A stretch of 42,640 bases of DNA, from positions 1 through 42,640 of IMG/VR virus record IMGVR_UViG_2886212900_000002, one strand, 5' to 3'. Source of the stretch: a virus. The notes beneath the pieces are model-generated. The model had not been told where the DNA came from and did no database searches. It saw only the letters and a list, made by a program, of their open reading frames with translations. How positions within the stretch are numbered: the first letter of the stretch is position 1; every line of letters starts with the position of its first letter. Shown in pieces: positions 1-42,640 of this stretch. The translations under genes were made by a program, and so were the position numbers.

Positions 1-78
1 ATTGAACCAGCTACCCGATCCGTACGTAATCACATTCTTGTACCCGTGACTAATCAGATACCGAAGGAATACGTTAAC
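1..78. repeat. Terminal direct repeat, copy A. It is identical to 42563..42640 and marks the overlap of a circularly closed molecule.
   Basis: Base-by-base comparison: attgaaccagctacccgatccgtacgtaatcacattcttgtacccgtgactaatcagataccgaaggaatacgttaac occurs at both window ends. The repeat lies inside a coding frame that stays open across the junction. Confidence 0.9.
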
Positions 79-399
79 TTGGCTGGTCGTGGAATATGGT
101 AAGTCGGATGCTTCAACATCGATTGCAAGTACCGTGGACTTATCTAAGCCCATCTTCTTCACCCATGATAGAAAGTATTGAGCTTCAGCTGTTCCCCGAC
201 CATGGAAGAAGTGGTAAACCCCAACGGTATCAAACACCTTGAATCCATTAGCAATCTGATTGCCAGCCTTGGGACTGAGATAACCAGTTCCTTCTGTTAG
301 CTTGACCATAATCCCATCAGCGCCCCAACCTTTGAGTTGTTTCATGTAAGCCAGGGAATCAGATTGGTATGATGACAGGTCAACAATCTTTTTAGTCAT
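1..399 (-). CDS. Endolysin, N-terminal GH25 muramidase domain. The gene is split by linearisation and continues at 42562..42137.
   Basis: Manual translation of the minus strand from ATG at 399 gives MTKKIVDLSSYQSDSLAYMKQLKGWGADGIMVKLTEGTGYLSPKAGNQIANGFKVFDTVGVYHFFHG...LRYLISHGYKNVITYGSGSWFN, a typical GH25 phage lysin N-terminus. The start overlaps the holin stop (ATGACTAA). The frame runs in phase into ORF 42137..42595. Confidence 0.85.
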   Translation of the reverse strand, partial: MTKKIVDLSSYQSDSLAYMKQLKGWGADGIMVKLTEGTGYLSPKAGNQIANGFKVFDTVGVYHFFHGRGTAEAQYFLSWVKKMGLDKSTVLAIDVEASDLPYSTTSQVNVFLRYLISHGYKNVITYGSGSWFN

Positions 400-820
400 T
401 GTCGTCAGTCCCTTCTGATGGGGTAATGACCTCCGTTGGTGCCGGGGTAACTACTGGGGCATGATTATCCCCACCGGCTGCCTTGTACGTTTGGTAAGCC
501 TTCTCAACCAATCCTGAGATAGTTTGAACATCTAAATCAAAGCCATTGGCCGTTAATTGAGCGTTGACGAAGCGGATTGCTTCCTTCTTACGATCAGACT
601 TAGATAAGCCAGCCATGACTGCCATTTCTGGCACAATCGTATTCGCCAAGTTTAATCCCAATTCTAATCCTTGCTTGACGTGGATATTCTTTTCAGTCTG
701 TACCTTGTGAGTTAATAGTGGTTTTACCAACTTGTACACAGCGGGAATTAACACCATTAAGAAGGCGACTACACCCGCATTATTAAGCCAATTGAACACA
801 TCTGTAATTTCTTTGAACAT
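392..820 (-). CDS. Holin (LL-H-like, single N-terminal TM segment)
   Basis: 142 aa with an N-terminal hydrophobic helix (GVVAFLMVLIPAVYKLV) and a long hydrophilic tail. It sits immediately upstream of, and is translationally coupled to, the lysin. RBS GGAGG lies upstream. Confidence 0.7.
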   Translation of the reverse strand: MFKEITDVFNWLNNAGVVAFLMVLIPAVYKLVKPLLTHKVQTEKNIHVKQGLELGLNLANTIVPEMAVMAGLSKSDRKKEAIRFVNAQLTANGFDLDVQTISGLVEKAYQTYKAAGGDNHAPVVTPAPTEVITPSEGTDDND

Positions 821-876
821 AATATTCCTCCAATTTTGCGTAAATTAAAAGCACTGACTAACTGGCTGAGTAGAAG

Positions 877-1044
877 CTAGTTAGTGGTGCTTGTGGTCGT
901 TGCTTGAGTTGTTGGCACTACATATGTTTTGCCAGTGATCTGCTTGTATTGATCGGAATTAATGAATCCGTTTTCGACATACCATTCAATATTTGGATCC
1001 AAGTAACCGAGTCCGTAGAAAAATGAAATTGTATCAAAGTCCAC
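877..1044 (-). CDS. XkdX-like small protein (55 aa, below the ORF-track cutoff)
   Basis: GTG start 7 nt after AGGAGG. Translation is VDFDTISFFYGLGYLDPNIEWYVENGFINSDQYKQITGKTYVVPTTQATTTSTTN. The W..V..G.I....Y..ITG pattern and the position just before the holin are typical of XkdX-family proteins. Confidence 0.5.
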   Translation of the reverse strand: MDFDTISFFYGLGYLDPNIEWYVENGFINSDQYKQITGKTYVVPTTQATTTSTTN

Positions 1045-1056
1045 TATGATTACCTC

Positions 1057-1503
1057 CTAATTAGTTGCATCTGCATCGGTGCTTTTAGCAGCCACTTGTA
1101 ATTGCGCCAGTTGGCCGCCAATTTTTGCCATTGCCTTATTAGCTTCGTCAACCGTTACTTTTAGCTGTGCTTGGGAACCACCAATTTTAGCGGCCGCCTG
1201 AGCGGTCTGGTCTAGGAGCTTTTTGTACTGAATATTTTGGTCACTGATGGTGTCAACCTGTTTAAGCACCTGGGTGTGCGGGTCATAAGTTACTTCGGCG
1301 TCTGGATCATCCACACACAACATTTGTGGCTTGCCGTCAGAGCCTATGATTTGTTTGCCATTATTATCTAGGGCCGGCGTTTGTTTCATCTTGACCATCT
1401 TCCAGCCGATATACTCGTCCGCCCCATAAGGCACCGGATCTAAGGCATATACGGCATAGCCAGCCGGCTTATCATCCGGTGCGATTGCGTAAATTGTTTT
1501 CAT
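1057..1503 (-). CDS. Hypothetical protein of the tail-fibre/lysis junction, with an internally duplicated AKIGG..AQL coiled segment
   Basis: 148-aa ORF, co-oriented and tightly packed between the receptor-binding protein and the XkdX-like ORF. Confidence 0.5.
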   Translation of the reverse strand: MKTIYAIAPDDKPAGYAVYALDPVPYGADEYIGWKMVKMKQTPALDNNGKQIIGSDGKPQMLCVDDPDAEVTYDPHTQVLKQVDTISDQNIQYKKLLDQTAQAAAKIGGSQAQLKVTVDEANKAMAKIGGQLAQLQVAAKSTDADATN

Positions 1504-1536
1504 GCTTGATAATCTCCTTTGCTTTTTTGATTAAAC

Positions 1537-4173
1537 TTACAAAGCCTTCTTAAGGAGGCGGGAGCCGATAGTGGAGTCCACGTAAGACGACGAGCCGTCG
1601 CCGTACCAGAACCAAAGACCGGAGTAGCCAGCGCCCCAATTCCAGCTGCCACCAGTGTAGACCACATGGTTACCACTGCTAGTAACATAGCTATCGTCAT
1701 GATAGTAAGTGTTGTATCGGTCGTTGTTAGCGGAAGTAGGAGCCTCCACACTTGGATGATCTTTATCAAATCCAAGACCGGTAATGTTTGAACCTATTGG
1801 TTGTAATGAATAATTGAGCTTGTAATAGGGACTTGCGAACATGTCTGACGCATACTTGGTTGCATCATCACACGAGTATAGAGACAAGTTATTAATGTTT
1901 AAGCCGTCTGTCCACATTGCCAAGTTGCCATAGAGATTTTCAATCCCGCGGTAAGTCATTGATCCATAGCCATTACTATGGTTAACGTTGCCGGATGATC
2001 CCTTAATACCGTCAGCGGCGCCAGCGACTTCTGCTCCAGACAGTACGTCATCAGCAACCCCCTTCATAATTGACTGGGAATCTAGCGTGGCAAATTCTAT
2101 TGTAAACAGAGTTTGTAGCGCGTCTAGTGTGTGCACATCCCACAAGTGATAACCCTTCTTACCATCTGTGTTATTAGCAACCGCTGAACTTCTTAGCTGA
2201 ACAATGGTTTGGCTAGTCGTTGGCGTAGCTCCAGTTTTTGACTGTAATTTGCCTGAAATAATCGACCCTTCGTATCGGGAAACATCGACATAGTCTAGCT
2301 CTTTCTTATTGTCAAAATCATAGAAACAGTTTGGGAGATACCAGTCATCGCCTTGCTTAACCAGCGAAACTTGCCAAGTGCTTAATGGTTTATTTTGGGT
2401 TTTACGGATGTAGAATTTTGGTAAGCGAACAAACGCGTTGCCATACGAATCGGTGACGGTTTTGTCCATCAATCCCCATGGACCACGAGTATCAAAGTCG
2501 TTTTGAGCGCCATTGATACCAGCTTTTAGGCCCACCGCAGAATCGGTCCGCTGTAAGGCCCCAGATGATGAGCCATCCCAACTAACGCCGTAAATGTTAC
2601 CGTCCACGGTTGGCAACGGGTCACTGACCGTAAAGTAGTCGCTCGACCCAACTGCATTTTCAGCATTAACGCGGAACAAGTAATCGTTTCCAGCTTCAAT
2701 GCCATCAGTAACCGTCCCAGTAAGGCTATCAGGATTTAATGCGACTTTCGTCCAGTCCGTGCCACCTTGCTTTTGATACTCCAGGCTGTATCCGATGATT
2801 TCAGAGCCACCATCACTTTCTGGTGCCGTGACCGTGTAGTCGAAGCCTTTTTTGCTAACATCGTACTCAGCTGTCAGTGACGGGATTCCTGGTGCCTTCG
2901 CTGTTAGACTCCATTTCCATGTGGTTGTAGTACCGTTATAAGTGAAGCTCCACATCGCCCCGTCTGGGCCGATCCCGTAGCCAGTAACTAAGCCGTCAAA
3001 ATCGCAGAAATATTCTCCAATAAGCGAATGGCCAGTTGGATTATTTTTAGCGTCAATGTCAACTAAGAGCTTGCCGGTATCTTTGGTGCCGATAATTGAT
3101 TTCAGTTTGGTATCCACGTCTTCCCCACTAGCAATCACAAACTTAGCGGAGCCATCGTCACCAGTTAATTTGTGTTTTTGCCAGTTAGAAGTATCAGTAG
3201 TATGGACAACTTTGCTATCGTCAGCTTTGGTTGCAAGCTGTTGCTGTGTTGCATAATTACTTAGGTCCACTTGCGTGCCATCTTTACCGGCTGGTCCTTG
3301 AGGCCCCTGTGGACCGGTTGCTCCATCTTTTCCATCCTTACCGGCTGGTCCTTGAATCTGTCCACAATCCTTCCACGCGTTATTCGTCCAGATATACAGT
3401 TCTTCGGCAACTAAGTAACCATCGCCTTCACTAGCCGTTGCTGGAAGCTGGTAAGTAGTGTCAGCCTTACCTTTAATCTCTAGTCCTTGTCCGGTATCAC
3501 CTTTCGGGCCTTGAATACCTTGGTCACCTTTGTCACCTTTATCACCCTTCGGCCCTTGAGGTCCAGTATCACCAGTTGCACCCGTATCCCCTTTCGGCCC
3601 TTGAATTCCTTGTGGGCCCTGAATTCCTTGTGGCCCTTGCAATGTGGCGACTTTGTTAGTTAAGTCAGTCTTAAGCTGATCAAATTCCTGTTGGAAAGTA
3701 TCAAGACTCATAACCGGAATAACATCTCCAGAATCACTCATAACATTTTCGGTAATCGTGAATCCTTGTGGGTCATCGCTTGGGAAGATGGCGTTGTACG
3801 TAGTCGTAGCAGTAGTCGTTGAGGTGGTTGAACCGTCATCGGTTAAGCCCTCTTGACTACCAGGTGTTACTAGGCTGGACAAGGTCACCCAAACTTCAAT
3901 GGTGTAATCATCGGGTACCAGGGCATTCATGACCTCAGCGTCAACTGGCATGGTAATCAATCCGGCTAATGGCTGCTTAATCGTAGCCATATCAATCGAC
4001 TTAGTGAATACATAACCGGTGTCATTAGCAACCTTTACATCAATGTCCGTTGCATTAGTTAAGTCGAATGCTGAACCGTCTTGGGTAATCGCCAAATTGA
4101 ACGATGCTGTGGTATCGAGGTATTTTACCTCATTGTTACCATCGGTAAAGTACAGTTCTTTACTCACTTGCAC
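1537..4173 (-). CDS. Tail fibre / receptor-binding protein with a BppU-like N-terminus, collagen-like Gly-X-Y tracts, an FN3 domain and a C-terminal putative receptor-binding domain
   Basis: 878 aa. GPQGIQGPQGIQGPKGDTGATGDTGPQGPKGDKGDKGDQGIQGPKGDTG and GPAGKDGKDGATGPQGPQGPAGKDG tracts. FN3-like segment ...SEIIGYSLEYQKQGGTDWTKV...YLFRVNAENAVGSSDY. Located distal in the tail module. Confidence 0.75.
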   Translation of the reverse strand: MQVSKELYFTDGNNEVKYLDTTASFNLAITQDGSAFDLTNATDIDVKVANDTGYVFTKSIDMATIKQPLAGLITMPVDAEVMNALVPDDYTIEVWVTLSSLVTPGSQEGLTDDGSTTSTTTATTTYNAIFPSDDPQGFTITENVMSDSGDVIPVMSLDTFQQEFDQLKTDLTNKVATLQGPQGIQGPQGIQGPKGDTGATGDTGPQGPKGDKGDKGDQGIQGPKGDTGQGLEIKGKADTTYQLPATASEGDGYLVAEELYIWTNNAWKDCGQIQGPAGKDGKDGATGPQGPQGPAGKDGTQVDLSNYATQQQLATKADDSKVVHTTDTSNWQKHKLTGDDGSAKFVIASGEDVDTKLKSIIGTKDTGKLLVDIDAKNNPTGHSLIGEYFCDFDGLVTGYGIGPDGAMWSFTYNGTTTTWKWSLTAKAPGIPSLTAEYDVSKKGFDYTVTAPESDGGSEIIGYSLEYQKQGGTDWTKVALNPDSLTGTVTDGIEAGNDYLFRVNAENAVGSSDYFTVSDPLPTVDGNIYGVSWDGSSSGALQRTDSAVGLKAGINGAQNDFDTRGPWGLMDKTVTDSYGNAFVRLPKFYIRKTQNKPLSTWQVSLVKQGDDWYLPNCFYDFDNKKELDYVDVSRYEGSIISGKLQSKTGATPTTSQTIVQLRSSAVANNTDGKKGYHLWDVHTLDALQTLFTIEFATLDSQSIMKGVADDVLSGAEVAGAADGIKGSSGNVNHSNGYGSMTYRGIENLYGNLAMWTDGLNINNLSLYSCDDATKYASDMFASPYYKLNYSLQPIGSNITGLGFDKDHPSVEAPTSANNDRYNTYYHDDSYVTSSGNHVVYTGGSWNWGAGYSGLWFWYGDGSSSYVDSTIGSRLLKKAL
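3277..3636 (-). repeat. Two in-frame collagen-like (Gly-X-Y)n coding repeat blocks (3277..3354 and 3484..3636)
   Basis: Counted from the protein: residues 180-230 and 274-299 of the 878-aa ORF are uninterrupted G-X-Y triplets. Confidence 0.85.
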
Positions 4174-4399
4174 CGCCTCCTAGGGCATTCGTGGATTCAG
4201 TTTTTAACCGGGTTAGTACCAATCGCTTAAACCCAGCCCACATATCTTCCTTGGTTGACCCAGAGAAGGCTGTAGAAGCTTCATCAGCCGTTGCATCGAA
4301 GTTACCGTAGGCTTGGTGATTGGTACCACTAAAAACGACCGTGTAGACAACGTGAGTGGTGTTATCTGAGTTCTGCTTGACATCTAAACTAGTAATCAT
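4160..4399 (-). CDS. Hypothetical small tail-associated protein
   Basis: 79-aa ORF overlapping both neighbours by a few nt (translational coupling) within the tail-fibre block. Confidence 0.5.
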   Translation of the reverse strand: MITSLDVKQNSDNTTHVVYTVVFSGTNHQAYGNFDATADEASTAFSGSTKEDMWAGFKRLVLTRLKTESTNALGGGASE

Positions 4400-5406
4400 T
4401 GAGCATTCTTCCTTTCTAATTGAGTGATCCGGTAGCTGAGTTCATCTATCCGCTGATTGGACTTCTTTAAGGCTGCCAATAAGATGGAAATGGTATTGGA
4501 CTCGTTTAAGAAGTAATTCCCATTCTCATCAGTGCTAATCATATCGTTGGCAATACTTGCAGTTTTATCTCCAACCTCATTAACGTCATCAATAATCGGG
4601 CCAATATGCTGGGAGTCAGCGGAGTTATCGGAATCCTTGTACTTCCATTTTTTAACATCGGTGTTCATAACAGCAGATAAGGCTTCATCTGGTGAATAAT
4701 CTGTCACATCTCGTTTAGCAGATAAGGCTGACTTCAACTTTGTACCGTTGGAATAAACATCAGCGGCATGGATATCTGTTACACTTCCACCTCCACCTTG
4801 CTTTTCAAGGTATAAGGCACCACTATCATCACACGCTATGGTGTGCCCTTTAATTGATAATCCTTTGCTATTAATTCCGTTTGAAACGTCTAGGGTGATA
4901 ACTCCAGTGTTACCTTCGTTAAGCGTAATCATGCCACCGTAGATATCCGTTGTATACCCATCAATTATGTTACTGGCTTCAAAGCCAGAATTACTCATCG
5001 TGAATTTATCTATCCCTGAATCAATGGTAATCGTGCCACCATTGATGGTACTTCCAGATATGTTGACGCCATTAATATTCCCGGCTTGAACGTTACCTAA
5101 ATTGGCTGATAAGGCTGACAGATATTCAACCGCAAGACTAGTTACGTCCCACTTCTTAAGTGTCCAGCTACCACCAGAATAAAAGTACATTGATGTAGCA
5201 GAATTTCCGCTCATAACCACCCACATATCGCCGTCATTATGCTCTTTACCATCATCAAATGGTGTGCTAGTTGATTCGGTAATCGTGCCATCAAGGGACG
5301 TCTTGAGGTCTTTAATCTTTTCAGCTAAATCACCAGCACTCGTTGAAGCGTCTTGGGCTAACTTGGTGGCTTCATTAATGTCGACTGAACCCGTTGCAAT
5401 AATCAT
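4396..5406 (-). CDS. Tail fibre/spike protein with a C-terminal S74-type intramolecular chaperone (auto-processing) domain
   Basis: The C-terminus ...SALSAKRDVTDYSPDEALSAVMNTDVKKWKYKD...HIGPIIDDVN...ILLAALKKSNQRIDELSYRITQLE matches the peptidase_S74 chaperone pattern. Confidence 0.6.
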   Translation of the reverse strand: MIIATGSVDINEATKLAQDASTSAGDLAEKIKDLKTSLDGTITESTSTPFDDGKEHNDGDMWVVMSGNSATSMYFYSGGSWTLKKWDVTSLAVEYLSALSANLGNVQAGNINGVNISGSTINGGTITIDSGIDKFTMSNSGFEASNIIDGYTTDIYGGMITLNEGNTGVITLDVSNGINSKGLSIKGHTIACDDSGALYLEKQGGGGSVTDIHAADVYSNGTKLKSALSAKRDVTDYSPDEALSAVMNTDVKKWKYKDSDNSADSQHIGPIIDDVNEVGDKTASIANDMISTDENGNYFLNESNTISILLAALKKSNQRIDELSYRITQLERKNAQ

Positions 5407-7997
5407 CCTTCGACCACCTCCTGATAAGTCTCACCATCATCAATATTGAAAGCAGAATCGTCATCACTGGCACTATCTGAGTCGTCAGTATCATCAGGGA
5501 TTACCACAGGTTGTTCTACCTCGGTATTTTCTCCCTCATCTTCAGCTGGGTAAGTGACGGCTAAGTCCTTGCTATCATCACGGATACCAATTGGAATTGA
5601 CCATAATCCCGAGTGACTAATCATGACAGTATGAGCCGTGTCTCGGTACTCGCTGACGTTGAATCCAATTATTAGCTGGTCATGAGCCAAGTCCGGGTAT
5701 ACCCCTTCTGGTTCAAAATGGCCACCGTACTCAATCGGTACAGACAGCTGAATATCCTGTGAAGGCTCAATCTGGTAATTAAAAATGACTGACTGAGTAA
5801 TGAGATTGATACACATTACTAGTCGGTCATCCTTGTTGTTGACGTCCCCAGCGGTAAAGAAGGCGTATGGGTAGGCAATTGAATTGGCTTGTATCGTGTT
5901 GTATTTTCCATTGTTAGTCACACCCGAGGGTACCGGATTCCAGCCAAAGTCTTGTAACTTGAAGCGAATAGTTGGGAAATAATGGCCAGCTTTCAAATCC
6001 GAGATATTACATACTTCTACCGTGCCATCCATCTGACTCCCGATCCATAGACCATTTGTTAAATCAACGTTAGGTCTCACGTAAGTTTCCATTTCACACC
6101 ATTTTGTTACCGTGCTGGAACCACTATTGATTACAGCGTGTGGGGTATATGGGAAGGTTGCTAACCATTTCTTGCCACCACTTAAATCCTTAATCTGGGA
6201 GTATATGAGGTTGTTGGCTTCATCGTAACCAAAGGAAGAGCCATGTTGACCACCTTGTACAATCATGGAATTAATTAGCTTGCCATCAGCACTCCAATGT
6301 AGGTATTGGCAATCGCTTAGATTGGACTGATTTTGCTTTCCTTTGTACGCATAGCTGGCAAGTACCTCACCATTACTCATTTTGTAAGAAAATTGCAATG
6401 CCCCAACGTGATTATTGCCGAACTCATCAGGGTTACCATCAGTGGTCTCCCACAGCTTGTTGAAGGTACCGTCAGCGTTGGCTCCAGTATCTATCCACAT
6501 TTCTGACTCATCTTTAACGAAGGCGTCATCAATTGATACGATTAAGCTACCAACAAATGGTGGGGTAATGGTGACTTCATAGCCATCCTTAGCATGTTCT
6601 GCTTCCCAAGTCAGATTATGAGTCCCGTCTTGTTGGACGTATTCCCAGTTGAAAGCCGCCACTGATAAGAATGACGTAACATTCTCACCTTCAATGAATA
6701 ACCGGGCAATTACTCGCTTACTGGTATCAGTATTCGTCCATGATTGTCCCAGTGGGGTAATTAAGCTGATACTAGCAGCATTTTGGTTCTTTTTGGCATC
6801 TTCAAACAGTTTTTTTACGTGGTCATTCCACCGCTGTTCCATGTTTTTAATGAAATTGGGAGTCACGACTGTAACCGTTGAGAACTCCCCGATGACTACC
6901 TTATTTTGAGTTGGGTCACTCTCGGAAGTCGTCCGTTGAATAACTCTGGCTTGCAAAGTTAATACTGGACTCATTGTCAGGTCGATTACCTTAATGGTAT
7001 CACCTAGTTGAGCGTCAAAATCACTGGTTACATCAACGGAATAATTGACCCGCGGGTGGTTATACAGTCTGAGTGTCTTCAATCCCAGCGATAGTAAGGC
7101 ATCGGGTTCACTGACCGTAGAACTGGTAATACTACCTTCTAACCAAGTGTTGGCATCGTTGTTGTACAGGCTATTAGCGGCGGCATCAGTGACAAAATTA
7201 CGACCACCGTTGCCCTTAGCTGTACTGATTGAGGCACCACCGGAACCATAGACATACAGTTTGGTAATCAAGGTAGTATCGACCGTTTCCCGCTTAATAC
7301 TAAGCATGTTGTCACCATAAGTGATACGTCTACCAGTATTCTGTCCCCGTTGGTCGGATAATTCCAGAATGGTATCTGTCACAATCCCAGAACTATCTAA
7401 TTTTACGTACCCATCAGCCTCACAATCGTAGGTCGTCAGGATTGTCTGCAATAATGTTTGGGAAGATGATTCCCCATCAATGGAAAAATCTGAAAGTAGC
7501 CCAGAAGTTGCATTATCCACCAGGGTTATCCCTGTACCCGCAATAATCCAGTTCATAGCCGCTGGCAAGGTACACTCTTTAATCTCTTTTTTTGTGGGAA
7601 TTGTCTTCCCTAGTCGCCAGATTAAGAGGTTAATAGCATCGGCTGAAATAAGGTTAGTTCCAGAGGTGTTATCCATGGTCTCATCAACTGTATATATCCG
7701 GTAAACCCGCCAGCGATCATTCGCTTGGTCGTAAGCCGCTAAGTGATTTCCTACTCTCAGATATTGGGCCGCTGGACTATCTGCTACCATGGTGAGACCG
7801 GTAAAGGTATCATTCCAACTCTTAGAATTAGCGTTGGGGTCAGAGGTGTTGGCTAGACTGGCTTCAGTAATGCTATCGTTTGAGCTATTATCATCGGCAA
7901 GTTGTTGCTGAATAGTCTCACCCCAGAATATATTCGTATCAGTCGCCGTATCTAAGGTGGCGACTCGTTTGAGGTTCTTATCAAGAATGACGTACAC
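5403..7997 (-). CDS. Tail-associated lysin / baseplate hub protein (Tal-like minor structural protein)
   Basis: 864 aa directly downstream of Dit, the canonical position. N-terminal MYVILDKNLKRVATLD...WGETI pattern of the siphovirus Tal / prophage tail endopeptidase N-terminal region. Acidic C-terminal tail. Confidence 0.65.
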   Translation of the reverse strand: MYVILDKNLKRVATLDTATDTNIFWGETIQQQLADDNSSNDSITEASLANTSDPNANSKSWNDTFTGLTMVADSPAAQYLRVGNHLAAYDQANDRWRVYRIYTVDETMDNTSGTNLISADAINLLIWRLGKTIPTKKEIKECTLPAAMNWIIAGTGITLVDNATSGLLSDFSIDGESSSQTLLQTILTTYDCEADGYVKLDSSGIVTDTILELSDQRGQNTGRRITYGDNMLSIKRETVDTTLITKLYVYGSGGASISTAKGNGGRNFVTDAAANSLYNNDANTWLEGSITSSTVSEPDALLSLGLKTLRLYNHPRVNYSVDVTSDFDAQLGDTIKVIDLTMSPVLTLQARVIQRTTSESDPTQNKVVIGEFSTVTVVTPNFIKNMEQRWNDHVKKLFEDAKKNQNAASISLITPLGQSWTNTDTSKRVIARLFIEGENVTSFLSVAAFNWEYVQQDGTHNLTWEAEHAKDGYEVTITPPFVGSLIVSIDDAFVKDESEMWIDTGANADGTFNKLWETTDGNPDEFGNNHVGALQFSYKMSNGEVLASYAYKGKQNQSNLSDCQYLHWSADGKLINSMIVQGGQHGSSFGYDEANNLIYSQIKDLSGGKKWLATFPYTPHAVINSGSSTVTKWCEMETYVRPNVDLTNGLWIGSQMDGTVEVCNISDLKAGHYFPTIRFKLQDFGWNPVPSGVTNNGKYNTIQANSIAYPYAFFTAGDVNNKDDRLVMCINLITQSVIFNYQIEPSQDIQLSVPIEYGGHFEPEGVYPDLAHDQLIIGFNVSEYRDTAHTVMISHSGLWSIPIGIRDDSKDLAVTYPAEDEGENTEVEQPVVIPDDTDDSDSASDDDSAFNIDDGETYQEVVEG

Positions 7998-8013
7998 ACG
8001 TCTTAGCTCCTTT

Positions 8014-10008
8014 CTATTTAACCGCTGGCTTGTACTCCAACGTTATATCTGCGTTTGCTGGGTCAGGAGTGAAGTGCATCTCTTGGCTAACATCACCTTC
8101 AATTGAAGGGAAGGTAGATAGCCATGACACATACTTATCGACATTTCTACCAGCCACGGTAACCGCGTTATCAGCGGAATCTATGATAATTTCTTCACCG
8201 GCGTGGGCAATTACATGGGGAATGTCATCGGGGTCATCTGATCCATCAGAAGTGTATATTTTGAGGTCGGTTAGCGTTTCAAAGTCAGAATAATATCCAA
8301 CTGGTGGTTTAACTAAATCTTCTTTGATATCGTGTTTCATGAAGGTGGCCGCCACGTTAGCCAGGGCAAAGCCAAACTTGCCCGACTTATCTAATTTCTC
8401 CTTGTGAATGTGGACTTTTCCCTCAGTATTAACTGAGTATGCTACCCCAGTCTTAGGATTGAACTCGTTAATCTCAGCTACCCAGTTGTCATAAACCTTG
8501 CCACCAATGGTCTTCTTTTGACGTTCTAAGGAGAACTCGCCAAAGAAGTTAGAATAAGCGTCAGAGTTCATGTACGTGGTCTCCATTACATAAGTCTTAA
8601 TGGTTTTTGACTTGGTCCTAACCCTTGGTTTAGACACCCTGGTAGATTTACGCTTACCACCAGATTTTCTCTTGGTGACCTTCTTAGTTGCCTTCTTTTT
8701 CCTTCTCCTTCTCCTAGTTTTCTTCCTAGCAGCGGACTTGAAGGCTTCCCGTTGAAGGGTAGCTTGATACAGTCTGGCTGATTTAGCTTTGGACTTAGCT
8801 TTGGACTTAATCTTAACCTTTACCGTCTTAGTTAAATGAACCCTTACATCATGATGATTTTGTCCTTTAACTTTACGGCCACCCTCGTTGTACAAAAGGG
8901 TGAGGTACTTGCCTTTATCTGTGGTGGCATTAAATGAACTCCCCAGTTGAATGTAACCACGGGGGTACCGGCCTTGTGCATAATCAGTAATACCCATTCG
9001 TCCACATACATTGCCATTAGAGTCCAGCAGATAGCCTTCAACTTTTCCCATGGCCCGTTCATTTTCCATCCGCTTGATATGATGGAACCGCATAGATACT
9101 TTCCAATAATTACTAATCTTGGGGATACCTTGGTGAATAATAACGGGACCGTAGAAGTCCTTGTGCTTGCCAGTTGTACCCCAGTTGTAATGGCCTTTAC
9201 TATCCTTGGCGACCATTAATGCTGAGGCTGTAGCGGTTGCTTTACCATCATTTTCTCCGCGGTATACCTTAATTTCTTGGGTATCCTGACCAGCTTGAAA
9301 CCATGTGCTCATTGAGTTACAAGGATCGTGTACCTGCAATTCTTGGTGAGGCGTTAAGCTAGTTACATGACCGTTAGCATCGGTAACCGTTGAACCATCG
9401 TCAACATGGTACCCAACGGCCACATACTGGTCTCCCAAGGTGTAACCAAAGTAGTACAGGTCAGTTTTGGGAATGATATGAATTACCGGTTGAACAGCAG
9501 TGTTACCAGCTGGACTGATAACCTGCTCATTACTGGTAATCTTAATGTCCCGTTGAGGCAAGAATCCTCGTGGGTCAGCCAGCATGAAGGTTAGTGTAGT
9601 TGTACAGTCTTGTACCCCTTCGTTGATGAAGGTTGGGGTAGGAATGGCTGTAAAGTGACCATAATAGACAACCTCTGGCTGGTCATTGAACCGTAACGGG
9701 TACTGAGTGTCAGCATCATCATGCGTGTTAATTAAAGCCTTGGACAGATTGGTAATAATCCGGTTGTAATCGTCTCTATCAGTGGGGAACAGTGTAATCG
9801 GAATATCTATCTGCTTTTCCCCATAAGAATTACCTAAAAAAACGCCCCCATATCTACCGGGAACGTCTTGGAAGGATTCGGTTATCGTTGGGGCAATCGG
9901 CTTTGATACGTGGTTAACTAATACTTCCAAATCTTCTTCAGAATTGAAACCACCGGTTCCGTTCTCATCGAAGGCATAATCGAAAGTGTTAACATCATTA
10001 AATGCCAT
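8014..10008 (-). CDS. Distal tail protein (Dit), enlarged, with an internal polybasic insertion
   Basis: 664 aa immediately after the tape measure gene. Sipho_tail-like N-terminus. Residues about 393-472 are roughly half Lys/Arg (KVKIKSKAKSKAKS...RKKTRRRRRKKKATKKVTKRKSGGKRKSTRVSKPRVRTKSK). Confidence 0.65.
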   Translation of the reverse strand: MAFNDVNTFDYAFDENGTGGFNSEEDLEVLVNHVSKPIAPTITESFQDVPGRYGGVFLGNSYGEKQIDIPITLFPTDRDDYNRIITNLSKALINTHDDADTQYPLRFNDQPEVVYYGHFTAIPTPTFINEGVQDCTTTLTFMLADPRGFLPQRDIKITSNEQVISPAGNTAVQPVIHIIPKTDLYYFGYTLGDQYVAVGYHVDDGSTVTDANGHVTSLTPHQELQVHDPCNSMSTWFQAGQDTQEIKVYRGENDGKATATASALMVAKDSKGHYNWGTTGKHKDFYGPVIIHQGIPKISNYWKVSMRFHHIKRMENERAMGKVEGYLLDSNGNVCGRMGITDYAQGRYPRGYIQLGSSFNATTDKGKYLTLLYNEGGRKVKGQNHHDVRVHLTKTVKVKIKSKAKSKAKSARLYQATLQREAFKSAARKKTRRRRRKKKATKKVTKRKSGGKRKSTRVSKPRVRTKSKTIKTYVMETTYMNSDAYSNFFGEFSLERQKKTIGGKVYDNWVAEINEFNPKTGVAYSVNTEGKVHIHKEKLDKSGKFGFALANVAATFMKHDIKEDLVKPPVGYYSDFETLTDLKIYTSDGSDDPDDIPHVIAHAGEEIIIDSADNAVTVAGRNVDKYVSWLSTFPSIEGDVSQEMHFTPDPANADITLEYKPAVK

Positions 10009-13000
10009 TATTGATATAACCCCTTCCTAGATTTTTACTTACATCTTTTTTTGTTTTTACTCGGTTATAGCCACTGTAAATAGCGTTATCAGATACGACA
10101 GCGGGTACTGGATTCTGCTGACCAGAGATTAATTCAGCCATCAATCCGATAATCTCTTTTCCTTGCTTAATAAGTTCAGATAAATCAGTTGATTGAGTTG
10201 CTTGGTTAGTGGATTGTTGTGGCTTATCCGTCTTAGCAAACTCTTTCATGGTGGTGTCCATAATCTGGTATGCTCGGGCACGTTTAGTAATATCCCAAGG
10301 CACGATTGACTCAGTCTTATTGCCTTCTGAGAGATGTGCCAGTTGGGCAACCTTTGAGATACCACCATCAGCGTACCAACCGATATTCTTCTCGTGGTTA
10401 TACGCTTGTTGAATTGAGTGATAATTGCCATCATTGACGTACCATTTCATCCATTTAAGCTGGGTGATTGGATTAGTCCTCCAGTCTGAACCAGACCGGG
10501 CCATCTTAGAAGCTGGCAATGCTTGTGGTAATCCATAAGCACCACTACCAGAGTTAGTAGCTTTAGGGTTCCAGCCTGATTCCTTGGTAATGATGTAATT
10601 GTACATACCATAATCAGAGGTTGGGATACCAGCCTGTTTCAACCAGTGCATGTGGTCACCAGAAGGCTTAGCAGAACTCCCGGTAGTTGAGGAATTGTCC
10701 CCAAACATATCAGCAAGCTTGGACATAAACTTGAAGAAGCCTGAACCAACTTGGGACTTAATTCCCTTAGTATTGCCAGTACCTTTCTTTGAGGAGTCGT
10801 CACCCTTGCCACCATTCAATTGAGCAATCCGCCGTAATCCGGCAAATCCACCCATGAATCCTTTGATTGGTGCCGACTTGATTCCATCTGTGGGGTTCTC
10901 GGCATTCCACATCCGTCCAGCACCATTAGTAGAAGTGACAACGCCTACGTGGCCACTACCACCGGCACCCCAAAAGGCTAGGTCACCGGGAACAGCTTTA
11001 CCCCAGCTTACTGAATGGGTTGAATTGTACTCTGGAACAGTTGTGGAACCAGATAGGGTAACCCCAATGTGCTTAAGGGCTTCATATACCAATCCGGAAC
11101 AGTCATAATAGTTGGGCCCTAAGCGTCCTTTGGTTTCTGAGTACTTGTAATTAGCCCGTTTAGAAAGCTTCATGGCTTCTTCAATAAACTTTTTACGGGT
11201 ACCAGATCCAGTTGCCCCACCGTCTCCATCTAAATCAACCATTGACCAGAGGGAACTCCACCAGTTACCAGCTTGCTTCTTGACGTTATTGAACATACCT
11301 TTGGTGATATCAGCAACAACGCCAGCACCAGCCTTAGTGTAATTGAACATTGAGTCCAGACTCTTAATTGGGTGAGCAATAATCTTTTCAGCAGTCGTGA
11401 AAAACTTCTTCAATCCAGCTGTTTTTTTGACTAACCAGCCAGATACATCTCCGATGCCTGAGCCAATACCACTCATAATATTTCCGAACCAATTACCGCT
11501 ACCTTTGGCAAAGTGGGTAATCCCTTGCATACCCATAAATAGCTTGGTCTCAGAGGCGTTCAGAACCTCTGTACCAGCTGGTAACATGGCCTTGGTATTT
11601 CTACCCTGCACAATGCCGGATTGCCCGTTAGGCAAGAATACAGCCTCTTTATTACCCGTCTCAGGGGAATCATTGCCATCATTTAGTACCGCCATGGTAG
11701 GCTTAGTGATTGCCTTACGGGTACCCGAGAAGGCACCAGTACCAGTAGCAAAGTGTACATGACCAATATCCCCAATGGCTTTCTTTTTACCACCAAAGGT
11801 ATGAATAACACCGTCAACCAGATTGATACCTGAATTAATGATGTTAATCATATCGTTCATGCCATCCTTAGCTAGACCCTTTAAGTCTTTCCACAATCCT
11901 GAGAAGATACTCTTAACGCCAGATACTAGGCTGGTCCATCCATTTTTAAAACTCTTCTTGAATGCCCCTAACCAAGTGCCCATTGAAATTCCAAATACTT
12001 TTGTGTGCTTCAAATCCTTGTTCCAGTATGAATGGAGCTTGGACCGCATGTTATTCCAATGGTTAGTCCATGAGTTTGCAAAACTCTTCTTGAAACTGTT
12101 GAAGTGGCTTCCCATTGAGCCAAAGAATGACTTGGTATTGTGAACCGAGGTATTCCAAGAATGTTTCAGGCTGGTACCAACTGCTGACCAGTGCTTATCC
12201 CAAGACTTTTTGAAGCTAGACTTAAACTTGTTCCAATTTCTGCTGATTCCATTGATACCATTCTTAACGGATTTACCAATATGGCCAGCCCATTTACCGA
12301 TTGATTTACCAAGGTGGACAACGGATTTTACCGTCTTATTTACCCATTCACGGAACGGCTTGATGTGCTTGTACGCTTCATAAAATCCCGCAGCCAAAGC
12401 CCCAATAGCAACAACTGCAATACCAATTGGATTAGCATCCAAGGCTACATTGAACAACCATTGAGCGGATGTAACAAGCTTTTGAACGACCACCAAATTT
12501 TTAATTACTCCGATAGCCTCAGTAGTTGCGGCAATGAATCGAGCAATCTTCGAAACGGCTAAAACACTACCAAAGGCAACGGCAAAGGCAGCGATTGTTT
12601 TGGTGTGTTTGGAAGCAAACTCGATAATCTTAAGGAATCCACTAGCAAGTTTAGCTACGCCGCCAATTAACCAAGTGAGACCTTTCTGAGTATCCTTGTT
12701 GTTGAAGGCCTTAGTCATATCTTGAGTCGCTCTAGTAATAACAGGCAATAACTTGGTACCCATCATAATTTCTAGCTGTTGACCAGCCATTTTGAATCGC
12801 TCTACGTTCATCTTGGCGTTATCTGAGTTTCGTTTAGCTAATGTCTCAACGTATTTTCCTTTTTCTCCAGCTTTGGTAACATCATCTGTTAACTTTTTTA
12901 GTGACCCATCATACTTAGCTAACGTTTGGGCAGCTTGCATACCGGTTTGGCCGAAAATTCGCTTAAAGACATCTGCTTTATCAGCACCACCAAGCTTCTT

Positions 13001-14512
13001 GGTATGGTCTTCGATAATTTTGAAGATTGCTGGCAGAGACTTGAAGTTTCCTTTTGCATCTTGGAAAACTTTGGTAGACTTAATGCCAATTTCTTTCAAA
13101 GCGCCCATAGCTGCATTCGTTGGGGAAGCCAAGCTAGTAATTGTCTTACGTAGACCAGTGCCTGCCTTATCAGCTTCCATACCGTGATTAGACAACTCCC
13201 CCATTGCTGCAGAAGTCTGCTCAATTGAGAAGCCGGCATTTTTAGCCGTGTCCCCAACGTATTCCATACCTTTACCTAAGCTATGAAAGTCAGTAGCGGT
13301 AACGTCTGAAGCATACGCCAGATCATTAACGACCCGTTTTGTATTCTTCATCATTTTAGCCGTGTTATTGGTCTTCATGCCGAAGGCTTCAATCGCCTGT
13401 GAAGAAACCTTAATGACATCTTTAAAGTCGTCTCCGGAAGCCACGGAAGCTTGTAATTCTGACTTCATAACGGCGATAGCTTCGGCACCAGTATGACCAC
13501 GCTTAATTAAGTCTTGATATTGCTCTGCGATTTCTTGCTGTGCTACCCCATACTTAACAGAATACTTGGCGCCATCTCGTTGCATCTTAGAAACTTGAGA
13601 AATAGCCTGACGTGCTTTCTCACCAGAAGTAACTAACAAATTTTGATTGACCTGGTACACCTTGTTTAAATTTGTGGCCTTTTTGGCACCAGCAATCGTC
13701 GCAGCACCCAAACTAGTCAAACCGGCTGCGGCCGTAATTGCGGCGCCTTTAAATGCTTGACCAATATTCGCAATCCTGTGTCTAGCTTTGGCCGCCCCAT
13801 CTGACAGCTTAGCCATACTACTACTCATGGTGCCATACTTACCGGCTAATCGGCCGATCTCAGTTTTCTGTTTAGCCATTGAGGCAGTTGTTTGATTAAC
13901 CCGAACAAGTTGCTTATTGTAGGCTTCACTGGCCCCACCAGAACTAGTCTTAAGCTTGGCTAACTCATTTTGCTGGATTTTCAACTGATCCGAAAGATTA
14001 CGGTAGGACTCCCGTAGACCGTTAAGCTTAGCCCTACCAGCTTGGGCTTTATTTCCTTGATTCTCTAAAGCTTCTGCATAAGACTTGGAGACTGACGTGA
14101 TTGACTTGTACCGTTCTTGCAAGTCAGCCAAGCCAGATTGATAATAGTCTACTGATTTTTTGGCACGGCCTTGTTGGGCAGTTAAGGACGCCATCTTATT
14201 CTCAGCATTAGCTAAATCCTTAGAAAGCCGAGCATAGTTATCACTGCCTTTAGTCGTTGAAGTATCAAGGCTTGCTTGACGCTCTTTCAACTTATCAATT
14301 TTGGCTTGTAAAGCTTGCATGGTCTTTCCAAGACCTTCATATTTAGCTTGTGCTGCACCCAAGCTATCCTTTGCAGACTTCAAACTAATCTCATTAGCTT
14401 TCCATTCATTAGTGGTTGCTTTAATAGCGTTGTTCAGAGTTTTCAGACTAGAGGCCGCTGAGACGGTATCTAGCTTAACTTCGGTTGCCATTGTGTTCGA
14501 TACTTTTGCCAT
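9998..14512 (-). CDS. Tape measure protein with C-terminal NlpC/P60-like and lytic-transglycosylase-like domains
   Basis: 1504 aa, coiled-coil N-terminus, hydrophobic central segments, W/F-periodic repeats. NYYDCSGLVYEALKHIG...GHVGVV (NlpC/P60 Cys/His). ITKESGWNPKATNSGSGAYGLPQALP...AYNHEKNIGWY (E-S / GLxQ / AYN SLT-like motifs). Confidence 0.85.
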   Translation of the reverse strand: MAKVSNTMATEVKLDTVSAASSLKTLNNAIKATTNEWKANEISLKSAKDSLGAAQAKYEGLGKTMQALQAKIDKLKERQASLDTSTTKGSDNYARLSKDLANAENKMASLTAQQGRAKKSVDYYQSGLADLQERYKSITSVSKSYAEALENQGNKAQAGRAKLNGLRESYRNLSDQLKIQQNELAKLKTSSGGASEAYNKQLVRVNQTTASMAKQKTEIGRLAGKYGTMSSSMAKLSDGAAKARHRIANIGQAFKGAAITAAAGLTSLGAATIAGAKKATNLNKVYQVNQNLLVTSGEKARQAISQVSKMQRDGAKYSVKYGVAQQEIAEQYQDLIKRGHTGAEAIAVMKSELQASVASGDDFKDVIKVSSQAIEAFGMKTNNTAKMMKNTKRVVNDLAYASDVTATDFHSLGKGMEYVGDTAKNAGFSIEQTSAAMGELSNHGMEADKAGTGLRKTITSLASPTNAAMGALKEIGIKSTKVFQDAKGNFKSLPAIFKIIEDHTKKLGGADKADVFKRIFGQTGMQAAQTLAKYDGSLKKLTDDVTKAGEKGKYVETLAKRNSDNAKMNVERFKMAGQQLEIMMGTKLLPVITRATQDMTKAFNNKDTQKGLTWLIGGVAKLASGFLKIIEFASKHTKTIAAFAVAFGSVLAVSKIARFIAATTEAIGVIKNLVVVQKLVTSAQWLFNVALDANPIGIAVVAIGALAAGFYEAYKHIKPFREWVNKTVKSVVHLGKSIGKWAGHIGKSVKNGINGISRNWNKFKSSFKKSWDKHWSAVGTSLKHSWNTSVHNTKSFFGSMGSHFNSFKKSFANSWTNHWNNMRSKLHSYWNKDLKHTKVFGISMGTWLGAFKKSFKNGWTSLVSGVKSIFSGLWKDLKGLAKDGMNDMINIINSGINLVDGVIHTFGGKKKAIGDIGHVHFATGTGAFSGTRKAITKPTMAVLNDGNDSPETGNKEAVFLPNGQSGIVQGRNTKAMLPAGTEVLNASETKLFMGMQGITHFAKGSGNWFGNIMSGIGSGIGDVSGWLVKKTAGLKKFFTTAEKIIAHPIKSLDSMFNYTKAGAGVVADITKGMFNNVKKQAGNWWSSLWSMVDLDGDGGATGSGTRKKFIEEAMKLSKRANYKYSETKGRLGPNYYDCSGLVYEALKHIGVTLSGSTTVPEYNSTHSVSWGKAVPGDLAFWGAGGSGHVGVVTSTNGAGRMWNAENPTDGIKSAPIKGFMGGFAGLRRIAQLNGGKGDDSSKKGTGNTKGIKSQVGSGFFKFMSKLADMFGDNSSTTGSSAKPSGDHMHWLKQAGIPTSDYGMYNYIITKESGWNPKATNSGSGAYGLPQALPASKMARSGSDWRTNPITQLKWMKWYVNDGNYHSIQQAYNHEKNIGWYADGGISKVAQLAHLSEGNKTESIVPWDITKRARAYQIMDTTMKEFAKTDKPQQSTNQATQSTDLSELIKQGKEIIGLMAELISGQQNPVPAVVSDNAIYSGYNRVKTKKDVSKNLGRGYINNGI

Positions 14513-14515
14513 TTA

Positions 14516-14731
14516 TTAATTGCCTCCTCTTAGTCTATTTACCATTGCCATAGGGTCTTCAGCACGTTTATCTTTAGGCTTTGCTTGGTTAATTCTGATC
14601 AGTTCGTAATAGTCTTCTCCGTCCAATTGAGATGGCAGTACCCCAGAATTAGCCATCATCTGTTGCTTAAAGTAGGCTTGGTCTTCTTGGGCATCTTCTA
14701 AGTCATGAATTAGAACGTTGAGGCGACCCAT
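14516..14731 (-). CDS. Tail assembly chaperone, T-part (expressed as a G-T fusion by -1 frameshift)
   Basis: 71-aa ORF in the -1 frame relative to the upstream chaperone ORF, entered at the slippery A_AAA_AAG. Lies directly upstream of the tape measure gene. Confidence 0.6.
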   Translation of the reverse strand: MGRLNVLIHDLEDAQEDQAYFKQQMMANSGVLPSQLDGEDYYELIRINQAKPKDKRAEDPMAMVNRLRGGN

Positions 14732-15102
14732 TACTTTTTTGGGTCTTCTTCTTCCTCATTTTCCTTGAGTGTTTCTTGCCATTGTTCATCAGACAATCCT
14801 TGAATTCGTGACAACACATAGCTGATAAAATCGGATAATTCTTCCATCGTTACGGCATTCATTACCGTGTCTAATTCTTTTTCTGACAGCTTTAAAACAG
14901 CTTGAAGGAAGCTAGTCATGGCTGTAACCGCCTTTTGAGACTGTTCCATAACTGTTAATGGGTCAGCATCTGAATCTAGTTGCATCTTGTCCATCTTCAA
15001 CATCAAAATTTGAAGATTAGTGGCTTCATTGACAACCTTTACCGTGGTTTTTACTTCTGCTGATTTTTTCCTCAAGCCTAGTTTGCTGATATTAATTTTC
15101 AT
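14731..15102 (-). CDS. Tail assembly chaperone (gpG-like)
   Basis: 123 aa, acidic, between the major tail and tape measure genes. Ends ...EEEDPKK* with the slippery heptamer at its last codons. Confidence 0.7.
   Translation of the reverse strand: MKINISKLGLRKKSAEVKTTVKVVNEATNLQILMLKMDKMQLDSDADPLTVMEQSQKAVTAMTSFLQAVLKLSEKELDTVMNAVTMEELSDFISYVLSRIQGLSDEQWQETLKENEEEEDPKK
14734..14740 (-). promoter_or_regulatory. Programmed -1 ribosomal frameshift slippery heptamer A_AAA_AAG
   Basis: The minus strand reads GAC CCA AAA AAG TAA TGG GTC. A -1 slip gives ...DPKK-VMGRLNVLIHD..., joining the two chaperone ORFs. Confidence 0.7.
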
Positions 15103-15149
15103 TTATTTTTCCTTCTTATTTTTTATTTTGCCAAAGGTAATGGCTATGT

Positions 15150-15174
15150 AAAAAGCCACCCCATAAGGAGTGAC
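15150..15174 (-). terminator. Rho-independent terminator/attenuator after the major tail gene
   Basis: The minus strand reads GTCACTCC-TTAT-GGGGTGGC followed by TTTTT. Confidence 0.55.
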
Positions 15175-15207
15175 TTAGAATGGTTCTATGATTTTACTGT
15201 TGTTGGG

Positions 15208-15822
15208 TTACTTGGCTGGGGTACTACTCGCTGTGTATCCACCGAATACTTCGCTCATCATAGCTGCTTTGTCGAATTCTGTGTCAGCGCTTGTCCAGAT
15301 CTTGTATGGTTGACCGTCAAAGGTATCAGCCTTCAGTGGGTCCAATCCTTGGTAAGTCAATGTGGTATTAGCATCGGTTTCAGCATTGTTATCCGTACCG
15401 TGGTTCATACCAGCTTCAATTAGTTGGCCGTTGGCAAAACCTTCATAAATATCCACACCACCATACGACCGGGAATGTACTAACATTGCAACGTGAGGCT
15501 TAGGTAGTTGACGTGTCCAGCCACCTTTGCCATCGTTAACGAATCCCTTTAACTTCTGCAAAATATCAAAGTTAATATCCAAGAATTCGAGGGCGACTTG
15601 GGGTTCCATTGAACCGTTTGATACCCGCTTAGGGCCGTCATTGGCATAACCGATTGTACCAGCAGCTTCCAGCCCGGTTACGTTAGCTTGAGTAGCACCT
15701 TCTGCGTCTCCATCTACCAAGTAGATACCAGTGGCAGAAATACCTTTTGTAGCATCTGTAATAATGGCACCTGTTGAATCAATTAAACCAAAGGTGACAT
15801 CTTTAACACCATGTGTACTCAT
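15208..15822 (-). CDS. Major tail protein
   Basis: 204 aa, located between the tail completion proteins and the chaperones, followed by a terminator. phi13-family-like composition. Confidence 0.7.
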   Translation of the reverse strand: MSTHGVKDVTFGLIDSTGAIITDATKGISATGIYLVDGDAEGATQANVTGLEAAGTIGYANDGPKRVSNGSMEPQVALEFLDINFDILQKLKGFVNDGKGGWTRQLPKPHVAMLVHSRSYGGVDIYEGFANGQLIEAGMNHGTDNNAETDANTTLTYQGLDPLKADTFDGQPYKIWTSADTEFDKAAMMSEVFGGYTASSTPAK

Positions 15823-15825
15823 TGA

Positions 15826-16224
15826 TTAATTACCTCTTTTTATTTTTATATTTTTAAATACAGAAAATGCGGCTGTGACTTGTTCAGTGTCTGGATCAAC
15901 TACGTTAGGGTAGCGAGTAGCGATAATCCACCCATTATCATCAAGCAAGTTCATCAGTTCCAACTGTGCATCTAGTACATTGATCGAAACTGTTTTAGAA
16001 AAGAAAATCTGCACTTGAATTGACGCGCTAACTTCAGAAAAGGTGTCGTTTTTATATCCAGAAAGTGGCTCAGAAACACTAGTAATTAGCACTAGCGTCT
16101 TTGAACCACTTTTATCAACAACATTCGGTATGTTTTCTGGATATAAATCATCTATCCAGGAGGGTTTATTTGATTTGATAATCTCGTAAACTTGAGTCAC
16201 CGGAAGCTTAATGAGGATCACCAC
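15826..16224 (-). CDS. Tail completion / tail terminator-like protein
   Basis: 132 aa at the conserved position between the HK97 gp10-like protein and the major tail protein. Confidence 0.45.
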   Translation of the reverse strand: MVILIKLPVTQVYEIIKSNKPSWIDDLYPENIPNVVDKSGSKTLVLITSVSEPLSGYKNDTFSEVSASIQVQIFFSKTVSINVLDAQLELMNLLDDNGWIIATRYPNVVDPDTEQVTAAFSVFKNIKIKRGN

Positions 16225-16627
16225 CCGTCAGTTCCTTGTACTTGGCATATTCAGCAGCTAGAACCTTGTCTTTGCTTGACTGAATGGCCGTATCAATGAA
16301 GTGGTCGCCTTTAATATGCACCGTTCCATTATTGAGAAATAACGCTATTCTAGCGTGATTAATCGGATCCTTCTCAAATCCTACCGTTGAATTGCCCGTC
16401 GCATATCCATCTACATCGTGATCGTCAGCAACTACCGCGTCCGCTAAATGCTTAACATGGCTCGTGTTCCGGCCATAACGATAATGTTTAGACTTGGCAG
16501 CCTGAAAATAACTATCCCGTAGTTGATCAGCGCCAGCCTTAGTAATTACTTGTTGCTGTGCTTTATTTGGCACCTTCTTTTTAACTTGTGAAAAGTAATG
16601 CTGTAATTGCTCATCTAAACTAGCCAT
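16208..16627 (-). CDS. HK97 gp10-family head-tail joining protein
   Basis: 139 aa. Position and the N-terminal MASLDEQL...KKVPNKAQQ..ITKAGADQL pattern. Confidence 0.5.
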   Translation of the reverse strand: MASLDEQLQHYFSQVKKKVPNKAQQQVITKAGADQLRDSYFQAAKSKHYRYGRNTSHVKHLADAVVADDHDVDGYATGNSTVGFEKDPINHARIALFLNNGTVHIKGDHFIDTAIQSSKDKVLAAEYAKYKELTGGDPH

Positions 16628-16976
16628 GCTTAGTCACCACCCGATGGCACGTGATTAGGTCAAAGCCCTCGTTTTGTAAGCCGTCATCCGCCGCAATACT
16701 ATCAATCTTGTACAGATCCGATCCACGCTGAACTTGCAGCGTCTCGTTAACGGCCGGATTATGGCGAATAAAAAATACCACCGCATTAGTGATTCCAGCT
16801 CCGGCTATGGTTAATTGCTGTTGCACATTCAACGACCACTGGCCCGCCCAACAACTAAAGTCTGGTGAAAATTGTTGAATTGGCGTGCCAGTATTCGGAT
16901 TAACCTCGCCAGTATCAGCATCATGACCAAAGGCGATGCGGAACGTCATTCGTGAAGGATTAATTGCTTTGACCAT
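16620..16976 (-). CDS. Head closure / head-tail adaptor protein
   Basis: The ORF track starts at 17003, but the ATG at 16976 (MVKAINPSRMTFRI...) follows GGAGG. Conserved position. Confidence 0.55.
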   Translation of the reverse strand: MVKAINPSRMTFRIAFGHDADTGEVNPNTGTPIQQFSPDFSCWAGQWSLNVQQQLTIAGAGITNAVVFFIRHNPAVNETLQVQRGSDLYKIDSIAADDGLQNEGFDLITCHRVVTKHG

Positions 16977-17286
16977 CAGTGATCGCCTCCATTTTAAGAT
17001 CATAGAGCCCTCTCAGTTGCCCAATGATCGAATCAACCGGCAGATTAACACTAATTGCCGTGGTCGGAACTAACGAACTCCGATAGTTATAGTAGGCTGA
17101 GGCCAATGCCAGCACGGCGGTGTTAAATAAATCAACCACACTGGCATCTTCATAGAAACTATCTAATTCTGTGCCGATCGCCTGCTTGATATAACTTTCA
17201 GCCGTATTTAGGTAACCTTTTAGAAGTTCGTCATCAGCATCACCATCTAAGCGTAATGATAATTTCAAATCATCTAGTGTTGGCAT
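16960..17286 (-). CDS. gp6-like head-tail connector protein
   Basis: 108 aa, MPTLDDLKLSLRLDGDADDELLKGYLNTAESYIKQAIG, the hallmark N-terminus of the phage gp6-like connector family. Confidence 0.7.
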   Translation of the reverse strand: MPTLDDLKLSLRLDGDADDELLKGYLNTAESYIKQAIGTELDSFYEDASVVDLFNTAVLALASAYYNYRSSLVPTTAISVNLPVDSIIGQLRGLYDLKMEAITDGQSN

Positions 17287-17308
17287 TTAGCACTCTCCTT
17301 ACTAATTA

Positions 17309-18550
17309 TTACTTACCAGGTGTGGTTGCAGAACCTGCTGCAAAGTTCGCTGGTTGGTCAGCAATCGCCGCAAATGAACCAGCAACAAAAGCTTCGGTAT
17401 CCGTTGGTTCCACATCAAGCCGATCAATCACGCGAACCTTGGTTTGGTCTTTTTCGAAGGCGCCACCGCCAATATTGGTAGTCAATAAGGAAGTGCTTTC
17501 TCGGTCAAACAAAGTTACCGCTTGCGACAAATCACCATAGTAAAGTGGATAAGCTGGTGCTGATGCAGTCCCGACATTAGGCAACCACTTGTCAGCTACC
17601 TCTACAACCCGCTTGCCGCGGATTAAATACTGATCAGGTTGTGTTGGATCGGGTTGCAATAAGTAACGCCCCATAGCATCCTTAACCTCGGAAAGCACAT
17701 TGAAACCCGACGTATTTGTCATTAAGAACGACGTAGACTTAATGGCAGGATCAACGGCAGTATTAATCATCGTAATAATGTCATCGAACTTGGACAAGTT
17801 GGGCTTTTTAGGTGCGTTGTTCATCGCCGCAATGATTTTAGCATTGCGAGTAACAACAACCTTCTTAGCAATCCATTGAGACAGCCAGGCCAAAATGTTG
17901 TCAGCTGTATCCTTTAATAACGAATTAGTGGCAGTAGTAATGCCAGCATACCGATGGATCGTATATTTGACAGTGGATAGCTTAGGATCATCATTATCAC
18001 CAATGGTGGCTGTTTCATCGTCTAAATCAGCCAACGGGGTAATATCGGTCCACTTTTCGTAAACTCGTGATCCGGTTTGTGTCGTAACAGCTTCCCGATT
18101 AACATACTGTTGTAATGAATCGAACTGGCGAACCAGTGTATTAATTGCTGTTTGAATATCTTGAGGAATAGTCAAACCAATTGCGTTGCCAGATTCGTCG
18201 GTAGAAGAAGTTACCAAGTTCATAACTTTCGGGTCGCCTTTAATCATACCTTTGAAGTTCTTGATGAACTTAGCTTTAATGTCTTTTTCATTATCATCAA
18301 GTGGGGTCTTATTCTTATCATCCATATTGGCAATTTCTTGCGCCTTACGTTCTTCTTCCAGCTGTGTGTGTAAAGCGTCACGACGAGCAACCGCGTTATC
18401 CCGTTCTGCAGTCATGTTTTTGAATTCTTCTTGGTTAAATTTATCATCTAAAACGGCAGCATTAAGCTTGCCATTTAGATCTGATACCTTTTGCCCTTGG
18501 GCAATCCAGGCATCATGTAACTGATTGATGTTTTTGTTTTTTACGAACAT
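17309..18550 (-). CDS. Major capsid protein, HK97 family (with N-terminal delta/scaffold domain)
   Basis: 413 aa, coiled-coil N-terminus, directly after the ClpP-like prohead protease. Confidence 0.85.
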   Translation of the reverse strand: MFVKNKNINQLHDAWIAQGQKVSDLNGKLNAAVLDDKFNQEEFKNMTAERDNAVARRDALHTQLEEERKAQEIANMDDKNKTPLDDNEKDIKAKFIKNFKGMIKGDPKVMNLVTSSTDESGNAIGLTIPQDIQTAINTLVRQFDSLQQYVNREAVTTQTGSRVYEKWTDITPLADLDDETATIGDNDDPKLSTVKYTIHRYAGITTATNSLLKDTADNILAWLSQWIAKKVVVTRNAKIIAAMNNAPKKPNLSKFDDIITMINTAVDPAIKSTSFLMTNTSGFNVLSEVKDAMGRYLLQPDPTQPDQYLIRGKRVVEVADKWLPNVGTASAPAYPLYYGDLSQAVTLFDRESTSLLTTNIGGGAFEKDQTKVRVIDRLDVEPTDTEAFVAGSFAAIADQPANFAAGSATTPGK

Positions 18551-19275
18551 TAGTTGTTCTCCTTTTTGTTTTTACCCATCAAAATAGCCAACTTGCTTTG
18601 CATTAGTGCATTAGCAGGTTGGCTTTCTTTAGGTTGTGTAGGTTTAGGTTGTGACTTGGAAATCAGGTTCATAAATTTGTTGATTGCCGATTTGGAAGGA
18701 ATCTCTGAAACTGAGTTGGTAAATTGAGGTTGTTTATCATCGACAAACATAATCTCGTCAGCAAAGCCTTTATCCACTGCATCTTGTGCCGTCATCCAAG
18801 TTTCGTTTGCCATTAATTGCAACACATCATCTGCGGCCATGCCAGTCTTAGCAACATACGCTGAAACAATGGACTGATCAATGCTATCTAGCACATTCGA
18901 TTCATGCGACAGGTCATCCGCGTTGCCTTGAATTCCTGACCATGCCTTATGGATCATAATCTGAGCCGTTGGTGATATGGAGACTTTGTCCCCAGCCATA
19001 GCGATCACGCTCGCAGCGCTGGCAGCTAATCCTTGCACATTAACAGTGACATTTCCCTGATAATTTTTTAACATCGTGTAAATTTCACTAGCAGCGAACA
19101 CATCGCCACCGTTAGACGCAATGTCAACTTCTACATCGTCATTAGGCCCCGCGCTATCTAGCACATCAGACACGCCGGCTGGTGATACCGCTGGCATACC
19201 GAAAAATTGATAGAATGCTGCCGTCTCATTATCGACCACGTCACCTTTAATCATTACCTTCTTCGTTATTTCCAC
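18550..19275 (-). CDS. Prohead (head maturation) protease, ClpP/S14-like
   Basis: 241 aa: ...IASNGGDVFAASEIYTMLKNYQGNVTVNVQGLAASAASVIAMAGD...IMIHKAW... Confidence 0.8.
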   Translation of the reverse strand: MEITKKVMIKGDVVDNETAAFYQFFGMPAVSPAGVSDVLDSAGPNDDVEVDIASNGGDVFAASEIYTMLKNYQGNVTVNVQGLAASAASVIAMAGDKVSISPTAQIMIHKAWSGIQGNADDLSHESNVLDSIDQSIVSAYVAKTGMAADDVLQLMANETWMTAQDAVDKGFADEIMFVDDKQPQFTNSVSEIPSKSAINKFMNLISKSQPKPTQPKESQPANALMQSKLAILMGKNKKENN

Positions 19276-20428
19276 CTCCTTCCGCTGACTGGGTCACAAC
19301 TTGTTGCGTTGCCGGATTTTTAGCTTCTGGCATATCTGCAGGGAAGTATCCCAATTGTTGCAGTACCCATGTCGCTTGGTTGTTATCAATTGTGCCGTCC
19401 TTAGCTAATCCAGATAGTGTCGTAGCAAAGGCATCGCCTAATGGATCAATTGCCGGCCGTAAATTGGCGGTGATAGTCGCGTTCAACTTGTTGTCTAGCT
19501 CCGATATAATACATTGCATATAACGGTTTAGCGCGTTGGCGTACATGCCTTTAATCTGGTCAATGCTACTTTGCTGATCGCCTTGACCGTTTAAATAACT
19601 ATCCGGAATACCAAATACTTTGGCAATCTGCTTGCTGGTCCAATCAGTCTGACTTAGAAGCTTAGTTACATCAGCCTTCATCTCGAGTGGCTTATATTCT
19701 TCCAGCTCATCAATTACAACTGGGCCGCCATTTGACTTATTGACCTGCCTCATAAAGTTACGTGATCGACTAGCTTTCATTTTTTCACTCAACAGGCCGC
19801 CATGCTGAATAGATAGCACACCAGGCGCGCTTATCGAACGTGCTAAAGCAGCTAAGGTTAAGTCATTGGAAGCGTCCTTAATCTGTAGCTCACTAGTTAG
19901 TGCTTCTAAGGGACTGATACCCGTTTGCCCGCCATTAATACCAGTTAAACGAATATGAATCATGTCGCCCTGTGGTACGTATTGCCGTACACCCAATTGG
20001 GTTTCATCAAACGTTACGGTATAAGTTAGGCCGCTTCCATCTTCCAACAAGTACGTTTCAACTTGGCTCGGACGCAAGTATTCCCAACGCATATCTAAGC
20101 CATTTGGATTACGCCAACGGTACGCAAAACATTCGCCGCCTAGCAGTAGCTGGGCAAACATTGATTGCCAGAACGCATGACCATTGGCCGTGCTGCTGGG
20201 ATTGTTCAGAATTCCTTGTGCTCGTGGCATATTGGCACTAAGCTGTACCGTCGCTAAATCACCAGATAACTGGCTGACTACCGAATAAATATCGGAATTT
20301 TTTAACGCGTCCGTTGCACTGACATAATCACGTTGACCATTGGGGGTTAAGAAATTAACAATGTCGCTATCTTCAACGGGCACACTTTGCACTTGGTTCT
20401 TAATCTCAGGTGGTCTGAAAACTGGCAT
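19247..20428 (-). CDS. Portal protein, HK97 family
   Basis: 393 aa between the terminase and the protease. Confidence 0.8.
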   Translation of the reverse strand: MPVFRPPEIKNQVQSVPVEDSDIVNFLTPNGQRDYVSATDALKNSDIYSVVSQLSGDLATVQLSANMPRAQGILNNPSSTANGHAFWQSMFAQLLLGGECFAYRWRNPNGLDMRWEYLRPSQVETYLLEDGSGLTYTVTFDETQLGVRQYVPQGDMIHIRLTGINGGQTGISPLEALTSELQIKDASNDLTLAALARSISAPGVLSIQHGGLLSEKMKASRSRNFMRQVNKSNGGPVVIDELEEYKPLEMKADVTKLLSQTDWTSKQIAKVFGIPDSYLNGQGDQQSSIDQIKGMYANALNRYMQCIISELDNKLNATITANLRPAIDPLGDAFATTLSGLAKDGTIDNNQATWVLQQLGYFPADMPEAKNPATQQVVTQSAEGGGNNEEGND

Positions 20429-20430
20429 TT

Positions 20431-20637
20431 TTAATCACCTCCTTTATTCTGGGACGTGCTAATCACTTCTGACAGCCAGCCAATTACAAACAGTGTCACC
20501 GCTACTGCCATGACACCCCAAGGCTTGCCAAATAAAAAGGCCCCGTAGTCTGCCACAATTAGGGCACTTACGAAGCATAAAAAGTCGAAATAGTGCCAAA
20601 TCATGGCAAAAAATCGTTTAAATATCATCAATATCAT
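20431..20637 (-). CDS. Small two-TM membrane protein between terminase and portal
   Basis: 68 aa, two hydrophobic helices. Start uncertain. Confidence 0.35.
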   Translation of the reverse strand: MILMIFKRFFAMIWHYFDFLCFVSALIVADYGAFLFGKPWGVMAVAVTLFVIGWLSEVISTSQNKGGD

Positions 20638-22132
20638 CTCCTAGCAATCCTGACTCCGGGTTATTAAACCATTCTAAGACCTGTTCCTTAGTCATACGTT
20701 CCACTTGCTTATCAGGATTGTTCACGTCTGAAAAGTCTTCAAAGTGATACATGGCTTGGAATAAGGCATCAATCAGCGCATCAACCACATCAATTTTTAG
20801 CGTGGCTTTTGCCTTATCAACCTGAATGCCAATCTTATCTTCATAGATTTCTGCATTCAGTAGCGCCTTTTCCATAATTCGATCATCAAGTCGGTCAACT
20901 GACCCTTCAACAAACACCTTTTGTAAAAACTTGGTTGGGTCTTTCAGTTCACTGGTTCGTTGACGAATAGCTTCTAGCGGCCAACCAGAATTAAGCTCTA
21001 GCTGTTTGATAGCCGGCGTAGCTCCCCAAGCATCATAACCAAAAAAGACCACCTCTAACCGGTGACGATCCACGAAGTTTAGCAGCCACTGATAGACTTG
21101 TTCGTCATTAATCAGTCCTTGCGGGTGACTACTGATAGTACAGAAACCTTTTTGAGCTAAATTACGATAATTGATGCCATCTTGTTTTTCTTTGGCTTCA
21201 ATCGAGCCGGCTTTCTGCCACGGAATAAAACTATGCTGGTAAATAAACCAGCGTGGCTTGCCTGTAGCATCCTGATAGGGGAACACAAATGCCAAAGCAG
21301 TATTATCGCTAAACATTGAGTAGTCAAATCCAATGTAGACTTGGCGATCATCGAAACTAAACGATGGCACAATGGATTTTTCAACGTCAGGTAATTTGAG
21401 GAAGCTGTCCACTGATTGTTCTAGCCAAAGGTTGAGGTTTTTATTCTGGAAGTCATTAATTGTGCCTGACAACGCGTCAGAATCACGCTTGTCTGTCAGC
21501 CCGTTCATTAAAACTTCATATTGGCTTGGTAAATCAAGCAAAGGATTACTTTTTACCCAGGTTTCCGGCTTAAACGTCTCGTCTAAGCTGTCTTGGGCCC
21601 AAATCAGGCCTAAGTAAGTATCAGCATCACGTGAGTAATCCTGTTCCATCGCTTGCTGAATCATGCGTTCATCATCATGAAATGGAACTGTGGGATCAGG
21701 ATAAGCTGTTGAAATCTGAACGAACTGCTTATTACGCACCTTAACTTGACCCGAAACAATTTTAGAAATCTTCTGCCGTGTTTTTACTTCACCAATTTCA
21801 TCAAAAATAGCAGTTGTAAAGTGAAAACTATCGTACTGGCCCGCTTCATGGCTGATCGCACGTAGCTTGTTATTAGTCTTGCTCATTGTGACTTGATCGG
21901 CCTGTGAGGACAGCGTCCGTGTATCTAATCCACTATCTTGAATTAGTGTTTTAAATGGTTCAATCGTTGCAATCTTGGCTAGCATTGACTTAATGTAGCC
22001 CAGAATCTTGCTCGTTTGTTTGTAATTAATAGATGAGACTAGGTAATCTTGGTTAGATAGTCCCAGTGATTCAATTAAATAGCTATAAGCGGTGATAATT
22101 GCCATAAGATAAGTTTTGCCTTGGCCATTCAA
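20618..22132 (-). CDS. Terminase large subunit, C-terminal 504-aa portion (begins inside Walker A)
   Basis: The ORF opens with (TTG)NGQGKTYLMA, the GKT of the Walker A motif. The rest is ATPase plus nuclease-domain length. Its frame is -1 relative to 22129..22545. Confidence 0.8.
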   Translation of the reverse strand: MNGQGKTYLMAIITAYSYLIESLGLSNQDYLVSSINYKQTSKILGYIKSMLAKIATIEPFKTLIQDSGLDTRTLSSQADQVTMSKTNNKLRAISHEAGQYDSFHFTTAIFDEIGEVKTRQKISKIVSGQVKVRNKQFVQISTAYPDPTVPFHDDERMIQQAMEQDYSRDADTYLGLIWAQDSLDETFKPETWVKSNPLLDLPSQYEVLMNGLTDKRDSDALSGTINDFQNKNLNLWLEQSVDSFLKLPDVEKSIVPSFSFDDRQVYIGFDYSMFSDNTALAFVFPYQDATGKPRWFIYQHSFIPWQKAGSIEAKEKQDGINYRNLAQKGFCTISSHPQGLINDEQVYQWLLNFVDRHRLEVVFFGYDAWGATPAIKQLELNSGWPLEAIRQRTSELKDPTKFLQKVFVEGSVDRLDDRIMEKALLNAEIYEDKIGIQVDKAKATLKIDVVDALIDALFQAMYHFEDFSDVNNPDKQVERMTKEQVLEWFNNPESGLLGDDIDDI

Positions 22133-22545
22133 CCTCGCGCAACTGAAACAATAGCCCGTGAAAAACGCTTGCCACCGTCATCATTACGCCAGCCAATTAG
22201 CATAGCCATAATGAATTTCTGCCACATCATTAGCTTAGTTGGTTCGCCTGTGTCAACATTTGGGCAGATGGAAGCAAATTTAAGTACTTGATCCACTCGT
22301 TTTACCGAGTAAGCAAACGGAAATTCAACGCTACCTTGTCGTTGCAAGTCTCTAATGTGGCGAAAAGCCGCTAGCTTAATCAGATAGCCAGTAATCACCT
22401 TCTCATCCAGGGCTTCAAAAGCATATTTTGTGCCTGGATCAGTGTATTGCTGGCGAACTTCTGAACAATCTAACGCTTGATAAGCTCCAATAACATCATG
22501 GGTTTGGGTTAAATCAATGCGCAAATTAATCACCTCCTTTAACAA
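22129..22545 (-). CDS. Terminase large subunit, N-terminal 138-aa portion (ends inside Walker A)
   Basis: Ends ...KRFSRAIVSVARG*. Joined to the next ORF by a 1-nt correction it gives SVARG-LNGQGKT, which fits GxxxxGKT. Confidence 0.75.
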   Translation of the reverse strand: MLKEVINLRIDLTQTHDVIGAYQALDCSEVRQQYTDPGTKYAFEALDEKVITGYLIKLAAFRHIRDLQRQGSVEFPFAYSVKRVDQVLKFASICPNVDTGEPTKLMMWQKFIMAMLIGWRNDDGGKRFSRAIVSVARG

Positions 22546-22559
22546 GTAGTCTTTTTTTA

Positions 22560-23015
22560 CTATCCCAAAAATTCTTTCATACGATCACTAATACTTCGCT
22601 CGTCTTTATGGTCATCTAAGTTTAACTTGAGCAAATCACTACGTGACTTAGGAGATAGTCCCAATTCAGCGCCTAGTTTAGTCAGATTTTTAACCGCTGA
22701 ATCGTAAATTTGTGTCATAGGATTACGCTTGTATCCCACGAAGTCTCGACCAATTTTTTTACCGGTCTGATCTTGTAACGTTTTATAGATTGCTTGGACT
22801 TCACCGTTTTCCTGGATATGTTTATACGCATTGCGGTAAATCTCATATTGGGAAGCATATTGTTCCACAAGACCGCTATCAATGCGCTTAACTGGGGTAT
22901 TATCCTCTAAAAAAGGCACTAATCGACGCCAAACGACCTTAGCTTGCCGTCCTAAGTAAGCTGGCGGTGTGCGCGTTAATTGACCATTGTTGACGTCTTT
23001 ATCCGCTTTTTTCAT
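22560..23015 (-). CDS. Terminase small subunit (P27 family)
   Basis: 151 aa: ...PPAYLGRQAKVVWRRLVPFLED...YKRNPMTQIYDSAVKNLTKLGAELGLSPKSRSDL. Confidence 0.8.
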   Translation of the reverse strand: MKKADKDVNNGQLTRTPPAYLGRQAKVVWRRLVPFLEDNTPVKRIDSGLVEQYASQYEIYRNAYKHIQENGEVQAIYKTLQDQTGKKIGRDFVGYKRNPMTQIYDSAVKNLTKLGAELGLSPKSRSDLLKLNLDDHKDERSISDRMKEFLG

Positions 23016-23292
23016 TTTCTCTGCCTCCTTTCATTATTGGGTGACCCCCCCTACCTAAAATATTTCAAAAAACGTTTGTGTCACAAGATGAGGGTATTGT
23101 GTGCGCTCTTCTCGGCCGTTAATAAGGGGCGGGGGTGATTTTTATTTGTCTTTCGATACATTACACCTGATTGTTCTATTATCCCTTAGAACGAAAATTA
23201 CACGTGTTTAAATGGACAGTCAGATAATCAGGTGTGCTATCGGTAAACATAATTTTACAGTCCGAATACCCGGTAGACCGTTTCCACAATCA
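23016..23292. other. Probable cos / packaging recognition region
   Basis: 277-bp non-coding gap between the HNH and TerS genes, the usual cos position in HNH-dependent HK97-like packaging. It contains a C7 run (23045..23051) and GGGGCGGGGG (about 23126..23135) in otherwise AT-rich DNA. Confidence 0.4.
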
Positions 23293-23820
23293 TCACTCCT
23301 TATTCATCAATACATTAATGGCACTCACATCAGTAATCTCAGCAACTTGTCTTAACTCGTTGCCTTGGCTTGTGCCATAGTAACTTTGTTCCCAATCCGT
23401 CTTCATTCGGTGACACTTACCACATATGACAGCAAGGTTATCAACGTTTGCTTTGAGTGTTTGGTCGTACTCAATAGGAACAATATGATCAACTGTCTTG
23501 GCAGCCGTGATGATTCCTTGCACACGACAATACGCGCACAAGTAATGGTCACGTTCTAGGACTTGTTGCCTTAGATGTGACCATTGCCTTGTACGATAGA
23601 AGCTGTATTGCTGACGCTTAGTGTCATCACGATTACGTGTGACCGTGTTGTACTTGTGCGTGTAATGCTTATCGTGGCTACGTGCCCAACGTTCACGGCT
23701 TGCTAGGTACTCTGCTTCATGCTCGTAGTGTTCACTGCAATAGTGATCTGGTAGTTCCACCATCTGATGGCATCCTGGTTGCCGGCACCTACGTACTCTA
23801 GGCATCTTCATCATCCTCAA
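23293..23820 (-). CDS. HNH endonuclease (packaging-associated)
   Basis: 175 aa: CAYCRVQG...VDHIVPIEY...NLAVICGKCHRMKT. Sits next to TerS. Confidence 0.8.
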   Translation of the reverse strand: MRMMKMPRVRRCRQPGCHQMVELPDHYCSEHYEHEAEYLASRERWARSHDKHYTHKYNTVTRNRDDTKRQQYSFYRTRQWSHLRQQVLERDHYLCAYCRVQGIITAAKTVDHIVPIEYDQTLKANVDNLAVICGKCHRMKTDWEQSYYGTSQGNELRQVAEITDVSAINVLMNKE

Positions 23821-23850
23821 ACATTGCTGTGACGTGTGTATGCTGGAGCC

Positions 23851-24750
23851 TTACCCCACGTACTCCAGCAACAATTCCTCCCGTCGTGTTCCAACGGCCG
23901 TCAGGCTGTGTTTTTTGCCCAAATTAAAAGCCACCTCGGTATGAGGTAGCTTCGTATATTCACTTATATAGATTTGCTTGGCTGGACACGCGGCAAGCCA
24001 AGCGTAGAAGGCGTCTGGATTCCACCCGCCATAGTTCACTCCGGTGTTAACGTAAGGCGGATCACAGTAGACAATGTCATCCGGTCGAATGATTAGATCG
24101 TGATAATCCAGCGTTGAATATTCCAGTTGTTGCAGTCGTTCCGTTGGTTCCAGTTGTTTCAGTCGTTCGAGTTGTTGTAGTTGCCCCAGTTGCTGGAGGA
24201 TGTCATAATGACCACTAATGTTCATTTCCTCACGCCGCCACTTGTGAAACATTTTATATTTCCCAGAAATGCTGGTTTCATTTTTTGAATACGAATAAAG
24301 GTCATCTAGTTTTGTGCCAGTATTCCCAAAAAAGAGTGCCCGCGTCCGTTGTAGCTTTTCTTTTTCGACTTTCTTTCCCCACAGATAGTCGCGCATGTTA
24401 TTACCAAACGACCACGCGATTAGAACTAGCGTTCGTTCAATGGAATCAGGCATGTTATCTCGCCAGTTGTAAAACGTTTCGCGATCCATATATACATACT
24501 TTATCAGATCAAAATGAGGGCTGTCTTCGATCAATGCTTTGAGCAAATTAACAACGGTTTTCCGTCGGTCATTGTAAATCACTTCGTCCCACTTACCGCT
24601 GTTACATGCGTGTAAACTAATACTCCCGCCACCACCAAACACGTCGATGAACCGTCCACCCGATGGCAATAGGTCAATGATCTGCTGCGCCTTTTGGCCT
24701 TTGTTGCCAACATACGGCAGGCCACACATCCACTTTTCTGAATTTTTCAA
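23851..24750 (-). CDS. Orphan DNA N6-adenine methyltransferase, D12/Dam-like (paralogue 1)
   Basis: 299 aa. FIDVFGGGGS (FxGxG AdoMet motif) N-terminal and VYCDPPY (DPPY catalytic motif) C-terminal. TTG start after GAGGA. No adjacent restriction gene. Confidence 0.8.
   Translation of the reverse strand: MKNSEKWMCGLPYVGNKGQKAQQIIDLLPSGGRFIDVFGGGGSISLHACNSGKWDEVIYNDRRKTVVNLLKALIEDSPHFDLIKYVYMDRETFYNWRDNMPDSIERTLVLIAWSFGNNMRDYLWGKKVEKEKLQRTRALFFGNTGTKLDDLYSYSKNETSISGKYKMFHKWRREEMNISGHYDILQQLGQLQQLERLKQLEPTERLQQLEYSTLDYHDLIIRPDDIVYCDPPYVNTGVNYGGWNPDAFYAWLAACPAKQIYISEYTKLPHTEVAFNLGKKHSLTAVGTRREELLLEYVG
24124..24195 (-). repeat. In-frame degenerate 9-bp tandem array (8 units of cagttgttg-like), encoding (Q/E)(Q/R)L heptad-like repeats in methyltransferase 1
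   Basis: Read directly: cagttgttg cagtcgttc cgttggttc cagttgttt cagtcgttc gagttgttg tagttgccc cagttgctg. Confidence 0.85.
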
Positions 24751-24889
24751 TTTGATTTCCTCGTTTTATCATCTTTCAACTGCAAACTAAAAGCGCCATG
24801 CTTCTTAGCATGACGTTTGTCTTGTTTGATGGCCTTGTCAGCACGAGCGATCAGCTCCCGTAGGCCTGTGACGTGTGTATGCTGGAGCC

Positions 24890-25849
24890 TTACCCCACGT
24901 ACTTCAGCAACAATTCCTCCCGTCGTGTTCCAACGCCCGTCATACTGTGTTTCTTGCCCAAATTAAAAGCCACCTCGGTATGAGGTAGCTTCGTATATTC
25001 GCTTATATAGATTTGCTTTGCCGGACAGTTAGCAAGCCATGCGTAGAAGGCGTCTGGATTCCACCCGCCATAGTCCCTGCTGGTGTTAACGTAAGGTGGG
25101 TCACAGTAGACAATATCATCTGGTTGAATGATTAAGTCGTGATAATCAAGCGTTGAATATTCCAGTTGTTGCAGTTGTTGCAGTTGTTGCAGTTGTTGCA
25201 GTCGTTCCATTTGTTGCAGTTGTTGCAGTTGTTCCAATTGTTGCAGTTGTTGCAGTTGTTCCAATTGTTCCAGTTGTTTCATTAGTTCGATTTCGCTGGC
25301 GTGGCTACCACGCGCATTCATCACCTCACGCCGCCACTTGTGATATGCTGTGTATTTCTCAGCAATTGACTGCTTGCTCCTTGTGACGGTGAATAAATTG
25401 TCGTACTGTGTGCCAGTGTCACCATAAAACATCGCCCGTGTTGCCAACAACTTGTTGTCTTCAGTTTGGCCACGACCCCACATATAGAAGCGCATGATAT
25501 TACCAAACGACCATGCAATTAAAACAAGCGTTCGTTCGATGGAATCGGGCATGTTATCTCGCCAGTTGTTGAACGTTTCGCGGGTCATATAGACGTATTT
25601 ATTTAGGTCAAGGTGTGGCTCATCGGTGAGCAACGTTTTAAGTAGCCCAACCACGGTCTTGCGGCGGTCATTGTAAATCACTTCGTCCCACTTACCGCTG
25701 TTACATGCGTGTAAACTAATACTCCCACCACCACCAAACACGTCGATGAACCGTCCACCTGATGGCAATATGTCAATGATTTGCTGTGCCTTTTGGCCTT
25801 TGTTGCCAACGTACGGCAGGCCGCGCATCCACTTTTCTGAATTTTTCAA
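24890..25849 (-). CDS. Orphan DNA N6-adenine methyltransferase, D12/Dam-like (paralogue 2)
   Basis: 319 aa. N- and C-terminal thirds are near-identical to paralogue 1. The central region diverges and the QQL repeat is longer. Confidence 0.8.
   Translation of the reverse strand: MKNSEKWMRGLPYVGNKGQKAQQIIDILPSGGRFIDVFGGGGSISLHACNSGKWDEVIYNDRRKTVVGLLKTLLTDEPHLDLNKYVYMTRETFNNWRDNMPDSIERTLVLIAWSFGNIMRFYMWGRGQTEDNKLLATRAMFYGDTGTQYDNLFTVTRSKQSIAEKYTAYHKWRREVMNARGSHASEIELMKQLEQLEQLQQLQQLEQLQQLQQMERLQQLQQLQQLQQLEYSTLDYHDLIIQPDDIVYCDPPYVNTSRDYGGWNPDAFYAWLANCPAKQIYISEYTKLPHTEVAFNLGKKHSMTGVGTRREELLLKYVG
25164..25289 (-). repeat. In-frame 9-bp tandem array (14 units; the first four are perfect cagttgttg) in methyltransferase 2
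   Basis: Read directly. It encodes ...KQLEQLEQLQQLQQLEQLQQLQQMERLQQLQQLQQLQQLE. Confidence 0.9.
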
Positions 25850-26007
25850 TTTGATTTCCTCGTTTTATCATCTTTCAACTGCATATTAAAAGCGCCATGC
25901 TTCTCAGCACGACGCTCACGCTTCTTCTTATCAGCCAACCAACGTTCTAAGTCACGATAGCAATGGTTCTCTACTGGGCTAACATAACCATACTCAGTGT
26001 GTCGCAT
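25846..26007 (-). CDS. Small basic protein (53 aa), translationally coupled to methyltransferase 2
   Basis: Manual translation: MRHTEYGYVSPVENHCYRDLERWLADKKKRERRAEKHGAFNMQLKDDKTRKSN. Its stop overlaps the TTG start of the methyltransferase. Its 3' end is duplicated upstream of methyltransferase 1. Confidence 0.4.
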   Translation of the reverse strand: MRHTEYGYVSPVENHCYRDLERWLADKKKRERRAEKHGAFNMQLKDDKTRKSN

Positions 26008-26098
26008 GCAGCCACACTCCCAACACGATAATTAATAGCACCATCAGCAGGCCGAATATTAAGTTGTCCCGTTGATAGTTTCTCATTACATCACCTCA

Positions 26099-26392
26099 TT
26101 ATGAAACCGCACTTTTATACCACTCAGTTATAGATTTCATTTGCTCTGGTGTTGCTGTTAAGAATGCAGACACATCAGCTTCCATATATCTTGGCTTGAA
26201 CCCATCATAATTTTGGAGTTGTCTAATCGAGATGTACTTGTTAACCCAAATTTCATTAACTTCAATAGTATGGTTGCGCATGACTTTTCTTGCTTTAGGA
26301 TAGGTTCTATATAACCTTTCGAAATCAAGATGCATCCGATTTTCAGCATCTTTTAAAGTCCCGCACAGCACGACCGTTAGTGTCGTTTTCAT
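26099..26392 (-). CDS. Hypothetical protein
   Basis: 97-aa ORF with a GGAGG RBS directly after the tRNA-cluster terminator. Confidence 0.5.
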   Translation of the reverse strand: MKTTLTVVLCGTLKDAENRMHLDFERLYRTYPKARKVMRNHTIEVNEIWVNKYISIRQLQNYDGFKPRYMEADVSAFLTATPEQMKSITEWYKSAVS

Positions 26393-26411
26393 CTTTCATT
26401 TCCTCCAAACT

Positions 26412-26437
26412 AAAAGGCCGCCTCGTTAGAGACGACC
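26412..26437 (-). terminator. Rho-independent terminator closing the tRNA cluster
   Basis: The minus strand reads GGTCGTCTC-TAAC-GAGGCGGCC followed by TTTT. Confidence 0.55.
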
Positions 26438-26442
26438 GTGTA

Positions 26443-26550
26443 TGTGCTTGGTAGGGATTTGCACCCTACATGATGTGTGGTCACATGGGTTGTCGACCCA
26501 TACCCGTTACTCGCGCCTAACTATGCGTCTACCTATTCCGCCACAAGCAC
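26443..26550 (-). ncRNA. 108-nt class-II-tRNA-like RNA without a canonical anticodon arm (degenerate tRNA or novel structured RNA)
   Basis: The minus strand has a perfect 7-bp acceptor stem (GTGCTTG/CAAGCAC plus A), a Leu/Ser-type D arm (GCGGAATAGGTAGACGC) and a T-arm-like hairpin (GTAGGG-TGCAAAT-CCCTAC). I cannot fold the 60-nt middle as an anticodon plus variable arm. Confidence 0.3.
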
Positions 26551-26614
26551 GTGATGGACGCTATAGCCTTGAATGAACGGGAGAGTCCATCTCCTCAGGT
26601 TTATTTGCGTCCAA

Positions 26615-26688
26615 TGGACCATGTAGGACTCGAACCTACGACCGAACGGTTATGAGCCGTCTACTCTAGCCAACTGAGCTAAAGGTCC
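26615..26688 (-). tRNA. tRNA with CAU anticodon (elongator Met or lysidine-dependent Ile2)
   Basis: Minus strand: GGACCTT-TA-GCTC-AGTTGGCTA-GAGT-A-GACGG-CTCATAA-CCGTT-CGGTC-GTAGG-TTCGAGT-CCTAC-ATGGTCC-A. Full cloverleaf with one U-U mismatch in the acceptor stem and no encoded CCA. Confidence 0.85.
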
Positions 26689-26698
26689 TTAATGCCAA

Positions 26699-26756
26699 TA
26701 CGTACAACGGGAGTCGAACCCGTATCTTCTTTGCTCTGCCGTTGAGCTATGCACGT
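26699..26756 (-). pseudogene. 58-nt tRNA-like element that lacks the anticodon arm
   Basis: Minus strand: ACGTGCA-TA-GCTC-AACGGCA-GAGC-AAAGAAGAT-ACGGG-TTCGACT-CCCGT-TGTACGT-A. Acceptor, D and T arms are intact. Only 9 nt occupy the place where about 22 nt of anticodon arm plus variable loop should be. Confidence 0.45.
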
Positions 26757-26807
26757 GCCTTAACGGTTTTCATCTATGATACTAATTTACACCCAAATTA
26801 GGGGCTA

Positions 26808-26873
26808 AAAGTATCAAAATAATATCACAATAGTATCGAATTAATATCAGAATAGTATCATGATAATCTTGTA
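26808..26873. repeat. Six tandem 11-bp phased repeats (consensus ATARTATCNNN), plus one inverted copy at 26777..26784
   Basis: Read directly: aaagtatcaaa ataatatcaca atagtatcgaa ttaatatcaga atagtatcatg ataatcttgta. Located directly downstream of the ArpU-like gene and upstream of the tRNA/late region. Confidence 0.8.
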
Positions 26874-26885
26874 TTTTTTTCCAAT

Positions 26886-27305
26886 TCAGTATATGCCTAG
26901 CATTTTGGCACACTTTTCAATGAATTCCTTTTTCAAAAGAAAAGCGCTGCTTCGGCTGCAATTAACTAGCCCATTAGCAACTATTCCCTCTACACTAAGC
27001 CGTGGCCATTTTTTAAAATACAATTCTTTGATTATTACCTGAGTATCCTCGTCAGAATTGGCATAACACTCCTGAACTGCACTCTTTTTCCGTTTCAACA
27101 TATTTAGTGGCCCATCTTCTTCTAGCTTTATTAATACTGTAGTTACACTATCGCCTATCATAGATGATCTGCCACCACCAACATTATCATCTTCCTGTTT
27201 TATTGGGTGGCGCAATTCATCTTCTCTAGCCTTAATTAACTTATCAATCTTAGGATAATCACGTAGAATATCCTCTACCGTTCTAATCGTTGATCGTTTC
27301 ACCAA
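26886..27305 (-). CDS. ArpU-family late transcriptional regulator
   Basis: 139 aa: ...VEDILRDYPKIDKLIKAREDELRHP...GGGRSS...ELYFKKWP... This is the ArpU/RinA-like pattern, and it is the last gene before the late region. Confidence 0.65.
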   Translation of the reverse strand: MVKRSTIRTVEDILRDYPKIDKLIKAREDELRHPIKQEDDNVGGGRSSMIGDSVTTVLIKLEEDGPLNMLKRKKSAVQECYANSDEDTQVIIKELYFKKWPRLSVEGIVANGLVNCSRSSAFLLKKEFIEKCAKMLGIY

Positions 27306-27569
27306 TCATACCCCCGTTCCATTTGTCAACAGATGCCCATCCTTCTTGGCTGATACTGTCATTACTACCCCACAACCCATCAGCAAACATTTTCGAATAT
27401 AGTGATACAGTTTCAATGATTCATCTTCCGACAAGTTGAAACTGCTATTCAGCTTGCTCTCAGATATTTTTTGGCAGCAAATGTCCTCACTCATAAGGTA
27501 TTCGTCTAAGTCATCAGAACACGTTACCTCTAAAACTAGGCTATTATCAATCACTAAATCCATGATCAT
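27306..27569 (-). CDS. Hypothetical protein
   Basis: 87-aa co-oriented ORF in the early operon. Confidence 0.45.
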   Translation of the reverse strand: MIMDLVIDNSLVLEVTCSDDLDEYLMSEDICCQKISESKLNSSFNLSEDESLKLYHYIRKCLLMGCGVVMTVSAKKDGHLLTNGTGV

Positions 27570-27574
27570 GCCTC

Positions 27575-27790
27575 CTAAAATGGCCGTGTAAGCTCGTGTA
27601 GCACGTTAGTAATCTCCGCATTGCTCAGCCTACCCAAAGCAATGTAAACTTCCTTAGGCACGTTGTGATCGCTTAATCTGGATTGAAACTCGGCTAGCCC
27701 CATCAATACATCGTCTTCTGGCACCAATGATTCCAGATAGCTAAGCAGCATACGTTGGTTACCGTTCATTTCGTCGCGTGTTTTATCCAT
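27575..27790 (-). CDS. Hypothetical protein
   Basis: 71-aa co-oriented ORF. Confidence 0.45.
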   Translation of the reverse strand: MDKTRDEMNGNQRMLLSYLESLVPEDDVLMGLAEFQSRLSDHNVPKEVYIALGRLSNAEITNVLHELTRPF

Positions 27791-27798
27791 ATGTCCTC

Positions 27799-27993
27799 CT
27801 ACATAAACATCGTTAGCTCATGGATAACCTGGTTGCGTTCTTTCGCCGACAGCTTGTTAATCGCGTTGCGTTGGCTGTCGTTCAGCTTGGTAAAGTGATT
27901 GCCACACCACACTAACGCCTGTGCCACATCGCCACCATAACTTGCCATGCCTTGCATCACGTATTTGCGATACTCAATCTGTTCGTGTGTCAT
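27799..27993 (-). CDS. Hypothetical protein
   Basis: The ORF track starts at 28056. The ATG at 27993 (MTHEQIEYRKY...) follows GGGAGG and removes most of the overlap. Confidence 0.45.
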   Translation of the reverse strand: MTHEQIEYRKYVMQGMASYGGDVAQALVWCGNHFTKLNDSQRNAINKLSAKERNQVIHELTMFM

Positions 27994-28396
27994 GTTCTGC
28001 CTCCCGTAGCTTTTCTCGCATACAGTGCACCCAATCCTTGTCGCGACCCATAACACTAGCGACTCCTTGGTTGTTAGGACGATTCATATGTTTAACGTTG
28101 TATTTTAGCTGAGTTAATTCATCTGGCGTGGCTTGATAATCCAATTCGTCACGTCTTTTCATTCTTCCACGTAATTGCTGTATATATTGCGGTGTCTTGG
28201 ATCGCTCTTGTGCAATATATACGTTAGTGTATCCGTGGAGAATCAGGTGACGTAGAATCTTGTTTTCTGCTGTGTGCTGTTCCTCAGTTTGACCGCGGAT
28301 CTCTTTTTTGACATCTTCCGGCCAATTATCTGGATCGTCGCCATAATTGGCATAAGCCGCCCTGATTGCGGCCGCCATTTTCTTGTTTGATGACAT
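27974..28396 (-). CDS. Hypothetical protein with a possible HTH
   Basis: 140-aa ORF. The segment LILHGYTNVYIAQERSKTPQYIQQLRGRMKRR resembles a sigma-region-4-like HTH. Confidence 0.45.
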   Translation of the reverse strand: MSSNKKMAAAIRAAYANYGDDPDNWPEDVKKEIRGQTEEQHTAENKILRHLILHGYTNVYIAQERSKTPQYIQQLRGRMKRRDELDYQATPDELTQLKYNVKHMNRPNNQGVASVMGRDKDWVHCMREKLREAEHDTRTD

Positions 28397-28401
28397 AATC
28401 T

Positions 28402-28569
28402 CTATCCCTTTCTCAATAGTCGTTTTGCTTCGTTCCTTAGTTCTTCAAATTCACGTTTACGACGTTCTTTCAAAACTTCATTGCAATTGGGACATGGGCT
28501 AGCTGTGACGGTGCTTGCCGTGCAGTGGTGAAAAACGCCAGTGCCATGACACAATGGACATTCACTCAT
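28402..28569 (-). CDS. Small zinc-finger protein (55 aa, CxxCxGxG ... CPxC)
   Basis: Manual translation: MSECPLCHGTGVFHHCTASTVTASPCPNCNEVLKERRKREFEELRNEAKRLLRKG. ATGA overlap with the upstream stop. Confidence 0.45.
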   Translation of the reverse strand: MSECPLCHGTGVFHHCTASTVTASPCPNCNEVLKERRKREFEELRNEAKRLLRKG

Positions 28570-29336
28570 ATGTGACGCACCCCTTTCATGCCGTCAAAAA
28601 TAATTTGCTGTTCCGGGTTGTCTGGATATACGCGATCAATGAACTTGCCTTCATACATCTGTTTTAGCTGCCCTTTGGTGTTGTTGGTTGTAATGATGGT
28701 GATACCTTTAGCGGTGTTGTGGTTAAAATCAACTCTAGCGTTAGACACCCGATACATGATGTCTTGCAGATCCTTATGAACCGGTTTAATGTTGCCAGTC
28801 ATACCGCCTTCCGTGCCGAAATCATCTAGTACCAATACATCAACCTCAATCATTGAACGCGTTATGTTGAGTAGTTTGGAACGGAGTGAAGTGTCGTCAT
28901 ATTTGTCATTGACCATTCTTAGCAGTTCAGCAGTTGATACAAACATGCCACTACGTCCATGGATCATCAGGTGGTCCAACATAGCTAGTGCTAAAGACGT
29001 TTTACCAACGCCACGATCACCCATCATAGCCACGTTAAAGTTTTGGTTTTCTAATTGCTTAGCCAACACGAATGCCTTCTTGCCTAATGATTTAGCTAAG
29101 TGTGGATTGTCCTGTTTAGCAATATTCCAGTTGCCAAACGAGAATTTGAGCGGTATGTTGCCGGACCAAACCGAGTAGCTATAGTACCGGGCCATTTTGT
29201 CCCGTTTCAATTGTTGAGCTGCTTGTTCGGCCGTCTTACGATCTAATTCTTCTTTAGTCGGCAAGTGGTTCAGATCAACATGGTGGGCATTGGCTATCCG
29301 CTGAATATATCTCCGGTCAAAAGTAACGTGCTCCAT
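28566..29336 (-). CDS. DnaC/IstB-like AAA+ helicase loader
   Basis: Walker A MMGDRGVGKTSLA, Walker B VLVLDDFG. The ATG at 29336 (MEHVTFD...) follows GGAGG. The track start at 29465 lies inside the upstream gene. Confidence 0.75.
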   Translation of the reverse strand: MEHVTFDRRYIQRIANAHHVDLNHLPTKEELDRKTAEQAAQQLKRDKMARYYSYSVWSGNIPLKFSFGNWNIAKQDNPHLAKSLGKKAFVLAKQLENQNFNVAMMGDRGVGKTSLALAMLDHLMIHGRSGMFVSTAELLRMVNDKYDDTSLRSKLLNITRSMIEVDVLVLDDFGTEGGMTGNIKPVHKDLQDIMYRVSNARVDFNHNTAKGITIITTNNTKGQLKQMYEGKFIDRVYPDNPEQQIIFDGMKGVRHI

Positions 29337-29337
29337 G

Positions 29338-30036
29338 TTAACCTCCCGTCCAATACTCGCGGCCCTCATGTTTTGGTTCAGTCGATACTTGATACTCATC
29401 ATCAAATCGGCCATTGAACCATGTAGATCCATCCATAGGGCGATACCAATCTTTATTTTGAGCAATATATTGCTTGTACATTTTTAACTGACTGAAAAGA
29501 TAATCGTTGGAATGCTTTGCTGACTTTTTACGCCAAGTTTTGTAATGGTTAAACGCTTGCTTCTTCCCCTTTTTGTTGGGATAAGCTGACCAGATTTCTT
29601 CAAAGCCAGACTCAATTGAGGAAGGTGCAGCGACAGCTGCACTATTCTTTTTATTACTTGTAGTATTAACTGTAGTATTAATACTTGTAATATTATCTCT
29701 CTGATTTTTCGGTATAGGGGTACCCTGATTTTTCGGTATACCCTCCACCGAAATTCTGATATACCTATGCTCAATTTCACGTGTACCCTCTTTATAAATA
29801 ACGTCTCGTGAAATATGTCCATCGTCTTCTAAAGCTTTGAGCCAAGTTTGAACAGTTGACTTCCCTACTCCATACAAATTGGCGAAGTAGCTATCACTTG
29901 CCCAGCAGTAACCCTTTTGATTGCACAAAGCCGTAATCTCTCCATAAAGCAAAGAAGCTTTGCTCGGAAGGTTATTATCATATCTAACGCTTGCAGGAAT
30001 GATAGCGTAATAATTGGGCTTTTCTGGTTTTCCCAT
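29338..30036 (-). CDS. Replication initiator / replisome organiser (HTH N-terminus, DnaD-like C-terminus)
   Basis: 232 aa. The N-terminus PNYYAIIPASVRYDNNLPSKASLLYGEITALCNQKGYCWASDSYFANLYGVGKSTVQTWLKALEDDGHI is typical of firmicute phage replication proteins. The gene precedes the DnaC-like loader and has iterons inside it. Confidence 0.65.
   Translation of the reverse strand: MGKPEKPNYYAIIPASVRYDNNLPSKASLLYGEITALCNQKGYCWASDSYFANLYGVGKSTVQTWLKALEDDGHISRDVIYKEGTREIEHRYIRISVEGIPKNQGTPIPKNQRDNITSINTTVNTTSNKKNSAAVAAPSSIESGFEEIWSAYPNKKGKKQAFNHYKTWRKKSAKHSNDYLFSQLKMYKQYIAQNKDWYRPMDGSTWFNGRFDDEYQVSTEPKHEGREYWTGG
29655..29740. repeat. Iteron cluster inside the initiator gene (putative phage ori)
   Basis: Three units of about 12-15 bp (tacttgtagtatta / actgtagtatta / atacttgtaatatta). 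In addition, two perfect 16-bp direct repeats ctgatttttcggtata at 29701..29716 and 29725..29740. Confidence 0.55.
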
Positions 30037-30051
30037 AACAATTCCTCCAAA

Positions 30052-30243
30052 TCACTTTTGTAGCTTGTTAAGCTCACGTTTTAACCACAAGTCATTAACC
30101 TCAGCTGGCAAGCCTTGAATATATGCTGCAATCTGACCAGCTCGATGTGCTGATTTAGCGATGGCCACCGGTACACCGTCTACGGAGACAACGTTATTCC
30201 AAGCTGCGTTATACTTTTTGACTCGCGTTATTGTCACTTCCAT
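30052..30243 (-). CDS. Hypothetical small protein
   Basis: The ORF track gives 30052..30261. The ATG at 30243 (MEVTITRVKK...) has a GAGGA RBS. Confidence 0.4.
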   Translation of the reverse strand: MEVTITRVKKYNAAWNNVVSVDGVPVAIAKSAHRAGQIAAYIQGLPAEVNDLWLKRELNKLQK

Positions 30244-30925
30244 AATTTCCTCTAACTCCAATTTTTCTTAACGTTTCTTCGTCCAATCTGATCCCAGTAA
30301 CTGGAATGTGATACTTCTCGCCAAACGCTGTCGGCCCGATTTTGTGCCATTCTGTATGGTGCTCACGACACAAACAGTTAACTCGTAGTTGCGTATGGTC
30401 AAGATGATTCCGATTGCGGCCAGATCCAACCGTATCAACATGGTTAATATCCGAATGTTCACGGCCACACACCATGCACCGGCGATGCCGGCAACACTGA
30501 TATTGGTAATACTCTTGCTCTCTCGGTAGCAATTCATAGCCTTGTTTGAACGGTACACGCCACGTAAACATGAAGTCGATAACTAGGTCGAGCAGCACGT
30601 TAGCATCGCTCACAGACGATTCTGTGGTGTCTGACAGGCTAATCTCATTACCGTTGGTATACTCACGATATTGGCCATAAAACATTGCCTTCAGGAAGTC
30701 TTGTGGCACCACGAAGTAATCGGCAATATCATTCAGCAAAGCAAAGAATAGTCGCCGTTGTTGCGGCCTAGCTTTCCGTGTATCGGCTAGTTCCCAATCC
30801 AGGTAAAGTTGGTCACGTGAACCGCTAACGGTCTCGATATGGTCTAAATTTGGCTTTTGGTCAAGCTCAACTAACAAGTATGACTTGCCATTACGTTCAA
30901 AGTATTTTGATCGTGACCGCTGCAT
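30209..30925 (-). CDS. Putative HNHc-type nuclease
   Basis: 238 aa. Cys/His cluster CCRHRRCMVCGREHSDINHVDTVGSGRNRNHLDH...CLCREHHTEWH. Confidence 0.5.
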   Translation of the reverse strand: MQRSRSKYFERNGKSYLLVELDQKPNLDHIETVSGSRDQLYLDWELADTRKARPQQRRLFFALLNDIADYFVVPQDFLKAMFYGQYREYTNGNEISLSDTTESSVSDANVLLDLVIDFMFTWRVPFKQGYELLPREQEYYQYQCCRHRRCMVCGREHSDINHVDTVGSGRNRNHLDHTQLRVNCLCREHHTEWHKIGPTAFGEKYHIPVTGIRLDEETLRKIGVRGNYGSDNNASQKV

Positions 30926-30939
30926 TTAATCACCTCAAA

Positions 30940-31371
30940 TCAGAATGGTAACGAATCATCGGTAATGTCAACATTGCCATCGTTGTTAGCAAACGGATCA
31001 CTTGTATTATTTTTCGGCCGGTTGTTTTGATAACTACCGTTACCAGTAGAGTTTTTTGATTCCAAGAACGAGAAGTTTTCAACAATAACTTCTGTGACGT
31101 AAACACGTTGGCCTTGCTGATTTTCATAGTTACGTGTTTGAATACGGCCTTCAATGCCGACAAGGGAACCCTTGTGGAAGAAGTTAGCAAAGTTTTCTGC
31201 CGGCTTATGCCAAATGACGAAATTAATCCAATCAACCTCACGTTCGCCATTTTTTGTTTGGAACCGTCTACTAACTGCCAAAGTTCCCGAAGCAACAGCT
31301 AAACCACTTTCGGTGTATTTTAATTCCACATCTTTTCCAAGCCTACCTGTCAGTGTTACGTTATTAATCAT
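30940..31371 (-). CDS. ssb: Single-stranded DNA-binding protein
   Basis: MINNVTLTGRLGKDVELKYT...NFVIW...GSLVGIEGRIQTRNYE... with the acidic tail ...DDSLPF. Confidence 0.9.
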   Translation of the reverse strand: MINNVTLTGRLGKDVELKYTESGLAVASGTLAVSRRFQTKNGEREVDWINFVIWHKPAENFANFFHKGSLVGIEGRIQTRNYENQQGQRVYVTEVIVENFSFLESKNSTGNGSYQNNRPKNNTSDPFANNDGNVDITDDSLPF

Positions 31372-32020
31372 GTTTTCTTTCCCCCTCTGGAGTTGTTAAT
31401 GCCTTCAATGGAGTCCATCCCCATCTAACTCTTCCGTAAGCAACGTCATATTTAATTTGAAATATCTCGCACCATTCCGAAAAGGTTCGTGTTGCCTGGC
31501 CAATTACAACCCATTTACTGTTCGTTTTATTTCTGCTTTGTTCTAGAATCGTTGCCCATCGACAATTTTCAGGGGAGTATCCCTTGTCAACATCAACTCT
31601 GTCTATTGTCAATTTATCCGAATATCCATTTTTTACAGACCAAGTCTGAAATTCGATAAAATCGTCCTTCCACTCATCACAAACAGAAATTCCTCTGCCA
31701 CCATAATTACCAAACGAACTATTGTGTAAGTCTTGGCATCTTGATTTCATTCCCAGCCAAATGGCATAGAGACGTTTATCTTTGTATGCATATTTTTTAA
31801 AACGAATTGACGTTGTCTCTTTACGTAGGCAACCACAAGATCTAGTTTTACCAGAAGTTAAATCCGTCGTGCTGACATAGCAGTTATTTCCGCAGTCGCA
31901 AATACAGTGCCATTTTCCTTTGGTTTGCTTATTTTTATTTCCTGGAATCCACTCAGTTGCAACAAGTCGTCCGAATCTAATTCCCTGTAATTCTTTTTGT
32001 TTCAAGGCATTCACCCCCAC
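31364..32020 (-). CDS. HNH-family homing-endonuclease-like protein inserted between the ERF and SSB genes
   Basis: 218 aa: ...YGGRGISVCDEWKDDF..F..W...NGY...LTIDRVDVDKGYSPENCRWATILEQSRN. N-terminal Cys cluster. Confidence 0.5.
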   Translation of the reverse strand: MGVNALKQKELQGIRFGRLVATEWIPGNKNKQTKGKWHCICDCGNNCYVSTTDLTSGKTRSCGCLRKETTSIRFKKYAYKDKRLYAIWLGMKSRCQDLHNSSFGNYGGRGISVCDEWKDDFIEFQTWSVKNGYSDKLTIDRVDVDKGYSPENCRWATILEQSRNKTNSKWVVIGQATRTFSEWCEIFQIKYDVAYGRVRWGWTPLKALTTPEGERKHD

Positions 32021-32090
32021 TATCGCAACTCAATATCTTTTGTTAGTCGTCCGGTCAAAACTACTCGATTAATCATTAGAATTCCTCTTC

Positions 32091-32753
32091 TCACTTTGTT
32101 TTTTTCAATTGAGCAGTCACTAGGCTGATCAGCTGGTTAGCACCATCATGCGTCAAATCGTTGACCTGGCTAACGTTTAATTTTTCCAGATAACCGTTTC
32201 TAACAGCTTCAATTGGGGCGCTTGCTGCCTTACTCATTGCCTCAAACAATCCATTAAGTGTTGTGGTCTGCTGTTTAGTTACAGGCAGGGGTTGACGATT
32301 GTTTTGTTGTGTCCCGTTATTTCTATGAGCTGGTTGTTGTGCCGTACGGTTGCTAGGAGCTGCTTTAGTTGCTTGCTGTCCATCGTCATCTTTAGACGCG
32401 GATACGCCGAACGCTGCTGATAAGCTATATCGTCGTGCATAAGTTTCAGCAGAACCGAATGCCTGCGCGTCTTTACGCTGTACTGGCATGCTAAGTGGAT
32501 TGTAAATAATGTACTCGCCACTAGCATCAAACAGCATAGTCGTAATAGATACACCATTAGGATCGCTGGTCGCTTCCTGCGTATAACCTAACGTATCTGG
32601 CAGCGCCCTATCTACTGCAGCGGTTAAGTCTTCCAAAGTTACATAGTTCCCATAATGACTTTTTCCATCTTTACTCGGTTGTGCTTTGAGTAAATTCTTA
32701 CGGAATTGTGCCATACTAGTAGCCAAGTTTTTAATTGATTCGCTTTTTTCCAT
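32091..32753 (-). CDS. ERF-family single-strand annealing recombinase
   Basis: 220 aa: ...YGNYVTLEDL...GVSITTMLFDASGE...AQAFGSAETYARRYSLSAAFGVSASKDDDG. Confidence 0.7.
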   Translation of the reverse strand: MEKSESIKNLATSMAQFRKNLLKAQPSKDGKSHYGNYVTLEDLTAAVDRALPDTLGYTQEATSDPNGVSITTMLFDASGEYIIYNPLSMPVQRKDAQAFGSAETYARRYSLSAAFGVSASKDDDGQQATKAAPSNRTAQQPAHRNNGTQQNNRQPLPVTKQQTTTLNGLFEAMSKAASAPIEAVRNGYLEKLNVSQVNDLTHDGANQLISLVTAQLKKTK

Positions 32754-32762
32754 AACTTCCTC

Positions 32763-33248
32763 CTACTTAATTCGAATTGACCGTGTCTGTACCAGCTTGG
32801 CACCAGGAACCTCTTCACCATCATTGAGCGCCTGTTTAATAGCCGTTTTATTCATTTTCTTTTCTACCTCAGTAAATTCATCGGGAATAAGTTTGTCGTT
32901 CGTCACATCAACGCTAACGGGGTTATTTTGAACCCAAATAGACAAGTCAATATCTTTGATTTTGTCCTTGCCTGCTGTTTCCATCGCGTGCTGTAGTGCC
33001 AATTTCAACCGACTAATATTGTTGGACAGCGCACGATTTCGTTCTTTGTCGTGTTTAATTTTGTCTGTCAGTTGCTTTTTGTCAGCTACCAGCTGCTTAA
33101 TAACTTTGCCGTAGTCAATTGCTTTGTCAGCGATGCTATCTTGCAAGCTCTCAATTGTGTCATCGAACAACTGCTGATCTTCTGGTTTGGCACTGCTGGC
33201 TAATTCAACGACATTCAATAGATTGCCATCAAGTTCGTATAGATTCAT
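32763..33248 (-). CDS. Siphovirus Gp157-family protein
   Basis: 161 aa: MNLYELDGNLLNV...FDDTIESLQDSIADKAIDYGKVIK..., coiled coil, upstream of the recombinase. Confidence 0.65.
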   Translation of the reverse strand: MNLYELDGNLLNVVELASSAKPEDQQLFDDTIESLQDSIADKAIDYGKVIKQLVADKKQLTDKIKHDKERNRALSNNISRLKLALQHAMETAGKDKIKDIDLSIWVQNNPVSVDVTNDKLIPDEFTEVEKKMNKTAIKQALNDGEEVPGAKLVQTRSIRIK

Positions 33249-33250
33249 GC

Positions 33251-33463
33251 TTATTCCTCCTCCAAATTGGGTGACCAGGCAACAAGCTCGTTGCTGATGC
33301 TGTATAGCCGATCAATCTCATCATTGCTAAGCCGATCATTCTCGGCCAACAATTGAACTTCTTTGAATAGATCAGATTTAATGTCAGCTAATTCAGCTAA
33401 GTTGCTAACAACCACTGCTTTAGGTTGAAAACGGCTGCTTGTGTGTACCTTGACTACGTCCAT
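33251..33463 (-). CDS. Hypothetical small acidic protein
   Basis: 70-aa co-oriented ORF. Confidence 0.45.
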   Translation of the reverse strand: MDVVKVHTSSRFQPKAVVVSNLAELADIKSDLFKEVQLLAENDRLSNDEIDRLYSISNELVAWSPNLEEE

Positions 33464-33756
33464 GAGATCACCTCCGCACTTTTAAAATCTTCCAAGATGG
33501 TTGCCAGATGGTCATAGTCCCAATCAATCTGGGTTCCATAATCCTCACCCTCAGCATCTAAAAAGTCGTGCATTGAATCTTCATCGGTTGGCACATATCG
33601 GCCTTCTGCTTCCCAATAAGTTTCACCAGAAATCATGGGGTCACCATTGGTATCTTTGACCATGAATCCCGTCTCAGGCTGCGGTTCCAACCGATTCATG
33701 TACCGGACAAAATCGAATGTTGCATGATCTGGCACGTTCATCGCCATTGCAACCAC
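33454..33756 (-). CDS. Hypothetical acidic protein
   Basis: About 95-100 aa, rich in D/E. Likely start is the ATG at 33741, coupled (ATGA) to the upstream 40-aa ORF. Confidence 0.45.
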   Translation of the reverse strand: MVAMAMNVPDHATFDFVRYMNRLEPQPETGFMVKDTNGDPMISGETYWEAEGRYVPTDEDSMHDFLDAEGEDYGTQIDWDYDHLATILEDFKSAEVISWT

Positions 33757-33860
33757 CGCCCGTCTGGAGTAGAATTGACGTTATAGAAATAGGATAAATG
33801 TAATTTATCTTCGAGTCCTGGGCTGTCCCTTAGGGCTCTTTTTTTGTGCCATAATTTCAT
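33738..33860 (-). CDS. Hypothetical 40-aa basic peptide
   Basis: The ATG at 33860 lies 7 nt after GGAGG: MKLWHKKRALRDSPGLEDKLHLSYFYNVNSTPDGRWLQWR. The longer track ORF 33738..34025 has no RBS. Confidence 0.3.
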   Translation of the reverse strand: MKLWHKKRALRDSPGLEDKLHLSYFYNVNSTPDGRWLQWR

Positions 33861-34117
33861 TTGCTTTCCTCCATTCCAAAGAAGTCTTTCCAAAATGGTG
33901 TCCATCCGCCGGCACGCACCACTGACTTCCGAAGCTGATAACCGGCTGAGGCGATCAATACAATTACTGTTAGCCAGAAGGTTAGAAAGCCAACTAGCAG
34001 GTAAACTTCGTACATATATAGCCATTCCTTTCCATTGATACGTTCTTAACCCTATTGATTTACCAAGATCTAAAGCGTTGTATACTTGAGTTATTCCAAT
34101 TAACCGAGGTGATACTG

Positions 34118-34465
34118 ATGCAATTAGATGAACTGACTAACGATGCAAAATTTCTCTTATCAGTAATGTACAAGCAATATATTAGTGATAGAAAAAGTGG
34201 TCATACTAAACGTGAAGCTAAATTTTTTGGCTCAGAAATAAGAATTCATGACACTCTTATGTCCGAGTGGGAACAGGATGATGTTCATGAAACTATTAAC
34301 GAACTGTCTAGAAATAAGCTGTTAGATGTTATTTATGGAAACGATGAAGCCGCAATTGTTAATTTATCAACTAATGCCATAGTCCTAATGGAACATAAAT
34401 TTCAAGATAAAGTTGATTCGATATTAAATTACGCAACTAAAATAAAAACATTGATCACTTTTTAG
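34118..34465 (+). CDS. Accessory gene (moron) of unknown function, antisense to the early operon (about 115 aa)
   Basis: The ATG at 34118 follows GAGGTG: MQLDELTNDAKFLLSVMYKQYISDRKSGHTKREAKFF... It has its own sigma-A-like promoter (TTGATT ... GTATACT at about 34056..34090), is AT-rich, and its stop overlaps the stop of the convergent gene 34462..34662. Confidence 0.55.
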   Translation: MQLDELTNDAKFLLSVMYKQYISDRKSGHTKREAKFFGSEIRIHDTLMSEWEQDDVHETINELSRNKLLDVIYGNDEAAIVNLSTNAIVLMEHKFQDKVDSILNYATKIKTLITF

Positions 34466-34662
34466 CCATGTACTACCCAGTCTTTAGCAATTAAGTCTTC
34501 GTAACTCGGTTCCCACCTTGGGGTGAATTTGTTATCTGCCACAATAATTATTCTTTCTGTAGTATTTGTTGGAATTAACCATATCGGTCGCGGAAACTGT
34601 GAACGTCTTGCAATTCCACGACCTGTTTTTTGTGCCATTATTATTGCTTTTCTCAACTTCAT
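34462..34662 (-). CDS. DUF2829-like small protein (short Tad2-like; candidate anti-Thoeris sponge)
   Basis: 66 aa with a strong RBS (AAGGAGG). N-terminal ..AIIMAQKTGRGIARRS.. and C-terminal ..PRWEPSYEDLIAKDWVV match my memory of the DUF2829 pattern (A.eA.k.GkkvaR.gW ... pW.pSq.DLlAeDW.i). The family-typical middle is much shorter. Confidence 0.4.
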   Translation of the reverse strand: MKLRKAIIMAQKTGRGIARRSQFPRPIWLIPTNTTERIIIVADNKFTPRWEPSYEDLIAKDWVVHG

Positions 34663-34674
34663 GTTGTTTCCTCC

Positions 34675-35388
34675 TTATGCTGTCTGCTCAACTTTAGGCA
34701 TGATTCCCTTTGATTCGAGAAAGTCATACAGGAAACGCTGCCCTATTTGCGTCCACTTCATTGTGTTACGAACTTGTTCCAGTCCTTTACTGTCCTTATA
34801 CGGAAATGGTTCAACGTGCGTGTATCCTAGATTCTGATACTTGGCATACAGCAACCACGTTTTACCTTGCTTGTATTGAATGCCTAATCCGTGCAGCAGC
34901 TTGTTAAACTCACGCGTTGAGTAGCCGTAGTTCTTAGCAATTACCGATGTTGTTTCCAACCCTGGATTAGCTAACATCTTGTCGGTGTAGTCTGCTTTAG
35001 GCTGCAGCACTGAAATTTTTTCCGCTTGATCAGCAGCCAAACGTAATGCTTCTGGCAGCGTAGCTGGAACTTGGAATTTAACTTGCTGTTCCATCTCGTT
35101 GAACGCGTCAATGTACTGGAGCTTGAATTGAAGCGCTTTGTTACCAGTGAACCCCATTGCTAGTAAGGTGAAACCATCACGGTTCAAGTAATATCCGCGT
35201 CGGTTTCGACCATAAGAATCGGGTAAATTTGTTTCCAAGAACATCTGCGCAAATTTGCGCACATCTTTCAGGTCGTCAATTGTTCGCAACACATCACGGT
35301 GATTCTTGCCAAACTTATCTGCTACCTGCAAGCTGCTAGTAACTGCTTGCTTGTCTTTCATAATTACTAATTCGTTCATATGGATCAT
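34675..35388 (-). CDS. Antirepressor (Rha-family N-terminus plus KilAC/ANT C-terminal domain)
   Basis: ...VTSSLQVADKFGKNHRDVLRTIDDL... then ...LPEALRLAADQAEKISVLQPKADYTDKML... Probable start is the ATG at 35379. Confidence 0.75.
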   Translation of the reverse strand: MIHMNELVIMKDKQAVTSSLQVADKFGKNHRDVLRTIDDLKDVRKFAQMFLETNLPDSYGRNRRGYYLNRDGFTLLAMGFTGNKALQFKLQYIDAFNEMEQQVKFQVPATLPEALRLAADQAEKISVLQPKADYTDKMLANPGLETTSVIAKNYGYSTREFNKLLHGLGIQYKQGKTWLLYAKYQNLGYTHVEPFPYKDSKGLEQVRNTMKWTQIGQRFLYDFLESKGIMPKVEQTA

Positions 35389-35394
35389 TCCTTT

Positions 35395-35643
35395 CTATGC
35401 TGATTGCTTAGGTCGCGTTAATGCGACTTTTTCTGTTAAAAAAATGTCAACTACCTCTTCATTTGTAAGAGGAATAAAACTTTGCATTTTTTTGATTTCG
35501 TTAATTGTGAACTTGTTTCCACCATCTTTTAATTTTCTAGATAAAGTGCTCCGGTTAATTCCTAAAGCCATTGACAATGATTCGTGAGTTACATGCCGTT
35601 CAACCATCAATCCTTTTAGACGATCAATTTTAATATCTAACAT
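35395..35643 (-). CDS. Cro-like HTH regulator
   Basis: 82 aa: ...HVTHESLSMALGINRSTLSRKLKDG... Divergent from the CI-like repressor. Confidence 0.7.
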   Translation of the reverse strand: MLDIKIDRLKGLMVERHVTHESLSMALGINRSTLSRKLKDGGNKFTINEIKKMQSFIPLTNEEVVDIFLTEKVALTRPKQSA

Positions 35644-35810
35644 ATAGGTAGTCTCTCCTTTCTAGTCGCATTGTTGCGACTCAATGAATAAATTATAATG
35701 CTTATCTTTGCAAAAAGCAATAGGGAAATCGCAAAAACGCGACTTTTTGTTGTTGCGTTTTTGCAACAACATGGTATACTAAAACCATCATATTAAGGAG
35801 GGGATTGTAA
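35644..35810. promoter_or_regulatory. Genetic switch: divergent promoters and four operator-like palindromes
   Basis: Palindromes: AGTCGCAttgtTGCGACT (35664..35681), TTGCaaaaaGCAA (35708..35720), TCGCaaaaacGCGA (35729..35742), GTTGTTGCgtttttGCAACAAC (35749..35770). Minus-strand promoter: TTGCTT, 17 nt, TATAAT (-10 at 35692..35697). Plus-strand promoter: TGgTATACT (-10 at 35775..35780). Confidence 0.6.
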
Positions 35811-36488
35811 ATGAATGTTGGCGAAAGAATGAAAAACATTCGCAAACAAAAAGGCATAAGTGCCGACGTGCTTGCAGAAGCTATTGATGTTTCTAGGTCT
35901 ACGATATTCAGATATGAAAACGGTGATATAGAAAAACTGCCAATCGAAGTAGTTGCACGTGTTGCAAACGCTTTGCATGTTTCCCTTGCTGAATTAATGG
36001 GACTTTCTAACGGTATTTTACCTGAAAAGATAAGTAACATAGTGTCTGAACTAACAGCAGATAGGCAACAAAACGTTTATAATTATGCTGATAAGCAGCT
36101 AAAAGAGCAAAAAAACAATGTTGTTCATATACCTAGGACTCAAATTAGGCTTCTAGGAGCTGTATCTGCTGGTACTGGTGAGGAACTGCAAGATGATACA
36201 ACCGAAGTTGATTACACAGGTATAATTCCTGATTATGATTATGCTTTACAAGTTAACGGTGATTCAATGGAACCGTTATTTACTGATCAGCAAATAATTT
36301 TTGTTAAATATGCAGAAGAAGCATTTAACGGACAGATAGTTATTGCTTACGTAGATGGTAAGGCTTATGTAAAGAAATACCATCAAACTGAATACAGTTG
36401 CCAACTAGTTAGTTTAAACGACAAATATGATCCGATAGATGTTAGCTATGACAAAAGCTTCAAGATAAAAGGAGTTGTAGTTTTGTAA
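35811..36488 (+). CDS. CI/LexA-like repressor (XRE HTH plus S24 autopeptidase)
   Basis: MNVGERMKNIRKQKGISADVLAEAIDVSRSTIFRYENG... and C-terminal ...VNGDSMEPLF...GQIVIAYVDGKAYVKKY (Ser/Lys dyad context). Confidence 0.85.
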   Translation: MNVGERMKNIRKQKGISADVLAEAIDVSRSTIFRYENGDIEKLPIEVVARVANALHVSLAELMGLSNGILPEKISNIVSELTADRQQNVYNYADKQLKEQKNNVVHIPRTQIRLLGAVSAGTGEELQDDTTEVDYTGIIPDYDYALQVNGDSMEPLFTDQQIIFVKYAEEAFNGQIVIAYVDGKAYVKKYHQTEYSCQLVSLNDKYDPIDVSYDKSFKIKGVVVL

Positions 36489-36507
36489 GTCCCCTACACG
36501 GGGACTT
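36487..36507 (+). terminator. Hairpin after the repressor gene (weak terminator)
   Basis: AAGTCCCC-TACAC-GGGGACTT, followed by only a poor U tract. Confidence 0.35.
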
Positions 36508-36614
36508 CTCTTAGCATTCAAAAAGAACATATGTTTGATTAACCGGGTGGTTGGTCATGGGTCCGAGTCCTGTGTAATCAGTTGATTCACAACTTGAATA
36601 TGGAGGTTGCTATT

Positions 36615-36929
36615 ATGACAACGTTTGAATTAGAAGAATACTTGGAAGCGAACAGTCAGATTGTCGACAATCTTCGGGATAAATATGCTGCGTTCCTAAA
36701 CGAACAAAACGCAGACCGCCCCACCAATAAAAAGTGGAGTAGCCTGCGCATTAAAAATGAGACCAGTAGTGCTGTCATCAAATTCATTAGCAATATCCAA
36801 GCCAAATTGAGTTCAGCCATGAAGCCCCGTCAGCGAAAATCTTATGATGGCTGGGTTGATTATATGGAACGCAATGAAATCATCGATAGCTTGGAAGAGT
36901 CCCTAATGGATCTGGAATTAGAAGACTGA
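36615..36929 (+). CDS. Hypothetical protein in the lysogeny-side operon (104 aa)
   Basis: The ATG at 36615 lies 8 nt after GGAGG (MTTFELEEYLEANSQ...). The track ORF starts at 36582. It occupies the slot that usually holds superinfection-exclusion or defence cargo. Confidence 0.5.
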   Translation: MTTFELEEYLEANSQIVDNLRDKYAAFLNEQNADRPTNKKWSSLRIKNETSSAVIKFISNIQAKLSSAMKPRQRKSYDGWVDYMERNEIIDSLEESLMDLELED

Positions 36930-36950
36930 AACACTGTTAAACTTCTAAGT

Positions 36951-36984
36951 AAAAAAAAGGTAAACCCAGATGGGTTTACCTTTT
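36951..36984. terminator. Bidirectional rho-independent terminator
   Basis: A8-GGTAAACCC-AGAT-GGGTTTACC-TTTT between convergent genes. Confidence 0.75.
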
Positions 36985-37004
36985 AATTAGCTGCTTAAGT
37001 TTAA

Positions 37005-38384
37005 TTAAGCAATCCAGCCATCACTTGAGGTAGTTGTGTTAGCAGAACCTAGCTTCAACGTAGCAGTGTAGTATGCGTTCAAAGTATCACCGTATACAGC
37101 ACGTGGGTTGTCTTTTGCAAGGTCAGTAGGAACAGTTAACTTGAATTCGTAATGGTATGCAGTACCATCGATAGTATAGTAAGTCTTGGTTCCTGTTAAA
37201 GTAGCTTTTTTCAAGGAATTTTCAACCTTAGTCAAATCAACGTTTGCAGTCTTGTCACCATCGAGAGTTGTGGCATCAAAACCAGATACCGTAACATCCT
37301 TAGTGGACAAAGTAGCATTCTTAGCAAGACCATTAACTACAGTAGCAGTAGTTGTATCAACTTTATCAACCTTCAAAGCAACCTTTGAAGTTGCAGTAGC
37401 AGTCACATCAACATATACAGTAGTACCATACTGTGCTGAAACAGTATAGCGAGAAGATACGGCATAGTTAGCTGGCTTTGCAGCCTTGATGTAATCAACA
37501 AGTGATTGGTTAGCTGTGTTCACAGCCTTAGTACCAACTGGATCCCCAGCCTTTGTGGTTGAAGTAGTTGCGCCATCAACCCAAGTTGCAGTACCAACAT
37601 TAGCCTTAGTAGAAGCATCACGGTAAACAACATTGACACTGTTATCACTGGTTGCAGCGTTAGCAGCAACAGTTAATGACAAACCACCTAAGTCTTGCTT
37701 AGTGTTATCGGTGATAGAAGCATCGAAGCCCTTACCAGCATAGATCCAGCCAGAGATTGAAGAATCCTTGCTATCAGTTACGTGATAGTACAAAGAACCT
37801 TCCTTAGTCTTAGTTGCAGCCTTGTCAACCGTGAATGGATCAGTCTTGGAAGCACCGTAAAGGCTAACCTTCTTGGCATGGATATCGGTATTCTTAGGAG
37901 CAGTCCAAAGAGTGTTCTTTGAAACATCCTTCAAGTAGTAACCGGTAGTACGTGCTGGAGTAGTAGCAGCAGTCGTAGTTTCAGCAGCTTTGATCCCGGC
38001 AGTAAATGTGCCAGCGGTCTTACCTGCGTAAACGTAACCACGGTACTTCTTGTCCATAGTAACGATCTTGTAGTATACGGAACCACGGTTAGTAGTCTTA
38101 GTACCGTATGCGTAGAAAGTGTCGCTAGACTTCTTAGAAGCAGCTAACTTAGCAACTGTCTTCTTAGAAGCAACGACCTTGGCACCCTTAACAGTACCTG
38201 GCTTTGAGTAAATGGCATTAGTACCAGTTACAGTAACATTTTGACTCTTGTCTGCAAGAGCGGTGTAAGCACCGGCAGTTGCATAGCTCTTAGCACTTGC
38301 AGTAGTGGTAGTAACAGCTGAAAGACCAGCTAAACCTAACACTGCAGCGCCTACATAAATAGACTTTGCGAATGATGAACGCAT
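37005..38384 (-). CDS. Secreted Thr/Ala-rich protein with repeated SH3b/GW-like modules (cell-surface or extracellular protein)
   Basis: Signal peptide MRSSFAKSIYVGAAVLGLAGLSAVTTTTASA|KS. Repeated ...SVYYKIVTMDKKYRGYVYAGK... and ...SLYYHVTDSKDSSISGWIYAGKG... It has its own promoter (TGTTATAAT at about 38448..38460 on the minus strand) and its own terminator. Confidence 0.65.
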   Translation of the reverse strand: MRSSFAKSIYVGAAVLGLAGLSAVTTTTASAKSYATAGAYTALADKSQNVTVTGTNAIYSKPGTVKGAKVVASKKTVAKLAASKKSSDTFYAYGTKTTNRGSVYYKIVTMDKKYRGYVYAGKTAGTFTAGIKAAETTTAATTPARTTGYYLKDVSKNTLWTAPKNTDIHAKKVSLYGASKTDPFTVDKAATKTKEGSLYYHVTDSKDSSISGWIYAGKGFDASITDNTKQDLGGLSLTVAANAATSDNSVNVVYRDASTKANVGTATWVDGATTSTTKAGDPVGTKAVNTANQSLVDYIKAAKPANYAVSSRYTVSAQYGTTVYVDVTATATSKVALKVDKVDTTTATVVNGLAKNATLSTKDVTVSGFDATTLDGDKTANVDLTKVENSLKKATLTGTKTYYTIDGTAYHYEFKLTVPTDLAKDNPRAVYGDTLNAYYTATLKLGSANTTTSSDGWIA

Positions 38385-38538
38385 AGATGAAAACCTCCTG
38401 TAATTTCTTTATTAGCAAAAAAGTTATGTAAATTATTACAACCATTTCTGCTAATAAGATTATAACATACGACGTCTATTATGCCAAAAGAAAATTTTAA
38501 AAAGTTCACAAAAAATTCACATTTGTAAAAAAGTCCAT

Positions 38539-38569
38539 AAAAAAGCCCTTCAACAAGTCAGCGGAAGGG
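38539..38569 (-). terminator. Minus-strand terminator-like hairpin
   Basis: The minus strand reads CCCTTC-(12 nt)-GAAGGG-C-TTTTTT. Confidence 0.4.
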
Positions 38570-38650
38570 AAGAAATCAAGGATTCATCTATGCAAAAACA
38601 ATTATAACCTATATGTAGTGAAAAAACAATATCAATGAAATATTTGTAAC

Positions 38651-38682
38651 AAAAAAAGGACGCCCTGCTTGAAGGAGCGTCC
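38651..38682 (-). terminator. Minus-strand rho-independent terminator
   Basis: The minus strand reads GGACGCTC...GGGCGTCC followed by TTTTTTT. Confidence 0.6.
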
Positions 38683-38863
38683 AATCTTCAAAGAAGGAAG
38701 AATAAAAACCAACTTTAAAGAAATCACTTTAAGTATAATAGCTTATAATTCCAGTAAAGTCAAACTAATTTTTGCCTTTCTAAGGCTAGTTTTTAAATTG
38801 ACCAGACTAGATTTAATATGTTAATATTCAATTGTTCTTCTATGAGATAGTCTGAACGTGCAT

Positions 38864-38907
38864 AAAATATGGATAGCCTACGACTGGCTATCCATATTTT
38901 ATTTTTT
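38864..38907 (+). terminator. Strong plus-strand rho-independent terminator (15-bp stem)
   Basis: AAAATATGGATAGCC-tacgact-GGCTATCCATATTTT followed by ATTTTTT. Confidence 0.7.
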
Positions 38908-38976
38908 AATTGCTACAATAATTTATAAATGCTATGATGTAAAAGTTCCAATCCTTCGGAACGTCCTCGTCTTTGG

Positions 38977-39027
38977 AAAAGCCACTCAAAGTTACCCTCA
39001 GCACACAACTTCTTTGGTGGCTTTTTT
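38977..39027. terminator. Bidirectional terminator-like hairpin
   Basis: AAAA-GCCACTCAAAG-(20 nt)-CTTTGGTGGC-TTTTTT. Confidence 0.5.
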
Positions 39028-39099
39028 GATTATTTACATTTTTCTCAAAGTGAACTATCATTTTTAGGATAACAAATAAAGTTTCATCCATTCATTTAC

Positions 39100-39140
39100 A
39101 AAAAAGAGGCTTCCAGCATAACACTGGAGACCTCTTTTTT
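39100..39140. terminator. Bidirectional terminator downstream of the BRCT ORF
   Basis: AAAAAA-GAGGCTTCCAG-cataaca-CTGGAGACCTC-TTTTTT. Confidence 0.6.
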
Positions 39141-39299
39141 ATATACCAATTTTTACTTTACATATTCAGCCTTATCCCAAGTAACCACCATTCGCCCTGA
39201 TAAAACAACGATCCGTTATTTTTTCCTTGTGAAAATTGACGGTATGGGATTGGTCTAGGTGAAAATCGCCCGAAAACTTAGGAAAGCCACTTTGTGAAG

Positions 39300-39578
39300 T
39301 TAACCGTCCAAACTCCTAGACCATTGCGCCAATCGTGCCTGACACCAGGCCAAAAACTCACGTTCTGAAATCGTTGGGGTTCCCGTCAATAACTTTTTTG
39401 TGATCGGCTCCTCACCTAAAACCGTCTCAATTAACCCAACCACTAAATAATCTGTCTGTTTCGTAACCCAATTTTGTGGTTTCGCCCCAAAGACTTTCGC
39501 CAAACTAAAAGCTTGATCCCGAGTCATGGTTGTTAAGCGACCGGTAAAAGCAATCTCACAATCTCTTAAATCAAGCAT
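39300..39578 (-). CDS. Stand-alone BRCT-domain protein (92 aa)
   Basis: ...CEIAFTGRLTTMTRDQAFSLAKVFGAKPQNWVTKQTDYLVVG...ITKKLLTGTPTISEREFLAW follows the LigA-type BRCT pattern (vFTG.L...sR.eA..l....Gakv..sVskkTdyLVvG...KA...g..Ii.E.eF). No convincing RBS. Confidence 0.5.
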   Translation of the reverse strand: MLDLRDCEIAFTGRLTTMTRDQAFSLAKVFGAKPQNWVTKQTDYLVVGLIETVLGEEPITKKLLTGTPTISEREFLAWCQARLAQWSRSLDG

Positions 39579-40103
39579 TTTAAATCATCAACTTTCTTGA
39601 TTCTAATGTTGGTTTTGACTTGACGGGTTACGATTTTCCATTCAGTTTAGAGGGAGTGACGTTTTGAGCGCAGAATTGTTCCCTGGAAACAGCTATTTGG
39701 AATAACTGAACCAGAGTACAATTCTACTACTAAAAGTTTCCCCTTAGTTCGTCGGTCGTTAACGCCCGTCGCTTGTCTGTACAATTGCGGTATTGCTACC
39801 ACCACTCATTATAAACCTACGTTTTCGGTTTAACCTACTAAAAAACGCCCTAGTAGGCGTTGGCAATACGTATTTATGTTTGTTCGATCACCAACTAATC
39901 AATGGCACCAAGCTGAAGCTTCGTTTTACCACCCGCGCCGTTAATGGTCGCGCTCACCATTCACCACCCAGCCGTACAGATGACCTTGTTGTGGTATAGC
40001 CAGACTTATTGAAGTCGCACTGGCAAACGTGTCCCCTTAGATTTAGACCCCAGCTTGTCCCCTAGGGCTTTAAAAATCGCACCGGCCATGATATAATAGT
40101 CAG

Positions 40104-40157
40104 TAACTTAGATGACTTCTGTGGCGCTCACCAACTCCAATTGGTGGGTGTTTTTTT
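40104..40157 (+). ncRNA. Candidate small RNA of about 55 nt (promoter to terminator unit)
   Basis: Extended -10 TGATATAAT (hexamer 40092..40097) with TTTAAA at -35 (40069..40074). The terminator stem CTCACCAA-ctccaa-TTGGTGGG (40127..40148) is followed by TG and T7. No ORF. Confidence 0.35.
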
Positions 40158-40220
40158 ATGTTCTATTTGATGTCTAAATCATATCTCAATAGCAAGAATA
40201 AGTAAAGGCACTTTTTACAT

Positions 40221-40436
40221 AGTTCTATAGAACCACGTAATTTATAATTCTATAAATCTATAGTTCTATAAATCTATAGATGTTCATTTCTATAGTTCTA
40301 TAAATCTATAGTTCTATAGAGCTGCTATGTCGGCAATATTCGCTATTTATTAGGTCTATAGAACTATAGATCTATAGTTCTATAGATATTCATTTCTATA
40401 GTTCTATAGATCTGAAGAAAATGTTCTATAGAATTT
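40221..40436. repeat. Centromere-like (parS) / iteron array: about 13 CTATAG plus 3 CTATAA cores, often as TTCTATAGAA palindromes
   Basis: Read directly, e.g. agTTCTATAGAAcc and gtCTATAGaaCTATAGatCTATAGttCTATAGata. Two longer direct repeats ttcatttctatagttctata(a/g)atct at about 40283..40308 and 40389..40414. Immediately upstream of parA and overlapping its promoter (TGCTATAAT at about 40447..40455). Confidence 0.75.
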
Positions 40437-40476
40437 TATTTTTTTATGCTATAATTTTTCCCAAAAGGATGTGTCT

Positions 40477-41292
40477 ATGTTGACCACAACTATTACAACC
40501 GGTAATTTTAAAGGCGGAGTTGGAAAAACAACTAATGCTGTTATGATTGCTTACACCTTATCCAATAGAGGGAAAAAATCCTTAATAGTAGATCTTGATC
40601 CACAAGCTAATGCTACAGACTTGCTGTTTACAACAATGAGCCAAGTGTATGGAACTAAACCTGATTTTAGTGAAACGCTTGAAGTTGCTTTAAAAAAAGG
40701 TAGTTTAGAAAATGCAATTGTTCATGTAAATGATAACTTAGATTTACTTCCTTCGGATGATGATTTACAGAACTATGATAAATTTCTGAGCTCTTCGTTT
40801 CCTGATGACTACACACAAGATCATTATTTCTCTAAACTATTATCAAAAATTTCAAGTAAATATGATTTTGTAATATTGGACGTTCCCCCACAATTAAACA
40901 AATTTACTGATTCCGCTTTGGTTGCAAGTGATTACGTTATTGTTATTTTGCAAACCCAAGAGCGCTCATTGCGAGGGGCAGAAACATACGTTAAGCACTT
41001 ATTGCAAATCAAAGACGATTACTCTCTCGACATTGATTTGTTAGGCGTTTTACCTGTCTTACAACAAAACGGAAATGATTTAGATTTAGACGTTATCGAA
41101 GATGCAACTACAAGCTTCGGTAATGCAAATATGTTTAAACAAAAGGTGCGTCAGATGGCTAGATTAAAACGATTTGATCGCACTGGTATAACAAATAATG
41201 CTAGCCATGACATAAACGACAGAAGGGTTCACCATCTTTATGATTTGGTTGTAGATGAATTATTAGAACGTTTAAAATTGATTAGAGGTTAA
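40477..41292 (+). CDS. parA: ParA-family partition ATPase (deviant Walker A)
   Basis: MLTTTITTGNFKGGVGKTTNAVMIAYTL...LIVDLDPQANATDLL...FVILDVPP. The ATG at 40477 lies 7 nt after AAGGA. The track ORF starts at the GTG at 40471. Confidence 0.85.
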   Translation: MLTTTITTGNFKGGVGKTTNAVMIAYTLSNRGKKSLIVDLDPQANATDLLFTTMSQVYGTKPDFSETLEVALKKGSLENAIVHVNDNLDLLPSDDDLQNYDKFLSSSFPDDYTQDHYFSKLLSKISSKYDFVILDVPPQLNKFTDSALVASDYVIVILQTQERSLRGAETYVKHLLQIKDDYSLDIDLLGVLPVLQQNGNDLDLDVIEDATTSFGNANMFKQKVRQMARLKRFDRTGITNNASHDINDRRVHHLYDLVVDELLERLKLIRG

Positions 41293-41295
41293 AAA

Positions 41296-41652
41296 ATGAC
41301 TGCTAACGATAAAATGGGATTAGGTGCTTTTGGAGAAACTAGAAAGAATAAAACCACACGACCTCAGAAAATTGAGCCACAAAAATTTGAAGAACAACAC
41401 AGAAGCATGCCAAATGACCAAGTACTAATTAAACCAAAACGTAGATTGACAGCAAAAGATACTCCAAAGTCTGTCCAGGCACAATTAGACACTCATATGG
41501 CCATAAAGCAAATAGCTACCATTGAAAATAAGCGAAACTATGAGGTTCTCAACGAAATCGTTGAAAGCTATGTTCAGAATATGCCGAACCAAAGCAAAAA
41601 ATTAGTAATAGATAGTGTTAGAGCTGTTCAACAAAATATGCGAGATTTTTAA
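41296..41652 (+). CDS. Small ParB/ParG-like centromere-binding adaptor (pAD1 RepC / pCF10 PrgO-type position)
   Basis: 118 aa, basic disordered N-terminus and helical C-terminus. Starts 4 nt after the parA stop. Function inferred from context only. Confidence 0.5.
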   Translation: MTANDKMGLGAFGETRKNKTTRPQKIEPQKFEEQHRSMPNDQVLIKPKRRLTAKDTPKSVQAQLDTHMAIKQIATIENKRNYEVLNEIVESYVQNMPNQSKKLVIDSVRAVQQNMRDF

Positions 41653-41654
41653 AT

Positions 41655-41682
41655 ATCTATAGATCTATAATTCTATAGAACG
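41655..41682. repeat. Second, short CTATAG/CTATAA cluster downstream of the par operon
   Basis: atCTATAGatCTATAAttCTATAGaacg directly after the parB-like stop. Confidence 0.7.
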
Positions 41683-41787
41683 AAAATTTTGTAGAACTAC
41701 CAGATTAACGAATATCACTGCGTCCTCAGACGACACGTTCAACTTTTATACGTATACTTGTCCGTTTAAATGAAGCAGAATACACGC

Positions 41788-41826
41788 AAAAAAGCCACCC
41801 ACCTCGTAAGAGATGAGTGGCTTTTT
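41788..41826. terminator. Bidirectional terminator between the par operon and the lysis module
   Basis: AAAAAA-GCCACCCAC...GAGTGGC-TTTTT. Confidence 0.65.
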
Positions 41827-41864
41827 GGTTGCGTCAACTTTAAAGGATTAACTTAATCCTAGCA

Positions 41865-42137
41865 CTATTTATTTTTTAATTCACGTACATCGCCTTCAAC
41901 ATTGTCTAAGCGTTCGTTGATAACTTTGTGCTCGCTTCTGCTAGCGATAAAATCTTGACGCAGCGTATTTTGCGAATCGAACAGACGCTCAATCCGCTGG
42001 CTACTATCCTTCATACTTTGAGCAATTTCTTGCAGCCGATCCGTGAAGGGCTTCATGACAACCATCAAAGCCGCATAGATACCTGCAACTACAGCTAAAG
42101 CCAAGGTGACTAATTCGATCCAACGATCAAAGGTCAT
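41865..42137 (-). CDS. Membrane-anchored coiled-coil protein downstream of the lysin (lysis accessory?)
   Basis: 90 aa with an N-terminal TM helix (LVTLALAVVAGIYAALMVV) followed by a coiled coil. The ATG overlaps the lysin stop (TAATG). Confidence 0.5.
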   Translation of the reverse strand: MTFDRWIELVTLALAVVAGIYAALMVVMKPFTDRLQEIAQSMKDSSQRIERLFDSQNTLRQDFIASRSEHKVINERLDNVEGDVRELKNK

Positions 42138-42640
42138 TACTTACCACCCGACTTTCTAACCAATTTTACGTAGTCCTTATTAGCTGAAATGTAACCAACG
42201 TCAGTCTTAATCCGGTACACCTTACCGTACTTGACGGCCTTACCGTAGATTGTACTGCCCTTGGAGAAGTGAATACGGCGCTTATTAGCCTTGTCTAGAT
42301 CTGGCTTACCATATACATTAACCTCACTGGTAATCACTTCGTACAGGCCGTTATCAGCCCAGTATGAGGCTTTCTTAGGAGTTACCTTGGTAGCCTTACC
42401 TGAAAGCTTACCATCAAAATCACGGCTGCAATCCACCCCATGCCCATTCCAATTATCGGTATTTTGCCAGGCATTGGCGTCGTTTACTCCTGGCCCATAA
42501 TTATTATAGGCTGCTACCCAGATTGCTTTATCAACTAACTGGGAACGATTAATCCGTCCAGAATTGAACCAGCTACCCGATCCGTACGTAATCACATTCT
42601 TGTACCCGTGACTAATCAGATACCGAAGGAATACGTTAAC
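42137..42640 (-). CDS. Endolysin, C-terminal part (end of the GH25 domain plus an SH3b-like cell-wall-binding region). The frame is open to the window end and continues at 399..1 after circularisation.
   Basis: ...GYKNVITYGSGSWFNSGRINRSQLVDKAIWVAAYNNYGPGV...YGKPDL...KGSTIYGKAVKYGKVYRIKTDVGYISANKDYVKL. The 'M' in the ORF track is an internal GTG Val. Confidence 0.85.
   Translation of the reverse strand, partial: VNVFLRYLISHGYKNVITYGSGSWFNSGRINRSQLVDKAIWVAAYNNYGPGVNDANAWQNTDNWNGHGVDCSRDFDGKLSGKATKVTPKKASYWADNGLYEVITSEVNVYGKPDLDKANKRRIHFSKGSTIYGKAVKYGKVYRIKTDVGYISANKDYVKLVRKSGGK
42563..42640. repeat. Terminal direct repeat, copy B (identical to 1..78)
   Basis: See copy A. Confidence 0.9.

Follow-up and report, generated by a model that had tools for sequence, protein, structure and literature searches.

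The window analysed here, the whole of a 42,640-nt viral record (IMG/VR IMGVR_UViG_2886212900_000002), raises the question of how a temperate phage in which no integrase gene could be recognized is maintained in its lysogenic host. We propose that the window very probably represents the entire circular genome of a phage-plasmid, a temperate siphovirus with Levilactobacillus-type hosts that keeps its prophage as a low-copy circular plasmid and does not integrate it. The features on which the argument draws are collected in Table 1.

Circular genome and gene content

Positions 1-78 are an exact match to 42563-42640; by this terminal overlap the assembly is circular, and its unit length is 42,562 bp. 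With the ends joined, a single minus-strand lysin ORF of 274 aa is restored, as an earlier sequence-only reading of this DNA had described; it runs from 399 to 1 and then from 42562 to 42137 and has Glyco_hydro_25 (E 4e-27) and DUF5776 domains. Replicating or excised phage DNA can likewise give a circular assembly, which counts against the phage-plasmid interpretation. The assembly shows no break at the presumed cos region close to TerS, in agreement with intracellular DNA in circular or concatemeric form.

The tail gene set is, judged by its gene families, of siphovirus type, with no sheath or baseplate-J family among the Pfam matches of the tail module, and the pairing of TerS with an HNH endonuclease suggests an HK97-like cos packaging set. 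The 459-aa surface protein is probably lysogeny cargo. The sequence-only reading had claimed every module of a functional temperate phage. Genes for the switch, replication, packaging, head, tail and lysis were indeed found, including the CI/Cro switch with its S24 repressor, for which HTH_3 and Peptidase_S24 (2.6e-25) matches, a Cro-like HTH and Rha/KilAC were obtained; what had been overlooked is the 8-nt insertion that divides TerL.

Table 1. Features of the window, with strand and basis of assignment.
Feature	Position	Strand	Basis or remark
GH25 endolysin, 5' part	1..399	-	Start codon at 399; continues at 42562
Holin	392..820	-	Weak Phage_holin_6_1 match; 90% nt identity to phage Lb holin
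Siphovirus tail module	1057..15822	-	Pfam families; gene names from homologous plasmids; also holds small ORFs
Fibre proteins	1537-4173 and 4396-5406	-	Tail module
Tal/tail spike	5403-7997	-	Tail module
Dit	8014-10008	-	Tail module
Tape measure, 1504 aa	9998-14512	-	Tail module
Tail chaperone	14731-15102	-	Tail module
Tail tube	15208-15822	-	Tail module
Head-tail connector, head closure, HK97-gp10-like, DUF806 genes	15826..17286	-	Pfam and homologous plasmid annotation
Head/portal block	17309..20637	-	Pfam
HK97-type major capsid	17309-18550	-	Pfam
ClpP-type prohead protease	18550-19275	-	Pfam
Portal	19247-20428	-	Pfam
DUF1056	20431-20637	-	Pfam
Large terminase TerL, two overlapping ORFs	20618..22545	-	138 aa (22129-22545) and 504 aa (20618-22132)
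P27-family small terminase TerS	22560-23015	-	Pfam; TerS/HNH block 22560..23820
HNH endonuclease	23293-23820	-	Pfam; TerS/HNH block
Two tandem D12-class N6-adenine DNA methyltransferase genes	23851..25849	-	Each with internal 9-nt (QQL) repeat
tRNA(CAT)	26615-26688	-	tRNA block 26615..26756
tRNA-like sequence, 58 nt	26699-26756	-	No anticodon arm; adjoins tRNA(CAT)
RinA-family late-gene activator	26886..27305	-	Profile match
Early recombination/replication module	28569..33248	-	Pfam/PHROGs matches
DnaC/IstB-like loader	28569-29336	-	Early module
HTH_36 replication initiator	29338-30036	-	phrog_270, 7e-45
HNHc_6	30209-30925	-	Early module
SSB	30940-31371	-	Early module
HNH	31364-32020	-	Early module
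ERF	32091-32753	-	Early module
Gp157	32763-33248	-	Early module
Tad2-like 66-aa gene	34462-34662	-	Switch block
Rha/KilAC antirepressor (Ant)	34675-35388	-	Switch block
Cro-like HTH	35395-35643	-	Switch block 34462..35643
CI-type repressor, HTH_3 and S24 autopeptidase domain	35811..36488	+	Peptidase_S24 2.6e-25
115-aa gene	36582..36929	+	phrog_7823; kept beside repressor in all relatives
459-aa secreted surface protein	37005..38384	-	S-layer protein in annotation of relatives
92-aa stand-alone BRCT-like protein	39300..39578	-	Travels with par module in many plasmids
Conserved structured non-coding element, candidate plasmid-mode origin	39615..40157	.	About 540 nt; adjoins parA
Upstream centromere-like array	40222..40445	.	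About 17 8-bp TCTATAR units, direct and inverted; repeat analysis
ParA, deviant Walker A ATPase, 273 aa	40471..41292	+	No N-terminal HTH; delta/PrgP-like; motif NFKGGVGKTT
118-aa gene, putative centromere-binding adaptor	41296..41652	+	Begins 4 nt after parA; weak PrgO match
Downstream array	41651..41700	.	Three TCTATAR units; repeat analysis
GH25 endolysin, 3' part	42137..42562	-	274 aa in all; Glyco_hydro_25 and DUF5776

The split large terminase

TerL lies in two ORFs because of an 8-nt insertion, AGGTTGAA, directly before the Walker A codons GQGKT, and with TerL interrupted virion production is not assured. One explanation for the data is that the window is a plasmid-borne defective prophage with a broken large terminase, inherited as a plasmid only and yielding no infectious particles. 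The identical insertion in plasmid plas4, for which no TerL CDS is listed, would fit this, as would the decay seen in relatives (IS30 and TnpB in pCBA3634-02, IS200/TnpB among the tail genes of pLBN-2 and IS30 in plas4). However, all genes other than TerL are intact, and both TerL pieces are open across 1.9 kb. Comparison of two insertion-bearing copies gave omega values of 0.089 and 0.076 for the pieces with dS up to 0.52, which argues for continued purifying selection on both. The second ORF begins at a TTG that keeps GQGKT, a -1 shift would put the two frames back together, and PHROGs holds families of ~210-aa 'terminase large subunit' N-terminal pieces, so that split terminases may be tolerated. 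We consider a defective prophage possible but unlikely.

A partition cassette in place of an integrase

The sequence-only reading had recognized no recombinase and had called for an HMM search, which was now run. When all 241 stop-to-stop segments of at least 50 aa from the six frames of the circularised sequence were scanned with Pfam, no Phage_integrase, Resolvase, Recombinase, transposase or telomere-resolvase match was obtained at E<=0.01, and the integrase of phage Sha1 found no match in the window as a tblastn query. In Sha1 the integrase sits between lysis and repressor, the slot that holds the par cassette in the window. The sequence-only reading had noted that ParA, a coupled gene and repeats take the place of int on the repressor side, and in the window all of these do lie where Sha1 has int, but ParA is not the next gene after the repressor: the 115-aa gene, the minus-strand 459-aa gene, the 92-aa gene and ~0.9 kb of non-coding DNA lie between.

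Its matches mark ParA as a genuine partition ATPase of the plasmid type. It matched AAA_31 (2.9e-41) and phrog_164 'ParA-like partition protein' (1.9e-60); its best NCBIfam model was PrgP of pCF10 (3.9e-57; score 193.8 against an equivalog cut-off of 400) and its best solved relative was delta of pSM19035 (PDB 2OZE, 7.6e-32, full length). The 118-aa protein reached 22.3 bits with PrgO (cut-off 100), found no relative among solved structures and gave a poor fold prediction (pLDDT 66). The window contains 31 copies of TCTATAR where 10.2 +/- 3.5 would be expected (31 was reached in 0/100 shuffles), and 28 of the 31 fall into two clusters (40224-40432 and 41656-41679), so that arrays stand on both sides of the parA operon.

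Another possibility is that the par cassette is an unused passenger from a co-resident plasmid, and that the phage persists by lytic growth, a carrier state or pseudolysogeny. Hundreds of ordinary plasmids from Lactiplantibacillus and Levilactobacillus match the 39.1-42.0 kb segment at 94-95% identity, indicating recent exchange with plasmids. Yet every relative, whichever of the two structural modules it has, retains the cassette or, as in pCBA3634-02, a different pair (ParA/DUF5388) at the equivalent place, and the SOS-type CI repressor implies stable lysogeny although there is no integrase. Of the explanations considered, we give this one the least credence.

A conserved non-coding element beside the putative centromere

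The element that adjoins parA was found in 432-444 plasmid records (Lactobacillaceae), always upstream of a ParA operon. Long-range helices pair 39773-39782 with 39974-39983 and 39802-39811 with 39896-39905, and covariation amounts to 28 compensatory pairs compared with 10.9 +/- 2.4 in shuffles and 0-5 in slid controls. A promoter-like site (40069-40097) and a plus-strand hairpin terminator (40124-40157) lie within it. The plasmids pWCFS103, pKB290-4 and NZ_CP143883 carry the element with no annotated Rep initiator, in PLSDB gene tables that are incomplete, and one element-bearing plasmid also has a Rep gene. We regard the element as a candidate Rep-independent origin. In extrachromosomal mycobacteriophage prophages, RNA-based origins adjoin parABS (PMC7157519), and the plasmids p256 and pTC7 have been reported without a replication-initiation gene (PMC8346141).

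Relatives deposited as plasmids

About ten plasmids of 38.6-64.7 kb, deposited as circular records from closed genomes, share the lysogeny/replication/partition region with the window at 90-95% identity; their hosts are L. brevis, L. suantsaii and L. pentosus (Levilactobacillus and Lactiplantibacillus). No integrase is annotated in these or in phage Lb, and the full annotations of pLBN-2, pCBA3634-02 and plas4 list phage genes and ParA with no integrase. In three further Levilactobacillus species, relatives lie on stand-alone contigs of 39-42 kb. In S. oryzae, a fragment of the lysogeny-cargo region adjoins cellular-type genes at a contig end, which we counted against the phage-plasmid reading.

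The window could also derive from a prophage that integrates through a host or trans-acting recombinase, the circle being what the assembler recovered from its excised or replicating DNA. CTXphi uses the host recombinase XerCD in this way, and a circular contig by itself fits both states. However, closed genomes list the ten or so plasmids as circular replicons of their own, and neither these nor the three stand-alone contigs show chromosomal flanks; the integrase slot is occupied by a complete partition operon with centromere-like arrays; and the IS30, IS200 and TnpB insertions in the related plasmids argue for long-term vertical maintenance, a build-up that fits long plasmid residence. Integration of this kind appears highly improbable.

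The earlier proposal of an autonomous circular plasmid prophage is supported by the lack of a recombinase match, the plasmid-type ParA operon with flanking arrays, some ten relatives deposited as circular plasmids, the three stand-alone contigs, the relationship to a named phage, Lb, and the Sha1 integrase in the same slot. The phage-plasmid reading rests mainly on relatives. As no database record covers more than ~55% of the window, it represents a new mosaic of a lineage already in databases; where the sequence-only reading could not tell whether the lineage had been described, relatives are on record as plasmids and as phage Lb, and our literature search found no paper describing it as a phage-plasmid.

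Proposed maintenance and lytic switch

We propose that in the lysogen CI would keep silent the early operon that runs leftward from Cro/Ant and includes the genes for the phage initiator and loader. Plasmid-mode replication might then proceed from the non-coding element at 39.6-40.16 kb beside the centromere, without a plasmid-encoded Rep, which is the least certain step. The 118-aa protein would bind the TCTATAR arrays flanking parAB and, with ParA, segregate the copies, in a par system of presumed type Ib like delta/omega of pSM19035, RepB/RepC of pAD1 and PrgP/PrgO of pCF10. RecA-stimulated self-cleavage of the S24 repressor would turn on the lytic genes, to be followed by HNH/TerS/TerL cos-type packaging and then holin/GH25 lysis.

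Comparison with known systems

The three type Ib systems named above share with the window a small deviant-Walker-A ParA without HTH, a small downstream partner gene (in the window, the weak PrgO match), and short tandem repeats in both orientations upstream with a small second array downstream. In pAD1, 8-bp iterons form a large array upstream of repB, with three copies downstream of repC. The window differs in that both proteins score under the NCBIfam equivalog cut-offs (193.8 vs 400 and 22.3 vs 100), its repeat TCTATAR has its own sequence, the 118-aa protein is only a putative DNA binder, and no RepA_N-type initiator gene adjoins the par operon.

Phage Lb (Heilongjiangvirus Lb, an ICTV species; NC_047983, a circular record of 43,416 bp; host L. 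brevis ATCC 367) likewise has no annotated integrase. Together with Lb-like L. brevis plasmids such as pLBN-2 (NZ_CP050543), it has the early/lysogeny region, non-coding element, parA, 118-aa gene, lysin and holin in common with the window. Lb matches 57% of window 25-42.6 kb at 94.6% identity (par region 98%), whereas over 1-25 kb there is no similarity except in the lysis genes, the Lb/pLBN-2 structural module (baseplate wedge/J-type, PBSX-type terminase, another capsid) being wholly unlike that of the window. Overall, shared sequence amounts to about a quarter of the genome, below a genus-level threshold.

The structural module has its counterparts in pCBA3634-02 (L. suantsaii, NZ_CP059605, 42,530 bp) and plas4 (L. 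brevis SC013, NZ_CP113254, 43,813 bp), circular plasmids without integrase that show 88-90% identity in the head/tail/packaging module and 92-94% in the early region; each covers ~49-54% of the window, and the immunity regions and several early genes differ. In pCBA3634-02 the TerL frame is intact and the partition genes are a different pair, ParA/DUF5388, whereas plas4 shares the TerL insertion. The integrating temperate siphovirus Sha1 (NC_019489) shows 78-80% nucleotide identity from TerS through capsid, 90-93% amino-acid identity in TerL, and a similar Rha/Ant and S24 repressor, but has a tyrosine integrase between lysis module and repressor and no ParA.

For the candidate origin, pWCFS103 (1204-1791) is 95% identical to window 39586-40173, and its copy of the element immediately precedes a repeat array and a ParA/DUF5388 pair of its own; p256, described as a 'new type of replicon', may be comparable. 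Unlike the window, such Rep-gene-less L. plantarum plasmids (pWCFS103, pKB290-4 and the p256 type) are ordinary conjugative or mobilizable plasmids without phage genes.

P1, N15 and SSU5 have no sequence relationship to the window, and the genes of the RepA replicons of P1 and SSU5 and the protelomerase of the linear N15 are absent from it, but their lifestyle, a temperate phage kept extrachromosomal with plasmid partition, is alike (Pfeifer et al. 2021, PMC7969092). The parABS prophages of cluster A mycobacteriophages likewise lack sequence relationship, belong to another host phylum and use ParA/ParB-parS of type Ia/chromosomal-like, and most have no Rep and a non-coding RNA-based origin, a function that is putative for the window element. 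They are nevertheless temperate siphoviruses in which a par cassette and a linked origin replace the integrase (Wetzel et al. 2020, PMC7157519), as is proposed for the window.

A circular temperate phage genome without a recombinase

The window begins and ends with the same 78 nt, which upholds the circular closure proposed in the sequence-only reading and gives a unit of 42,562 bp (window G+C, 42.5%). Joining the ends also rebuilds, as had been claimed, a minus-strand lysin ORF of 274 amino acids, in which Pfam identified a GH25 domain (4e-27) and a DUF5776 wall-binding-type domain. As the junction falls inside a gene, it represents the assembler's cut of a circular molecule and not a physical terminal repeat.

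The same reading had listed every module of a functional temperate phage, and the virion, packaging and lysis genes were all found by Pfam; the claim needs amending in that the large terminase, TerL, lies in two ORFs. Opposite the CI repressor, on the minus strand, are a Cro-like HTH protein and a Rha/KilAC antirepressor. The early operon encodes a Tad2-like protein, Gp157, ERF, HNH, SSB, HNHc_6, an HTH_36 replication initiator (phrog_270, 7e-45) and an IstB/DnaC-like loader, and the middle region two D12 adenine methyltransferases and a RinA-family late activator. Packaging and head genes comprise HNH, P27 TerS, TerL, portal, ClpP protease, HK97-type capsid and connectors; those of the tail comprise tube, chaperone (TAC), a tape measure of 1504 amino acids, Dit and Tal; and a holin accompanies the lysin. 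The tail set contained no sheath or baseplate-J family in the Pfam scan, which points to a siphoviral morphology.

Several smaller features were recorded in these regions. The Tad2-like (Thoeris anti-defence 2) domain was matched at E 1.2e-7 in an early gene of 66 codons. The D12 N6-adenine methyltransferases are paralogues in tandem, both with an in-frame 9-nt repeat, CAACAACTG (QQL), that may form a length-variable linker. Beside a tRNA(CAT) gene lies a 58-nt tRNA-like sequence to which the tRNA model gives 46 bits, although the entire anticodon arm is missing; a tandem repeat follows it. A strong promoter-like site of its own accompanies the gene for a Thr/Ala-rich surface protein of 459 amino acids, with a signal peptide and a weak GW/SH3 match; the protein is annotated in relatives as an S-layer protein and is probably a lysogenic-conversion protein.

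Features of the window, with positions and strand
Feature	Position	Strand	Remarks
TerL	20618-22545		138-aa and 504-aa ORFs
TerL ORF junction	~22129-22140
D12 methyltransferase 1	23851-24750	-
QQL repeat	24121-24192		8 copies
D12 methyltransferase 2	24890-25849	-
QQL repeat	25163-25278		12.9 copies
tRNA(CAT)	26615-26688
tRNA-like sequence	26699-26756	-
Tandem repeat	26810-26867		11/22 nt
Tad2-like gene	34462-34662	-
CI repressor	35811-36488	+	HTH_3 + Peptidase_S24
Surface protein	37005-38384	-
Promoter-like site of surface protein gene	38487-38459
BRCT-like gene	39300-39578	-
Non-coding element	39615-40157
Long-range helix	39773-39782/39974-39983
Promoter-like site in element	40069-40097	+
Hairpin and T-run	40124-40157	+
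Upstream TCTATAR array	40224-40432
ParA	40471-41292
118-aa gene	41296-41652
Downstream TCTATAR array	41656-41679
Lysin, across the junction	start 399, end 42137	-

No integrase, resolvase, large serine recombinase, transposase or telomere-resolvase/protelomerase family was matched at E<=0.01 when Pfam was run on 241 segments drawn from the six frames of the circularised sequence, so that the absence of a recombinase, first noted by inspection, holds under profile search. The 40 evident genes were scanned directly and the other 201 stop-to-stop segments of at least 50 amino acids as two sets, for which the complete family lists held 22 and 1 families. Of the 'integration' class there was a single match, a weak one (2e-4) between a PHROG transposase family and the HTH of the replication initiator. 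Sha1 (NC_019489), an integrating temperate siphovirus of Lactobacillus, is about 80% identical to the window from TerS to capsid; its tyrosine integrase had zero matches in the window by tblastn, and the site of Sha1 int, with the lysis genes on one side and the repressor on the other, holds the par cassette in the window.

A type Ib-like partition cassette

The ParA ATPase with its KGGVGKTT motif, the coupled small gene and the adjacent repeats, all picked out beforehand from sequence, were borne out by profile, structure-library and repeat counts. ParA (273 amino acids; NFKGGVGKTT, with KGGVGKT at residues 14-20) matched Pfam AAA_31 (2.9e-41), phrog_164 'ParA-like partition protein' and, over its full length (residues 8-268 aligned), the delta ATPase of pSM19035 (PDB 2OZE, 7.6e-32). 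The NCBIfam model for PrgP of pCF10 (NF041283) was matched at 3.9e-57 with 193.8 bits, below its equivalog cut-off of 400, and the 118-aa protein matched PrgO (NF041284) weakly, at 1.1e-4 with 22.3 bits, below the cut-off of 100; judged by these profile scores, the two proteins are relatives of PrgP/PrgO and not equivalogs. The 118-aa gene begins 4 nt past parA, and its product has a basic N-terminal half, which is probably disordered, and a helical C-terminal half, with an AF2 model of two helices at low confidence (pLDDT 66). Just 11 homologues were found among 5.8 billion proteins; the protein matches a PHROG of unknown function (1e-21), and a comparison with PDB profiles gave no solved-structure relative.

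For the motif TCTATAR, 10.2 +/- 3.5 occurrences would be expected in the window and 31 are present, 28 of them within two arrays. The upstream array, directly 5' of parA, has 23 matches forming about 17 sites in an 8-bp register and in both orientations; the downstream array, directly 3' of the 118-aa gene, has five matches forming three sites. ParA is of type Ib size (~210-300 amino acids), carries the deviant Walker A motif KGGxGK[ST] and is without an N-terminal DNA-binding domain, and the short-repeat arrays beside the operon constitute a candidate centromere/operator. By analogy with delta-omega, RepBC and PrgPO, the pairing of a small ParA with a small partner, in an operon flanked by short repeats, would represent type Ib anatomy. 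RepB/RepC of pAD1, with 8-bp iterons, has the same layout of an operon with short repeats on both sides.

Relatives as separate replicons

The best match in the phage collection was Lactobacillus phage Lb (species Heilongjiangvirus Lb; NC_047983; circular, 43,416 bp), which has been deposited and classified as a phage. Some 57% of window positions 25-42.6 kb is common to Lb at 94.6% identity (par region, 98%), and Lb has an annotated 'ParA-like partition protein' and no annotated integrase; in the structural half, by contrast, only the lysis genes are in common, 4% of the left 25 kb is matched and Lb carries baseplate-type tail genes. The ICTV guideline for a genus is about 70% nucleotide identity over the full length, and the match to Lb amounts to about a quarter of the genome, which places the window outside Heilongjiangvirus. 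In the plasmid collection, ten records of 38.6-64.7 kb (eight from L. brevis, one from L. pentosus and one from L. suantsaii) cover 34-58% of window 25-42.6 kb at 90-95% identity. The L. suantsaii plasmid pCBA3634-02 (NZ_CP059605; L003) and the L. brevis SC013 plasmid plas4 (NZ_CP113254; L004) additionally have a siphovirus structural module 88-90% identical to that of the window. Full annotations of these two and of pLBN-2 (NZ_CP050543; L002), an Lb-like L. brevis plasmid, contain phage genes, ParA and IS30/IS200/TnpB insertions, and no integrase. The insertions (IS30, IS200/IS605-TnpB and TnpB) sit within the phage modules of all three, which suggests that some members persist as plasmids after phage function has been lost.

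Species-representative genomes were scanned with the 115-aa gene adjoining CI as query. Relatives came up in L. muriae (41.9 kb), L. yiduensis (39.2 kb) and Levilactobacillus sp. (40.8 kb), each on a stand-alone contig that carries the same early genes and is not flanked by chromosomal sequence. At the end of a 73.8-kb S. oryzae contig (L018, NZ_BBJM01000004.1) is a lysogeny-cargo fragment, composed of the 115-aa gene, an ABM monooxygenase and a GW surface protein, that adjoins cellular-type LysR, Abi, RpiR and agmatine deiminase genes; this contig was rejected as a complete integrated relative, only a fragment of the cargo region being present. Window 20588-23751 and 26442-30856 also match, at 81-85% nucleotide identity, OP650937.1, the record of 'Hujiaoplasma phage zrk29-2', whose stated host is a deep-sea member of the Tenericutes. 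The match covers the Lactobacillus-type terminase/HNH region and some early genes, which is odd for a Tenericutes host, and the record may be misattributed or a contaminant.

The sequence-only reading had inferred that the prophage is an autonomously segregating circle. The separate-replicon state is seen in the relatives, as about ten circular plasmid records and three stand-alone contigs, and the window itself is a circular assembly; for plasmid maintenance there are the ParA operon and its flanking arrays, and for the replicon a candidate only. Together with the par operon, the records and contigs make the phage-plasmid reading well supported for the lineage and by extension for the window element. 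Integration through a host recombinase would be another way for an element of this kind to persist, but it is unlikely since the thirteen independent relatives are all non-integrated and the integrase slot holds a complete par operon.

A split terminase gene

The TerL of Sha1 (632 amino acids) aligned by tblastn in two frames of the window, one (22524-22132) taking residues 1-131 and the other (22162-20651) residues 121-622. The split is caused by an insertion of 8 nt, AGGTTGAA, which Sha1 and pCBA3634-02 lack and which makes a TGA and an overlapping TTG directly before the Walker A codons, so that the second ORF starts MNGQGKT. The same insertion is present, identical, in plas4 (L004, about 1027-1057). 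Comparison of the window with plas4 gave an omega of 0.089 at a dS of 0.145 for the N piece and of 0.076 at a dS of 0.52 for the C piece, and both ORFs are intact apart from the insertion. These values and the otherwise intact ORFs argue against a decaying pseudogene, and the split gene appears, from the substitution pattern, to be maintained. As dS is lower for the N piece, recombination may have spread the insertion after the C pieces had diverged. The two frames would be rejoined by a -1 shift at the junction, where no canonical slippery site was evident; TerL could be made by -1 frameshifting or function as a two-piece terminase.

A conserved non-coding element and a candidate origin

A stretch of about 540 nt, directly upstream of the putative par centromere, lies with the BRCT-like gene on one side and the repeat array on the other; it is unannotated in all relatives. 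It was found in 432-444 plasmid records from Lactiplantibacillus, Levilactobacillus, Pediococcus, Loigolactobacillus and other genera, and among phages in Lb only. In every case inspected it lay just upstream of an operon for ParA and a small protein, even where the ParA type and the repeat sequence differed. The neighbouring BRCT-like gene encodes a stand-alone protein of 92 amino acids similar to the BRCT at the C terminus of LigA/DnaQ-type proteins; it accompanies the element and the par operon in many plasmids, and other small genes are found instead in Lb and pLBN-2. An Rfam scan of the whole window at gathering thresholds returned only the tRNA and the tRNA-like sequence, and an E-value scan of 38380-40480 gave chance-level matches only, by which ROOL, GOLLD, a group II intron and other curated Rfam families were rejected as identities of the element. 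A coding function was likewise rejected: in the sole open frame of the element, of 74-78 codons, substitutions were distributed 21/23/20 over the codon positions, which is no coding signature.

RNAalifold, run on eight copies of the element in three sequence variants, gave 148 pairs, 28 of them kept through changes on both sides, compared with 10.9 +/- 2.4 in shuffled alignments (0/500) and 0-5 when partners were slid. The best-supported long-range helix has six consecutive compensated pairs (TCTGTAC/GTACAGA to GACAATC/GATTGTC). At the right end, a hairpin and T-run, preceded by a strong promoter-like site, keep their structure across variants and not their sequence. These conserved promoter- and terminator-like sites are on the plus strand, while folding energy is lower on the minus strand; a strand test on G.U versus A.C asymmetry in shared helices (4 vs 12 and 7 vs 9) was uninformative. 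The predicted transcripts are a plus-strand RNA of about 55 nt with its end at 40157, a longer RNA from the minus strand, or both.

A phage-plasmid needs an origin that is active while CI silences the phage initiator. The element is present with no replication initiator annotated in pWCFS103 (positions 1204-1791), pKB290-4 and a 20-kb L. plantarum plasmid; one further plasmid carries it together with a Rep gene. Mycobacteriophage prophages with parABS mostly have RNA-based origins adjoining the par cassette (PMC7157519), and p256-type L. plantarum plasmids are reported to lack a rep gene (PMC8346141). On the basis of the structure and distribution of the element, the host plasmids with no annotated Rep, the need for a CI-independent origin and these two precedents, we tentatively propose that the element is the plasmid-mode origin, at which replication in the lysogen would start while CI silences the phage initiator. 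It is also conceivable, if somewhat doubtful, that it is a Rep-protein-independent, RNA-based origin common to >430 Lactobacillaceae plasmids and captured by the phage lineage with the par operon replacing the integrase. For a Rep-independent theta replicon of this sort (class B, RNA-primed) the support is circumstantial: conservation and covariation, the lack of a coding signature, the promoter- and terminator-like sites, and the host plasmids in which Rep is not annotated. Stated most broadly, the element is a candidate for a Rep-independent origin or a regulatory RNA. Were it an origin of this kind, it would be the first defined for a Firmicute phage-plasmid, would explain how hundreds of lactobacillus plasmids without a recognisable Rep gene replicate, and could give a compact vector backbone.

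Significance

Two L. brevis prophage and genome surveys were confined to chromosomes (PMC6805780; PMC6533708). The lineage described here is widespread in food, beer-spoilage and gut strains of Levilactobacillus and Lactiplantibacillus, where it has been filed as 'plasmids', and no description of it as a phage-plasmid, in L. brevis or under Heilongjiangvirus, was found in the literature searched, which lay outside the published phage-plasmid catalogues. Its partition and putative origin module has been exchanged with ordinary plasmids at 94-98% identity, and on a constant lysogeny/plasmid backbone entire structural modules have been swapped, between the baseplate-bearing Lb type and the siphovirus type. 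Such exchange and swapping make the lineage a route by which genes can pass between phages and plasmids in industrially important bacteria, and strains that carry it could release phage under SOS stress or when plasmids are cured. The phage-plasmid literature covers enterobacteria, Bacillus, Clostridium and mycobacteria well and, to our knowledge, lactic acid bacteria hardly at all. As the category is established and databases already contain the lineage, both under a classified phage and under many 'plasmids', and as the best single record covers at most about 55% of the window, the element is a new mosaic of a known category.
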